From Thiomicrorhabdus sp. (lineage in GTDB: Bacteria > Pseudomonadota > Gammaproteobacteria > Thiomicrospirales > Thiomicrospiraceae), in NCBI GenBank assembly GCA_021648625.1, contig JAKISK010000001.1, positions 1 to 58,264 on the forward strand: a DNA stretch of 58,264 nucleotides, given 5' to 3'. A program made the position numbers and the translations under genes. This document shows positions 1-58,264 of this stretch, piece by piece; position 1 is the stretch's first letter, and each line of letters opens with the position of its first letter. Below the pieces are notes generated by a model. It saw nothing but the letters and a program-made list of their open reading frames with translations. It searched no databases and had not been told where the DNA came from.

Positions 1-511
1 CCGCTTATGACTCCCCGCTCATTAAAGCGCACAGTTTGGCTTTAGGCCATGTTCCCATTATTGACACTAATCCACGTAGCAAAGTAAAAAAAGACGAACA
101 GGAAGCTGAAACAAAACGACGTAAAAAAGCAAACTATACAATTGCAGAAGATAAACGCTACAATGAACGCAGTACAGTCGAACGAGTTAATGGCCGAATC
201 AAAGATGAATTTGGCGCGAGAATGATACGTGTACGAGGTCATGCCAAAGTGATGGCGCATTTAATGTTTGGGATTGTGGTACTCACGATAGATCAGATGA
301 TGAAGCTTGTTGAATAACAAAGATGACGGTGTTTTTTTACATAAATCGGATCACAATAGCGGTGCGATGAACTCCCTTGCTCTGAATTTGTTATTTTTAG
401 GTTATTTGGGATAAAAGAGAACCCATCTTAAAGTAATTTACAGAAATAAGAATCATTCACGACTGCGTGAATGATTTACTCGCTTACTTGTAATAATTTT
501 GCAAGAGGCTC
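1..511 (+). mobile_element. Right part of an IS element (IS5/IS1182-like DDE), truncated by the window edge
   Basis: Transposase C-terminus followed by a terminal-repeat-like end TTTTGCAAGAGGCTC (497-511) exactly where the opposite-strand RT sequence stops looking like an RT. Confidence 0.8.
3..317 (+). CDS. DDE transposase, C-terminal part
   Basis: Frame open from base 3: AYDSPLIKAHSLALGHVPIID...RYNERSTVERVNGRIKDEFG...VRGHAKV; YxxRxxVER motif of IS5/IS4-type DDE transposases. Confidence 0.85.
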   Translation, partial: AYDSPLIKAHSLALGHVPIIDTNPRSKVKKDEQEAETKRRKKANYTIAEDKRYNERSTVERVNGRIKDEFGARMIRVRGHAKVMAHLMFGIVVLTIDQMMKLVE

Positions 512-1226
512 TCTTATTAATTAATAAATCGCGTTGAACTTTATCGTAAAACTTTTTTAAATCAAGATTAACTTCATATACATCCTCTGACTCAATAGCA
601 GTACTTTTAGCTTTTTTACCAAAATAGACAGGCCTTGCTAAAAACCGTTGATAGTCTTTGAAATATTGGTTATAAACACTCTGATTGCCCCACAAAAAAC
701 TTGCCTTATCATCATGATAAGAGCAATAAAGTCTGTTTCCGTAATTAACAACCCCTTTCTCATGTACCTCTTCAAAAGCAACAGAACTATCACCTTGCAA
801 AGTCTCAACTTGATTTGCTAAAAGCATCATCAAAGCGGTCATAATCGTTTGATCGCGTATATCAATATGAGCTATAGGTCGTAACTCTTTAGAGTCATCA
901 GGTTCATTCTTTTTTACTATTTTTACACTCGGCTTCCAATTAAAGTCATCGTTTTCATCAAAACCCCATGACTCTGTTTTGGGAGCAGGAACTAATTTTA
1001 ATCGCGAGAAGCTAAAAGAGTCTGATTCCAAGTCTTTTTTCCATTTTTCAATATTTTGTTCCAATTCTATTGCAGAGCGATCTAAGTCAAAAACATCAGC
1101 GTACCAGTTAGTTGAACGTATTGAGTGATGGGTCTTTTTCCACGCATGCATTAAAATCACAGGATCTAGAATGTATTTGTCTGTTACGGAAAGTGCCGAA
1201 AGGTATTTCTTATCTAAAAAGTCCAT
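512..1226 (-). pseudogene. Defence-associated reverse transcriptase (DRT1/UG1 RT-nitrilase-like), N-terminal part, interrupted by the IS
   Basis: AWKK..IR..NWYAD, LVPAPK, LRPIAHIDIRDQ, YGNRL and first catalytic motif NLDLKKFYDKV; sequence after DLLINK is IS DNA. Probable start MDFLDKKY at 1226 (ORF track 453..1286). Class assignment from recall. Confidence 0.75.
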
Positions 1227-1530
1227 TAAACTAAAACGTCCTGAGTAATTAATTTTGCGATATAGCACTGAATTGTTTGAATACATTAAAAATTGGCTTT
1301 AAGTTAATAGCATAACACCATCAATTCACTGGCTTCAGAAACAATTATTTTTTACTCTCTTTCTTCAACTTAGGTTTCAAAAAAAACTTATGAAAAGATC
1401 AATTCTGTTGCGCTCACAGAGAACACCATGTAGGCAATGTTAATTATCGCCAATACGTAGTGCCATGTATCGACGTTGATCTTGATAAAAAAAAGGAAAA
1501 AATGATATGAAAAAGAGAAAAAGGGGACAA

Positions 1531-1552
1531 AAAGGGGACGGTATCCTTTAAA
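1531..1552 (+). repeat. 22-bp dispersed repeat AAAGGGGACGGTATCCTTTAAA (copy A), with IHF-consensus site at 1580-1592
   Basis: 20/22 identical to the inverted copy at 1928-1949 and similar to 22025-22045; AATCAATGGTTTA fits WATCAANNNNTTR. Confidence 0.7.
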
Positions 1553-1927
1553 TCATATCATGGCGGTAAATTACTGTTTAATCAATGGTTTAAATGGTTT
1601 TTTTAGATGATATTGGAGCAATTATTATTCGGTTAATATCTTGTTTTAAATTGACTTTGAATTTTGATAGGGAGGGGGGAAGAAAATCTCAATCAATTTT
1701 TTACCCCCCCTTACCTCATCAAACTCAACCAATACATCCCCATCACCGATTACCTCGTAGAAGATTCGCAAGCAACTATTCATACTTATCAAGTCAACTA
1801 AAACTTGCCCCCCCCTATCCTGCCTGATGCCAAAATGGTGAATCAATGGAAGCCTATTTCGTATCTAGATGACTTTAAAGTTGTTTAATTTCATCCAGTC
1901 GCTTTTGTCTTTATTATATAAATAATA

Positions 1928-1949
1928 TTTAAAGGGTAGCGTCCCCTTT
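1928..1949 (-). repeat. 22-bp dispersed repeat (copy B), inverted relative to copy A
   Basis: Reverse complement reads AAAGGGGACGCTACCCTTTAAA. Confidence 0.7.
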
Positions 1950-2168
1950 AAAGCGTTTTAATAAATGCGCCATTATAACACTCTAAAAAGTACGGGCTAT
2001 GGCTTCAATAAACTTGATATTCATCAACCATCAACCCTTTTGTAAGCCTTACCAAAGCCTCCCGTCATGCTTATAAGCAAAGACTCATGCCTTCCTTAAC
2101 CCTATCCTCAAAAAAAAACGATACCATATTTGCAACATAACAAAACCACGAATAGAGGATAAAAAACA

Positions 2169-4250
2169 ATGATAAATGGCAACAAAACTCCACTCACCTC
2201 ACGCATTTACCCTACCCCTAAAAAACTCTCTGTTGCCATAGTATCGCTCTTAGCCACCGCCTCTATGGCACATGCACAAGACAGTGCCACACAATTATTG
2301 CCCGTCACCGTTACCGACACCGCACCCGCCCCTTTAGAAACTAATATCCCAATAAACGATCTATTGCAAACCTCCAACTCTGAAACCAGTACGGCACTGC
2401 GTCAAATTAATGGGGTAGAAGCGTCTCGAATGGGCGGACATGGTGTGGATTTGATCATTAATGGCCAACAAGCCTCGCAATTAAACATCTTTTTGGACGG
2501 CGCAAAAATCGAAGGCGGTTGCCCTAATCGAATGGATCCCCCTACGGCGTATACTGAACTCAGTAGCTATGACAGTGTGACCGTCATTAAAGGCGTAAAC
2601 TCAGTGACCTACGGTTCTGGCGGAAGCGGTGGAACAGTTTTGTTTGAGCGCAATGCGCCTAGCTTTGAAGAGGGTAAGCCCTATCAAGGTCAAGTCAATG
2701 TAGGCACCTCTTCTAACGGGCTCACTCAAGACATAAATGCCACCGTGGCCGCTGGTGGCGATAAAGGTTACATCGTTCTCCAAGGCTCTAAAAAATCCGC
2801 CGATAACTACACCGATGGCAACGGTGATGAAGTCCGTTCCAGCTATGAAAGTCGTCAAGGGCATATTGACTTAGGTTGGACACCCAATGAGGACCATGAA
2901 TTTAAAGTCTCTTATGAAAAAAGCTACATTGACGATGTGCTGTTTCAAGGCGCAACCATGGACTCCCCTACTTCAGAAGGAAGCACCACCCGTTTAAGCT
3001 ATAAAGGCGACAACATCAGCAAAGCCATTCAGTCTATTGAAGTGGATCTGTACGCCTCTGAGGTCGATCACTTAATGGACAACTATACCTTTCGCCCAGC
3101 CACACCCGTTGCATCTCGTTTAGAAACGCCTTCTAATGTAAAAACCACGGGGGCAAAAATTCAGTTAAGCAGCCAAGTGGATCGCACCACCTTAAACTAT
3201 GGTCTGCAAGTCGAGTTACTTGAAAAAACCGCGACGGTACAACGTGCGACAGGCCAAAGTATTTTTAACCTCTGGCCAACAACAGAAAGCACCACCAACA
3301 GTGTGTTTTTAGAAGGGATTACCGCCTTAACACCAAAGCAAAAAGTGATTATGGGCGTACGTTATGAGAACGTAAGCACCCAAGCCAAAGACGCTTCCAG
3401 TGCCACTGATTTAGGAAACACAGCCTTTGGCCTGTACAACAATACCTACACCAACTACTCTGGCCAAACCAAAGCGGATGAGAATAATTTAAACGCCCTG
3501 TTACGCTATGAGCAAACATTTAAAAATAATATAAACGGCTTTATTGGCCTGAGCCGAACCCACCGTAACCCCGATGCGACGGAACTTTATATGGCGCGTG
3601 GCGGTACTTCTCAATGGGTGGGTAATCCCGACCTAAAACCCGAAGCTCATAATCAACTGGACATTGGCCTGTCACAAACCCATAACACATACCAGTGGGC
3701 GGCTTCTGCATACTATGATGTGGTTGAAAACTACATCCTAAGAGACTTTGCTCAAAATCAATCTGCCGATGTTAACATTGCAGGAGCCCATACGGTTTAC
3801 CTTAATAAAGACGCGGTGATTTATGGTCTTGAAGCGTCAGGACAATATCAACTCTCGCCACAAGTTGTACTGGGCGCCAGTGCCAACCTAACCAAAGGCC
3901 GTAATACCAGTGACAACCGCAATTTAAGCAATATACCGCCTCTTTCAGGGGCGCTGTTTGCCCAATATCAAAAAGCAGATTGGAAAGCGGGCGCACGCAT
4001 CAACTTAGCCGCCGAACAAACAGACGTTAATCAAGAATACGGTGAGTTAGAAACCCCTGCATGGAGCACAGTAGACCTTTATGGTTCGTATCATATTAAT
4101 AAAACTGCGACCCTCTCTTTAGGGGTAGACAATCTGTTTGACCACGCCTACCAAAACTACTTAAATCGAGTAGATGCCATATCAGGAAATACCTTTAAAG
4201 TATACGAACCTGGCCAAACGGTATGGGCAAAATTAAGCGCAAAATTTTAA
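2169..4250 (+). CDS. TonB-dependent copper receptor (OprC/NosA family)
   Basis: Signal peptide, plug motif GGCPNRMDPP (CxxxM copper site), DHLMDNY, C-terminal Phe; next to SCO and PCuAC genes. Confidence 0.9.
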   Translation: MINGNKTPLTSRIYPTPKKLSVAIVSLLATASMAHAQDSATQLLPVTVTDTAPAPLETNIPINDLLQTSNSETSTALRQINGVEASRMGGHGVDLIINGQQASQLNIFLDGAKIEGGCPNRMDPPTAYTELSSYDSVTVIKGVNSVTYGSGGSGGTVLFERNAPSFEEGKPYQGQVNVGTSSNGLTQDINATVAAGGDKGYIVLQGSKKSADNYTDGNGDEVRSSYESRQGHIDLGWTPNEDHEFKVSYEKSYIDDVLFQGATMDSPTSEGSTTRLSYKGDNISKAIQSIEVDLYASEVDHLMDNYTFRPATPVASRLETPSNVKTTGAKIQLSSQVDRTTLNYGLQVELLEKTATVQRATGQSIFNLWPTTESTTNSVFLEGITALTPKQKVIMGVRYENVSTQAKDASSATDLGNTAFGLYNNTYTNYSGQTKADENNLNALLRYEQTFKNNINGFIGLSRTHRNPDATELYMARGGTSQWVGNPDLKPEAHNQLDIGLSQTHNTYQWAASAYYDVVENYILRDFAQNQSADVNIAGAHTVYLNKDAVIYGLEASGQYQLSPQVVLGASANLTKGRNTSDNRNLSNIPPLSGALFAQYQKADWKAGARINLAAEQTDVNQEYGELETPAWSTVDLYGSYHINKTATLSLGVDNLFDHAYQNYLNRVDAISGNTFKVYEPGQTVWAKLSAKF

Positions 4251-4359
4251 TCTGCTAGCGTTGCGCTTGCCTCACTATTTTATAACTGGCACAATGCCCT
4301 AAGTCACCAGATAAAATGTGATTTAGCACTTGTGCCTCTTAAAGGAACCCATACGGTTT

Positions 4360-5007
4360 ATGAATATTTCTCAAAAAGCAGTTAAAATCGGAATTGTTGC
4401 CATTGGTGCACTTCTGCTGCTGTTTTTCCTATTTCAGTTTTTAACAAAACCGACACCTCATTCCCCCCCACCTCCTAAAGGCATTGTTAGTGAAAAACCA
4501 ACGGGGGGGAACTTTACACTGACCTCCATAAACGGCCAACAGTCTTTAAGTAACTTTAAAGACAAGTTGGTTTTATTGTATTTTGGCTACACCTACTGTC
4601 CTGATATTTGCCCAACCGACTTAGGCAACCTTGCCATGGCCTATCGTGGTTTAAACGATCAGGAAAAAGAACAGGTTCAAATCCTGTTTGTCACCGTTGA
4701 TCCAGAGCGAGACACCGTTAACCGAATGGCCGAATATACGGGCTACTTTGATGCCGATATGGTGGGGTTAACTGGCACCAATGCCGAAATCGCCACCGTA
4801 GCCAAACAGTATGGAGTGGTGTACATGAAAGCCAACAACCCTCTCAATAGCCACAGCAGTGCGGAAAATTACACCGTTGACCATTCCGCATTTACCTATA
4901 TCATAGATGCCACGGGGCAGTTGCAAACTCAACTTCCACATGCCATGCCCCCGCAACAGATTCAAAATACCATTCAAACTTACTTAACACAGGACAAAGC
5001 ATCATGA
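4360..5007 (+). CDS. SCO1/SenC copper chaperone
   Basis: FGYTYCPDICP, VTVDPERD, YTVDHSA; N-terminal TM helix. Confidence 0.93.
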   Translation: MNISQKAVKIGIVAIGALLLLFFLFQFLTKPTPHSPPPPKGIVSEKPTGGNFTLTSINGQQSLSNFKDKLVLLYFGYTYCPDICPTDLGNLAMAYRGLNDQEKEQVQILFVTVDPERDTVNRMAEYTGYFDADMVGLTGTNAEIATVAKQYGVVYMKANNPLNSHSSAENYTVDHSAFTYIIDATGQLQTQLPHAMPPQQIQNTIQTYLTQDKAS

Positions 5008-5510
5008 CACCTCGTTCTAATCCACTAGCTACCGCTCTTACACTTGGACTGCTCACCGCGATTTCTAGTACCCAACTTCTGGCCGCCGAAATCCAACCCC
5101 ATGCCGATGCCATTCAAGTCAGTGATCCTTACACCCGTGAAATGCCTCCCGGAGCGCTTGCTACCGCCAGCTTTATGACACTTAGCAACACAAGTGATCA
5201 AAATATAAAACTGGTGCAAGCCGACACCAATGCCGCCAAAAGTGCCGAACTGCACACCCATACCAACGACAATGGTGTGATGCGAATGCGTCAAGTAAGT
5301 TCTTTTGACATTCCCGCCAAAGGACAAACCAAGTTACAACCCGGTGGTAACCATATTATGCTGATCTCTCCCAATCAGACGATTAAAACAGGCAACACCG
5401 TTTCAGTCACCCTAACCTTTGAAGACGGCAGCTCTAAAAAAGTGACCATGCCCGTTAAATCGGTTATGAACATGGGCAAAAATGAAGACCACAGCCACCA
5501 TCATCATTAG
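5004..5510 (+). CDS. Periplasmic copper chaperone PCu(A)C
   Basis: AELHTH...GVMRMR, LQPGGNHIML, His-rich tail. Confidence 0.93.
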   Translation: MTPRSNPLATALTLGLLTAISSTQLLAAEIQPHADAIQVSDPYTREMPPGALATASFMTLSNTSDQNIKLVQADTNAAKSAELHTHTNDNGVMRMRQVSSFDIPAKGQTKLQPGGNHIMLISPNQTIKTGNTVSVTLTFEDGSSKKVTMPVKSVMNMGKNEDHSHHHH

Positions 5511-5541
5511 GACATCATTAGGACATCACGAGGAAATCTCT

Positions 5542-6018
5542 ATGCTTAAAAAAAACGTTGTACTCGGACTGTTCCTTACCACCGCTATTGCGTCAAATCA
5601 TGCCTTTGCAGAGGAGAATTTTTTAGATCGTACAACCCCGCTTTCCAAAGTGGACACGATGACCCTGTGTCTAGAGTATGGTAATTTAACGGAACAAGAG
5701 CAGCGTAAAGCCTATAAACAAGAGCTCGATTTACGCTCTCAACTCAGCGTAAAAGATCATAAGTTGATTGATCAACATCAGGTTGAAAACAGCATGACGC
5801 GTTGTGGCATGTACATGGCATTAGGCAAACCCATTGGCGAACAATCACGTCAAATTCGCCCAATGACCTTTAAAACCGTCCACATCTATCCAGATCATTA
5901 CTATGTTTCTCAATCGGGCATGATTGTTGAAACACTTGAGCGCACCCCAGGAACACTTCCCCCTACTCTGGTTCACACCCCACCCAAAGTACAAGCACCG
6001 CCTGTCGCCCCTAAGTAA
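5542..6018 (+). CDS. Exported hypothetical protein
   Basis: RBS GAGGA before ATG 5542; signal peptide ending AFA; Pro-rich tail. Confidence 0.7.
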   Translation: MLKKNVVLGLFLTTAIASNHAFAEENFLDRTTPLSKVDTMTLCLEYGNLTEQEQRKAYKQELDLRSQLSVKDHKLIDQHQVENSMTRCGMYMALGKPIGEQSRQIRPMTFKTVHIYPDHYYVSQSGMIVETLERTPGTLPPTLVHTPPKVQAPPVAPK

Positions 6019-6134
6019 AACGCTCATTTTTTTATTCTAAAGCACCGCTAAAGGTTAAGGGCTGTACAAACTAAGCTTAATTGATTAGAATCAGCGCACT
6101 AAAAATAAATGTAAATAAGAATAAGGGTTTCAAC

Positions 6135-6800
6135 ATGACACAAGATGAACTAAAGCAAAAAGTCGCTCAAGCCGCCATTGAATACGTTGTGCCCGACACG
6201 ATTATTGGCGTAGGAACCGGCTCTACCGCAAACTTTTTTATTGATGAACTGGCCAAAATTAAAGGCACCATTGAAGGTGCGGTTGCCAGCTCAGAAGCCA
6301 CGGCGGAACGCTTAAGAGGACACGGTATTTTAGTTTTTGACCTAAATTCCGTACCTGAAATTTCGGTCTACATTGATGGCGCAGACGAAGCTGATGCGGG
6401 CTTAAACCTCATTAAAGGCGGCGGTGGTGCTTTAACCCGTGAAAAAATAGTACTCGCCGTTGCCAAACAATTTGTGTGCATTGCCGACGACAGTAAAAAG
6501 GTAGATGTACTGGGTAAATTCCCACTGCCGATTGAAGTGATTCCAATGGCACGTAGCTATGTGGCACGTGAAATTGTGAAACGCTTCGCAGGTGAACCTG
6601 TACTGCGTGATGGATTTGTAACCGATAACGGCAATCTAATTTTAGACATTCACCGCTTAGAAATCACCGATCCGGTTGCTATGGAAAACGAGCTAAACAG
6701 TATTGTAGGTGTCGTTACCAACGGTCTATTTGCCGCTCGTCCAGCGGATATTTTCTTATGCGGAACTAAAAATGGTGTTGAAACGTTGACTGCAAAGTAA
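6135..6800 (+). CDS. rpiA: Ribose-5-phosphate isomerase A
   Basis: [25 protein letters not shown]. Confidence 0.97.
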
Positions 6801-6819
6801 AAGATAACATTCTCTCTTT

Positions 6820-6845
6820 AAAAAAGGCCTTTATGGCCTTTTTTT
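6820..6845. terminator. Bidirectional intrinsic terminator between rpiA and hipA
   Basis: AAAAAAGGCC-TTTAT-GGCCTTTTTTT. Confidence 0.75.
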
Positions 6846-8009
6846 GCAATCATGCAAAATCGCCCAATCAATAGACTGAATAACATTATCTGACACGCCA
6901 TTCTGGCTAAAGACAGTTTGCCAATTTTGTTCAATCACTTGAACCATCTCCTCTAAAATAGAGTTGGCTTTTTCTCGATTTAAATTAAAGTCCTCAGCCC
7001 TTGAAAGCACATTGTCATAACTTGATTGATTCCCCTCTTTTCCAACCACAATCGCCTGAGAACGTCGTGTCCCTTCTCCAGCCACCACATCAAAAGCGGG
7101 GGTTAATCGCCATACACCATTTTTAAAATAAATCGCATGATTTTGATAATGATCGTCATGGTTTGAAATCAAAACATTAAATGCCATTCTGCGAAATAAT
7201 TCTTCAGAATCCAAGCCGCCATTTAGCCGTTTAAGCTCTAATGAAAAATCGGAATAACTTGCTTCTGCACTGTGTTTAACCCCTAAAACAGACATCATAC
7301 TTAAATAAGGAAGCTTTTGACTTTCCTCATAATCAAACCGCTCGGTTAAAAAAATATCCACCCCTTCTTTAAGATGAATAATGTCACTTTTAACCGTATT
7401 AATTCCAACCTCCCTTGCTAAGGCTAATGTACCATGTTCAATTTGAGCCACATTGACATAATCCCGAATGGTTGGCAGTTTGGCTAAATACATAACGCCA
7501 TTTTTTATCACGCTTAATTTAGGCCGTGCTCCTCCTTGACTGGCACCTTGCTTAAAAAGTTCAATTGCTTTATCAGACAGTACATTCGTTCGCTCAAAAT
7601 GTTCTTTGGCTTCCAATATCTCTTCCCAAAGAAAAGGTTCTTTTATAACGGAGGTCTCTAAATCGGGAAACGCCATTTTGGTGTTATAAATCAAATGCCC
7701 TACACGATCTTTTTGATTCTCTAACAGCAGTTCAAAATCCGTTAGTTTTTTTCCATAGCTGGCATTTAAAATGCATTCCCCCCAATGGCCTGGTTTTGAA
7801 TCCAAAAAAGAAGTGAGCATCCCTGAAAACCCACTGTTTGAAAAGAACGTTTTTGATGATAAAGGTAAAAAAATAGGATTAATCGCTAATGCATCTGAAT
7901 TTAATAAATACTGTTTGGCATAATTAAATTGAACCATCTCTCCTACTTTAGAAAGCCGACCCAACAACTCCTTATTCACATTAAAAATAAATAAATATTC
8001 CGTATTCAT
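6831..8009 (-). CDS. hipA: HipA-family kinase toxin
   Basis: SQGGARPK P-loop, TERFD, NHDDHYQNH, LTPAFD; N-terminal couple-HipA region. Confidence 0.9.
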   Translation of the reverse strand: MNTEYLFIFNVNKELLGRLSKVGEMVQFNYAKQYLLNSDALAINPIFLPLSSKTFFSNSGFSGMLTSFLDSKPGHWGECILNASYGKKLTDFELLLENQKDRVGHLIYNTKMAFPDLETSVIKEPFLWEEILEAKEHFERTNVLSDKAIELFKQGASQGGARPKLSVIKNGVMYLAKLPTIRDYVNVAQIEHGTLALAREVGINTVKSDIIHLKEGVDIFLTERFDYEESQKLPYLSMMSVLGVKHSAEASYSDFSLELKRLNGGLDSEELFRRMAFNVLISNHDDHYQNHAIYFKNGVWRLTPAFDVVAGEGTRRSQAIVVGKEGNQSSYDNVLSRAEDFNLNREKANSILEEMVQVIEQNWQTVFSQNGVSDNVIQSIDWAILHDCKKRP

Positions 8010-8024
8010 TGACCCTCCTGCCCG

Positions 8025-8327
8025 TTAAAAGAACTCATCATTCAAATCTGCTCGTTGCTTTCCTACTCGCTTAGGCAAAGAACCAAATGCTAAACTTCGG
8101 CCAATTTCATCATTTTTAGGGGATATCGCGTCTAAAAGTTGTTCCTCTAACCCTAATGCCCAAATCACCTCAAGCAAATTTTTTGAGGGTCGACCTTTTT
8201 CAATTAACGCAATGGACTGGCGTGTCAACGAGGCACGCTTCCCTAACTCCTCTTGTGTTAACTGTCTGGATTTTCGGGCAAGCGCAATGTGTTCACCCAC
8301 TTTTTTAAGGAAAACATTTGGATTCAT
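8025..8327 (-). CDS. HipB-like XRE HTH antitoxin
   Basis: ARKSRQLTQEELGKRASLTRQSIALIEKG, directly upstream of hipA. Confidence 0.85.
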   Translation of the reverse strand: MNPNVFLKKVGEHIALARKSRQLTQEELGKRASLTRQSIALIEKGRPSKNLLEVIWALGLEEQLLDAISPKNDEIGRSLAFGSLPKRVGKQRADLNDEFF

Positions 8328-8343
8328 ATAAAACGCCTTTCAT

Positions 8344-8390
8344 GTTAACATTTAATAACATTATCCTTTTTTAAGTTAACAAATGCAAAC
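8344..8390. promoter_or_regulatory. Two putative antitoxin operators GTT-N10-AAC upstream of the hipBA operon
   Basis: GTTAACATTTAATAAC (8344-8359) and GTTAACAAATGCAAAC (8375-8390), 31 bp apart, both followed by ATTA. Confidence 0.5.
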
Positions 8391-8486
8391 ATTAAGAGCG
8401 GGTTTTATCTTATCCCCCTACCTAAAAATGAAATTTTCTAAACAGAGGGTGATAAAATAATCACTTTAACTTACGCTAGTAATCAC

Positions 8487-9134
8487 ATGTCTGCATTAAA
8501 CAATTTATCCCCCCCCCTATTCAAAGGGCTATACATCATCACCGATCCAATGCTTTGCCCAAAAGATACCCTTATTGAACAAGTGACTCAAGCATTAAGG
8601 GGGGGGGTAAAAATTGTGCAGTTTCGTGATAAAACCAGTTCTTTTCAAACCCAGTTAACCCTCAGTAAACAGCTCAAAACACTGTGCGAACAATATCAAG
8701 CCTACTTTATTGTAAACGACAACATCGAACTTGCTAAACAGTCGCAAGCACACGGCATACACCTTGGCAAAAACGACCAAGACCTGATAACAGCACGAGA
8801 ACAACTCGGCACTCAAGCCATTATTGGCGTAAGCTGTTACAACGATATGACCCTTGCTCTACACATGCAAACCTTAGGGGCAAGTTACGTCGCATTCGGA
8901 CGGTTTTTTCCCTCTCAAACCAAACCCAATGCCCCCCAAGCGGATATAAACACCTTAATACACGCCAAAAAAACGCTTAACATTCCCGTGGTCGCCATTG
9001 GCGGCATCACCGCAGACAATGCGTCACAACTGATTAAAACGGGCGTGGATTCTTTGGCCGTTATTCAAGGGGTATGGGGGCAAAAAAACATTCAAGCCGC
9101 CGCGCTTCACATTCAAAAGCAATTCACGGTATAA
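8487..9134 (+). CDS. thiE: Thiamine-phosphate synthase
   Basis: VQFRDK, IVND, HLGKND, GVSCY, FPSQTK, VAIGGI. Confidence 0.95.
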   Translation: MSALNNLSPPLFKGLYIITDPMLCPKDTLIEQVTQALRGGVKIVQFRDKTSSFQTQLTLSKQLKTLCEQYQAYFIVNDNIELAKQSQAHGIHLGKNDQDLITAREQLGTQAIIGVSCYNDMTLALHMQTLGASYVAFGRFFPSQTKPNAPQADINTLIHAKKTLNIPVVAIGGITADNASQLIKTGVDSLAVIQGVWGQKNIQAAALHIQKQFTV

Positions 9135-9176
9135 TCAAGCGCAATTAATTTATCTAACACTTTAAAAGGATCTCCC

Positions 9177-10457
9177 ATGAGCAAATCGCATGACCTATTC
9201 CAAGCGGCACAAAAACACATTCCCGGTGGCGTAAATTCACCTGTAAGAGCGTTTAAAGGCGTAGGCGGCGATCCTGTTTTCTTTAAATCTGCCAATGGCG
9301 CGTATTTGATTGATGCAGACGATAAACAGTACATTGATTACGTTGCCTCTTGGGGACCTGCCATTTTAGGACACGCGCATCCAGAGGTGGTGAAAGTCGT
9401 TCAAGAGCAAGCCACTAAAGGTTTAAGCTTTGGCGCACCGACGGCAATCGAAACCGAAATGGCCGATTTAGTGTGCGACCTAATTCCTTCCATGGACATG
9501 GTTCGCATGGTCAGCTCGGGTACCGAAGCCACCATGACCGCCATTCGTTTAGCACGTGGTTATACTGGCCGCGATAAAATGGTTAAGTTTGAAGGTTGCT
9601 ACCACGGGCATTCCGACTCTTTATTGGTTAAAGCGGGTTCTGGCGCACTGACCTTAGGCGAACCATCTTCTCCGGGTGTGCCTGCCGCATTAGCCGACCT
9701 TACGCTCACACTAACCCACAATGACGCCCAAGAAGTCCGAGACGTATTTGCCAAAATAGGCAGTGAAATCGCTTGTATTATTGTTGAGCCTATCGCTGGC
9801 AACATGAACTGCATTCCACCCGAAGACGGTTTTTTACAAACCCTACGTGACGTGTGCGATGAACACGGAACGGTGCTGATTTTTGATGAAGTCATGTGTG
9901 GTTTCCGCGCAAACCTACAAGGCGCACAAGGGCTATACAACATAACGCCAGACCTGACCACGTTTGGTAAAGTCATCGGTGGCGGAATGCCCGTAGGTGC
10001 GTTTGGCGGTAAACGTGAAATCATGGAAAAAATCGCACCATTAGGCCCGGTCTACCAAGCGGGAACACTCTCTGGTAACCCTCTCGCCATGGCCGCTGGG
10101 TTAAAAACTCTAGAACTTATTAAAGTGCCTGGGTTCTTTGAAAACCTAGACCAAAAAGCCAAGCGCCTAACCGCTGGGCTACAAGCCGCCGCAGACGAAC
10201 TCAACATCCCATTTACCACCAACCAAGTGGGCGGCATGTACGGTTACTTCTTTAATGAAGAGAAAAATATCAGCCGTTTTGCGCAAGTTGCCAAAGGCAA
10301 TATGGAGCACTTCCAAAAGTTCTATCACGGCATGTTAAACGAAGGGGTTTACCTAGCGCCGTCTGCTTATGAAGCAGGGTTTGTCTCATTGGCTCATACC
10401 AACGAAGACATCGACAACACCATTGCCGCGGCAAAACGCGTAATGGCAACATTGTAA
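9177..10457 (+). CDS. hemL: Glutamate-1-semialdehyde 2,1-aminomutase
   Basis: [41 protein letters not shown]. Confidence 0.98.
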
Positions 10458-10472
10458 GGGATTATTATCTCT

Positions 10473-10501
10473 AAAAAAGGGCTTATAAGAGCCCTTTTTT
10501 T
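10473..10501 (+). terminator. Intrinsic terminator after hemL
   Basis: AAAAAAGGGCT...AGCCCTTTTTTT. Confidence 0.8.
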
Positions 10502-10560
10502 ATGGGTTTAAAATACTCAAAATTTTTCTCCCCCCCCTATTTATAAAGGAACACTTCTCT

Positions 10561-11403
10561 ATGTTGGTTACCCATTCTGGACGTTTTCATGCTGATGAAA
10601 TTTTTGCCATCGCCATGATTCAAATGATTAAAACCGTTGATATTACCCGTACCCGAGATCAAGAGATTATTGATCAAGCCGATATTGTGCTGGACGTAGG
10701 CGCGGAGTACAATCCCGAAACCTTACGCTTTGACCACCATCAAAACAGCTTTACTAAAACTCGTGAAGATGGCACTCCCTTTGCCACGGCAGGATTAGTT
10801 TGGGAGCACTTTGGTAAAGAGGTACTCGCCAAAAAAGGACTTAAAGGCGATTATGAAATTCAATTTGCGCAACAGTGGGTCGATCAAAAAATCATTCACG
10901 ACATCGACGCGGTAGACAATGGACTGTTTACCGAAGACCCGCGCCCTTCTGTTTCTATGATTATCGGCATGATGAACGCCTCTTCCACCGACGATGATGA
11001 ACAACAAAATGCGGCCTTTTATCAAGCCATTGAGTTCACCAGTATGATCCTCAACAACTTCATTAAAAGTGCCGTTAAAGAGGCCGAAAACATTGTTGCA
11101 CTGGAAGCCTACGCCAAAACCGTCAACAACGGCATTTTAATCTTAGACAAACACCTACCGTTTAAAGATTTTTTGTACAGTCATCCCGAAATAAAACGCG
11201 TGGTCTATCCAAGAAACGACGAACAATTTGGCGTGTACTGCAATGGCAAAGAGAACCATCTGCCCGAACGGTTTAGAGGGTTAAGAAGCGATGAACTCAA
11301 TGCCATCACAGGGTTAAATGACACCGTCTTTTGCCATAAATCGGGCTTTATGAGCGTAACCAACAGCCAAGAAAGCGCGCTTTTTATGGCTGAAAGCAAC
11401 TAA
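10561..11403 (+). CDS. MYG1-family (UPF0160) DHH hydrolase/exonuclease
   Basis: THSGRFHADE, RTRD, DVG, FDHHQ, DAVDNG, FCHKSGF. Confidence 0.9.
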   Translation: MLVTHSGRFHADEIFAIAMIQMIKTVDITRTRDQEIIDQADIVLDVGAEYNPETLRFDHHQNSFTKTREDGTPFATAGLVWEHFGKEVLAKKGLKGDYEIQFAQQWVDQKIIHDIDAVDNGLFTEDPRPSVSMIIGMMNASSTDDDEQQNAAFYQAIEFTSMILNNFIKSAVKEAENIVALEAYAKTVNNGILILDKHLPFKDFLYSHPEIKRVVYPRNDEQFGVYCNGKENHLPERFRGLRSDELNAITGLNDTVFCHKSGFMSVTNSQESALFMAESN

Positions 11404-11437
11404 GAGCTTATCCATGAAGCCTGTCCAAAAACAAGTA

Positions 11438-12577
11438 TCAACGAACACCGCTCTCATCTCCAATGGTTTTAACCTCCGCCAGTTCGTTATTCATAGCCGA
11501 CTCAATGTGTAAGGTACGTGTTGGAAATGCCATCTCAGCCTCATGCGCTTCCACAATGTCACTGATTTTTAACAACACATCTTCTTTCACTTCATGAAAA
11601 CGAATCCAGTTTATGGTTTTTGTGAAGGTGTAAATAAAAAAATCTAATGAAGAGGGGCCAAACTGGTTAAAGTTCACAATCAATGTTTGTCGGGTATCAA
11701 TGTCTGGGTGATTTTTAAGCATCGTTTTAACCGCCTGAATAATGTCACGCATTTTATGTACATCCGCATAACGAACCCCCATGGTCTCTTTAATACGACG
11801 ATGGGTCATTCTCGATGGGTTTTCAATGGCAATATTGGCAAAGATACCATTTGGAATATACAACGGACGTTTGTCAAAGGTGCGCACGGTCGTCATTCGC
11901 CAACCAATGTTCTCGACTGTGCCTTCAATTTTACGGTCAGGCGAACGAATCCACTCCCCCACTTTAAACGGCTTATCTAAATACAACATTAACCCGCCAA
12001 ATACATTGCCTAACAAGTCTTTTGCGGCAAAACCGATGGCAATGCCCCCAACGCCCCCAAAGGCCAACAAGCCTGTTAAACTCACGCCAAATGCATTTAA
12101 GAAAAACAGCCCTGTTAAAATAAAGGCAAACAGTTTAATAATTTTAGCCAGCGCCTCAACCGTTACTTCATCCAAACGGTCATCGCCTGAAGCAAAGGTT
12201 TTAAGGTGGGTCTCCAGTCGTTGCACCAATCGAATCACAAACCACCCAACCGACAGCGTTAAAATGGTGTTTTTAAAAGCATTAATATAGTCCACGATGC
12301 CAATGTAAATTTCCAACTGCAAAATCAACGTCGTTAAGGCCAAAATCGTTCCTGTCACCCAAATAAAGAACGAGATAGGCGCTCTTGTCGCATCGACAAA
12401 GCTGTCCAACCACACGCGTTTTTTGCGCTCCAAATATAAGTGAATAGACCTCAATACACGACGTTGAATAACATCAAAAATAGCCGTTACCAACAAAATA
12501 GAGATCACCAGCAACAACCAAACATGACCGCCAAATAACGCCACTAAACTGGCCCAAATTTCCATTAAAAATTCCAC
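11438..12577 (-). CDS. MscS-family mechanosensitive channel
   Basis: TM helices, GGIAIGFAAKD, DKPFKVGEWI, GTVENIGWR, AFPTRT. Confidence 0.92.
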   Translation of the reverse strand: MEFLMEIWASLVALFGGHVWLLLVISILLVTAIFDVIQRRVLRSIHLYLERKKRVWLDSFVDATRAPISFFIWVTGTILALTTLILQLEIYIGIVDYINAFKNTILTLSVGWFVIRLVQRLETHLKTFASGDDRLDEVTVEALAKIIKLFAFILTGLFFLNAFGVSLTGLLAFGGVGGIAIGFAAKDLLGNVFGGLMLYLDKPFKVGEWIRSPDRKIEGTVENIGWRMTTVRTFDKRPLYIPNGIFANIAIENPSRMTHRRIKETMGVRYADVHKMRDIIQAVKTMLKNHPDIDTRQTLIVNFNQFGPSSLDFFIYTFTKTINWIRFHEVKEDVLLKISDIVEAHEAEMAFPTRTLHIESAMNNELAEVKTIGDESGVR

Positions 12578-13647
12578 TAAATTAACTCCTGCTGACAGCT
12601 CTTCTGATTTAAATCATTTACCACATTCACCGCCGCTTGCCATAAAGGATCAAACCGCAATGATGAATACTTAAATTTACCATGCCCATGCAAACGAATT
12701 AACCGCGCATGAGACAGCGTACAGCCATGCCAATTTACATTGACCAGCACATCATCTGCGGCCTCGGAATCATTACACACCAGCACCAAATCACACCCCG
12801 CTTGCAACGCCTTAAATACACGCTCCGCCACGCCGCCATAAGCCACTGCGGCCTTCATGCTCATATCATCACTGATAATCGCGCCCTCAAAATGACACTG
12901 CTTACGTAACACCGCTTGCAACCAAACCTCTGAAAATCCTGCGGGCAAGCTGTCCACCTTAGGGTAGATCACATGCGCGGGCATCACGGCGTCCAATCCA
13001 TTTTCAATCAATCGCAAAAAGGGTTGCATATCATGTTGCTGAATTTCCATAAAAGGCCGTTCATCCACCGCCACACTTAGATGGGTATCTGCCTCAATAA
13101 ACCCATGCCCTGGAAAGTGCTTTGCCACGGCCGCCATACCAGCTTTTCGCATACCCAACATCAAATGAAACGATAAGTTTCCTACCGCCACGCAATGCGG
13201 ATGAAATGCACGATCGCCAATGACGGTACTGCCACCATAATCCAAATCGACCACGGGCGCAAAACTAAAATCTACCCCTACCGACAACAACTCTGCGGCC
13301 AATAGCCAACCTATTTTTTCCGCCGCCTCATAACTCTGCTGTTCATTTTGTTCATACAACTCGCCTAAGGCTCGCATGGGAGGCAATCGCGTAAATCCTT
13401 CACGAAAACGTTGCACGCGCCCGCCTTCATGATCCACCGCCACCAATAACCGAGGGTGGCGTAAGCTGTGTATTTTGGTAATTAAACGCTGCAACTGCTC
13501 AATAGATTCAAAGTTACGACTGAATAAAATAACCCCCGCCACGATAGGATTCATCAAGCGTTTCGCTTCAACTGGTTGCAAATTCACTCCTTCAAGATCA
13601 ATCATAATCGACCCTAAAGACATTGCTTCACCCGCTATTTTTTTCAT
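12577..13647 (-). CDS. nagZ: Beta-N-acetylhexosaminidase
   Basis: DHEGGRVQR, KHFPGHG...DTH, SDDMSM. Confidence 0.95.
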   Translation of the reverse strand: MKKIAGEAMSLGSIMIDLEGVNLQPVEAKRLMNPIVAGVILFSRNFESIEQLQRLITKIHSLRHPRLLVAVDHEGGRVQRFREGFTRLPPMRALGELYEQNEQQSYEAAEKIGWLLAAELLSVGVDFSFAPVVDLDYGGSTVIGDRAFHPHCVAVGNLSFHLMLGMRKAGMAAVAKHFPGHGFIEADTHLSVAVDERPFMEIQQHDMQPFLRLIENGLDAVMPAHVIYPKVDSLPAGFSEVWLQAVLRKQCHFEGAIISDDMSMKAAVAYGGVAERVFKALQAGCDLVLVCNDSEAADDVLVNVNWHGCTLSHARLIRLHGHGKFKYSSLRFDPLWQAAVNVVNDLNQKSCQQELI

Positions 13648-13693
13648 CTAATTTCACCATTTTCACGAAACTGTCATATTGATTTATTATAAT

Positions 13694-13871
13694 CCCTAAT
13701 CCCCAGATAGAATATACGTTTATAGCACAAGTCCTTGACGTACCTAGCAAATTCAAAAAAGAGCGCATCACCAATAAGGTGACTTCTTGAATTCAAGCCT
13801 TACCTTTTTTAAATTCACTATGCACATCAATTACTTGCACTCTAATTCGCACTTCTATCTGGGGATTAGGG
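13694..13871. mobile_element. 178-bp MITE with 19-bp perfect terminal inverted repeats and 5-bp target duplication
   Basis: CCCTAATCCCCAGATAGAA (13694-13712) ... TTCTATCTGGGGATTAGGG (13853-13871), flanked by ATAAT at 13689-13693 and 13872-13876. Confidence 0.85.
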
Positions 13872-13908
13872 ATAATTTTTACTGAATCAATCAAAGAAGA
13901 CACTTATC

Positions 13909-14364
13909 ATGCCAAAACTCATTGGAATTGCAACCCATACTCAAGCAAAAGGGGCAATCACTCAACACCAGAGTATTCAAGTTACCCTGCAAGCGGGACT
14001 TGAAAATGACTACCGTGGTCAAAGAGATCCCCAGAAACAAGTGACGCTATTATCCGCCAAAACATGGAACCGCATCTGTCAAAACTTAGGCATAAGCTTA
14101 GACTGGAGCGAAAGAAGGGCAAACTTATTAATTGATGACATTGATTTTAACGAAGGCGAAACGCTCATTGGTCAACAGGTTCAAATTGGAAAAATACTGC
14201 TCGAAATTACCGCCGAAACCGACCCCTGTTCACGAATGGATGAACTGCACCTCGGTCTAAAAAAAGCCCTAGCACCAAATTGGTCTGGGGGTGCTCGCTG
14301 TAAAGTACTCAAAGCGGGTACGATACAAATAGGCGATAAAATCCATGTACTCAAACGAATTTAG
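13909..14364 (+). CDS. MOSC domain protein
   Basis: GLEND, QVTL, RRANL, PCSRM, GTIQIGD. Confidence 0.88.
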   Translation: MPKLIGIATHTQAKGAITQHQSIQVTLQAGLENDYRGQRDPQKQVTLLSAKTWNRICQNLGISLDWSERRANLLIDDIDFNEGETLIGQQVQIGKILLEITAETDPCSRMDELHLGLKKALAPNWSGGARCKVLKAGTIQIGDKIHVLKRI

Positions 14365-14523
14365 CCCATCACTGAATTTAAACCCATTACAAAACCTTCA
14401 CTCTCTGACAGTCTTACCCCCACCTTTCACCCTTTTTTAACTTATCCACCGAAATAAACATAAAAATGGCATAATACAAAATACTTAATTATAAACACTT
14501 TAATCCATTGAAAATAGTTGACT

Positions 14524-15555
14524 ATGAAAACACTGACCATTACCCGTCCAGACGATTGGCACTTACACCTGCGCGATGGCGCGGTGCTTAATAATTTAGT
14601 GCCCGCCACCGCACGTACGTTTGAACGTGCCATTATCATGCCCAACCTTGTTCCGCCCGTAACCACCACCGAGTTAGCCCTGAGCTATCGTGAGCGTATT
14701 TTGGCGGCAAGACCCGCGGGCAGCTCTTTTCAACCTTTGATGACACTCTATCTCACCAACAACACCAGCCCAGAAGAGATTCGTGCGGCCAAAGCGTCGG
14801 GGCATATTTACGGTTGCAAACTCTATCCTGCGGGCGCCACCACTAACTCCGACAGTGGCGTAACGGATGTTGCCAATATCTACCCTGCGCTTGAAGCCAT
14901 GCAAGAAGTTGGCCTACCATTATTAGTGCACGGAGAAGTGACTGCGGCGGAGGTTGATATTTTTGATCGTGAAGCACGCTTTATCGAAACCGTACTGGAG
15001 CCACTGCTACAGCGTATGCCAAATTTACGCGTAGTGTTTGAGCACATCACCACCGCCGATGCCGCTGAATTTGTGCGTAATGCCAATGAAAACGTCGCCG
15101 CCACCATTACCGTACAACACTTAATGTTAAATCGTAACGATATGTTAGTGGGAGGCATTCGTCCACACCACTACTGCTTGCCCGTATTAAAACGTGAACG
15201 TCATCGTCAAGCGTTGGTCGAAGCCGCCATTAGCGACAGTGGTAAATTCTTTCTTGGTACCGACAGCGCCCCACACAGTCAGTGCAAAAAAGAGAACGCA
15301 TGTGGCTGTGCAGGCATTTACACCGCACCTGCCGCAATTGAATGGTATGCGGAGATTTTTGAAGAAGCGGGCGCTTTAGATAAATTAGAAGGGTTTGCCA
15401 GCCACTACGGCCCCGATTTTTATAATCTCCCTTATAATAGTAAGACCATCACCCTCGTGAATCAACCTTGGAAGATGGCTGAAACACTGCCACTTGCGGA
15501 TGCAAGCATCGTGCCGTTTCAAGCAGGTAAAATGGTTCAATGGAAAGTGGAATAA
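14524..15555 (+). CDS. pyrC: Dihydroorotase
   Basis: [34 protein letters not shown]. Confidence 0.98.
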
Positions 15556-15571
15556 CACGGAATAACATAAT

Positions 15572-16000
15572 ATGAAGTCAGAAAAACACGCCGACAATCA
15601 AGCATGGATATTTATTTTTGGCGCTTGGTTGGTCGCCGCCCTCTCTACACTCGGGAGCCTCTTCTTTAGCGAAGTAATGGAGCTGATTCCTTGCGTGCTG
15701 TGTTGGTACCAACGAATTTTTCTCTTTCCGCTGGCGGTTATTTTGTTAGTTGCGCTTTTTCCACTGGATAAAAATGTAGTGCGCTATGCACTGCCCATCG
15801 CCATTATTGGGTTACTCTTTACCGTCTATCACGTTCTGCTGTTTTACGGCTTAATTCCAGAAACCATGCAACCCTGTACCCAAGGCGTCTCCTGCTCGGA
15901 TGACAGCATGGTTCTGTTTGGGGTTTTACCCATCCCTCTGCTCTCAATCGCGGCATTTTCCTCTATTATTTTACTGTTACTTAAGGCAAGAAAATCATGA
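15572..16000 (+). CDS. dsbB: Disulfide bond formation protein B (DsbB/BdbC-like)
   Basis: PCVLCWYQR, second Cys pair CTQGVSC, four TM helices. Confidence 0.9.
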   Translation: MKSEKHADNQAWIFIFGAWLVAALSTLGSLFFSEVMELIPCVLCWYQRIFLFPLAVILLVALFPLDKNVVRYALPIAIIGLLFTVYHVLLFYGLIPETMQPCTQGVSCSDDSMVLFGVLPIPLLSIAAFSSIILLLLKARKS

Positions 16001-16650
16001 AAAAAAACAACATTATCATCGCAACCATCGTCATTATGATTGCCATTTTTGCAATCGCAACCTATGTTTACAATACCAAACAGGTTGAAACGAAAACGAA
16101 TCTGGCCACGCAAAACAGCAGTGCACTCATTGCGGAGCACTCACCTATTAAAGGCAACCCACACGCCAAAGTAACCATTGTTGAATTTGTGGATCCTGCT
16201 TGTGAAACCTGTAAAGACTTTCACCCCATTATTATCGATATATTGAAAAAATACCCCGCAAAAATTAACGTCGTCATTCGCTATGCGCCCTTTCACCAAG
16301 GATCCGATAAAATGGTCGCTATTCTAGAAGCCGCACGTAAACAGGATAAGTTTTGGGATACCCTAGACCTTATGTTCGACACTCAAGCCTCTTGGGCAAT
16401 TCACCACAAAGCAAATCCTGATCTGTTCTTGAAAATTCTGAAAAAGAGTAACCTTTTAGATTTAGCACGCCTGAAACAAGACATGAACGATCCTGCGATT
16501 GCAAAGGTTATCCAGCAAGATCTCGCCGATGGCAAAACATTAGGTGCCAATAAAACACCTACTTTCTTTGTAAACGGCAAACCACTGCCTAGCTTTGGTT
16601 ATAACCAATTGATGGATTTAGTGAATAGCGAACTCGCGGCGAATTATTAA
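15997..16650 (+). CDS. DsbA/BdbD-like thioredoxin-fold oxidoreductase
   Basis: VEFVDPACETC (CxxC), TPTFFVNG cis-Pro loop. Confidence 0.9.
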   Translation: MKKNNIIIATIVIMIAIFAIATYVYNTKQVETKTNLATQNSSALIAEHSPIKGNPHAKVTIVEFVDPACETCKDFHPIIIDILKKYPAKINVVIRYAPFHQGSDKMVAILEAARKQDKFWDTLDLMFDTQASWAIHHKANPDLFLKILKKSNLLDLARLKQDMNDPAIAKVIQQDLADGKTLGANKTPTFFVNGKPLPSFGYNQLMDLVNSELAANY

Positions 16651-16764
16651 CCCCCCATCATTTATCGTTACATAATTTAGTCACCGCTCAGACAGCCCCT
16701 AAAACTCACCATTTTAGGGAAGCGCTCAGTGGTTACCAAACACTCAAAAAAACTGCATCTAAAA

Positions 16765-18624
16765 ATGACAAAGCCCCCCCTTCACTACACCATTACCCCA
16801 AGCGACCCTAAAGGTCATCTATTTGAGGTAACCCTTACCATTGATGCCCCCGAACAACCCACGCAAACGGTTTGTTTACCCAACTGGATTCCGGGCAGCT
16901 ATTTAATTCGTGACTTCTCAAAACACTTCATTGGCTTACGCGCCGAGAACGCTCAGCAAGAACCACTTGAACTCACAATATTAGAAAAATCCAGCTGGCA
17001 GTTTGCCAGTGATGGGCAGGCGGTGACCTTGCGATATCAAGTGTATGCGTGGGATCTATCGGTTAGAGGCGCACACTTTGATGAGAGCCATGCCTTTTTC
17101 AATGGTACTTCGGTATTTTTAGCCGTGGAAAATCAACGAGATACACCGTGTTCTTTACAGTTAAGTTTAACTAGGTTTACTCAAGAAAATAACTGGAAAG
17201 TCGCCACGGGTTTACCAGCGACTAACGTAGATACTCAAGGCTTTGGCCACTACCAAGCCAACGATTACAATGATCTTATTGACCACCCCTTTGAGCTAGG
17301 AACCTTTACCGAAATTGAGTTTATGGCCTGTGGAATCCCCCATAAAATGGTCTTAACAGGGGTGTTTGAATGCGATGAAGCACGCCTAAAGCAAGATCTA
17401 ATTAAGATTTGTGAAACCGAACTAAAATTTTTCCCCCCCCCTATTCCCATCAAAAACTACCTCTTTCAAGTAATGGTCACGGGCAGTGATTACGGTGGCT
17501 TAGAGCACCGTAACTCCACCGCACTCATGTGCAGTCGTAACGATTTACCCTATCAAGGCATGACCCAAGCCACCGATGGCTATTTACAGTTTTTAGAACT
17601 GTGCAGTCACGAATACTTTCATACATGGAATGTAAAGCGAATCCAACCCGCCGTCTACCAGCAAGCCGATTTATCAACCCCCGTATACACCAATCAACTC
17701 TGGTGGTTTGAAGGCATAACCTCCTATTACGATGGATTAATACTACAACGCGCAGGATTAATTGATAACGACCTCTATCTGAAATTATTAGCAAAACAGA
17801 TGACCCGAGTCTACCGAATGCCCGGACGGTTTCAACAATCCGTAGCAGAGTCGAGCCTAACCACCTGGACCAAGTTTTACCAACAAGATGAAAATGCCCC
17901 CAATGCCATCATAAGCTACTACACCAAAGGCAGTTTAATTGCACTAGGGTTAGATTTAACCATTCGCCAACAGACCCAAGGGAAAAAATCGCTCGACGAT
18001 GTGCTGATTCATTTATGGCAACATTTTGGACAACAAGGCATTGGCCTGCAAGAAGGGCAAATTGAGCAAATTTGTTCTGAGGTTTCAGGCATTGATTTAA
18101 GCGACTTTTTTAACCGTTATCTGTACGGCACAGAAGACCTACCGTTTAAACAACTCTTTGCCCCATTTGGCATCGAATTCAGCTTACGCCCAGCCACAAG
18201 TTTAAGCGATTTAGGGGGGGCTCTTTTTAGTACCCCCTTGAGGGGTGAGAAAAAAGAAGAGAACCCAGCCCAAACCCTGCATTTAGGGGTAAATTTAGCC
18301 GAAACCGCTCAAAAAACCGTCAAAATCACCCACGTTTGGCAACAACAACCCGCCTACCACGCAGGCTTGGCGGCAGGCGATGAGCTCATTGCCATCAACC
18401 AAATTAAAATCAGCAGCAAACAGCAAATAGAAACCCTGCTCAAACGTAGCCAACCCAATACCACTTGGACATGCCACTACTTTAGACGCGACGAACTAAG
18501 AGAGTGTCAAATCTCCCCAACTCTCCCGCCTGCCGATCGAGTGGTCTTAATTGAAAAAAGCACATTCGGTTTTGCTCAAGACAGCGAACTGAATGTAAGC
18601 AAATACACTCCAAAATGGCTCTAA
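16765..18624 (+). CDS. M61 glycyl aminopeptidase with PDZ domain
   Basis: WIPGSY, GGLEH, SHEYFHTWN, WFEGIT, SYYTKG, PAYHAGL..GD; probable start MTKPP at 16765. Confidence 0.92.
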   Translation: MTKPPLHYTITPSDPKGHLFEVTLTIDAPEQPTQTVCLPNWIPGSYLIRDFSKHFIGLRAENAQQEPLELTILEKSSWQFASDGQAVTLRYQVYAWDLSVRGAHFDESHAFFNGTSVFLAVENQRDTPCSLQLSLTRFTQENNWKVATGLPATNVDTQGFGHYQANDYNDLIDHPFELGTFTEIEFMACGIPHKMVLTGVFECDEARLKQDLIKICETELKFFPPPIPIKNYLFQVMVTGSDYGGLEHRNSTALMCSRNDLPYQGMTQATDGYLQFLELCSHEYFHTWNVKRIQPAVYQQADLSTPVYTNQLWWFEGITSYYDGLILQRAGLIDNDLYLKLLAKQMTRVYRMPGRFQQSVAESSLTTWTKFYQQDENAPNAIISYYTKGSLIALGLDLTIRQQTQGKKSLDDVLIHLWQHFGQQGIGLQEGQIEQICSEVSGIDLSDFFNRYLYGTEDLPFKQLFAPFGIEFSLRPATSLSDLGGALFSTPLRGEKKEENPAQTLHLGVNLAETAQKTVKITHVWQQQPAYHAGLAAGDELIAINQIKISSKQQIETLLKRSQPNTTWTCHYFRRDELRECQISPTLPPADRVVLIEKSTFGFAQDSELNVSKYTPKWL

Positions 18625-18860
18625 AGATGGAAGCAAACAAACAAGCGCAGATTGTTGAGCAATTGCAACAGTTGCAAATGAACCAAGCCTATCAAGAAGA
18701 CACCATTGAAAGCCTTGAAAAAACCATTGCACTCCAGCATCAAGACATTCAACAGCTTAAACAACAACTTAAACTACTCTCTGAATTTTTAAAAAACATG
18801 AAACAACAAGATGATGGCATTAAACACATGCATGAAGAAACGCCACCACCGCATTATTAA
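18615..18860 (+). CDS. slyX: SlyX family protein
   Basis: AYQEDTIE coiled coil and C-terminal ETPPPHY. Confidence 0.9.
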   Translation: MALKMEANKQAQIVEQLQQLQMNQAYQEDTIESLEKTIALQHQDIQQLKQQLKLLSEFLKNMKQQDDGIKHMHEETPPPHY

Positions 18861-18863
18861 TGT

Positions 18864-19022
18864 GAGACCTTTGCACGAAAGGCTGCACGGATGAAAAAGG
18901 CTAAAATAGGCCTGATTTTCGTTGGAAACCTTGCGAATAGCTGACTATTCCCTGCAGTTTCCGCCTCAATCAGTCAAATTTTATCGCTTTTTCCTCTCGC
19001 GCCCCTTTCGTGCAAAGGTCTC
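18864..19022 (-). mobile_element. 159-bp MITE, copy 1
   Basis: TIR GAGACCTTTGCACGAAAG...CTTTCGTGCAAAGGTCTC; inverted relative to copies 2 and 3. Confidence 0.9.
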
Positions 19023-19090
19023 ACTGTGTTTAAATGACGGTAACATATTTTCTCCCCCCCCCTATCTTCTAGAAAAGGCAGATACACGAA

Positions 19091-19678
19091 ATGAAAACCA
19101 TTATTTTTCTTTTAATATTAGCAGGTACTTGGTATCACTTTTATTACATTGAAACACTGCCCAACTCAAATTCCGAAGAAACGGTAGATGCAGCGCCTTT
19201 TCAATATAAAACCGAAGCCAAAAAATTTGAATTTAAAGACGTCATTTTAACCAAAAAAGCCACGTATTCCGTCACCGCAAGAGTGATTTCAGCGGAGCGT
19301 TATCACCTAGATCGTAATTCAAACATTTCAACCATGGATATCGTGATTGGCTGGTACAACTTATCGGATGAAAAAATTCTAAATCAAATTGACTTTTCAC
19401 AATCCAGCCGCCAATACCAATGGAATGCGCCCACTCAAGTACTCACTGAGCCAGAGATTCAAAAAACCAGCAGTAATATCCACCTGATTCCTGCAAATGA
19501 TGACGTTGCACAACAACTCAAACAACTTAAAATCGGGCAAATAATCTATTTAAACGGAACATTAGTGGATGTAAACAATCCCTCAGGCTGGAACTGGAAA
19601 ACCTCTTTAACCCGTACCGATACGGGTAAAAATTCGAGTGAAATCTTGTATTTGACTGAGTTTGAAATTGTTGAGTAA
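19091..19678 (+). CDS. Conserved hypothetical membrane-anchored protein
   Basis: N-terminal TM; SNIHLIPA, GTLVDV, WKTSLTRTDTG. Confidence 0.75.
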   Translation: MKTIIFLLILAGTWYHFYYIETLPNSNSEETVDAAPFQYKTEAKKFEFKDVILTKKATYSVTARVISAERYHLDRNSNISTMDIVIGWYNLSDEKILNQIDFSQSSRQYQWNAPTQVLTEPEIQKTSSNIHLIPANDDVAQQLKQLKIGQIIYLNGTLVDVNNPSGWNWKTSLTRTDTGKNSSEILYLTEFEIVE

Positions 19679-19750
19679 ATTTTTTCTCCCCCCCCTGCAC
19701 AAATTCATGTAGGTGACATTCTGGCAAACTTATAACAAGAAGGCTAAATA

Positions 19751-20731
19751 ATGACTCAAGAAAAAATTATTATTTACCAAACTGATGATGGTCAAACTCA
19801 GGTTGATGTTAAATTAGAACGTGATACTGTTTGGCTTAACCGACACCAGTTATCACAATTGTTTGCTCGGGATATAAAAACCATCGGTAAACACATCAAT
19901 AATGTGTTTAAAGAAGGTGAACTGTCAAAAAATGAAGTTGTCGCAAATTTTGCGACAACTGCCCGTGACGGTAAAATTTATCAGGTAGAACACTATAGTT
20001 TTGATGTTATTATTTCAGTGGGCTATCGGGTTAAGTCCTTACAAGGAACGCAGTTTCGTATCTGGGCAACCACTCGCCTTAAAGAGCTCTTACTACAAGG
20101 CTACAGCCTGCATCAACAACGCTTTGAGCAAAACGCAACCGCTTTGCAACAAGCTCTAAAACTCATCGAAAAAACCGCAAAATCACCTGAATTAACACTG
20201 GATGCTGGACGAGGTTTAACAGAGATTGTTACTCGTTATACCCAGACTTTTTTATGGTTACAAAGTTATGATGAAGGCTTGTTGGATGAACCCCAAGGTG
20301 AAACAGGCGGGCATTTAATTTCCGCTGATAAAGCTATGCAGTTACTCGCCGAGTTCAAACAAGGCCTAATGGCACGCGGTGAGGCAACCCAGCTATTTGC
20401 CAAACCAAGAGCCGAAGGATTAAGCGGTATTTTTGGTAATTTAGAACAAAGCGTTTTTGGTGAGCCTGCCTACCCAACCATAGAAAGTAAAGCCGCCCAT
20501 TTATTGTATTTTGTGGTGAAAAACCACCCGTTTTCAGACGGCAACAAACGCAGTGGTGCATTTTTGTTTGTTGATTTTTTAAACCGCAATGGGCGTTTGT
20601 TTAATGTGCATGGTGAGGCGATTATTAATGATACAGGGCTGGCGGCTTTAACTTTGTTGGTGGCTGAATCAGATCCCAAACAAAAAGAGACTTTGATTCG
20701 ATTAATTATGCATATGCTTACACCACAATAA
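19751..20731 (+). CDS. RhuM-Fic/Doc fusion protein
   Basis: N-terminal RhuM (TVWL, VIISVGYRVKS..GTQFRIWAT); Fic motif HPFSDGNKRSG. Confidence 0.92.
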   Translation: MTQEKIIIYQTDDGQTQVDVKLERDTVWLNRHQLSQLFARDIKTIGKHINNVFKEGELSKNEVVANFATTARDGKIYQVEHYSFDVIISVGYRVKSLQGTQFRIWATTRLKELLLQGYSLHQQRFEQNATALQQALKLIEKTAKSPELTLDAGRGLTEIVTRYTQTFLWLQSYDEGLLDEPQGETGGHLISADKAMQLLAEFKQGLMARGEATQLFAKPRAEGLSGIFGNLEQSVFGEPAYPTIESKAAHLLYFVVKNHPFSDGNKRSGAFLFVDFLNRNGRLFNVHGEAIINDTGLAALTLLVAESDPKQKETLIRLIMHMLTPQ

Positions 20732-20850
20732 AGCCAGAGAAAAGCTCAGACAATATTTCAGCCGAGGATGGTAATACCGATTTATTGGGATTATCTGATG
20801 ATTAGGGTTAAGAATAACAATTTACAGGCTCATCTTTTAATAATCGATTA

Positions 20851-21633
20851 ATGAAAGCAACAATGAAAAAAAATAAAAAATCTCCTTTGTTAGATAAACC
20901 TTTACGCAACCCAGGGCAATCAATAGACGAAGAAATGAATAGAATTATAGATGATGCCACAGTGGTGTATATTGTGGCCCCCATATTAGCGATTTTTTTA
21001 ACGCTACTGGAGTGGTGGAGATGGTATACAGACATGCCATATGCTCCTGTTGTACTCACTGTAATGTCTTTTATTGTTATCATTTTTTCATTTTTTAAGC
21101 TGCTCAAAATCCGCAAAAAATTGGCTAATTTAAAATTGGGTCGAGATGGCGAAAAAGCGGTAGGTCAATATCTTGAGCTAGAAAGAGAAAATGGTTATAA
21201 GGTGTTTCATGACTTGATCGGAGACGGCTTTAATGTAGATCATGTACTGATTGGTGAGCGAGGCATTTTTTCCATTGAAACGAAAACCTATTCAAAACCG
21301 AGTAAAGGAAAAACAGAAATTGTTTTTTCAGAAGAAGGGCTTTCCATTGATGGATATCCTGCATCAAATAAAATCATTATTCAAGCAAAAGCTCAAGAAA
21401 ACTGGTTAAAAACCACGATTACATCACTCACTGGAAAAGACGTTACAGTACAACCCATTGTAGTATTTCCTGGCTGGTATATTAAAAACACCAAACAACA
21501 TAAGACAAACGATGTTTGGGTGCTAAATCCAAAAGCGCTGTCTACCTTTATAAATAATAGACCCATTATTTACACAGAAGATGAAGTAAAGTTAATCGCC
21601 AATCAAATTTCAAGATATATACGCAGCTCTTAA
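20851..21633 (+). CDS. Membrane-anchored NERD (PD-(D/E)xK nuclease-related) protein
   Basis: Two TM helices then GEKAV, VFHD, NVDHVLIG..GIFSIETK, QAKAQ. Confidence 0.85.
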   Translation: MKATMKKNKKSPLLDKPLRNPGQSIDEEMNRIIDDATVVYIVAPILAIFLTLLEWWRWYTDMPYAPVVLTVMSFIVIIFSFFKLLKIRKKLANLKLGRDGEKAVGQYLELERENGYKVFHDLIGDGFNVDHVLIGERGIFSIETKTYSKPSKGKTEIVFSEEGLSIDGYPASNKIIIQAKAQENWLKTTITSLTGKDVTVQPIVVFPGWYIKNTKQHKTNDVWVLNPKALSTFINNRPIIYTEDEVKLIANQISRYIRSS

Positions 21634-21668
21634 CCTAAGTCTCTAATGGCCTTTTTAAAGGAGCGATT

Positions 21669-21860
21669 TTAAAGTTTTCTCCCCCCCTTTCTTATTAAAA
21701 TCGCTTTGTGGCTAATGCGCTTATTTTTTTTGAACGTTTCCGCGGCGGTATGCTCAATCAACGTCTTCCGCTCATCAGTCATAACGGATTTAAATTCACC
21801 AAATTCATAAGCATTTAATATTTCTTGCTCTTCTTTATCCAACTTAATTTTTTTCATCAT
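21669..21860 (-). pseudogene. Truncated antitoxin (BrnA/CopG-like)
   Basis: KLDKEEQEILNAYE.GEFKSV...FKKNKRI; the expected RHH DNA-binding C-terminus is missing. Confidence 0.65.
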
Positions 21861-21981
21861 CTCTCTCCAAATATTGTTTGGTCGCCTTTCTGCTGGGAAT
21901 TACTGTTTTGAGAAATATTTCTTGATCATTTTCAACGTAAGGCACCAAATATGCGTAATCTTCTATTGCCACAATAAACAA
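21844..21981 (-). pseudogene. C-terminal remnant of a BrnT-like toxin (not in ORF track)
   Basis: Hand translation: LFIVAIEDYAYLVPYVENDQEIFLKTVIPSRKATKQYLERDDEKN*, with an in-frame TGA just upstream; overlaps the antitoxin start. Confidence 0.7.
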
Positions 21982-22024
21982 TCATAACCTTTAAAATCAA
22001 TAAGTTAGGCAGAATGTCGCATCC

Positions 22025-22045
22025 TTTAAAGATAGCGTCCCCTTT
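22025..22045 (-). repeat. Copy C of the 22-bp repeat (21 bp), with IHF-consensus site at 21995-22007
   Basis: Reverse complement AAAGGGGACGCTATCTTTAAA; AATCAATAAGTTA fits WATCAANNNNTTR. Confidence 0.7.
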
Positions 22046-22099
22046 ATTCAGAAAGTGCATATTGCTTATTCGGACAAATCAGTCTTTAGCTAAGCTCAA

Positions 22100-25000
22100 T
22101 TAAACCAGCCCTCCCACGCCTTTAAACTTCTCAACAAACGCCGATATTTTTTGAAAAACGCCCTGTTTTTTGCTTAAATACAGCGGATTAAGGGGGCTCA
22201 TTTTAGGTAACACGGCATTGAGTTCTGTGCCATTTTCACTGGCGTATTCTCGTTTTAACGAGGCTTTAATATAACGCTTAGCCGCTTCTTTATTTAGGTT
22301 TTCATCGTTAATTAACGCTTCTGCTTCCCGTTGCTGTTCCGCCTGAGCAAAGGTAAAAAACGCTTCAATAATACTGGATTTGTCTAGGATATTATCTAAG
22401 TTGGTTTGATTAATAAAATCAACCAACAGGCTCTCTTTTGCACGGTTTCCAATACTGGCACGAATTAAACGGCGTGCTTCTTCAACCAATGCTGTTTTAT
22501 CTTTTAAATGTTTATTGTGCTCAAAAATCAATTCCAGAATGTAATCCAAATTAATCTCTTGTGATTTAAGCAGGTCTACTTCAAACACCACACCCTCCCA
22601 ATCAATGTTGGAGGCCTCTTTTTCATTGGCTGCTTTTTCACGACGAACCCAATCACGAATATCATTATAGGTAGAACGATAATCTTGAATCGTACGCTCA
22701 GTTGGTATCTCAATCGCTTGCATTGTTTGCAAATCGTCGTCGCTTAAATAATGCGTGGCTTTAAATGCCTCAACAGCATCAAGGTCATTCATATCTAAAC
22801 TTTGTACCGCTTTTAACCCCGCAAACTCATCATAGTTTTGCAGTACATTCTCAACACGCAAATACTCCCCAAATAATTTAGCAAAGTCTTTTTTATCTTT
22901 TTCTTTAACAATTTCATCTGGATTAGGGAAACGTTGTTGTAGCTCTTTCACCACCTCCAAATAACCTCGTCTGGCTTCACCTGTTGCCAGATCGGTAAAA
23001 CCTTCCATGTACTCTTTGTAGCTTTTTTCCAGCACCACATTTTTGGTATTGCTGTCACCAAATAAGGTAATCGAGTCAATGGTGGCTTGCTCTAAGTCGC
23101 GAAAAGTTACAATATTGCCAAAGGTTTTGGTGGCATCATAAATACGATTGGTGCGTGAATAGGCTTGCATTAAACCGTGGTAGCGCAGGTTTTTATCCAC
23201 AAACAACGTATTTAATGTGGGCGCATCAAAGCCCGTTAAAAACATGCCCACCACAATGAGCAAATCCACCTCTTGATTTTTTACCCGTTGAGCAAGGTCA
23301 CGATAATAGTTTTGAAACGCACTGCTCTCAACACCATAATTGGTTTTAAACATCGCGTTATAATCGCCAATGGCCGCGCTTAAAAACTCTTTGGCACTGC
23401 TCTCCATTGCCGTAAGCTCAAAACTTTCATCCTCAATCTCCCCTACGGCATTTTGTGCTTCATTGGCGGCAAAGGAGAATATGGTGGCCACTTTAAGAGG
23501 GTTATCGCTCTCTTTTTGTAAAAAATTAAACGCCTCATAATAGGCCTTAGCGGCCTCCACACTGCTCACCGCAAACATGGCATTAAAGCCTTTGCCGTTG
23601 GCTTGTAAACGATGCGTTTTTTGCCTAAAGTTCGTTAAAATATACTGCGAAATTTCTTTAATACGGTCAGGGTGCAATAACGCCTGTTTATTTTCCGCCG
23701 CGTTTAGTTTTTTCTCGTCTTGCTCGGTTTCAATCGCCTTAAACTGTGGGCGTACATCGTTGTAGTCCACTTTAAATTTCAACACTTTTTCATCGCGAAT
23801 AGCATCGGTAATTACATAAGAATGCAATTCACGCCCAAACACACTGGCGGTGGTTTCTGCCCCCAAAGCGTTTTCTGCAAAAATGGGCGTACCCGTAAAA
23901 CCAAACTGATAGAGTTTTTTAAATTTCTGCTTTAAGTTTTTTTGTGCCTCACCAAATTGACTGCGGTGCGCTTCATCAAAAATAAACACAATTTGCTTGT
24001 TGTAGATGGGCAAATCGCTTTCACTTTTCATTAAATTATTCAGTTTTTGAATGGTGGTCACAATAATTTTATTGTCATCTTTATCCAAATTACGCTTAAG
24101 CCCTGCCGTACTGTCCGACCCATTTACACTGTCGGGCGAAAAGCGTTGGTACTCTTTCATGGTTTGATAATCCAGGTCTTTACGATCCACCACAAAAAAC
24201 ACCTTATCAATAAATTCCAGCTCCGTTGCCAAGCGTGCCGCCTTAAAACTGGTTAACGTTTTACCCGAACCCGTGGTATGCCAAATATAGCCACCACTCT
24301 CAGGTTTGCTCCAGTTTTTGGCTTGATAAGCACTGTTTATTTTCTGTAAAATACGCTCGGTGGCGGCAATTTGATAAGGGCGCATCACCAACAACGTATC
24401 GTTCACATCAAATACCGAATAATGCAACAGCACATTTAACAGTGTATTTTTTTGAAAAAAGGTGGTGGTAAAATCTTTTAAGTCTTTAATTAAACTGTTA
24501 TCCGATTTTGCCCAATTCATCGTAAAATCAAAACTGTTTTTATCGCGCCCAGTGGTATTGGCAAAATAACGGCTATCGGTACCGTTTGAAATCACAAAAA
24601 GCTGTACATATTTAAACAGCGAGTGCTCAGTGTTAAAACTCTCTTTGCTGTAGCGGTGTACTTGATTAAACGCTTCACGAATCGCAACCCCGCGTTTTTT
24701 TAGCTCAATATGCACCAACGGCAAGCCATTGACTAAAACCGTCACATCGTAACGATTCGCCTGCGTGCCAGCTTGCTCAAACTGCCTAATTACCTGCACT
24801 TTATTGTGAGCAATGTTCTTTTTATCCAACAAGTAAATGTTTTGAATGTGCCCATCATCAAACACAAAATCATGAATATAATCGGTATGAATTTTACGGG
24901 TTTTGTCTATCCGATTATCACTTGGCTTATCTAAATATACCTCAACAAAGCGCAGCCATTCTGTATCTAAAAACCGTACCTTATTGAGCGTTTGTAACTG

Positions 25001-25198
25001 CTCACGCACGTTAGCAAGCATTTTTTCAGGCGTGTTTAACTCGGGCAAATACTCATACCCTTGATTTTTTAAATCGGTAATAAACTCACGCTCTAAATCG
25101 TATTCGCTTTGATAGGCTTCACTGATTTGTGGACACTTGGTGTATTTATCCAACACAATAAAGTGGTTTGATTCGGCGATGGTTTTATACTCAGTCAT
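22100..25198 (-). CDS. hsdR: Type I restriction endonuclease subunit R (type IC, EcoR124/EcoprrI-like)
   Basis: RYDV...IELK nuclease, [32 protein letters not shown]. Confidence 0.96.
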
Positions 25199-26205
25199 TC
25201 GTTTGGCTCCAAACATCCATTTTCAGTAAGCTCATGTAATTTTTTCTTAAGTTGTTTTTTATCAGGCAGCTGTAATTCATATTGCGCCACCATGGTAGGC
25301 GATAAGTTGCGCGACAGTGCGTATTCTACAACTTCGTCATCTTTATCTCTGCAAAGTAATACGCCAATACTTGGATTTTCATGCGGTTTTTTAACATCAC
25401 GATCCAACGCTTCAAGGTAAAAATTTAACTGTCCCAAATGCTCGGGGCTAAATTTTCCAATTTTTAATTCAAATGCCACTAAAGCCGATAAACCACGATG
25501 AAAAAAGAGCAGATCAATAAAGAAATCCTGATTGCCTACTTGCAGGCGATACTCTTCGCCCACAAAAATAAAATCACCCCCCAGTTCAAGAATAAAGCAC
25601 TTCATATTCTCAATTAAAGCTTTTTGCAAATGGCTTTCAGCGTGCTGCTTTGGCAAGCCCAAAAACTCCAATACATAATTATCTTTTAATGTGTTGTGAA
25701 TGTTTGGGTGCAATTCTCTCAGCACTGCTGAGAGTTTTTGATTGCCGAGCTCTGCACGTTCAAAGTGAGAGGCACTAATTTGACGGTCTAGCTCTCTGGA
25801 TGAGTACCCTTCCTTTATGGATAATTTTAAATAATACTCCCGCTCATCTGCTGACTTACAGCGTGAAAAAATAATGGTGTTGTGTGTCCAAGGTAATTCT
25901 CTTACCAGTGGTGAGAGTTTTTTATCGCTATGGTAGGTTTCAAAAAACTGCTTCATTCGCCATAGGTTTTTATCGCTAAAGCCTTTAATTTCTGGGGCTT
26001 GTTGTGCAATGTAAAGCGCTAACTCTTTCACAACAGCCTTGCCCCACTCTTGCGAGTTTACTTTCTGGCTAATGAATTGCCCAAGCTGCCAATAAAGGTC
26101 GATTAAGGCGGTATTGATCTGAGTAAACACTTTTTGACGCGCGTGTTGAATCTGTTTTAATACATCAGAAAACGCTTGCTGATTATGTAGAACAGGTTTA
26201 GTCAT
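25195..26205 (-). CDS. YhcG/DUF1016 PD-(D/E)xK nuclease-like protein
   Basis: [51 protein letters not shown]. Confidence 0.92.
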
Positions 26206-27352
26206 TTTGTTCTCCCTGCTGCCAATAACCATAGTTGTTTACTAAATTATCCAGTAAAAATTTAACAGTTTGCTTCTCTGGTTCGCTTGGCTCTGCAATT
26301 TCCTCATTAGACAAAGTGGAATGACTCGTAAATTGAATAATGCGGTATAAATAGACTTGTTTATCGTCAGGTAAAAGCTCTGACCACTTACGGTATCCTA
26401 AAAAACTTGCTGTTTTTTCATACAAATTACGTAATAGCGTAAAGTGATATTTTTGTACTTGATTTTCAGCTATCGCTTGCTCGATAATTTGCCTTAAGTG
26501 TAAATGGTAAGAAAAGCTCCTATTGGAATCACCGTACTTAACATTCAGATTAAAAGTGCCATCACTAAAACGTTCGAGTAAATAGCACCCTTCTTTTTTA
26601 TTGCCATTGTTAAGACCCAGTTCATTATGAAGCACATTATAAAATAGTGGATTATGCGAGGTGACAATAAACTGTAATCCTCGCCCATTATTAAAATCAC
26701 TAGATTTGATTAACGCGGCTAAATCAACGGCTAACTGAATTAAATGGTTATCATCTAAGGAGCTAACGGGGTCATCAATAAATACATATTCGAGTTGATT
26801 AAACTGATCGGTTTCTCGTTCACTGACCTCAGGTTCCTTGAGAATAGTAACCACTTGCTCCAGCAGAGTATAAAAAATGCTCCAGAGAAAGTTGCTCTCT
26901 TCACCTTTTGAAATTTTTATATTGCCTGAATGCTCATCCGTACCACGCTCTAGCGAGAACGTTACCTCCGTAAAACTTTCATTAAATTTTGGCGTAAGTT
27001 TATCATTTGCGTAGCGTTGAAAATTGACAATGATATTTCCATCTTGTCCTTGATCTTCAAGCACCCATTGCGTGAAAGAATTAGGTTGTATTTCTAACTT
27101 CGGCTCGGCATCAAACTCTAAATCATTATCCCAAGAAAACAGATCCTCCGTAAATGCATTGTAATAAAGGATTTTTGTGCGAGCTAACTCGGTTTGCTCT
27201 ACCCCGTCATCACTGTCAGTTTTTGGTGCAATTAACTCTTTAAATTCGCGTGAAAGCCGAGTTTTTCCCGTGCCATTGAACGCATAAATCAATTGAACTT
27301 TTTTATTAGAACTTTTGAGTTGCTGTGCAATTTCCGTTAACGACTTCCCCAT
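26198..27352 (-). CDS. prrC: PrrC-like anticodon nuclease (ABC ATPase plus HEPN)
   Basis: Walker [38 protein letters not shown]; LRNLYEK and RIIQFTSH; located between hsdS and hsdR. Confidence 0.88.
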
Positions 27353-27353
27353 A

Positions 27354-28571
27354 CTATGTCTCACCTTTTACTTTAGGAAAACTCAACAACAAGTCACGAT
27401 AATATTCATATTGCTGTTGGCGTAATTCAATTTCACGCGGTAATCCTTCGCTGATGGAATGGGTTAGGGCATCGAATTTGTCTAGGATGGCGACGATGCG
27501 GGCTTGTTCGGCAGGACTTGGGACAGGAAAGTAGTATTCCATTATTTTAGCTTTATTCCCACGTGGCATCTTTGCGCCTTTAGCATGTTGCATGTTGTAT
27601 TCAAAGAATCTTTCGTCAGCCAAAACCTGATATAAATACCTTGGATTTACTTCTTTATCAGTAAGGTGAATAACAAGCACATCACCATTTGTTCCTCCAA
27701 CACGATCGGCGTGCCATATTTTTTTTAAATAAGGGCGAATATTGCCGATTAAAATATCATTGTCTCGATATCCTGTTAAATTACCTTTTATTGGCACACG
27801 ATTAGATTCTTTTTTCCCTGCTCGATTTTGCAAGAGATTATCAACACCAACATAATTTGTTTTATCAAGCTGATCAAAGCTAATTCGAGTTTTTGAATAT
27901 TCTGCCACTTCCCCCAAACTCTTCCACTCCACTTTCCCCTCTTCAAAGCTTAATAATTGGTCGCGATAGTAGTTGTATTGTTTTTTGCGGGCGGTAAGCT
28001 CGGCGGTAAGCTCGGCGGTAAGCTTGGTAAAGGTGTCCAAAATACGGACGATTTTTGTTTGAATCTTTAATGATTTTTCTGGGTTGTCTGGGCATGGGAT
28101 GGGGATTTGGATCTCGAGCATTTTTTCTTTTGTTAGTTTTGCTCTACCACCACCCGATAAATATGGAGTAAAATTAACAATTCGCAAATAGTGATACAGG
28201 TACCTTGTACTTAACCCTGTTTTCCCACACACAACGTGCACATGATTATTAGCCCAAAATTTTCCTGTTGTATATTGAATAGAATAATTTTCGAGACTTG
28301 CCGTTCCGTCCTCTGCTATTAACACAAACTCGCCATCATGCGTATGGCCTTCGACATAATCTTGAATATTATTTGCTCCATAATACGGCGTTTTTCCAGG
28401 TAAACGTAACGAAGCTTTTACTGGCTTTCTTCCTCTGTTTGCCACTTCAACAAAATTCTCATCCCCCAAAGCCTTCCACTCAACCTGTCTGCCCGACAGG
28501 CAGGCCTCAACCCCACCTGCCTGATCGGCAGACAGGTCCAGTAATTTTTTCATAAAGTCTGCGTGTTTCAT
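27354..28571 (-). CDS. hsdS: Type I R-M specificity subunit (type IC)
   Basis: Two TRDs, [16 protein letters not shown] repeats, [19 protein letters not shown]. Confidence 0.95.
27991..28024. repeat. 12-bp tandem repeat encoding TAEL in the HsdS spacer
   Basis: GCGGTAAGCTCG x2 plus GCGGTAAGCT. Confidence 0.9.
28484..28504 (+). repeat. 21-bp palindromic element inserted in frame in hsdS
   Basis: CCTGTCTG-CCCGA-CAGGCAGG; adds 7 codons (ACLSGRQ). Confidence 0.85.
28516..28536 (-). repeat. Second 21-bp palindromic element inserted in frame in hsdS
   Basis: Minus strand CCTGTCTG-CCGAT-CAGGCAGG; adds 7 codons (LSADQAG). Confidence 0.85.
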
Positions 28572-29614
28572 GCTTTACCGCCTTTTTTATCAGAGGTGTC
28601 AATCTGCTTCACGACCCTATCAAAATCGGATTCGTACAATCTATCCTGCACAATACGATATTTCTCAAATTCGCTTATCGCATGAGCTTTGGCGATTTCG
28701 GCGCTAACTTTGCCAGTGTCTTGCAACACGTCCCGATCGGTTGCAGCAATAAAACGATTTAGCCGTTGTTCCCAGTCAGCCATGGTTAATGGTATGTTTC
28801 TGAGTGCCATATCTTCAGCAATATCCAGATAGGCACTCACTAGCCTTTGTAGTTGAGCAATTTCATGGTTGCTTAGGTAATTTTTTGCAACACTGACATC
28901 AAACCTTTGAATCTTGCCTTCGGGGGCGTCTTTCCATGAAGTTAAGCCCATATCTGTTTTTTCGGCATTGGCACGGGTGTATACCACTTCGGCGGCGGTT
29001 TGCCCGTGAATCGCCCAGTGTAGTTTATTTTGTACCGTAGCAAAGAAACGCTTGGTGACGCTGGCGGTTACATCGTAATCAATAGCGGTTGCGTAGATGT
29101 CGGTGATTTTTTGGTAAAATTTGCGTTCGCTAAGCCGTATGTCACGAATGCGTTCAAGTTGTTCTTCAAAATATTTTTTGCCGAGGATAGATCCCTCATT
29201 TTTCATACGTTCATCGTCCATCACATAGGCTTTGATGGTGTATTCCTTAATAATACCTGTTGCCCATTTTCGAAACTGCACTGCACGTTCAGAGTTCACC
29301 TTATAGCCCACAGCAATGATGGCAGAAAGGTTGTAGTGCTTGGTGTTATAGCTTTTGCCATCTTTAGCAGTTATTCGAAAATCTCGAATAACTGCGTCCT
29401 CTTCCAGTTCACTGTCTGTGAACATTTTTTTCAGGTGGTAATTAATGGTATGGGTTTCGACATCATACAAAACGCCTATCATTTTTTGGCTGAGCCATAC
29501 GTTTTCGTCGGCATAAACAGCCTCAACACCGCCCTCTCCACTGGCTGCAACAAAACTAAGGTACTCTGCTGCGGATGAGCGAATAATGGGCACTGATTCT
29601 TTCTTTTGGTTCAT
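28568..29614 (-). CDS. RhuM-family protein inside the hsd operon
   Basis: [52 protein letters not shown]. Confidence 0.92.
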
Positions 29615-31182
29615 GCTTTCGCACCCTCAATCTCCGCCACAATGGCATCAATCTCGTTGCGTAGCTGGTCAATTTTGGTAACCGTAATTTTTAACTCGGA
29701 ATTGAGCTGGGTTATATCAATCACTTCGCGGGTGTCTTCTGCCTCAACATAGGCACTTACTGATAGGTTGTAGTCATTTTTGGCAATGGCGTCATGTTCG
29801 ATGGATTGAGAAAGATAGTCGACATCGTCTTTATTGTCGAACATGGCCATGATTTGCTGAATATGCCCCGGACTTTTTACATCGTCATCGTCAGTCAGTA
29901 CGTTGTTATTGGTTTCTTTTTTAAACAGACCACTGGCATCAATAAACTGGGTGCGGGTGTCGGTTTTGTGTTTAGACAGTACAAGGATATTCACCGCAAT
30001 GGAAGTGCCAAAAAACAGATTAGGCGCAAGTGAAATGATGGTTTCGATGTAGTTGTTGTCCACCAAGTATTTGCGAATTTTTTGCTCCGCTCCACCACGG
30101 TAAAAAATACCAGGAAAGCAGACAATTGCCGCTCGTCCTTTACTCGACAAATAGCTTAACGCGTGTAACACAAACGCAAAGTCGGCTTTAGATTTGGGGG
30201 CTAACACGCCTGCGGGGGCAAAGCGTTCGTCATTAATGAGGGTGGGGTCGTCTTTGCCAATCCACTTTACGGAGTAAGGTGGGTTGGAGACGATTGCATC
30301 AAAAGGTTTGTCGTCGCCAAAATGCGGGGCTAACAAGGTGTTACCAAGCGCCATATTAAATTTGTCGTAATTTATGTTGTGCAAAAACATATTCATACGT
30401 GCCAAGTTGTAAGTGGTGTGGTTGATCTCCTGCCCCCAAAAACCATCTTCAATAATGTGGGCATCAAAGTGTTTTTTGGCTTGCAATAGCAACGAACCTG
30501 AGCCGCAAGCTGGGTCGTAAATTTTATTGACTTTGTCTTGCTTGTGCATCGCCAACTGGGCAATAAGCTTGGAGACACTTTGCGGGGTAAAAAACTCACC
30601 CCCTGATTTACCTGCATTGGCGGCGTAGTTTGAAATTAAAAATTCGTAGGCATCGCCAAACAGGTCGATTTGATTGTCCTGAAACTTGCCAAAACCAAGC
30701 CCTGCCACACCTTTTAGTACCGCGGCTAAGCGCGTATTTTTATCGACCACGGTATTACCCAAACGGTTGCTGGTGGTATCAAAGTCGGCAAACAAGCCTT
30801 TGATGTCGGGTTCAGATGGGTAGCCGTTGGCGGAGCTTTCTATGGCGGAAAATATGGCGGCTAAATCGGTATTTAGGTTGGGGTTATTATGAGCGTTCTC
30901 GGTGACATTGGCAAACAGTTGGCTGGGGTAAATAAAGTACCCTTTGGTTTTTATGGCATCGTCTTTAATTTCTGCGGTAATCACATTATCATCAAGTTCT
31001 GCGTAATGAACATTTTCATCACCGCCTTCAATGTAACTGGAAAAGTTTTCACTGATAAAACGATAGAATAACGTGCCTAATACATATTGCTTAAAGTCCC
31101 AACCATCAACGGAACCACGAACCTCGTTCGCAATTTGCCAAATTTGGCGCTGTAGTTCGGCACGTTGTTGAGTGCTTGTCAT
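29611..31182 (-). CDS. hsdM: Type I R-M methyltransferase
   Basis: [22 protein letters not shown]. Confidence 0.97.
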
Positions 31183-31316
31183 GATAAAATTCCTGTTTAA
31201 ATCTATTTACTGAGCAGTTACTGCAATTAAGTGGCTGTTTGAAATAACCATTTTTAAAATTCGCTAAAAATTCTCCCCCCCCCCTATCAATCAGTTTAAG
31301 CACCAAACAATCCTAT

Positions 31317-31357
31317 AAAAAAGCCCCGTTTACTTTGAAAGTAAACGGGGCTTTTTT
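31317..31357. terminator. Strong intrinsic terminator downstream of lpdA
   Basis: AAAAAAGCCCCGTTTACTTT-G-AAAGTAAACGGGGCTTTTTT perfect inverted repeat. Confidence 0.9.
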
Positions 31358-31389
31358 AATGAAACATTAAAGATTAAGTACTCTTACTC

Positions 31390-33162
31390 TTACTTTTTCT
31401 TTTTAGGTGGCATCAAATCGGTAATGGTGCCTTCTGCCATCTCTGCGGCAAAGCAGAGCGTTTCGGATAGGGTTGGATGTGGGTGAATGGTTAAGCTAAT
31501 GTCTTGCATGTCCGCCCCCATTTCAATCGCCAGCATCGCTTCGGCAATCAATTCACCTGCGTTTGGCCCTACAATTCCACAACCTAGTAGACGGTGTGTT
31601 TTGGCGCAGAACATGGCTTTGGTTAGCCCTTCATCGCGTCCTAAACTTAGGCTACGACCGGATGCTGCCCATGGGAATGCGCCTTTTTCGTACTCGATGC
31701 CTTCGTCTTTAAGCTCTTGTTCGGTTTTACCCGCCCAAGCGACTTCTGGGTCGGTGTACGCCACCGACGGAATGCCCATTGGCGTAAAGGCACTTGGCAT
31801 GCCGTTAATCACTTCGGCCGCCACTTTGCCTTCATGCACGGCTTTGTGCGCTAACATCGGTTGCCCGACAAGATCACCAATGGCGTAAATATGATCAACA
31901 TTGGTTTTTTGACGTTCATCAACTTCAATAAAGCCCCAGTCATTGACCACTACACCCGCTTTTTCAGCGTCAATTAAATTGCCGTTGGGTGAACGCCCTA
32001 CGGCGACTAACACACGATCAAAGGTATCGGTTTCAGGGCAGTTTTTGCCTTCAAATGAGACCACTAGACCCGCATCGGTGGCTTCAACATTGGTGACTTT
32101 GGATTTAAGGTAAATATTTTCGTACTGTTTCTTAATCTTTTTCAACAACGGTTTAGTAATGTCTTTGTCGGCACCGGGAATAATGGTGTCACCCAGTTCG
32201 ACCACGGTAATATTAGAGCCAAATGAGTTATACACCTGCGCCATCTCAAGCCCAATAATCCCCCCCCCTATCACAAGAAGGCGTTTAGGAATTTCTTCCA
32301 AAGCCAATGCATCGGTGGAGTCCATCACTCTTGGATCATCGTGTGGAATAAATGGCAATTTCACCACACGAGAACCGGCGGCGATAATGGCGTTTTCAAA
32401 GGCAATGGTTTTTGTGCCACCATCTGTAAGTTCAACGGTAAGGGTATTGGCAGAGCTAAACTTGCCGTAACCATTCACAATATCGACGTTTCGTGCTTTG
32501 GCTAAACCGGCTAAACCACCCGTTAATTTATGAATGACGCCGTCTTTGTAAGCCCGAATTTTATCAATATCAATCTCGGGCTCTTGAAAGGTAATACCAT
32601 GTGCAGACATGCCGCGCGTTTCATCCAGCACGACAGACATGTGCAGTAATGCTTTGGACGGAATGCAACCAACATTTAAACAAACGCCCCCAATACTGCT
32701 GTAACGCTCGACCATCACCACTTTTTTGCCTAAATCGGAGGCTCTAAAAGCAGCGGTATACCCTCCAGGGCCTGACCCTAATACCAATACTTCACACTGA
32801 ATATCGGCATCGGGCAAGCTGGCGGATTCGATCGCCGTAGGGGCTGGTTGTTTAGCCTCTTCGGTTGGCTGTGCTGTTTGGTTAACTGACGCACTTACAT
32901 TTTTTGCAATGGTTTCGGCACTGGCGATTTCCATGGTGCCAATAATGGAGCCTTCCGCAAGTTTGTCACCCACTTCGGCTGAAAAAGAGACAATTTTTCC
33001 CGCAAAAGGCGCTGGAATTTCCATGGTGGCTTTATCGGACTCTAACGTCAATAAGGAGTCATCTTGTGCGACTTCTTCGCCTGCCGATATTAATACTTCA
33101 ATCACTTCAACTTCGGCAAAATCCCCAATATCAGGGACAACAATATCTACAATTTTGGTCAT
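31390..33162 (-). CDS. lpdA: Dihydrolipoamide dehydrogenase with N-terminal lipoyl domain
   Basis: LESDKA lipoyl motif, GSGPGG, GGVCLNVGCIPSK, HPHPTLSE. Confidence 0.97.
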   Translation of the reverse strand: MTKIVDIVVPDIGDFAEVEVIEVLISAGEEVAQDDSLLTLESDKATMEIPAPFAGKIVSFSAEVGDKLAEGSIIGTMEIASAETIAKNVSASVNQTAQPTEEAKQPAPTAIESASLPDADIQCEVLVLGSGPGGYTAAFRASDLGKKVVMVERYSSIGGVCLNVGCIPSKALLHMSVVLDETRGMSAHGITFQEPEIDIDKIRAYKDGVIHKLTGGLAGLAKARNVDIVNGYGKFSSANTLTVELTDGGTKTIAFENAIIAAGSRVVKLPFIPHDDPRVMDSTDALALEEIPKRLLVIGGGIIGLEMAQVYNSFGSNITVVELGDTIIPGADKDITKPLLKKIKKQYENIYLKSKVTNVEATDAGLVVSFEGKNCPETDTFDRVLVAVGRSPNGNLIDAEKAGVVVNDWGFIEVDERQKTNVDHIYAIGDLVGQPMLAHKAVHEGKVAAEVINGMPSAFTPMGIPSVAYTDPEVAWAGKTEQELKDEGIEYEKGAFPWAASGRSLSLGRDEGLTKAMFCAKTHRLLGCGIVGPNAGELIAEAMLAIEMGADMQDISLTIHPHPTLSETLCFAAEMAEGTITDLMPPKKKK

Positions 33163-33171
33163 ATCTACTTC

Positions 33172-34479
33172 CTACAAAATCAGCTGACGTAAATCAGATA
33201 AGTATTTACCCACTGTGGTGGTAAAACGAACGCCTTCCGCACCGTCTAATGCGCGGTGATCGTAAGAAACACTGAACGGCATAATTAAGCGAGGAATAAA
33301 TTCGGAACCGTTCCATACGGGTTGCATTTTTGCTTTAGACAACCCCATAATCGCGACTTCGGGTGCATTCACTATTGGGGTAAACTGAGTTCCACCAATG
33401 CCGCCTAAACTTGAAATAGTAAACGTACCGCCCGACATATCCGACGCAGACAACTTACCTTCTCGTGCTTTACCTGAAATTTCCATTAGGTCACGAGACA
33501 GTTCATAAATGCCTTTTTTATCGACGTCTTTCACCACGGGAACCATCAAGCCATTTGGCGTATCGACGGCAATACCAATGTTGTAATACTGTTTTTTAAT
33601 AATGGATTGACCATCTGGCGATAACGATGCATTGACGCTTGGGAAATCTTGCAATGCCTTCACTACGGCTTTCATTACAAACACCAACGGGGTCAGTTTG
33701 ATACCCTGTTTTTCGGCGATGGCTTTTTGGTCTTTACGGAACTGATCCATATCCGTAATGTCGCACTCATCAAACTGAGTGACGTGCGGTACATTTAACC
33801 AACTGGCGTGTAAGAACTTGCCCGAAATCTTTTTGATTCGACCCAGCGCTTCTGTGGTGGTGTCACCAAACTTGCTGAAATCAATGGTCGCAATCGGTGG
33901 AATACCCGCACCACTTGTTGCTCCCGAAGCTGCGCCACCCGATTGCATTACGGATTTAATTAACCCTTCCACATCCGTTTGCTGAACACGCCCTTTGGGA
34001 CCTGTTCCCGTAACCTGCGTTAATTCAACGCCTAATTTACGTGCAAAGGCACGTACCGATGGCGATGCGTGTGAAGTCGCCCCCATGCTTTGAGCGTTCA
34101 CAGGCTTATTGGCACTGGCAACGGGCGCTTGAGTGGCCGCTTTCGGAACCTCTGCAACGGGTGCTGTAGACGCTTGGGCGATAGGTGCTTCTTTCGCCGG
34201 CACGACACTTTCCTCTTTAGGCACGTCTTCCGATGCGCTGGCAGAAACGTCAATGTCAAACACCATGTCGCCTTCTGCCACATCGTCCCCCACTGAAACC
34301 GCTATCTTAGTAATGGTTCCGGCCACAGGCGAAGGAATTTCCATCGTTGCTTTATCCGACTCTAAGGTTAATAGAGAGTCATCAACTGCAACGACATCTC
34401 CAACGGAGACCAATACTTCAATGACTTCAACCGAGTCAAAATCACCAATATCTGGAATATTAATTTGCTGTATCGCCAT
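33172..34479 (-). CDS. aceF: Pyruvate dehydrogenase E2 acetyltransferase (one lipoyl domain)
   Basis: LESDKA, ASPSVRAFAR, TISSLGGIGG, YDHRALDG. Confidence 0.95.
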   Translation of the reverse strand: MAIQQINIPDIGDFDSVEVIEVLVSVGDVVAVDDSLLTLESDKATMEIPSPVAGTITKIAVSVGDDVAEGDMVFDIDVSASASEDVPKEESVVPAKEAPIAQASTAPVAEVPKAATQAPVASANKPVNAQSMGATSHASPSVRAFARKLGVELTQVTGTGPKGRVQQTDVEGLIKSVMQSGGAASGATSGAGIPPIATIDFSKFGDTTTEALGRIKKISGKFLHASWLNVPHVTQFDECDITDMDQFRKDQKAIAEKQGIKLTPLVFVMKAVVKALQDFPSVNASLSPDGQSIIKKQYYNIGIAVDTPNGLMVPVVKDVDKKGIYELSRDLMEISGKAREGKLSASDMSGGTFTISSLGGIGGTQFTPIVNAPEVAIMGLSKAKMQPVWNGSEFIPRLIMPFSVSYDHRALDGAEGVRFTTTVGKYLSDLRQLIL

Positions 34480-34579
34480 ACTGTTTTTTCCTAGAAGATT
34501 CTCCCCCTTCCTTATTGATTCGATAGAGGGGGGGGGGAGAAAATTTAAAATTATGTCACGAAAACTAAAAAACCACTAT

Positions 34580-34738
34580 GAGACCTTTGCTCGAGAGGGG
34601 CGCGAGAGGAAAAAGTGATAAAACTTACCTGATTGAGGCGGAAATCGCAGGGAATAGCCAGCTATTCGCAAGGTTTTCAACGAAAATCAGGTGAATTTTA
34701 GCCTTTTTCATCCGTGCATCCTTTCGTGCAAAGGTCTC
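34580..34738 (+). mobile_element. 159-bp MITE, copy 2
   Basis: GAGACCTTTGC...GCAAAGGTCTC; same length and internal sequence as copies 1 and 3. Confidence 0.9.
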
Positions 34739-34752
34739 TAAGTGGATATTTT

Positions 34753-35232
34753 TTAGTGTTGGTGTCCACCGGCTCCATGAGCGTGACCATGCTCAACTTC
34801 TTCTTCTGTGGCATCACGAACGTCCTTGACCTCCACTTCAAAGGTTAGCTCTAATCCAGCCATCGGGTGATTGCCATCAACGGTTACTTGATCACCTTCC
34901 ATTGCGGTAATTTCAACCGAGTGCATTCCTTGTTCCGATTGGGCTTCAAAACGCATGCCCACTTCTAAATTATCGACTCCTTGAAACATGTCCGCTGGAA
35001 CGGTTTGAATAAGAGCCTCTACGCGTTCGCCATAGGCTTCTCCAGCAGGAACGGTGATCTTAAATTTATCGCCTGTTGTTTTGCCTTCAAGCTCTTTTTC
35101 TAAACCAGGAATTAAGTTACTGTGTCCGTGTAGGTAAGCCAAAGGGTTGCCATCGGACGCATCCATCACTTCGCCTTTTGCATCCGTTAAGGTGTATTCA
35201 ATTTGTGCGACTTTATTTTTTTCGATATTCAT
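34753..35232 (-). CDS. slyD: FKBP-type peptidyl-prolyl isomerase SlyD
   Basis: YLHGH.NLIPGLE, AYGE, VDGNHPMAG, His-rich tail. Confidence 0.95.
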   Translation of the reverse strand: MNIEKNKVAQIEYTLTDAKGEVMDASDGNPLAYLHGHSNLIPGLEKELEGKTTGDKFKITVPAGEAYGERVEALIQTVPADMFQGVDNLEVGMRFEAQSEQGMHSVEITAMEGDQVTVDGNHPMAGLELTFEVEVKDVRDATEEEVEHGHAHGAGGHQH

Positions 35233-35355
35233 CTCTTTAAATTCCTTATTAATCCTTATTAAAAAAGGGGGTTAATTACGCTTAATTTAATTGCGATTAG
35301 GAGTATGATACAGGCAAATTATTTTTTACAATTACTTTTTTAAGAGGAAAATTTT

Positions 35356-35772
35356 ATGTTGTGGCTTAAAACCTTTCATATTTTATTCATGATGTCTTGG
35401 ATGGCAGGTCTATTTTACCTTCCTAGAATTTTTGTACACTTTGTCGAGGGCAAAGAAGCAGGACAAAATGTAGATCGTTTGGCAATTATGGCCAAACGTC
35501 TCTATACCTTCATGACCATTATGATGATGCTGGCAGTGGGTTCTGGCTTAGCACTGTGGTTAATTTATTTTCAAAATGCAACGGCATGGGTACACGCCAA
35601 GCTATTAGTGGTCGTGTTGTTAGTGGTGTATCACCTATGGACAAAACGTCGTATGAAAGAGATGCAAGAGGGACATTTAGATCACAGTGGTGTCTATTAT
35701 CGCTGGGCGAATGAAATTCCGTTGTTCTTGGTGTTTATTATTTTAGTATTGGTCGTCGTTAAACCGTTTTAA
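35356..35772 (+). CDS. hemJ: HemJ/CopD-family membrane protein (protoporphyrinogen oxidase-like)
   Basis: WLKTFHI..WMAGLFYLPR, HAKL, RWANEIP, VVKPF. Confidence 0.85.
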   Translation: MLWLKTFHILFMMSWMAGLFYLPRIFVHFVEGKEAGQNVDRLAIMAKRLYTFMTIMMMLAVGSGLALWLIYFQNATAWVHAKLLVVVLLVVYHLWTKRRMKEMQEGHLDHSGVYYRWANEIPLFLVFIILVLVVVKPF

Positions 35773-35796
35773 GCGACTTATACCCAAACTACTTGG

Positions 35797-35834
35797 AAAC
35801 CCAGCTTTTTAAACACGGAAAGCTGGGTTTTTTT
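35797..35834 (+). terminator. Intrinsic terminator after hemJ
   Basis: AAACCCAGCTTT...AAAGCTGGGTTTTTTT. Confidence 0.8.
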
Positions 35835-35905
35835 ATGCCTCAAATTTAATAACAGATAGCAATATAGGCTAAAATAGCCGAATATTTGAACAATGAGAGA
35901 GAGCT

Positions 35906-37294
35906 ATGTCTAAGCAACAACCAACCATTGGTGTCATCAGTTTAGGGTGTCCTAAAGCAACGGTGGATACCGAACGAATTTTGACGCAGTTGCGTACGGA
36001 AGGCTACCATTTAACCAATAGCTATGAAGATGCCGATGCCGTTATTGTAAACACGTGCGGCTTTATTGACAGCGCGGTACAAGAGTCGTTAGACACCATT
36101 GGTGAAGCCTTAGAAGAGAATGGCAAAGTCATTGTAACAGGCTGCTTGGGTGCTAGAGAGGAACAAATTACCAAAGTACATCCTAAAGTATTAGCCGTGT
36201 CAGGACCTGCGGCATACGAGGAAGTGGTGTCCGCGATTCATGATGTCATAGCACCGCCAGAACACAATCCTTTTACCGATTTGGTTCCACCTCAAGGGAT
36301 TAAGTTAACCCCAAAACATTATGCCTATCTAAAAATTTCAGAAGGGTGCAATCACCGTTGTACCTTCTGCATTATTCCCTCCATGCGGGGTGACTTAGTG
36401 AGCCGTCCTGTGGCTGAAGTGATCGAGGAAGCGAAACGCTTAAAAGAGGCGGGGGTTAAAGAGTTGTTGGTGGTATCTCAAGATACCGCGGCTTATGGCG
36501 TGGATGTAAAATATAAAACGGACTTTGCAGAAGGCCGCCCCACCAAAACCTCTATGTTGGGTCTGTCAGAAGCATTGGGAGAGTTAAATAAAGCAGGGGG
36601 GGGAGAATTTTGGATTCGTTTGCATTACGTCTACCCGTACCCTAATGTTGAAGAGGTCATTCCATTAATGGCTGAAGGTAAAATATTGCCTTATTTGGAC
36701 ATGCCATTACAGCATGCAAATGCACGGGTGCTCAAAGCAATGAAACGTCCCGGTAATGTTGAAAAAACCTTAGAGCGCATTAATAAGTGGCGCAAAGCGG
36801 TGCCTAACTTAACCATTCGTTCAACTTTTATTGTCGGCTTTCCGGGTGAAACCGAAGCGGAGTTTCAAGAGCTATTGGACTTTTTACAAGCGGCACAGTT
36901 GGATCGTGTCGGCTGTTTTCAATACTCACCTGTTGAAGGCGCCACGGCCAATGAAATTGCAGAGCAAGTGCCTGATGAGGTGAAGCAAGACCGTTTTGAT
37001 CGCTTTATGCAAACTCAGCAAGCGATTAGCTTAGCCAAAATGCAGGCCAAAATAGGTCAAGTAATGCAGGTGTTAGTGGACGAAGTGGTTGAGGAGGGTG
37101 CGGTAGCACGCTCAATGGCCGATGCCCCTGAAATTGATGGCCAAGTCTTTATTGATGGGGCAACGCACTTAGAAGCAGGGCAGTTTGTGACGGTTGAGAT
37201 TGTCGCGGCAGATGAATATGATTTGTGGGCAAACTTGTTAGAGAGCAAGCCATCACCATCACAAGCTTCTGAAGCCTATAAGGAATTAAATTAG
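35906..37294 (+). CDS. rimO: Ribosomal protein S12 methylthiotransferase
   Basis: [20 protein letters not shown] radical SAM motif, DAPEIDG TRAM domain. Confidence 0.97.
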
Positions 37295-37366
37295 GAATTA
37301 AATTAAGCACTGCACCCTCAATTATGAGGGATCATTTTAAGTCGTAGGAGAAAATGCTTTTACTTG

Positions 37367-37525
37367 GAGACCTTTGCACGAAAGGGGCGCGAGAGAAAAA
37401 AGTGATAAAATTTGACTGATTGAGGCGGAAACAGTAGGGAATAGCCAGCTATTCGCAAGGTTTTCAACGAAAATCAGGTATATTTTAGCCTTTTTTATCC
37501 GTGCATCCTTTTGTGCAAAGGTCTC
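37367..37525 (+). mobile_element. 159-bp MITE, copy 3, with 5-bp direct repeat ACTTG
   Basis: TIRs as in copies 1 and 2; ACTTG at 37362-37366 and 37526-37530; supplies the last codons and stop of the GGDEF gene. Confidence 0.9.
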
Positions 37526-38703
37526 ACTTGGTTTTTTCCCGCTTGTTTGGCTGCATAAAGTGCTTGATCGGCTTGATCGATGAGCTGTTCAGCGGTCATA
37601 CCCTTTTGTAATTGCGCTACACCAAAGCTACAGGTAATGTGCACCGCACTCTCTGAAAACGCACTGTTTTCAATACGAACCCTTACCTTTTCACAAAACA
37701 GACTGGCGGACTCAAGGGTTTCATGTGGTAAAACAATTAAAAATTCTTCCCCCCCCCAGCGGCCAAACTCATCTGTGGCACGAATAATGGGTTTTATCTC
37801 CTGTACCATTTCAGAGAGTACGCTGTCGCCAATAAGGTGACCATACTGATCATTAATGCCTTTAAAGTTATCAATATCAAATAGTGTTAAGGAGAGTGGT
37901 GTCTCATAGCGTTCTGCATTTTTAATGGCTTTAGAGAGCGCGGTATTAATATTACGTCGGTTGGATATTTTAGTGAGTTCATCAATGGTTGACAGCGTTT
38001 GCAGCTCATCCAGTACTTGTTTGGCCTGTTGTCTGGCCTTGAGTAGAGATATTTCATTAATGTAAATGATAAACGTTAAGATGAATAGCGCGGCGGTGAG
38101 ACGAATAAAGCCCAGTTCACTCCAGAGGCCTTCTTGCCACTGGCCAATGCCGTTATAGGCGAGTGTCAGTAATACGGCTAAAAATACCAGCGCGTAACGT
38201 AATCCTATTTTTGGACCGTTAATGACCAATGCAAAAACAGGAAAGAAAAATACCCAAATTAAACTGAAGTTTTCATTTTGATTTAAATCGACAAACAGCA
38301 GTAAAAAGACCGCAAAGGCCAAGGTTGCAAACTGCGCTATTTTATCGGTATTGCCACGACTTGGGTTACGATTAAGCGACATAATGGCATACAACGCCAC
38401 CAAGCCGGTAAACAGCTCAAGAATAAAAGCACTGTTGCTAATACTCTGATAAACAAAGGCATGTAAGGTGCTAAAGAAAAAGAGCATGATAAACGTAATG
38501 TAAAGGCACGTTTTAAGCAAAATACGTTTGCGTTTATAGGCTAAATTTTCTAGCCCCTCTATGCTAATACAGGTATTTGGCTGGTTGGCACACAATAAGG
38601 TTTGATAAATTCTTTTTAAAAAGCGGCTCAAAAGAAGACTCCTTGTTAGAAGGTACGCGGGTATTTTTTTTGGGGGGGAAGTGGTGAAATTTAAAAATGC
38701 CAT
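37495..38703 (-). CDS. Membrane-bound diguanylate cyclase
   Basis: Multiple TM helices, DELT..NRR, DIDNFK.IND.YGH..GD, RATD I-site, GGEEF; start uncertain. Confidence 0.92.
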   Translation of the reverse strand: MAFLNFTTSPPKKIPAYLLTRSLLLSRFLKRIYQTLLCANQPNTCISIEGLENLAYKRKRILLKTCLYITFIMLFFFSTLHAFVYQSISNSAFILELFTGLVALYAIMSLNRNPSRGNTDKIAQFATLAFAVFLLLFVDLNQNENFSLIWVFFFPVFALVINGPKIGLRYALVFLAVLLTLAYNGIGQWQEGLWSELGFIRLTAALFILTFIIYINEISLLKARQQAKQVLDELQTLSTIDELTKISNRRNINTALSKAIKNAERYETPLSLTLFDIDNFKGINDQYGHLIGDSVLSEMVQEIKPIIRATDEFGRWGGEEFLIVLPHETLESASLFCEKVRVRIENSAFSESAVHITCSFGVAQLQKGMTAEQLIDQADQALYAAKQAGKNQVRPLHKRMHG

Positions 38704-38801
38704 AATATCATGGTTTTGGTGTGTTAATTAAAAATGGTAAGTATTTTTAATGTGTTGTAACATAAGGTTTGCTTAAAACTTGAGCTATATCATCAGTTTT
38801 T

Positions 38802-39281
38802 TTAACAAACGGCATCTCGCGCCAACTGATCCGCTAAGGTGTTTCCTAAATTACCATTATGGCCTTTTACCCAGCACCATGTTACTTGATATTGTTGCGT
38901 GAGTGCGTCTAGGGATTCCCATAAAGATTGGTATTTAACAGGGTTGCCAGATTTATGAATCCAGTTTTTTTGACGCCAATGTTGAATTTTTTGATTCAGC
39001 CCTTCCAGTAAAACACGAGAGTCGGTAAAAAGGGTGATGTGATAGCCTAGTGCGATTTTATCTGTTGAAATATCAAGTTGTTTTTTAAGTAATTTCAAGG
39101 CATTGTCTGCTGCAATTAATTCCATTTCTAAACTGCACGTATTGAGTTTATGACCTGATATTCTTGAAACTTCATGCAAAGAAGGGGTGGCTTTAAATAG
39201 AACCGCGCCCCAGCCTCCAATTTTATTTTTTTCAAAATAACTGCCATCGCTGTAGAGGTGAATGAGAATAGGGGTACTCAT
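38802..39281 (-). CDS. rnhA: Ribonuclease HI
   Basis: YSDGS, GGWG, MEL.AA, TDS, WVKGH.G..GN..AD.LA. Confidence 0.88.
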   Translation of the reverse strand: MSTPILIHLYSDGSYFEKNKIGGWGAVLFKATPSLHEVSRISGHKLNTCSLEMELIAADNALKLLKKQLDISTDKIALGYHITLFTDSRVLLEGLNQKIQHWRQKNWIHKSGNPVKYQSLWESLDALTQQYQVTWCWVKGHNGNLGNTLADQLARDAVC

Positions 39282-39712
39282 TTAAGCAGTAAGTTCTTTA
39301 GGTTTTGCAGATAAACTTGCTCATCTGGTTCTATTTGGTTTTGTTGTGCGCTCCATAACGACTCTGCTAAACACTCTATCATCGCGTGTTCGGTTTTGTG
39401 TACATCGCCAAGTTTTTCACCCAATTGCTGGTAAACCTGCTGTATTCCCACGGGGCGATCCATCGACACTTGTTCTTGTAAGCCTAGGTGCATTCCCATG
39501 TGTAAGAAAGGGTTGGTTTCCCCGTCTTCGGGTTTGTATTCGTTGCCGAGGTGTTTTCCATTGTTTAACATCTCATGGTATTCAGGATGTTGTTCAACCA
39601 CGCGGGCGATCATGGTTTCCATCGGATCCATCGGCAAGCCAAAACGGGCTTTTTGCCAAGTATCGACATAAAATTGTCTGAGTTTGTCTCGTTCAGAAGT
39701 ATATAGCATCAT
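39278..39712 (-). CDS. DUF1841 family protein
   Basis: HPEYH, GETNPFLHMGMHL..QEQ..DRP. Confidence 0.88.
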   Translation of the reverse strand: MMLYTSERDKLRQFYVDTWQKARFGLPMDPMETMIARVVEQHPEYHEMLNNGKHLGNEYKPEDGETNPFLHMGMHLGLQEQVSMDRPVGIQQVYQQLGEKLGDVHKTEHAMIECLAESLWSAQQNQIEPDEQVYLQNLKNLLLK

Positions 39713-39717
39713 CGTTT

Positions 39718-40353
39718 TTACTCTGTAATTTTGTCTTTATATTCGCATAAATCATAAATACAGCAGGCACCGCATCGTGGTTTACGTGCCACGCAGGTGT
39801 AGCGTCCGTGCAATATGAGCAGATGGTGTGCGGGAATAATGTACTGTTTTGGAATCCCTTTGAGTAACTTTTTTTCAACCTCTAACACATTCTTTCCCAC
39901 CGCCAGCTTGGTTCGATTGGATACTCGAAAGATGTGGGTGTCTACGGCCATCGTGGGTTGGCCATAAGCCGTGTTTAACACCACATTGGCCGTTTTACGT
40001 CCAACGCCGGGTAGGGCTTCTAGCGCCTCCCGCGTATCGGGAACCGTTGAATTATGCAACTCAACTAACATTTTACAGGTTTTAATAATGTTGGCGGCTT
40101 TGGTGTTAAACAGGCCAATGGTCTTGATGTAGGTTTTTAGTCCCTCTTCGCCTAGAGCGTAAATGGCTTCTGGCGTATTGGCGACTGGAAAGAGCTTATT
40201 CGTGGCGATGTTGACCCCTTTATCCGTCGCTTGTGCCGATAAAATCACCGCAATCAATAACTCAAAGGGATTACTGTAATTCAGCTCGGTTTCGGGGTTG
40301 GGAATGGCTTCACTGAGCCGCTCAAAGATAGCAAGGCGTTTTTGATTATTCAT
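39718..40353 (-). CDS. nth: Endonuclease III
   Basis: LSAQATD, LPGVGRKTA, VDTH, C-x6-C-x2-C-x5-C cluster motif. Confidence 0.97.
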   Translation of the reverse strand: MNNQKRLAIFERLSEAIPNPETELNYSNPFELLIAVILSAQATDKGVNIATNKLFPVANTPEAIYALGEEGLKTYIKTIGLFNTKAANIIKTCKMLVELHNSTVPDTREALEALPGVGRKTANVVLNTAYGQPTMAVDTHIFRVSNRTKLAVGKNVLEVEKKLLKGIPKQYIIPAHHLLILHGRYTCVARKPRCGACCIYDLCEYKDKITE

Positions 40354-41108
40354 AGCGTTTTGTTGGTTGCTTCTGTTTTTTGAGTAACTTGAATCGGAAT
40401 GCCTAAGTCTTTAGGGGATTTGTTTTTCTTTTTTGCATCCACGGCATTTTTAAGTGCAATCATCAGCCCCAGTCCAATAAAGGCTCCGGGTGGTAATATC
40501 GCCAATAACACCCCTTGATAGTCATCGCTAAAGTGAATTGTCCAGTTGAGCGCCATATCGCCAAATAGCATGTGAATATGGTCAAATAAGGTACCGTTAC
40601 CAATGATTTCGCGCATGGCGCCCAGTAATACCAGTACCACCATAAACCCCAGCCCCATAAAAAAGCCATCGACCAACGCTTTATCTAACGTATTTTTAGA
40701 GGCGTAGGCTTCTGCACGGCCTAAAATGGCGCAGTTGGTGACGATCAGGGGGATAAATATGCCTAAAATACCATGCAAGGTATGAAGGTAAGCGTTCATT
40801 AACAGGTCGATCATGGTCACGGCGGTGGCAATGATGGCAACAAATACGGGGATGCGAATGTCACTGGATACGTGGTTTCGAATTAATGAGATCAGGCCGT
40901 TTGAAATCAACAGCACCGCTAAGGTCGCCAGCCCTAAAGATAAGCCATTAACCACATTATTTGAGACCGCAAGCAACGGACAAAGCCCCAGTAAGGCCAC
41001 TAACGCTTGGTTGTTTTTCCAGAGGCCGTTGTCCATTATTTTTTGGTATTCTTGCCAGCGCGAAGGCGTGCTATCCGGTAAATCGGTGGTATCTGTTGCA
41101 TTACTCAT
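40350..41108 (-). CDS. rnfE: Rnf complex subunit E
   Basis: LGLCPLLAV, IPLIVTNC, LPPGAF; start MSNATD at 41108. Confidence 0.95.
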   Translation of the reverse strand: MSNATDTTDLPDSTPSRWQEYQKIMDNGLWKNNQALVALLGLCPLLAVSNNVVNGLSLGLATLAVLLISNGLISLIRNHVSSDIRIPVFVAIIATAVTMIDLLMNAYLHTLHGILGIFIPLIVTNCAILGRAEAYASKNTLDKALVDGFFMGLGFMVVLVLLGAMREIIGNGTLFDHIHMLFGDMALNWTIHFSDDYQGVLLAILPPGAFIGLGLMIALKNAVDAKKKNKSPKDLGIPIQVTQKTEATNKTL

Positions 41109-41787
41109 ACAGAGACTCTCCTCGCTGATGAACAAATAATAGGGCATTTTTAACGGCCGATATGACGGCTCTTGGGGTGATGGTTGCCCCTGTAAATTGG
41201 TCAAATTCACCGCCGTCTTTTTTAACCGCCCAGCGAGGATCGTTGGCAATCACTTGCTGGTTGGTTGTATTCGTATGGAGTGTGCGACCATTAAAACTTA
41301 AAATCCAATCGTCTTTTCGTTCTTCGATTTTATCACCTAATCCAGGGGTTTCGCGATGGTCTAATACCCGCACGCCGGATACGCTACCGTCGGGCAATAC
41401 ACCCATTAATAACGTGATGTGACTGCTATACCCATTTCGAGCTACCACCTGAAAAATGACCCCTGCGGGTTGATTGTTTTGTCGGGCACGGTAAATCGTA
41501 ACAGGGTTTTTGCTGCCCAGCAGTGCAAGTGATTTTTCGTCGGTAATGTCCAGCGTATCTTCCAGTGGCGTGTTGTTATAAAGAGAGGGCGGCAATACTT
41601 TATTAAAGGTGTTCAGCATCGCTTCACGCTGTTCGTGTGCAATTTGTGGAGCGGTTAGCTTGTATATCGTTAACAATAAAACAATGCAGACAAACATAAA
41701 CAGACTTAACTTATAGGCCGAGTTAAACATCTGTTTAAACAAGGGGTTATCGGTCTTTGTTTGAGGTGAGTTTAAGCTATTTTTCAT
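41101..41787 (-). CDS. rnfG: Rnf complex subunit G
   Basis: HRETPGLGDKI, DQFTGATIT FMN site. Confidence 0.95.
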   Translation of the reverse strand: MKNSLNSPQTKTDNPLFKQMFNSAYKLSLFMFVCIVLLLTIYKLTAPQIAHEQREAMLNTFNKVLPPSLYNNTPLEDTLDITDEKSLALLGSKNPVTIYRARQNNQPAGVIFQVVARNGYSSHITLLMGVLPDGSVSGVRVLDHRETPGLGDKIEERKDDWILSFNGRTLHTNTTNQQVIANDPRWAVKKDGGEFDQFTGATITPRAVISAVKNALLFVHQRGESLYE

Positions 41788-41802
41788 TTTTTATCCCCCC
41801 CC

Positions 41803-42882
41803 TTATCGTCGATGGCCATACACACGAGGTTGTGTGTATTGATCAATCAGTGGTACGGCAATGTTCATTAATAAAACCGCAAAGGCGATGCCATCGGGAA
41901 AGGTGCCCCACGTACGAATCACGTAAACCAATACGCCAATGCCTGCGGCAAAAATCAAGCGCCCTTTGGGTGTGGTGCAAGAGGTGACAGGATCGGTAAT
42001 AATAAAAAAGGCCGCCAGCATGGTGCCACCGGAGAGCAACATAAAGTCCACGGGTGGGTAGGTGTCTGGATCGTAGGTGTGAAAAATAAAGGCCATCAGT
42101 GCTAAGCTGCTTAAAAAGCCAATGGGGTATTGCCAGCGAATGCTTCGGGTATACAGTAACCATAAACCACCGATTAAAAAGGCGACATTAATCCACTCCC
42201 AACTGTTTAAATCGACCAGTTGGTGAATAACATGAAAAGGGGAGTCGGCATTAATATTGGGGGCTTCAACGGTTTGCACTAAGGTATGTGCCAAGCTTTC
42301 GATCACCCCCACACCTTGGGTTAAGTCCGTTTGCAGTTTGCCTAAAGGGGTGGCACTGGTAATCATGTCGAGTGATATGCCCTCAATTTTCCCCGTAAAA
42401 ATGAGCGAAAAAGCATCACTAAAGGTAATGTAATAATTGGCGACTTCGGCGGGCAGGTTCCATTGCGTCATCTGCACGGGAAACGAAATTAATAAAAACG
42501 CATAGCCCAACATGGCGGGATTAAACGGGTTGTAGCCTAATCCTCCGTAGAGGTGTTTGCCAAAAATAAGAGCAAACGCCGTACCCGTAACAATAATCCA
42601 CCAAGGCGCACCGGGTGGCACACAAAAGACCAGAGCGGTGATGGTGATGAGGGCACTCATGTCGGTTAAAAAGGGTTTAATAGGGCGGTTTCTGAGCGTT
42701 AGCATACTGTACTCAACCACCAACAGCGTGGTAAGCGCCAGTAACCACTGAACCACAATACCAAAGCCAAATAGGTAGAGGTGTACTAACAACGCAGGAA
42801 TCACCGCCAACTGCACCTTAAACATTAAAGCGCGTACCGATTGATTGCTGTGCACAAAGGGGGAGGAGCTGGGTAACTTCAT
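41803..42882 (-). CDS. rnfD: Rnf complex subunit D
   Basis: GGLGYNPFNPA, SATPL, FFIITDP. Confidence 0.95.
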   Translation of the reverse strand: MKLPSSSPFVHSNQSVRALMFKVQLAVIPALLVHLYLFGFGIVVQWLLALTTLLVVEYSMLTLRNRPIKPFLTDMSALITITALVFCVPPGAPWWIIVTGTAFALIFGKHLYGGLGYNPFNPAMLGYAFLLISFPVQMTQWNLPAEVANYYITFSDAFSLIFTGKIEGISLDMITSATPLGKLQTDLTQGVGVIESLAHTLVQTVEAPNINADSPFHVIHQLVDLNSWEWINVAFLIGGLWLLYTRSIRWQYPIGFLSSLALMAFIFHTYDPDTYPPVDFMLLSGGTMLAAFFIITDPVTSCTTPKGRLIFAAGIGVLVYVIRTWGTFPDGIAFAVLLMNIAVPLIDQYTQPRVYGHRR

Positions 42883-44879
42883 TTAGGCGTCTCTTGTTGT
42901 GATTGACGCGCTTTGCGTTCAGCGGCGCGTTTTTTGGCGGCTTCCATCGCTTTTTGACGTTTGTTTTTGGCATCCTCTTTTGCGTTGTCGTTTGTAACAT
43001 CAACTTGATGGGATGACTCATTTGTTTGAATAATGGCATCCGTAGGAGTGGCTTCGGTGGTTTTTTTAGCCTCTGCACGGCGTTTGGCGGCTGCCATGGC
43101 GGCGGATTTTTTAGCCAATTTTTTGGCTGAATCTCTAGGATCTTTGGCCGTAGCCACCTTAGAGCCGACTTTTGCAGCCGCTTGTTTTTGAGCGGCTTCA
43201 ATCGCTTTTTGTCGTGCCGAAGGCGGTGTGGCGGCATTTGCATTGTTTGTTACGGAGGTGCTGCTTTTTTTATTGGCTGCGGCACGTTTTGCTGCTGCGG
43301 CTCGGGCGGCGGCGGCCGCCGCACTGGGTTTTTTAACGTCACTCGAATCGGAAGCAGGCTTCTGTTTTTTAACCGCCTCTTTTTTGGCTTTTAAACGCGC
43401 TTCTCGTTCCTGTTTTTCACGTTCAATGCGTGCCAGTCTAAACTCATAACGTTGTTTCGCCAGTTCAGCGGCTTGCTGTTCGGCGTGTTGGATTTTAATT
43501 TCTGATTTTGCATGACGATAATATTGCACCAGAGGAATGTGACTGGGGCAAACGTAACTGCAACAGCCACACTCAATGCAGTCAAACACATTCAGCTTTT
43601 CCACTTTCTCAAATTCATGGGCTTGAGCGTGCCAGTACAATTGTTGAGGCAAGAGATTGACTGGGCAGGCATCCATGCACTCACCACAGCGAATACATGG
43701 CATGGTAAACGCTTTGGGTTCGGGAGGATTGACCAATATGCAGTTGGTGGTTTTCATCACCGGCACATCATTGTGAGCGACCTCAAACCCCATCATGGGA
43801 CCTCCCATAATAAGGGGGTAGTGAATGGGCGCTTTAGGGCCTCCAGCATTGGCCAATGTGATAAAAGGGGTGCCTAATAGCGCGTAAGTATTGTAAGAAT
43901 CGGCCAACCCAAATCCCGCAACGGTTATCAGTCGTTGTGTCAATGGCTTGCCATGAATCACCGCATTAAAAATAGCATGAAATGTGGCAACATTAAAGAC
44001 CAGTACACCACTGTCAATGGCATGGGTTTTCACAGGGATTTCAATCCCTGTGAGTTCTAAAATGATCTGTTTTTCCCCCCCCATAGGGTAAACCGCTTCC
44101 AGTGTTTCAATGGAAAGGGATTGGTTTGTTACTTTACTGGCGGCTATTTTCATCGCCTGAATGGCGAGTGGTTTATTGGATTCAATGCCACAATAAATCT
44201 GTTTTACCCCCAAGGCTTCCGCTACGATAACGGCTCCTTGTATAATCTGTTCGGCTTGGGTTTGCATCAACACATCATCACAGGTAATAAAAGGTTCGCA
44301 TTCGGCACCGTTAATGATGAGGGTGTTAATTTGATGTTGCTGAGCGGGAATTTTAGCGAAGGTTGGAAAGCCTGCTCCCCCTAACCCCACAATGCCGGCA
44401 TGAAGTAAAATGTCTTTTAATTGTTGCGGGCTGGTTGGTGGTTGTCCAGAAACATTAAGGGCATTTTTAAGCTCACGATTCTGAGCGTCGGGCGTAATGA
44501 TAATTGCCTGAGTGGTTAAGCCAGAAGGGTGGGGGAACTCCGCTTGCGTAATGGCCTGAATGATGCCCGAAGTGGGGGCATGAATCGGAACAATCCAGCC
44601 TTTTTTATTATTTTTGGCGGCTTGAGCAAGGCATTGGTTTTTTTGCACCTCATCGCCTACCTTGACCAGCCACTCTACTTTTTGCCCAGCCATCAGTTTT
44701 AGTGGAAGCGTAAGGGTCTCAGGTATCACCGCCTCTTTGATTGGGTGCTGTAAGGACAAGGCCTTATGGTGTGCAGGGTAAACCCCCCCATGAAAGCGAT
44801 GAAGCCAGCGCCTTGCCATCGGGTAAATGGCCGCAACGCCTTGAACGACCGATTGAATGAAAGGAGAATGAGCACTCAT
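42879..44879 (-). CDS. rnfC: Rnf complex subunit C with Ala/Lys-rich tail
   Basis: [35 protein letters not shown]. Confidence 0.96.
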
Positions 44880-45463
44880 TGTGTTTTTTCCGTCACTAAA
44901 TATTGCGAGGCAAGTGGGGTGGATTCCATGCTAGGCTTAGGTTCAGGCCATTGCCAGTTTTCCAGAGATACTTTTTCAGGGCGCATATCAATGCAGTCCA
45001 CGGGACATACGGGGGCGCATTTATCACAGCCGGTACATTCTGATTGAATGACGGTGTGCATCAGTTTTGTAGCGCCAATAATGGCATCAACAGGACAAGC
45101 TTTAATGCATAACACACACCCAATGCAGACATCCTCGTCAATAAAGGCGGTCTCTTTAGGCTTCTCTACGGCAACACTTTCATCCAGTGCCTTGGGTTCT
45201 AACCCGGTAATCTCTGCAATTAAGAGCATCACATCGTTGCCGCCTGGAATGCATAAATTGACCTCGGTTTCGCCTTTTGCTAAGGCTTCGGCGTAAGGTT
45301 TGCAGCCAGGAAAGGTGCATTGTCCACACTGGGTTTGCGGCAACACCTTATCAATTTGCTCTGTCATGGGATTGCCTTCCACCTTAAAGCGAATGGCCGC
45401 ATAGCCCAATAACAGGCCAAAGACGAGAGCCAAGCCCACAAAAATAATAATTGCGGTTAACAT
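44876..45463 (-). CDS. rnfB: Rnf complex subunit B
   Basis: [12 protein letters not shown], two 4Fe-4S ferredoxin motifs. Confidence 0.96.
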
Positions 45464-46041
45464 TAATGCACCATTCCACCAAAGCCCATAAAGGCCATGG
45501 ACATTAGTCCAGCGGTAATCAACGCAATGGGTGCGCCTTTAAACGGTGCGGGCACATCAGAGGCATCAATGCGTTCGCGCAGTGAGGCAAACAGCACCAT
45601 CACTAAAGTAAAACCTACAGCGGCACCAAACCCAAAAAAGGCCGATTCAATGAAGTTATTATTTTCAGTGACGTTTAAGAGTGCAACGCCTAATACCGCA
45701 CAATTGGTGGTAATGAGAGGGAGGTAAATGCCCAATACTTGATACAGCACAGGGCTGGTTTTGTGAATCGCCATCTCTGTAAAGCCCACCACCGCGGCAA
45801 TGGCGATAATAAAGGCGATGGTTTGTAAATACTCCAACCCAAACGGTTGCAGTAAATAGGCATAAATAAGGTAACTTAACACCGAAGAGAGCGTTAGCAC
45901 AAACGTGGTCGCCAGCCCCATGCCTAATGCGGCATCGGTTTTTTTTGACACCCCCATAAAAGGGCACAGTCCTAAAAACTGAACCAATACAAAGTTATTG
46001 ACCAGTACGGTACCAATCAAAATTAAAATGTATTCTTGCAT
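45463..46041 (-). CDS. rnfA: Rnf complex subunit A
   Basis: [28 protein letters not shown]. Confidence 0.96.
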
Positions 46042-46063
46042 ATAAAGGGAGCCTTATAAAAAC

Positions 46064-48148
46064 CTATTTAACTCGCATACCAGGGGTTGCCCCGTCGGTT
46101 GGTGATAATATATAGAGATCACTGCCACCGGGCCCCGCTGCTAATACCATGCCTTCGGATAGACCAAAGCGCATTTTACGTGGGGCAAGATTGGCAACCA
46201 TGACGGTTAATTTTCCAATCAGTTCTTCGGGTTCATAGGCCGACTTAATGCCCGCGAAGACTTGACGCTGTTCGTTACCAATGTCTAAGGTAAGTTTGAG
46301 CAGTTTTTTAGCATCAGGCACGGCTTCGGCATGAATGATTTTGGCAATGCGGAGGTCAATCTTAGCAAACTCTTCAATGCTGATTTCATCGGCGATGGGT
46401 TCAAAAGCGGGGGATGGTTGTTTTGATGTTGCCTTTTTGTCGTTGCGCTCTTTTTTACCATCGGGAGCGGCCTTACCGTTGTTCATTGTACTGGCAGACG
46501 CATCAACCATTTTTTGAATGCCTTCCATTTCGAGTCGAGTTAAAAGGGGTTTAAACTTAGTAATTTCATGATCTAACAACGGTTTTTTAATGTCATTCCA
46601 CGCGATATTTTCAAGCTTTAAAAAGGCATTGGCCTTGTCTGCGGTGACTGGAAGAACGGGGGTTAAGTAACTGATTAACACGCGGAATAAGTTGATTCCC
46701 ACACTCACGGATTCATGGAGTTCCGCCTCTTTACCTTCTTGTTTTGCGAGCACCCACGGTGCAGTTTCGGCAATGTATTCATTGGCTTTATCGGCTAATG
46801 CCATAATGTCACGCATTGCATGACCGTAGTCTCGGCTTTCATACAGTGCGGCGATCTCTTCCGATTTATCTGCAAAGCTTTGGTATAACGCCGTTGCCTC
46901 AGGAGACCATTGACCACTCAGTTTGCCATCAAATTTTTTGACCACAAAACCGGCACAACGACTGGCGATGTTAATCACTTTACCCACCAAATCGGAGTTA
47001 ACACGCTGCGCAAAGTCTTCAAGGTTTAAATCAATGTCATCAATACGACTGGTTAACTTGGCCGCATAGTAATAACGTAAATATTCAGGGTTTAGGTGCT
47101 CTAAATAGGTTTTAGCCATAATAAACGTGCCACGGGATTTGGACATTTTTTGTCCGTCTACCGTTAAAAACCCGTGGGCAAAAATGCCCGTGGGTTTTCT
47201 AAAGCCTGCTCCAGTGAGCATCGCTGGCCAAAAAAGCGCATGAAAGTTAATGATGTCTTTACCAATAAAGTGATACAACTCGGTGGTGGCATCTTCTTTC
47301 CAATACTCATCAAAATTAAGCCCCGATTGATCGCAATATGTTTTAAAGCTCGACATATAGCCAATGGGAGCATCCAGCCAAACGTAGAAAAACTTATCTT
47401 TTTCGCCCGGAATTTCAAACCCAAAGTAGGGGGCATCACGCGAAATATCCCAACCGCGTAATCCACTGTTAAGCCACTCATCCAGTTTGTTGGCAATTTG
47501 TGTTTGCAAATGCCCCTCACGTGTCCATGTTTTGAGCATCTCTTCAAATTGATTCAGCTCAAAAAACAGGTGATCGGTCTCTTTTTCAATGGGGGTCGCA
47601 CCCGAGACGGCAGAGGTTGGGTTAATTAAATCGGTCGGGCTGTACGTAGCACCACAGGCTTCGCAGTTATCACCATACTGATCGTCCGTTTTGCATTTTG
47701 GACAAGTGCCTTTGACAAAGCGATCGGGCAAAAACATCTCTTTTTCAGGGTCATAATATTGAGAGATGGTTTTGCGTGAAATATAACCTTTCTCTTTTAA
47801 GGTAAGGTAAATTTGCTCTGCAAACGCTTTGTTTTCAGCGGAGTTGGTGCTGTCATAGTGGTCAAATTGCACATTAAACCCTGCAAAATCCGCTTGGTGC
47901 TCTTCAGACGACTTGGCTATTAACGCTTCAGGGGTGATACCTTCGGCTTGCGCTCGTAACATAATGGGCGTGCCGTGTGCATCGTCTGCACACACATAAG
48001 TACACGTATGACCGCGCATCTTTTGAAAACGTGCCCAGATATCCGTTTGAATGTATTCCACTAGATGACCAAGGTGAATGGGGCCATTGGCATAAGGTAA
48101 GGCGCTGGTAATCAGGATTTTTCTGGGCGTGTTGGCGGTGTTTGGCAT
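46064..48148 (-). CDS. metG: Methionyl-tRNA synthetase
   Basis: HLGH, KMSKS, Zn knuckle, C-terminal tRNA-binding domain. Confidence 0.98.
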
Positions 48149-48329
48149 GTTAACGTTTCTTCCACTTGGTCTAAAAAGATAACCGAATATTATAGCGATA
48201 TTACACCGTTTGTTTTAAGCTTTATTGGATTAAAAGTGAACGTGCGTAGTTTATCGCTTGTGGTCGTTAAGATACTATTTTATGATAGCTCTCTAGGATT
48301 GAAAAACGGGTTAAAAGAGGCACGCTCTA

Positions 48330-48644
48330 ATGGGTATAAAAACAAAGGTTGATGAAGAAGGGGTTACCATTTCCGTTATCGGCAGCTTTGACGTAAGTGC
48401 TTACGAAGAGTTTAAAGAAAATTGCCAAAAATATTTAACCGATTCAAACCAGTTTGTTATTGATTTAGAACAGGCCACCTACATGGACAGTTCTGCGTTA
48501 GGCATGTTGTTATTGCTCAGAGAGAAAACCCGAGGTGATAAATCACGCGTTCGTTTGATTAATGTAGGAGAGAATGTACTGAATATTTTAGAGATTGCCC
48601 AGTTTAATCAATTGTTTGTAATTGAATCTAAGAAAACCGCTTAA
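48330..48644 (+). CDS. STAS-domain anti-sigma factor antagonist
   Basis: IDL...YMDSSALGMLL with the phosphorylatable Ser. Confidence 0.9.
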   Translation: MGIKTKVDEEGVTISVIGSFDVSAYEEFKENCQKYLTDSNQFVIDLEQATYMDSSALGMLLLLREKTRGDKSRVRLINVGENVLNILEIAQFNQLFVIESKKTA

Positions 48645-48678
48645 CCTAAAGAGACCTTGGTACGAAAAGCCTCCTAAA

Positions 48679-48711
48679 AACCGTCTAAAACCCCCATCTT
48701 TTTAGACGGTT
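48679..48711. terminator. Hairpin between convergent STAS and apbC genes
   Basis: AACCGTCTAAAA...TTTTAGACGGTT 12-bp stem. Confidence 0.6.
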
Positions 48712-48741
48712 CTAAAATTTATCCCCCCCTCCAGCCTAAAC

Positions 48742-49881
48742 TTAACTGCTTAACACTTCGATTTTTGGAAATACATTCGCATAGTTGCGTTTTTGAGTGC
48801 CTATTTTATAGCTAATTTGATGCGCCATATTGCGATATTTCTGGGCAACGTCACTGTTGGGTTCTGCGGTGACGGTTGGTTTTCCTTGATCGGCATCTTC
48901 TCGAATGCGTTTATCCAAAGGCAGGCTGCCTAAAAAATCCACCGAATATTGACGCGCCATCTCCTGCCCACCATTGGCGCCAAAAATGGCCTCTTCATGC
49001 TGACATTGACTGCAAATATGGGTGGCCATGTTCTCAATGATACCCAGTACCGGAATCTCAACTTTTTCAAACATTTTTAAACCTTTCTTCGCATCAATGA
49101 GTGAGACGGGTTGGGGTGTGGTCACGATGACAGCACCGGTCACAGGAATTTGTTGTGATAAGGTCAATTGCACATCACCCGTGCCTGGTGGCAAGTCAAT
49201 AATAAGATAGTCCAAATCTTCCCACTGTGTCTCTTTCAGCAGTTGCGTTAAGGTTTGGGTGACGATCGGGCCACGCCAAATCATTGGTGAATCTTCTTCA
49301 ATTAACACGCCAATCGACATCACTTGCAAACCATACGCCGAAAGCGGTTGCATACTTTTACCGTCTTTTGAAGTGGGCTTTTCGGTTAGATTTAACATGG
49401 TTGGAATGCTTGGACCATAAATGTCGGCGTCTAAAATACCTACCTTTGCGCCTTCTTGTTGTAGTGCCAATGCAAGGTTAACCGTGGTGGTAGACTTTCC
49501 AACGCCGCCTTTTCCAGAGGCGATGGCAATGATGTTTTTTATCTCAGGGAGAGGGGACACATTTTTTTGAGCATCATGCGCTACAATCACCGTTTTAAAC
49601 GTAATGGAAACCGTTTGAATCTCTTCAAGTTGCGTCAGTTCATGGCTCAGAGCTTGTTCAATGCTGGGCCACAAACTCTTACACGGGTAGGGAAGCGACA
49701 GCGTAAAGCTTAAGGAGTCTTTTTTAAGGGTTAACTCGGAGAGTGATTTAGCGGATAAAAAACGTTTCTCAGCGTTTACCGCCTCTTCCAGTGGGTTTTG
49801 ATACTCGGTAATGATCTGTTCAATTTTTTGCTGTAATTCAGCCGTCAGTTTATTACCAAAAAGGGCACTAAAAATTCCCAT
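48742..49881 (-). CDS. apbC: Fe-S cluster carrier ApbC/Mrp
   Basis: SGKGGVGKST, DADIYGPS, DLPPGTGD, ENM..CxxC. Confidence 0.95.
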   Translation of the reverse strand: MGIFSALFGNKLTAELQQKIEQIITEYQNPLEEAVNAEKRFLSAKSLSELTLKKDSLSFTLSLPYPCKSLWPSIEQALSHELTQLEEIQTVSITFKTVIVAHDAQKNVSPLPEIKNIIAIASGKGGVGKSTTTVNLALALQQEGAKVGILDADIYGPSIPTMLNLTEKPTSKDGKSMQPLSAYGLQVMSIGVLIEEDSPMIWRGPIVTQTLTQLLKETQWEDLDYLIIDLPPGTGDVQLTLSQQIPVTGAVIVTTPQPVSLIDAKKGLKMFEKVEIPVLGIIENMATHICSQCQHEEAIFGANGGQEMARQYSVDFLGSLPLDKRIREDADQGKPTVTAEPNSDVAQKYRNMAHQISYKIGTQKRNYANVFPKIEVLSS

Positions 49882-49974
49882 ATATAAATCCTTTTCATTT
49901 TTTTAGATGGAAGTGATTCTATCAGTATTTTGGTGTTTATTGGCTTTTTTTGGTCATAATGACGGTGGCTAACA

Positions 49975-50346
49975 TCACGGGTTTTCCCCTGTTTTCATGG
50001 TGATAGGGCTACTATCATCGGAATCAGTAAAGTCAGAATCGATTCCCCGTTTCATTTCCACAATGTCTTGAACGACCATCTGTTTAAGGGTTCCCACAAA
50101 ATAGCGAATGTTGGCGTCGTACTTGTGGTGAATGCTTAAGATGACTTGATGACCAATGCTGTCGGTGGGGTTGATTTTTGTGTTGCGACTGGCGACTTGG
50201 ATGTTGCCTTGGTAGGGCGTGGAGAGGGTTTCAGTAAACTCAAACGCCAGCACACGAAGGCTCCCAGAGGGTTGCCCGCCTAATTCGAGCATAAACCCCC
50301 AGTCGTAGGGTTGGTCTTGCTGGATTAGATGAGTGACTGCTTTCAT
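49975..50346 (-). pseudogene. vgrG: VgrG N-terminal fragment fused to a scrap of the ankyrin gene
   Basis: LRVLAFEFTETLSTPY...VQDIV, ~165 bp nearly identical to 55830-55995; tail DSDFTDSDDSSPI matches DPDFTDSDEGSPI of the ankyrin gene at 50966-51913. Confidence 0.85.
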
Positions 50347-50421
50347 GGGATGGCCTTTCTGTCGTGCGGTTGTTTATGTTAACGCGCGTTACGTTCGTTA
50401 CGTTTTAGAGCGTGTAGTGGG

Positions 50422-50988
50422 TTAAGGATGACGAATTAAAAAAACCACACGACGATTCTCTTGTCGTCCGCTTGCGTGGGTGTTGTCTGCAATGGGGCGC
50501 TCTTCGCCATAACCAAACGTTTGAATACGTTCTTGAGTAATGCCGTTTTGAACCAAGTAGGCCGCCACACTGTCAGCGCGTTTTTGAGAGAGCGATTGAT
50601 TGAGTGCTTTGCTTCCGATGGAATCGGTATGGCCTTCAATGTGTACGGTGGTGTTTGGGTATTGATTTAAAATGTTTAACACGGGGGTTAAACCTTCACG
50701 TTTTTTGGGGTTTAACTTAGCAGAGCCAAAGCGAAAACTGCCGTCTTTGAGGGTGACTTCAATGATCGGTTGGTCGTCAAGGTGAATCAGCGTTGATTGG
50801 GTTGAGGTTGAGGCGGTTTGGATAGGGGGGGGGGATGATTTTTGAAATGGATGTTGTAAATATCCCCCCTTGTTGGAAGTGAGGGATTTATAAGGTTTAT
50901 TTGAATGGAGGGTGAATATTTTTTTAAATGATATAAAATTTATTCTCAAAAAAATGATGCATACGTTAGGAATTATTATTTGCCTCAC
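50422..50988 (-). pseudogene. OmpA-like peptidoglycan-binding domain, probably 5'-truncated
   Basis: IEGHTDSIG...NQSLSQKRA, GYGEERP, NRRV; sequence upstream of the G10 tract at 50825-50834 looks non-coding. Confidence 0.75.
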
Positions 50989-51913
50989 GAATTTTTTTGA
51001 CTCTCTCTATCTCTCGTTTTTCAAATTCTTTTACTTCTTTAAGTTCTTGCAGTAAACGTTTTTTTTTGGTTGGATCGGTTTCGGTATCTATCGCTTTATC
51101 CAATTCTTTGAGTCGTGCCTTAATGTCGTATTTATTCGGCTTACCTTCTTGCCAACGAACTTCTCGCGGAGAGGGAGGGGGGAATTCTACACCACGATCA
51201 ATCAATTGTTGTTTGACTTTGATAGCCCAGCCGTAGGCGGGGAATTCGGGGCTGAGTAGGTTTTTAGAAAGACCTTCATGAACAAGCCATGCAAGATCCG
51301 CTCGTCCTCCCTTACTTCGAATAGTATAATCGGAACCCCGTTCAATTAAATAATACACCATTTCAAATCGATTGATCATCGCTCCATGCAATGTACTGTT
51401 AAGACCAGAACGATCCATTAAATTAATGTTTGCACCAAAACGAATCAGCATTTTAATTTGGTCAAGGCGTTCTCCGGCCACAGCCGCAAACATAGCGGGA
51501 TGCCCATCACGATCTATTGTATTGGGATTTCCTCCCCCCTCAAGCAAAATTAGCAACAATTCAGAGTCTTTCGCACCTGTTACAAGAATAATAGGGCTAC
51601 CTTCATCGGAATCAGTAAAATCAGGATCAGCCCCCAGTTTTATAGCTAGGCGCATCGCGGCTTTATCTTTGTTTATGATGAACCAAAACAGTGGGGTAAT
51701 GCCTTCGTTGCCGTGTACGTTTAAAGACAGGCCTTTATCAATCAGGCTACGGGCTTTAAGTTCATCGTTTTTCTCGATGGCTGTAATGAGTTCGATCATC
51801 TCGGGTTCAAAAAAATTGGAGAGTTTCATGGTGTTTCCTGTGAGTTCGCAACCCGACAACACCGCAAGCAATAAGCCAGTGGTGAGGGCGATGGTTTTTT
51901 TTAAATTAAACAT
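50966..51913 (-). CDS. Ankyrin-repeat lipoprotein, putative T6SS immunity protein
   Basis: Lipobox LSGC; GITPLFW, LGADPD, GGNPN, GANIN repeats. Confidence 0.85.
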   Translation of the reverse strand: MFNLKKTIALTTGLLLAVLSGCELTGNTMKLSNFFEPEMIELITAIEKNDELKARSLIDKGLSLNVHGNEGITPLFWFIINKDKAAMRLAIKLGADPDFTDSDEGSPIILVTGAKDSELLLILLEGGGNPNTIDRDGHPAMFAAVAGERLDQIKMLIRFGANINLMDRSGLNSTLHGAMINRFEMVYYLIERGSDYTIRSKGGRADLAWLVHEGLSKNLLSPEFPAYGWAIKVKQQLIDRGVEFPPPSPREVRWQEGKPNKYDIKARLKELDKAIDTETDPTKKKRLLQELKEVKEFEKREIERVKKIREANNNS

Positions 51914-51934
51914 AGAAACACGCATGAGGTTTTA

Positions 51935-52836
51935 TCATTGTTTTGGTATTAATTTTTTAACGGCTTCCAACTCTTTTTGCAAGGCTTCTCTCTTATTTTG
52001 ATCCGATGTGTTTTCTATTTCTTCTTTTAGATCTTTTTTGCGTATATCAATGTCAATACTGTCTGGGTTTCCCTTACTCCAGCGAACATCGAATGGAGAG
52101 GGGGGGGGAATTTTACGCCACGATCAAGTAATTGTTGTTTTACTTTTAATGCCCAATCGTAGGCATCGGATTCGGGGTTAATGAGGCCTTTCGAAAAGCC
52201 ATTATGTATATTCCACGCAATATCTGCACGAGTTGAACTACGTTTATCAAAGTCCGCCCCCTTTTCTATCAGGTAATGCGCCATTTTAAATTGATTCATA
52301 TGAGCTGCATACAGGGCACTATTTTTATTCGATTTATCCGTTAAATTAATATCCCCTCCAAATTTAATCAACATATCCAGTTGCTCTTTTCGGTTATTTA
52401 CAACGGTGGGAAACATCACGGGTTCACCATCACTGTCTATCGTATTAGGGTTTGCACCACCTTCTAGCAGAATCAATATCATTTCGTCATCATTGTCTTC
52501 CACTACTATGGAAAGAGGCGTATCTCCATCAGGGTCGGCAAAATCGGGGTCGGCTCCCAGTTTCATTGCCAAGCGCATGGCGGCTTTATCTTTGTTTATG
52601 ATGAACCAAAACAGTGGGGTAATGCCTTCGTTGCCGTGTACGTTTAAAGACAGGCCTTGATCAATTAGGCTACGCGCTTTAAGTTCATCGCCTTTTTGGA
52701 TGGCGCTAATGAGTTCGATCATATTGGGTTCAAAAAAATCTGAGAGTTTCATGGTGTTTCCTGTGAGTTCGCAACTGCTGAGTAAACTGAGTAATAGGGT
52801 AAGGCCAAGGGTTCGTATTTTTTTAAATGTAAACAT
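51935..52836 (-). pseudogene. Paralogous ankyrin-repeat lipoprotein frameshifted in a C9 tract
   Basis: Lipobox LSSC; adding one base to the tract at 52100-52108 restores PPPSPFDVRWSKGNPDSIDI...KKLIPKQ*, which aligns with the paralogue tail. Confidence 0.8.
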
Positions 52837-52864
52837 GTGACGGTTTCCTTCGTTTTTTTATTTT

Positions 52865-53236
52865 TCATGGGCGATTCTCTTGTTTATTTTTTCTTTTATT
52901 CATCTTGTCTCTAGCCATTTTGTTTCTTCCCATCGGGCGGCTTTTGTTGGGTTCGGTTAGGGGTTTTTCTGAGTATGGGGTATTTATGTCTTCGTTCTCT
53001 TGCGCTTTGAGCAATTGATCCATGTCTTGATGGCTTTGGGGGTTGCCTTCGCTGCAATAACGGGTTTTGTTAAGATCATCCTTGGGGTCAAGTTGTGTTT
53101 GCGTGCTGGGCGTGAGTGCGTTCACGGCATCGTGGGTGCGTCCTATAATGTTGGCTTTTGGATTGGTTTTAGATGGGGGGGGGAATTTGGATTGGATTTT
53201 TACCCCCCCCCTTTTTTTAGGAAGGCGATATTTCAC
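52865..53236 (-). pseudogene. Mosaic remnant: cassette repeat + vgrG scrap + probable effector C-terminus
   Basis: IIGRTHDAVN matches IMGRTHDAVN of both vgrG copies at DNA level; GNPQSHQDMDQLL resembles a lipase-effector tail (recall). Confidence 0.55.
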
Positions 53237-53250
53237 GATATTAAAAAGTG
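53179..53250 (-). repeat. ~70-bp cassette-head repeat, copy 1
   Basis: 33 bp at 53218-53250 identical to 56028-56060; GGGGGAATTTGGATTGGA also shared. Confidence 0.85.
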
Positions 53251-53353
53251 CTTTCTATCTGAATAATAATGCTTTTGAATGTTGTAAAACAGGCTTGACC
53301 CTTTTTTTTTCTTGATGTCGAAAAATGTTTTGTTATTTTAGTTTGTTGAGTTA

Positions 53354-53665
53354 TCAGGATGATGAATATTGAATGTATTTTTTCCAAAAATCGGAGTCAA
53401 ATACACTTTCAACGTCTATTTTTAGTCCTTTACCAAGATCTGTATACATGTCGAAATCAATGTTTTTTGGCTTTTGGTCTAGATTCATTAGTTCAATAAA
53501 AAGGCCTTCATAGGCCATTTCATATTCATTATGATCAATATAATGTTGAACTGCTTCCACAGTTTCAATATCTAATTGTTCAGAATATTTATCTAACAAA
53601 ATTTGAAGTAAATGTTCTGAATTATTTATCCAGAATGTATCATCTTTTTTATTCATCATTATCAT
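53354..53665 (-). CDS. MafI-like immunity protein
   Basis: HYIDHNEYEMAYEGL motif; small acidic gene immediately after an EndoU toxin domain. Confidence 0.75.
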   Translation of the reverse strand: MIMMNKKDDTFWINNSEHLLQILLDKYSEQLDIETVEAVQHYIDHNEYEMAYEGLFIELMNLDQKPKNIDFDMYTDLGKGLKIDVESVFDSDFWKKYIQYSSS

Positions 53666-53667
53666 TT

Positions 53668-56046
53668 CTATGGGTTAGGTCTAACATTAGTTGGGTAAGC
53701 GGTAGAGATTTGGCCAGCATATTTAGGATGGTTTTTTGGATAAAAATCAACTCGTATTTCTATACCATCACGAACACCAGTAACATAAGGAGAATTCCAC
53801 TTTCCAACTCCTTTGATCGAATTGGGATCTTTGGCAATATCTGAGATATTTTGAAGAATTTTTTCATCATTCCAATTAGCGGGAAATTCTGTTTTTCCAG
53901 ATTTACCAGTACCCGCTCGATGACGATTAAGAATATGATCTTTTCTGTGAGCAATTAGATCAACAGATTTAATTTTTTTATCAATTATATCATCTTTTTC
54001 ATTGCCTTTATTGTTGTCAACAGCATTATTACTATCGGATTTATCTTTATTACCAAACACATTTTTAACAATGTTTGTAAAAATTTTTCTAGGCGAAAGA
54101 TCTCCCAACATATCCGTTGGAAAAAATAGAGGTTCGATGGCTCCACTGCCAAAATCATCAGGAACTTGAGAACCACTGCTTGCGACCTGAACAGGCTCCA
54201 CACTTTTATTTATGCCAAATTCTTTCGTCTCATTCGCCTTAAACCCACCAAACTCCCCAGCCTTCGGTTCCACCGCCATGTTGTCAAGGTTTGTCTTGGC
54301 TTGAGAAGCGCCGCCACCGCCGGCATTAATCTTAACCATTCCCCCTTGGATGGTCGTGATGCCTTGGCCTTTGATGGTGATTTTTGTTCCGGCCACGGTA
54401 ATTTGGGTGGGGGTCATTTTAATTTGATTGGCGCCCAGATTAAACTCGATAAAATCATTGGCGGTGATTTGGATGGATTTGGCTTTTTTTTCACTGGCTT
54501 GAATGACGTTTACTTTGAGTTCGCCTTCTATTTTAACGATTTCATTGTTTTTTATCAGTCGTCTGTAGTCTTTTTCGGCGTGGACGTAAATTTCTTCTTC
54601 GCCTTTTTTATCTTCAAATCGCAGTTCGTTAAATCCTGTGCCTTTGTGGGTTTTGGATTTAATGCTCATTCTTGTTTTGTGTTGAGGCAGGGCGTGGGGC
54701 AGTGGGTTTACGGCATCGTGGGTGCGTCCCATAATAATCGGTTGGTCGGGGTCGCCCTCTAAAAACTTAACCATCACTTCTTGTCCTACTCTGGGAATCG
54801 CCATGTTTCCCCAGCCTGCGCCTGCACTGCCTTGTGAGACGCGAACCCAACAACTGCTAAAATCATCGTATTGGCCTTCTATATCCCACGGAAACTGCAC
54901 CTTAACCCGTCCATGTTCGTCGCAATAAATCTCTTCGCCTTGGGGACCGACCACATGGGCGATTTGAGGGCCGTCTATGGTGGGTTTTGTGGGAATCTTA
55001 TTTCGCCAACTGTATGCCCCCAGCGGAAACAGCATCGATGCATTGTGATAACGGGTGTCTTGGCTTTGGGTGTCGTTTCGTGCCTCGGTGGCTTGGGGTT
55101 GTGTGCCGGTGTGGATAGTAGTGATAACTTGGTAGGTTTGGTTTCTGTTTGTATTGGGATGGCGTAACAGCGTAACGCCATGCCCCGCACTTAAGTGGGG
55201 CACATTGCTGTGTACCGTGGCGTGTGTGATGGCATTGCGTTCGGCCTCAAGCTGGTATTTTGTAAAACGTTTGCCACTGCCATCGTCTTTATAGCGTCCG
55301 TAGGGATTGTATTGTTCATACACATCGGGTTCACCGCCCAGACGTGCTTGGTAAAGTGTGTGTTCTTGGTTGTAACGTGGGTTCTTAAAACAGTAATCGC
55401 GCTGTTTGATGTCGGTGGTGCCAAGGGATTCTGTCCAGTCTAAATCGTACATAAACTGACCCTTAAGCACCACACTGGGGTCGGGGTTGTATTCAATGTT
55501 GGGTTCCAACAGAACTGAGCCAAGCGAACTGTGGTCGATTACTATCAGCTTTGCGCCGCTTTTTGAGTGTTCCCAAAAGTAAAAAAAGCCCTCTTCGGCG
55601 AGGAGTCGTTCGATAAACGCCAAATTGGTCTCTTGGTACTGCACACAATATTCACGGGGCGGGTGATCGTCTTGGGTTCTAAATTCGTAATCGACCAAGC
55701 CATGTTCTTTGAGTATTTTTTTAACGATGTCGGGAACGGTTTGTTGTTGAAACACACGGGCGTTGGAGGTGAGGCTTAATCGTTGTAGATCGGGTTCAAT
55801 GAGGAGGGTGTAGTACGCCCACCCATCCACAATGTCTTGAACGATCATCTGTTTAAGCGTTCCCACAAAATAGCGAATGTTGGCGTCGTACTTGTGGTGA
55901 ATGCTTAAGATGACTTGATGACCAATGCTGTCGGTGGGGTTAATTTTTGTGTTGCGACTGGCGACTTGTATGTTGCCTTGGTAGGGGGTGGAGAGGGGGA
56001 ATTTGGATTGGAATTTTAGCCCCCTTCTAGGAAGGCGATATTTCAC
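53668..56046 (-). CDS. vgrG: Evolved VgrG with C-terminal EndoU-like RNase toxin; native N-terminus missing
   Basis: REYCVQYQET, GRVKVQFPWD, SCWVRVSQ, PRVGQEV, NELRFED; toxin HILNRH..GKTEFP.NW...ISTAYP; first ~17 codons derive from the repeat. Confidence 0.88.
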   Translation of the reverse strand: MKYRLPRRGLKFQSKFPLSTPYQGNIQVASRNTKINPTDSIGHQVILSIHHKYDANIRYFVGTLKQMIVQDIVDGWAYYTLLIEPDLQRLSLTSNARVFQQQTVPDIVKKILKEHGLVDYEFRTQDDHPPREYCVQYQETNLAFIERLLAEEGFFYFWEHSKSGAKLIVIDHSSLGSVLLEPNIEYNPDPSVVLKGQFMYDLDWTESLGTTDIKQRDYCFKNPRYNQEHTLYQARLGGEPDVYEQYNPYGRYKDDGSGKRFTKYQLEAERNAITHATVHSNVPHLSAGHGVTLLRHPNTNRNQTYQVITTIHTGTQPQATEARNDTQSQDTRYHNASMLFPLGAYSWRNKIPTKPTIDGPQIAHVVGPQGEEIYCDEHGRVKVQFPWDIEGQYDDFSSCWVRVSQGSAGAGWGNMAIPRVGQEVMVKFLEGDPDQPIIMGRTHDAVNPLPHALPQHKTRMSIKSKTHKGTGFNELRFEDKKGEEEIYVHAEKDYRRLIKNNEIVKIEGELKVNVIQASEKKAKSIQITANDFIEFNLGANQIKMTPTQITVAGTKITIKGQGITTIQGGMVKINAGGGGASQAKTNLDNMAVEPKAGEFGGFKANETKEFGINKSVEPVQVASSGSQVPDDFGSGAIEPLFFPTDMLGDLSPRKIFTNIVKNVFGNKDKSDSNNAVDNNKGNEKDDIIDKKIKSVDLIAHRKDHILNRHRAGTGKSGKTEFPANWNDEKILQNISDIAKDPNSIKGVGKWNSPYVTGVRDGIEIRVDFYPKNHPKYAGQISTAYPTNVRPNP

Positions 56047-56060
56047 GATATTAAAAAGTG
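55995..56060 (-). repeat. ~70-bp cassette-head repeat, copy 2
   Basis: Matches 53179-53250; joins directly to internal vgrG sequence (LSTPYQG). Confidence 0.85.
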
Positions 56061-56074
56061 TCGGTTTAGTAGAG

Positions 56075-56503
56075 TTATTCCAGAGCGCTTAATAGTTTTT
56101 GCAAGGAATTGTGATACTTAAATATTCTTTTTAAGTCTTCGTTATTAATGGATTTAATTCTCGTCAAATCTAGGTTATCTTTTATATCTTCAATTTTTAT
56201 TTTTATCGCTAATTGATTAGTCAAAACTCGGTTAATAAATATTTCATAGTCTTCATTTTTTCTTTTTGACAAACAATCAAGAGCATCAAGTGTTACTTGA
56301 GAAAATCCACAGCTTGCCAAGTATTCAAGCGTCATATCGCTATCTTCAATACTATCATGAAGAACCGCAACTACTTGCTCTTGTTTATTTTTAAACTTTA
56401 GCATTAGTCTTAAAGGATGTAATATATAAGGTTGGTCTGCCTTATCCACTTGACCTTTATGTGCTTTGCAAGCTAATTCAATCGCTTTATCCAAGTTGTC
56501 CAT
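56075..56503 (-). CDS. Small HD-domain alarmone hydrolase (SAH/Aph1-like)
   Basis: AHKGQVDKADQPYILHP, AVLHDSIED, IKIEDIKDN. Confidence 0.85.
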   Translation of the reverse strand: MDNLDKAIELACKAHKGQVDKADQPYILHPLRLMLKFKNKQEQVVAVLHDSIEDSDMTLEYLASCGFSQVTLDALDCLSKRKNEDYEIFINRVLTNQLAIKIKIEDIKDNLDLTRIKSINNEDLKRIFKYHNSLQKLLSALE

Positions 56504-56510
56504 AAGATAA

Positions 56511-56695
56511 TTATTTTCCTTTTAAATATTCGTTTTGAGTAATTTCATCGCCATATAAAAGAGCGTCGTTGTACAAACGATTATTATAAGAAATAAGTTT
56601 ATTTTTTTCTGATTTACCATAATTTTTTTTATTTTATAAAGGTTACCATTTAAGGGTTCCAGCCCCTTTTCAATAAAAATTGATATTTTTTCATC
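56511..56695 (-). pseudogene. Frameshifted small gene remnant upstream of the HD hydrolase
   Basis: Hand translation gives ...NRLYNDALLYGDEITQNEYLKGK* ending 8 bp before the HD start; no intact start. Confidence 0.35.
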
Positions 56696-56730
56696 CTAAG
56701 CTACTGTGTATTTTAGCCAAAGACGCGGCA

Positions 56731-57009
56731 TTAAATCCTCCCTTTCTTTATCAAATCTACTATCTCGACTACTTTATAAATCATATTTGAAAAATCTTCA
56801 TAATTAGCTTCAAACTCTCTAACAGCAATAATACCGATTATAATATCTTTTAATTTACTTCTATCATTTCGATTGTATAGAGCATCTAAGATATAATTTA
56901 GTTGTGTTCTCGTAGAAATTACAGGTTGCCATGTAGTATCTTCAGAAAAATCTTGATAAGATTTTTTTATAGCTTCTTCCACTAACAATTGAGCTTCATC
57001 TATTTTCAT
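56731..57009 (-). CDS. Tsi6-family immunity protein
   Basis: S...QLNYI...DRSKL..I.IG.IAVREFE pattern matches Tsi6 (recall); follows the toxin stop by 5 bp. Confidence 0.8.
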   Translation of the reverse strand: MKIDEAQLLVEEAIKKSYQDFSEDTTWQPVISTRTQLNYILDALYNRNDRSKLKDIIIGIIAVREFEANYEDFSNMIYKVVEIVDLIKKGRI

Positions 57010-57014
57010 AACAC

Positions 57015-58264
57015 TTAATCCTTTGGTATAAAGGCAGTATTGTCACGCGTAAAATATTGCGTTCCTCCACCAGTTGTTTTAAAAGGCTTGGAAGGAGCAG
57101 ACCATATATCAACAATTCCACTTCTTGCAGTAGACTCGAGAACTGTAGTATTAGAATTCAATTCAAAAATAGTTTTAGTTTTTTTCACAATCACACCATT
57201 AACCTCTGCACTAGGGTTGATTCCTAATTCTGTTGCTTTTGCATTTGGTTTTGCAAAATAATGCCCTACTTTTCCGCCAGGAACCTGAAATTGAGATGTT
57301 TTATTCCCTTTGGGTAGTTCTGTCAATTTTACAGGTTTTGAAAAATCAATTCCATCTAGGTGAGATTTTATTCTGCCTTTAGACCAGCCTAAGTTTTTAT
57401 AATATTCATAAGATAAGCGTAATTTCCCAAACTGAGTTTCTGGTATTTTTCCTGCATTTTTACCCCCCGCAACCTTCATCCCAACCTTAGCTGCCACCTT
57501 GCCACCAGGGACAATACCCGCAACGGTTGCAAGAGCTTCGGCACCTCGGTTTAGAGTTTCTCCCGTTATTAAATCTTTGCCCACAATCACTTGAGCTATG
57601 CCTTTAAGTACGCCAACGACTGGCATGGCATCCAGTGCTAAACTGGCAGCATCATCTTTTCCATAACCGCCTTCCGATGGTGGCGCTCCGCCTCCACCTT
57701 GTGACGCGGTACTCTTCGTTTTTTCGGTAAAAGAAATCTCTTCGGTCACATTCTTCCCAAACCCTTCAAACTCCCCAGTCTTAGCTCCCACCGCCATGTT
57801 TTCAAGGTTTGTCTTGGCTTGAGAAGCGCCGCTTCCGCCCGCATTAATCTTAACCATTCCCCCTTGAATGGTGGTCATGGCTTGGCCTTTGATTGAGACG
57901 TTTTTACCTGCCACGGTAATTTGGGTGGGGGTCATTTTAATTTGATTGGCGCCCAGATTAAACTCGATAAAATCATTGGCGGTGATTTGGATGGATTTGG
58001 CTTTTTTTTCACTGGCTTGAATGACGTTTACTTTGAGTTCGCCTTCTATTTTAACGATTTCATTGTTTTTTATCAGTCGTCTGTAGTCTTTTTCGGCGTG
58101 GACGTAAATTTCTTCTTCGCCTTTTTTATCTTCAAATCGCAGTTCGTTAAATCCTGTGCCTTTGTGGGTTTTGGATTTAATGCTCATTCTTGTTTTGTGT
58201 TGAGGCAGGGCGTGGGGCAGTGGGTTTACGGCATCGTGGGTGCGTCCCATAATAATCGGTTGGT
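57015..58264 (-). CDS. vgrG: Evolved VgrG C-terminal part with pre-toxin TG-like linker and Ntox46/Tse6-like NADase toxin; runs off the window
   Basis: ~500 bp nearly identical to vgrG 54245-54750; DAMPVVG..KG...GKDLITGE; GIDFSKPV, QFQ.PG..G.YF, VLESTA, D.W, GGGTQYF. Confidence 0.85.
   Translation of the reverse strand, partial: QPIIMGRTHDAVNPLPHALPQHKTRMSIKSKTHKGTGFNELRFEDKKGEEEIYVHAEKDYRRLIKNNEIVKIEGELKVNVIQASEKKAKSIQITANDFIEFNLGANQIKMTPTQITVAGKNVSIKGQAMTTIQGGMVKINAGGSGASQAKTNLENMAVGAKTGEFEGFGKNVTEEISFTEKTKSTASQGGGGAPPSEGGYGKDDAASLALDAMPVVGVLKGIAQVIVGKDLITGETLNRGAEALATVAGIVPGGKVAAKVGMKVAGGKNAGKIPETQFGKLRLSYEYYKNLGWSKGRIKSHLDGIDFSKPVKLTELPKGNKTSQFQVPGGKVGHYFAKPNAKATELGINPSAEVNGVIVKKTKTIFELNSNTTVLESTARSGIVDIWSAPSKPFKTTGGGTQYFTRDNTAFIPKD

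Follow-up and report, generated by a model that had tools for sequence, protein, structure and literature searches.

A poly-C/poly-G motif scattered through a Thiomicrorhabdus genome is one clade's dialect within a family-wide set of iterated sequences and a likely DNA-uptake signal

Why does a 58,264-nucleotide stretch of a Thiomicrorhabdus contig (JAKISK010000001.1, positions 1 to 58,264; the window) carry so many runs of eight to ten C or G? An initial annotation had listed 18 such runs and five 7-mers, had described them as copies of an asymmetric motif with an A/T block 5' of the C run and often TAT 3' of it, and had suggested an uptake signal among other roles. All 18 runs and all five 7-mers were found where it had placed them (23 coordinates), and four more 7-mers that it had not listed start at 4463, 16774, 18214 and 44783. 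Against the 18 runs of at least 8 present, an order-2 Markov simulation (30 replicates) averaged 0.93 and never exceeded 3. No Rfam match and no tRNA was found within the window. The source genome (G000) is a hydrothermal-vent MAG of Thiomicrorhabdus type, 80% complete, from a sulfur bacterium. It contains 529 C/G runs of at least 8 and 791 of at least 7; counts for lengths 5 to 10 were 1392, 373, 262, 244, 182 and 75, flat beyond length 6. A scan against a protein-preserving null counted 317 runs of at least 8 in predicted genes versus ~33 after synonymous-codon shuffling (20 replicates), an excess of about 10-fold.

The motif occurs on both strands, and sites are assigned here to the strand that reads the A/T block and then the C run. 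The A/T block held in a loose form: of the 8 bases immediately preceding the C run, at least six were A or T at 18/18 window sites, but the literal AAATTTT[CA]T was present at only 1/18. TAT followed the C run at 8/18 window sites, but at only 17% of 528 runs genome-wide, the next base being T in 86%. On the G strand the motif reads A-G7-10-(AG/TA)-AAA-TTT, looser than the consensus proposed at first. The word GGGGGGGAGAAA occurs in 152 copies, and its single changes at positions 2–5 occur in 1–3 copies each.

Many window sites lie between genes. On the plus strand these are 1704..1710 (C7 with an A/T block), 1808..1815 (C8-TAT, upstream of a TonB-dependent receptor gene), 10530..10537 (TTTTTCT-C8-TAT, after hemL), 19054..19062 (TTTTCT-C9-TAT), 31275..31284 (AAAAATTCT-C10-TAT, between lpdA and hsdM) and 48723..48729 (AAAATTTAT-C7, in the gap between convergent genes). 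Also on this strand, 19688..19695 (TTTTTTCT-C8) lies 9 bases past a stop codon, and 21681..21687 (TTTTCT-C7) is followed by a type I restriction-modification locus of 9.6 kb in which the motif does not occur. The top consensus match, AAATTTTCT-C10-T at 34528..34537 (minus strand), is upstream of a pyruvate dehydrogenase E2 gene; the same strand carries C10-TAT in the 5' part of an OmpA-domain ORF (50825..50834) and AAAATT-C9 close to an ankyrin gene 3' end (52100..52108). The gene thiE has C9-TAT at or just before its 5' end (8509..8517, plus) and, inside it, an in-frame G9 on the coding strand (8599..8607, minus). Other sites fall within genes: C9 reading FFPPP in an M61 peptidase gene (17433..17441, plus), C9 that is G9 on the coding strand of lpdA (32260..32268, plus) and of a GGDEF gene (37749..37757, plus), and G8 reading AGGGEFW inside rimO (36596..36603, minus); a weakly flanked G7 stands at the 5' end of that GGDEF gene (38672..38678, minus). 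Two sites are inverted pairs. One, C7 (4463-4469) and G7 (4503-4509), lies within an SCO1/SenC gene (4463..4509); the other (53175..53211) consists of G9 and C9 separated by 19 nt, with T7 after them on the plus strand, and gives a hairpin of -22.3 kcal/mol that is no better than shuffles (z -1.64); the local genes are encoded on the other strand from this T tract.

The rsx genes show two sites in a comparative setting. The C8 at 41795..41802 (plus) sits between the rsxD stop and the rsxG start, with its G8 at the rsxG ribosome-binding position; degenerate copies were present in three clade sisters, and the site was absent from four outgroup loci. Within rsxC, the C8 at 44075..44082 (plus) is read as GGG-GGG-GAA (GGE), which is common to the window and 3 clade sisters in a gapless alignment; seven outgroup loci had interrupted G-G codons, with GGQ in 5/7.

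Inside genes the motif arose through in-frame base substitution, not slippage, and it often alters conserved proteins. Coding runs of at least 8 were gap-free when aligned to relatives in 29/37 cases against G058 and 28/31 against G059, and 21/29 and 19/28 of these, respectively, altered at least one amino acid. Identity at the run codons was 0.60–0.62, versus 0.75–0.77 across the genes. Conserved Gly-Gly was written GGG-GGG at 33/234 places in G000 (9 expected) and at 2/234 in G059, and coding G8 runs started in frames 0, 1 and 2 in 31, 5 and 64 cases. A G000 run of at least 7 was found at the same place for 48/68 sister-genome runs, in alignments of 72–79% identity among which overlapping ones may double-count. 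Three-way protein identity over 72 genes (G058-G059, 80.5%; G000-G058, 79.2%; G000-G059, 78.2%) separates G058 only weakly from G000. Insertion of MITE or REP blocks was ruled out by the gap-free coding alignments; the two MITE families of the genome are separate sequences.

The sister genomes, where the initial annotation had advised looking, bear the motif out: runs are shared across independently assembled species of the clade, and the G-run dialect of the window marks one six-genome clade. RG8WDWWWW occurs 396 times in G000 versus at most 10 times in each of 397 Gammaproteobacteria genomes outside the family. Within the family, the palindrome ACCAGGCCTGGT is present at 45–718 copies in 41/99 genomes and A-G8 forms at 33 or more copies in 12/99; no genome belongs to both sets, and bridging dialects connect the two forms. 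The dialects ACCAGGCCTGGT, GCCAGGGGTGGT, ACCAGGGGGGGT and AGCAGGGGGGG share a 12-base frame, into which the window dialect fits as (T/G)AGGGGGGG plus an extra A/T tract. Flanks are fixed by lineage (TGAGCA, AAAAAGTGCCCA, AAAAATCACCA), and runs in the G092 lineage are as long as G23. Compared in this way, the genomes hold about ten related signatures, lineage dialects replacing one another, and the poly-C/poly-G form is a dialect derived from a 12-mer found across the family, a point missed in the initial annotation. CCGG is scarce in every one of the 13 genomes with G-rich forms that were sampled (observed/expected 0.07–0.49, versus 0.75–1.35 in 23 others), and therefore their mutation or restriction regime differs. 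We infer, more weakly, that restriction systems cutting GGCC and CCWGG may have favoured replacement of the palindrome by poly-G, in two lineages at least and probably in three; a C5 methylase in only 5/12 poly-G genomes counts against this restriction idea.

Pairing and strand were examined genome-wide. Neighbouring sites no more than 60 bases apart were inverted in 52/56 cases. The 49 inverted pairs divide into 39 located after a gene 3' end, one divergent, six within genes and three at contig edges. Like Chi and KOPS/AIMS, the motif is a dispersed G-rich word with a raw excess of G runs on the leading strand (282:162, or 63.5%, with the leading strand inferred from skew on 79/96 contigs). 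In contrast to these elements, it has no polarity beyond background, as had been claimed at the outset, because its skew is lower than the 66–70% of ordinary G4-G6 runs; moreover, polarity is impossible for inverted pairs and for the palindromic sister dialects.

AT-rich genes (GC3 <0.28, 53 kb) had no sites versus ~13 at mean density, which favours an uptake signal. Genes shared with relatives were no richer than the rest (0.254 versus 0.237 sites per kb), and motif gaps cover not only type I restriction-modification, T6SS, Wadjet, transposase and ribosomal loci but also, in several long stretches, core genes; both observations count against uptake. Viral contigs gave no match to an 18-base word of the window dialect and eight single-site matches to a 16-base palindrome, neither of which is informative. 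The terminase model PF03237 exceeded its cut-off in 1/60 motif-bearing versus 7/38 other genomes, a difference that is not used as evidence because kin are not independent and a single model misses many phages.

Sequence-biased transformation best explains these observations, because the anatomy of the motif matches that of the DUS and USS uptake sequences. In PMC3630211, self-specific uptake is called unique to Neisseriaceae and Pasteurellaceae, and DUS/USS are put at thousands of copies; permissive gene positions, inverted pairs at gene ends and lineage dialects are described there and in bioRxiv 10.1101/2025.10.24.684340, and DUS/USS features given in PMC1939737 likewise match those counted here for uptake. 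Similarly to Pasteurellaceae USS (AAGTGCGGT, ACAAGCGGT) and Neisseriaceae DUS, the window motif is short and occurs hundreds of times, on either strand, its genic sites fall in permissive parts with a frame bias, its inverted pairs lie at gene ends and its dialects track lineage. The layout of USS, a G-rich core then an A/T tract, also resembles that of the window motif. In contrast to DUS/USS, its sequence is unrelated, its core is a homopolymer of variable length, its ancestral dialect is palindromic, its density is lower, and its hosts are free-living marine chemolithoautotrophs. The low density (0.28–0.41 per kb) counts against uptake when set beside DUS/USS, and a variable-length run would be an unusual target for a base-reading receptor.

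We conclude that the window motif, as a clade dialect of a family-wide iterated sequence, is probably a DNA-uptake signal. If one step of natural transformation selects by sequence, fragments carrying the motif would be favoured, and their recombination would fix motif-improving point mutations where proteins tolerate them. That step would be uptake itself, presumably performed by an MSHA-like pilus with PilT/PilU, ComEA, ComEC and DprA, and changes in receptor preference would produce changes in dialect. The anatomy (substitution in genes, inverted pairs, dialects) and the competence genes lend support to the uptake signal suggested at first, but no receptor was found. The genes comEC, comEA, pilT and dprA occur in the clade: comEC was detected in 92/98 family genomes and 5/5 clade sisters and comEA in 4/5 sisters, while G000 carries pilT, pilU, dprA and MSHA-like assembly genes with pilins; comEC and comEA were not found in this 80% complete genome. 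No secretin reached the PilQ cut-off in any of 99 family genomes, in contrast to the PilQ-type pilus of the DUS/USS systems. ComP is a pilin with a basic globular part; among the pilins read from ~20 genomes no clearly basic, ComP/ComN-like one was seen, their globular parts being acidic or neutral (net charge ≤+1). The one well-conserved orphan pilin was rejected as the receptor, with no close match in 5/5 motif-rich genomes searched, and inspection of ComEA sequences found no feature common to poly-G lineages. Pilus genes and comEC are also present in G003, G045, G023 and G078, which had no motif in 20–58 kb samples, and this too speaks against uptake; samples of that size are also the basis for the apparent absence of any dialect in G003, G045, G023, G077, G078 and G054.

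An intracellular protein might instead bind the sites, as a nucleoid organiser or as a protector or recombination loader on incoming or broken DNA; the sites would then spread because binding is selected or because recombination is biased once DNA has entered. We consider this unlikely, although several observations suit it: sites are spread uniformly over contigs (chi2 104, 95 df), inverted pairs and a palindromic ancestral form fit a dimeric protein, searches for PilQ and pilins returned no surface receptor, and the palindrome core is at about host density in the Mu-like prophage of G080 (9 CAGGCCTG in ~30 kb), which also counts against uptake. Weak per-site selection, however, would hardly carry hundreds of sites that alter conserved proteins; spacing is exponential outside close pairs, with no ordered array; the lack of polarity sets aside a Chi- or KOPS-like role; and several complete relatives are motif-free in the samples read, which is unexpected of an essential chromosome signal.

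A functionless, context-dependent bias of mutation or repair is an improbable source, be it substitution that lengthens G runs through transient misalignment or a methylase-guided repair ratchet of the type proposed for HIP1. Its attraction is that the core consists of G alone and varies in length, reaching G23 in the G092 lineage, that the G-rich-form genomes are uniformly CCGG-poor and that the palindromic dialects contain GGCC. The common dialect ACCAGGCCTGGT includes the octamer CAGGCCTG, an alternative HIP of Synechococcus sp. PCC 6312 that occurs there at 0.37 per kb (PMC5861425). What HIP1 and similar iterated palindromes do is not yet settled (PMC5861425, PMC13756078); a recent proposal makes HIP1 a broad uptake sequence (PMC13756078), and HIP1 goes with the methylases DmtA/DmtC (PMC4390886). 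Unlike cyanobacterial HIP1 (GCGATCGC), the window dialect is asymmetric and has no methylase-type site, its sister dialect ACCAGGCCTGGT being palindromic. A C5 methylase was missing (E 1e-20) from 29/41 palindrome-rich genomes and PF01555 from 5/5 tested, so the methylase-driven mechanism fails on searches that covered the C5 and PF01555 families. Nor would run extension be expected to yield fixed lineage-specific flanks and non-homopolymer dialects, or to predict inverted pairing. Loss of mismatch repair was rejected, since mutS exceeded its cut-off in 41/42 genus genomes and mutL in 5/5 clade genomes.

G/C tracts of 8–10 bases are typical slippage switches, and Helicobacter hepaticus reportedly has an excess of G/C runs. 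That the sites are phase-variation (contingency) tracts, terminator stems or assembly artefacts is nevertheless very improbable. Their length is that of poly-G contingency loci, but they are substitution-built, in frame, in housekeeping genes (lpdA, rimO, rsxC), recur in independently assembled species, and have a fixed flank with mutS and mutL intact. Hairpin-forming pairs account for 98/690 flanked sites (~14%); the other 86% are unpaired. Contigs from two sequencing runs show a one-base length change beside the intergenic run 41795-41802, but among the 12 indel rows listed, of 32, for contigs from four studies that cover parts of the window none lies inside an in-gene run, and other MAGs of the genus do not have the runs. 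Enrichment, conserved flanks and, as far as assembled contigs tell, the reality of the runs, on which the initial annotation had rested its case, all held.

Our literature search found no description of these motifs. Sequence-biased uptake being the likely reading, the Thiomicrospira-Hydrogenovibrio-Thiomicrorhabdus family may, we tentatively suggest, be the third with self-specific DNA uptake, using an MSHA-like pilus, a non-ComP receptor and an ancestral HIP-like palindrome without methylase, with repeated switches to an asymmetric poly-G form in restriction-rich vent lineages. Both forms occur in a single family, where single-step dialects connect them; it offers some ten natural variants and at least two independent switches, and its cultured, non-pathogenic members allow cognate and non-cognate motifs to be compared. 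Even if uptake is the wrong reading, some process rewrites codons by the hundred in each genome, in a manner specific to the lineage. If it is right, HIP-type palindromes and DUS/USS-type signals would lie on one continuum, dialects would be gene-flow barriers, written in the genome, between co-occurring vent species, and the motif would point to a new DNA receptor and a transformation route for carbon-fixing sulfur oxidisers.

C/G runs occur at every position reported by the initial annotation (18/18 long runs and 5/5 7-mers), and the excess claimed there was upheld: the window holds 18 runs of at least 8, compared with ~1 in a Markov-2 simulation. The assembly that supplies the window as its contig C60 (G000) spans 1.92 Mb at 42% GC and 80% completeness, and comes from a family we take to be Thiomicrospiraceae; of seven sequencing runs containing more than one third of the words of a test stretch, three bear the label hydrothermal vent metagenome. 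Genome-wide, G000 contains 529 runs of at least 8 and 791 of at least 7. As to the proposed flanks, AAATTTT[CA]T before and TAT after the C run, A/T enrichment on the 5' side was confirmed, but the literal consensus matched just 1 of 18 runs and TAT endings were a minority. The eight bases immediately 5' of the C run included seven or more A/T in 79% of 8+ runs versus 13–16% of 4–5 runs, and T directly followed the C run in 86% versus 35%; the A/T flank is sharper as the run grows longer. On the G strand the motif reads A-G7-10-(AG or TA)-AAA-TTT, and a second A/T block is absent.

By our own simple gene caller (1861 genes in G000), 316 of the 529 runs lie within genes, 187 are intergenic and 26 fall at gene or contig ends. 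The enrichment persisted against a codon-aware null (317 coding runs versus ~33 after synonymous shuffling). Coding runs translate to GG(G)E/V/K or SPPP, the latter 16-fold over composition expectation in G000 proteins. Sites are evenly distributed across contigs and randomly spaced save for close pairs: 50 spacings were below 30 bases (10 expected), 52/56 close neighbours were inverted, and 39/49 inverted pairs lay 3' of a gene end. The inverted pair in the window folds at -22.3 kcal/mol, no better than shuffled sequences, and the genes around it are not encoded on the strand that carries its T tract; a terminator role is therefore not established. The motif, which the initial annotation had called non-polar, is not polar beyond background: 63.5% of its G runs fall on the strand inferred to be leading, below ordinary G4–G6 runs. 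It is missing from AT-rich genes of G000, and its longest gaps cover Wadjet, T6SS, transposase, type I RM and ribosomal-protein loci, and also core genes.

The longest motif-free stretch in G000 holds Wadjet (JetABCD-like) genes adjoining a cell-wall/division cluster (locus L237:10096–17054, contig C70). The type I RM locus of the window (22100–31182; hsdR, hsdS and hsdM with inserted YhcG, AAA and RhuM genes) is motif-free across 9.6 kb. The window also carries a HipA/HipB-like toxin-antitoxin pair (6831–8327) and a T6SS cassette (49975–58250) of vgrG, two ankyrin genes, an OmpA-domain gene and a VgrG-tail gene whose product has PT-TG and Ntox46 domains. Two MITE families are present. One, at 13694–13871, has 20-base terminal inverted repeats beginning CCCTAATCCCCAGATAG, numbers 80 loci in G000 (67 long) and is unrelated to the G-run motif; the other, at 18864–19022, 34580–34740 and 37367–37525, is ~160 bases long with termini GAGACCTTTGC...GCAAAGGTCTC and numbers 38 loci, several with apparent target duplications.

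When G000 genes were aligned to 400 kb from each of two relatives (~1/6 of each genome), coding sites were free of gaps in 29/37 (G058) and 28/31 (G059) cases, and ~70% of these altered an amino acid. In rsxC (window 44075), G000 and three sisters read GGG-GGG-GAA; in outgroups the Gly-Gly codons are interrupted and Gln follows in most. Runs of sister genomes were matched at the same place in G000 in 48/68 cases, and G000 runs in sisters in 48/95. Both mutS and mutL are intact. With most coding sites gap-free, many of them changing an amino acid and many shared among sisters, the sites are not explained by slippage, insertion or assembly error.

The presence of the motif in sister genomes was borne out: WTTHW-C8 reached 116–315 copies in 6 of 42 genus genomes, 17 in one other and 0–3 in the rest. 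MetG phylogeny places the window in a single clade with five named vent MAG loci (94/99); runs of this kind occur at four of the five, and none at the remaining locus, which is 5.7 kb long. Outside the family, RG8WDWWWW reached a maximum of 10 copies among 397 genomes. Both control relatives bear motifs of their own, TGAGCA-G7 in G058 (apparently the same genome as G050, and counted once) and ACCAGGCCTGGT in G059 (83 copies in 400 kb). A 12-base palindrome is iterated 45–718 times in 41/99 family genomes of four genera, and A-G8 33–528 times in 12 others of two genera; the two sets are disjoint, G006 (84 and 26) being closest to mixed. Samples of 20–80 kb yielded further lineage-specific versions, or dialects, several supported by 5–15 copies each: GAACAGGCCTGTT, AGCAGGCCTG, ACCGGCCGGT, AACAGGCCGGGTA, ATCGCCAGGGGTGG, AAAAATCACCA-G7-T, AAAAAGTGCCCA-G6-T and TA-G8+-TAAAAA. 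CAGG or AGG is common to most of them, and most can be written in a single 12-base frame, which makes the window's motif a derived form. Grouping G058 with the window clade, a group chosen after viewing the tree, was rejected by the MetG test (AU p 0.0125), and a 72-gene comparison weakly concurs. In those genes, compared without an outgroup, G000 shares residues with G058 at 1273 sites versus 1088 with G059, and is nearer G058 in 24 genes and G059 in 11; this could reflect unequal rates or genetic exchange among the poly-G lineages. In G092 (L210–L213), G runs flanked by TAAAAA are as long as 23 bases, either an extreme dialect form or added slippage, and two head-to-head fusions in G090 (L214–L216; ACACCA-G6-7-C6-7-TGGTGT) recreate the ancestral palindrome in lengthened form.

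Among the genomes sampled, the 13 bearing G-rich forms were all depleted in CCGG (observed/expected 0.07–0.49, versus 0.75–1.35 in 23 others), and GGCC also tends lower there. A C5 methylase gene adjoins an NgoPII-family nuclease in G013 and an EcoRII C-terminal domain in G085. These enzymes target GGCC and CCWGG, respectively, both contained in the palindrome. However, only 5/12 poly-G genomes have a C5 methylase, and G006 is CCGG-poor yet mainly palindromic; with small samples and kinship and habitat confounded, a restriction link to the G-rich dialects is a lead only. An HIP1-type methylase model for the palindrome was rejected: 29/41 carriers lack a C5 methylase and 5/5 lack PF01555.

What maintains the motif is, in our reading of the sequences, probably sequence-biased DNA uptake. 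Protein-changing sites, pairs at gene ends, non-polarity and dialects are the pattern of DUS and USS, the latter with a G-rich core followed by an A/T tract. The competence genes that the initial annotation looked to were found in part: comEC in 92/98 family genomes, but PilQ above cut-off in 0/99. With comEA (38/42 genus genomes), pilT/pilU and dprA (5/5 tested) and an MSHA-like pilus (pilin cluster matched in 92/98), components for transformation are present in the family. Against biased uptake stand the absent PilQ, the lack of a basic pilin among those read from ~20 genomes (ComP has a basic globular part), comEA and comEC not found in the 80% complete G000, machinery in genomes without the motif in 20–58 kb samples, and an undepleted G080 prophage. 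An intracellular binding or recombination site is unlikely, mutational or repair bias more doubtful still, and phase variation or artefact very improbable. Terminase PF03237 scored above cut-off in 1/60 motif-bearing versus 7/38 other family genomes; a purge of prophages by transformation would fit this, but related genomes among them are not independent. An orphan pilin-like gene (L186:5228–5743 and L187–L193; ~170 aa, invariant GGSxGxNYGLIAG) is conserved in part of the genus at varying chromosomal sites.

The motif resembles DUS and USS in every runnable sequence test apart from core-gene enrichment, which gave no clear outcome, and the receptor, which was not found; we therefore do not class it as a member. 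Full-text searches of the literature listed no description of such motifs or uptake specificity in the family, and CCAGGCCTGG was in no paper among the matches listed. The palindrome may nevertheless already appear in supplementary tables of genome-wide k-mer surveys or in subscription papers. Comparison drew on the HIP1 and uptake literature (PMC13756078, PMC5861425, PMC4390886), together with PMC12616744 and bioRxiv 10.1101/2024.09.10.611283. Under biased uptake, molecular drive would fix hundreds of protein-changing sites, a pattern described for DUS and USS in PMC3630211, PMC1939737 and bioRxiv 10.1101/2025.10.24.684340. The motif is real and clade-specific, and is part of a larger undescribed system.
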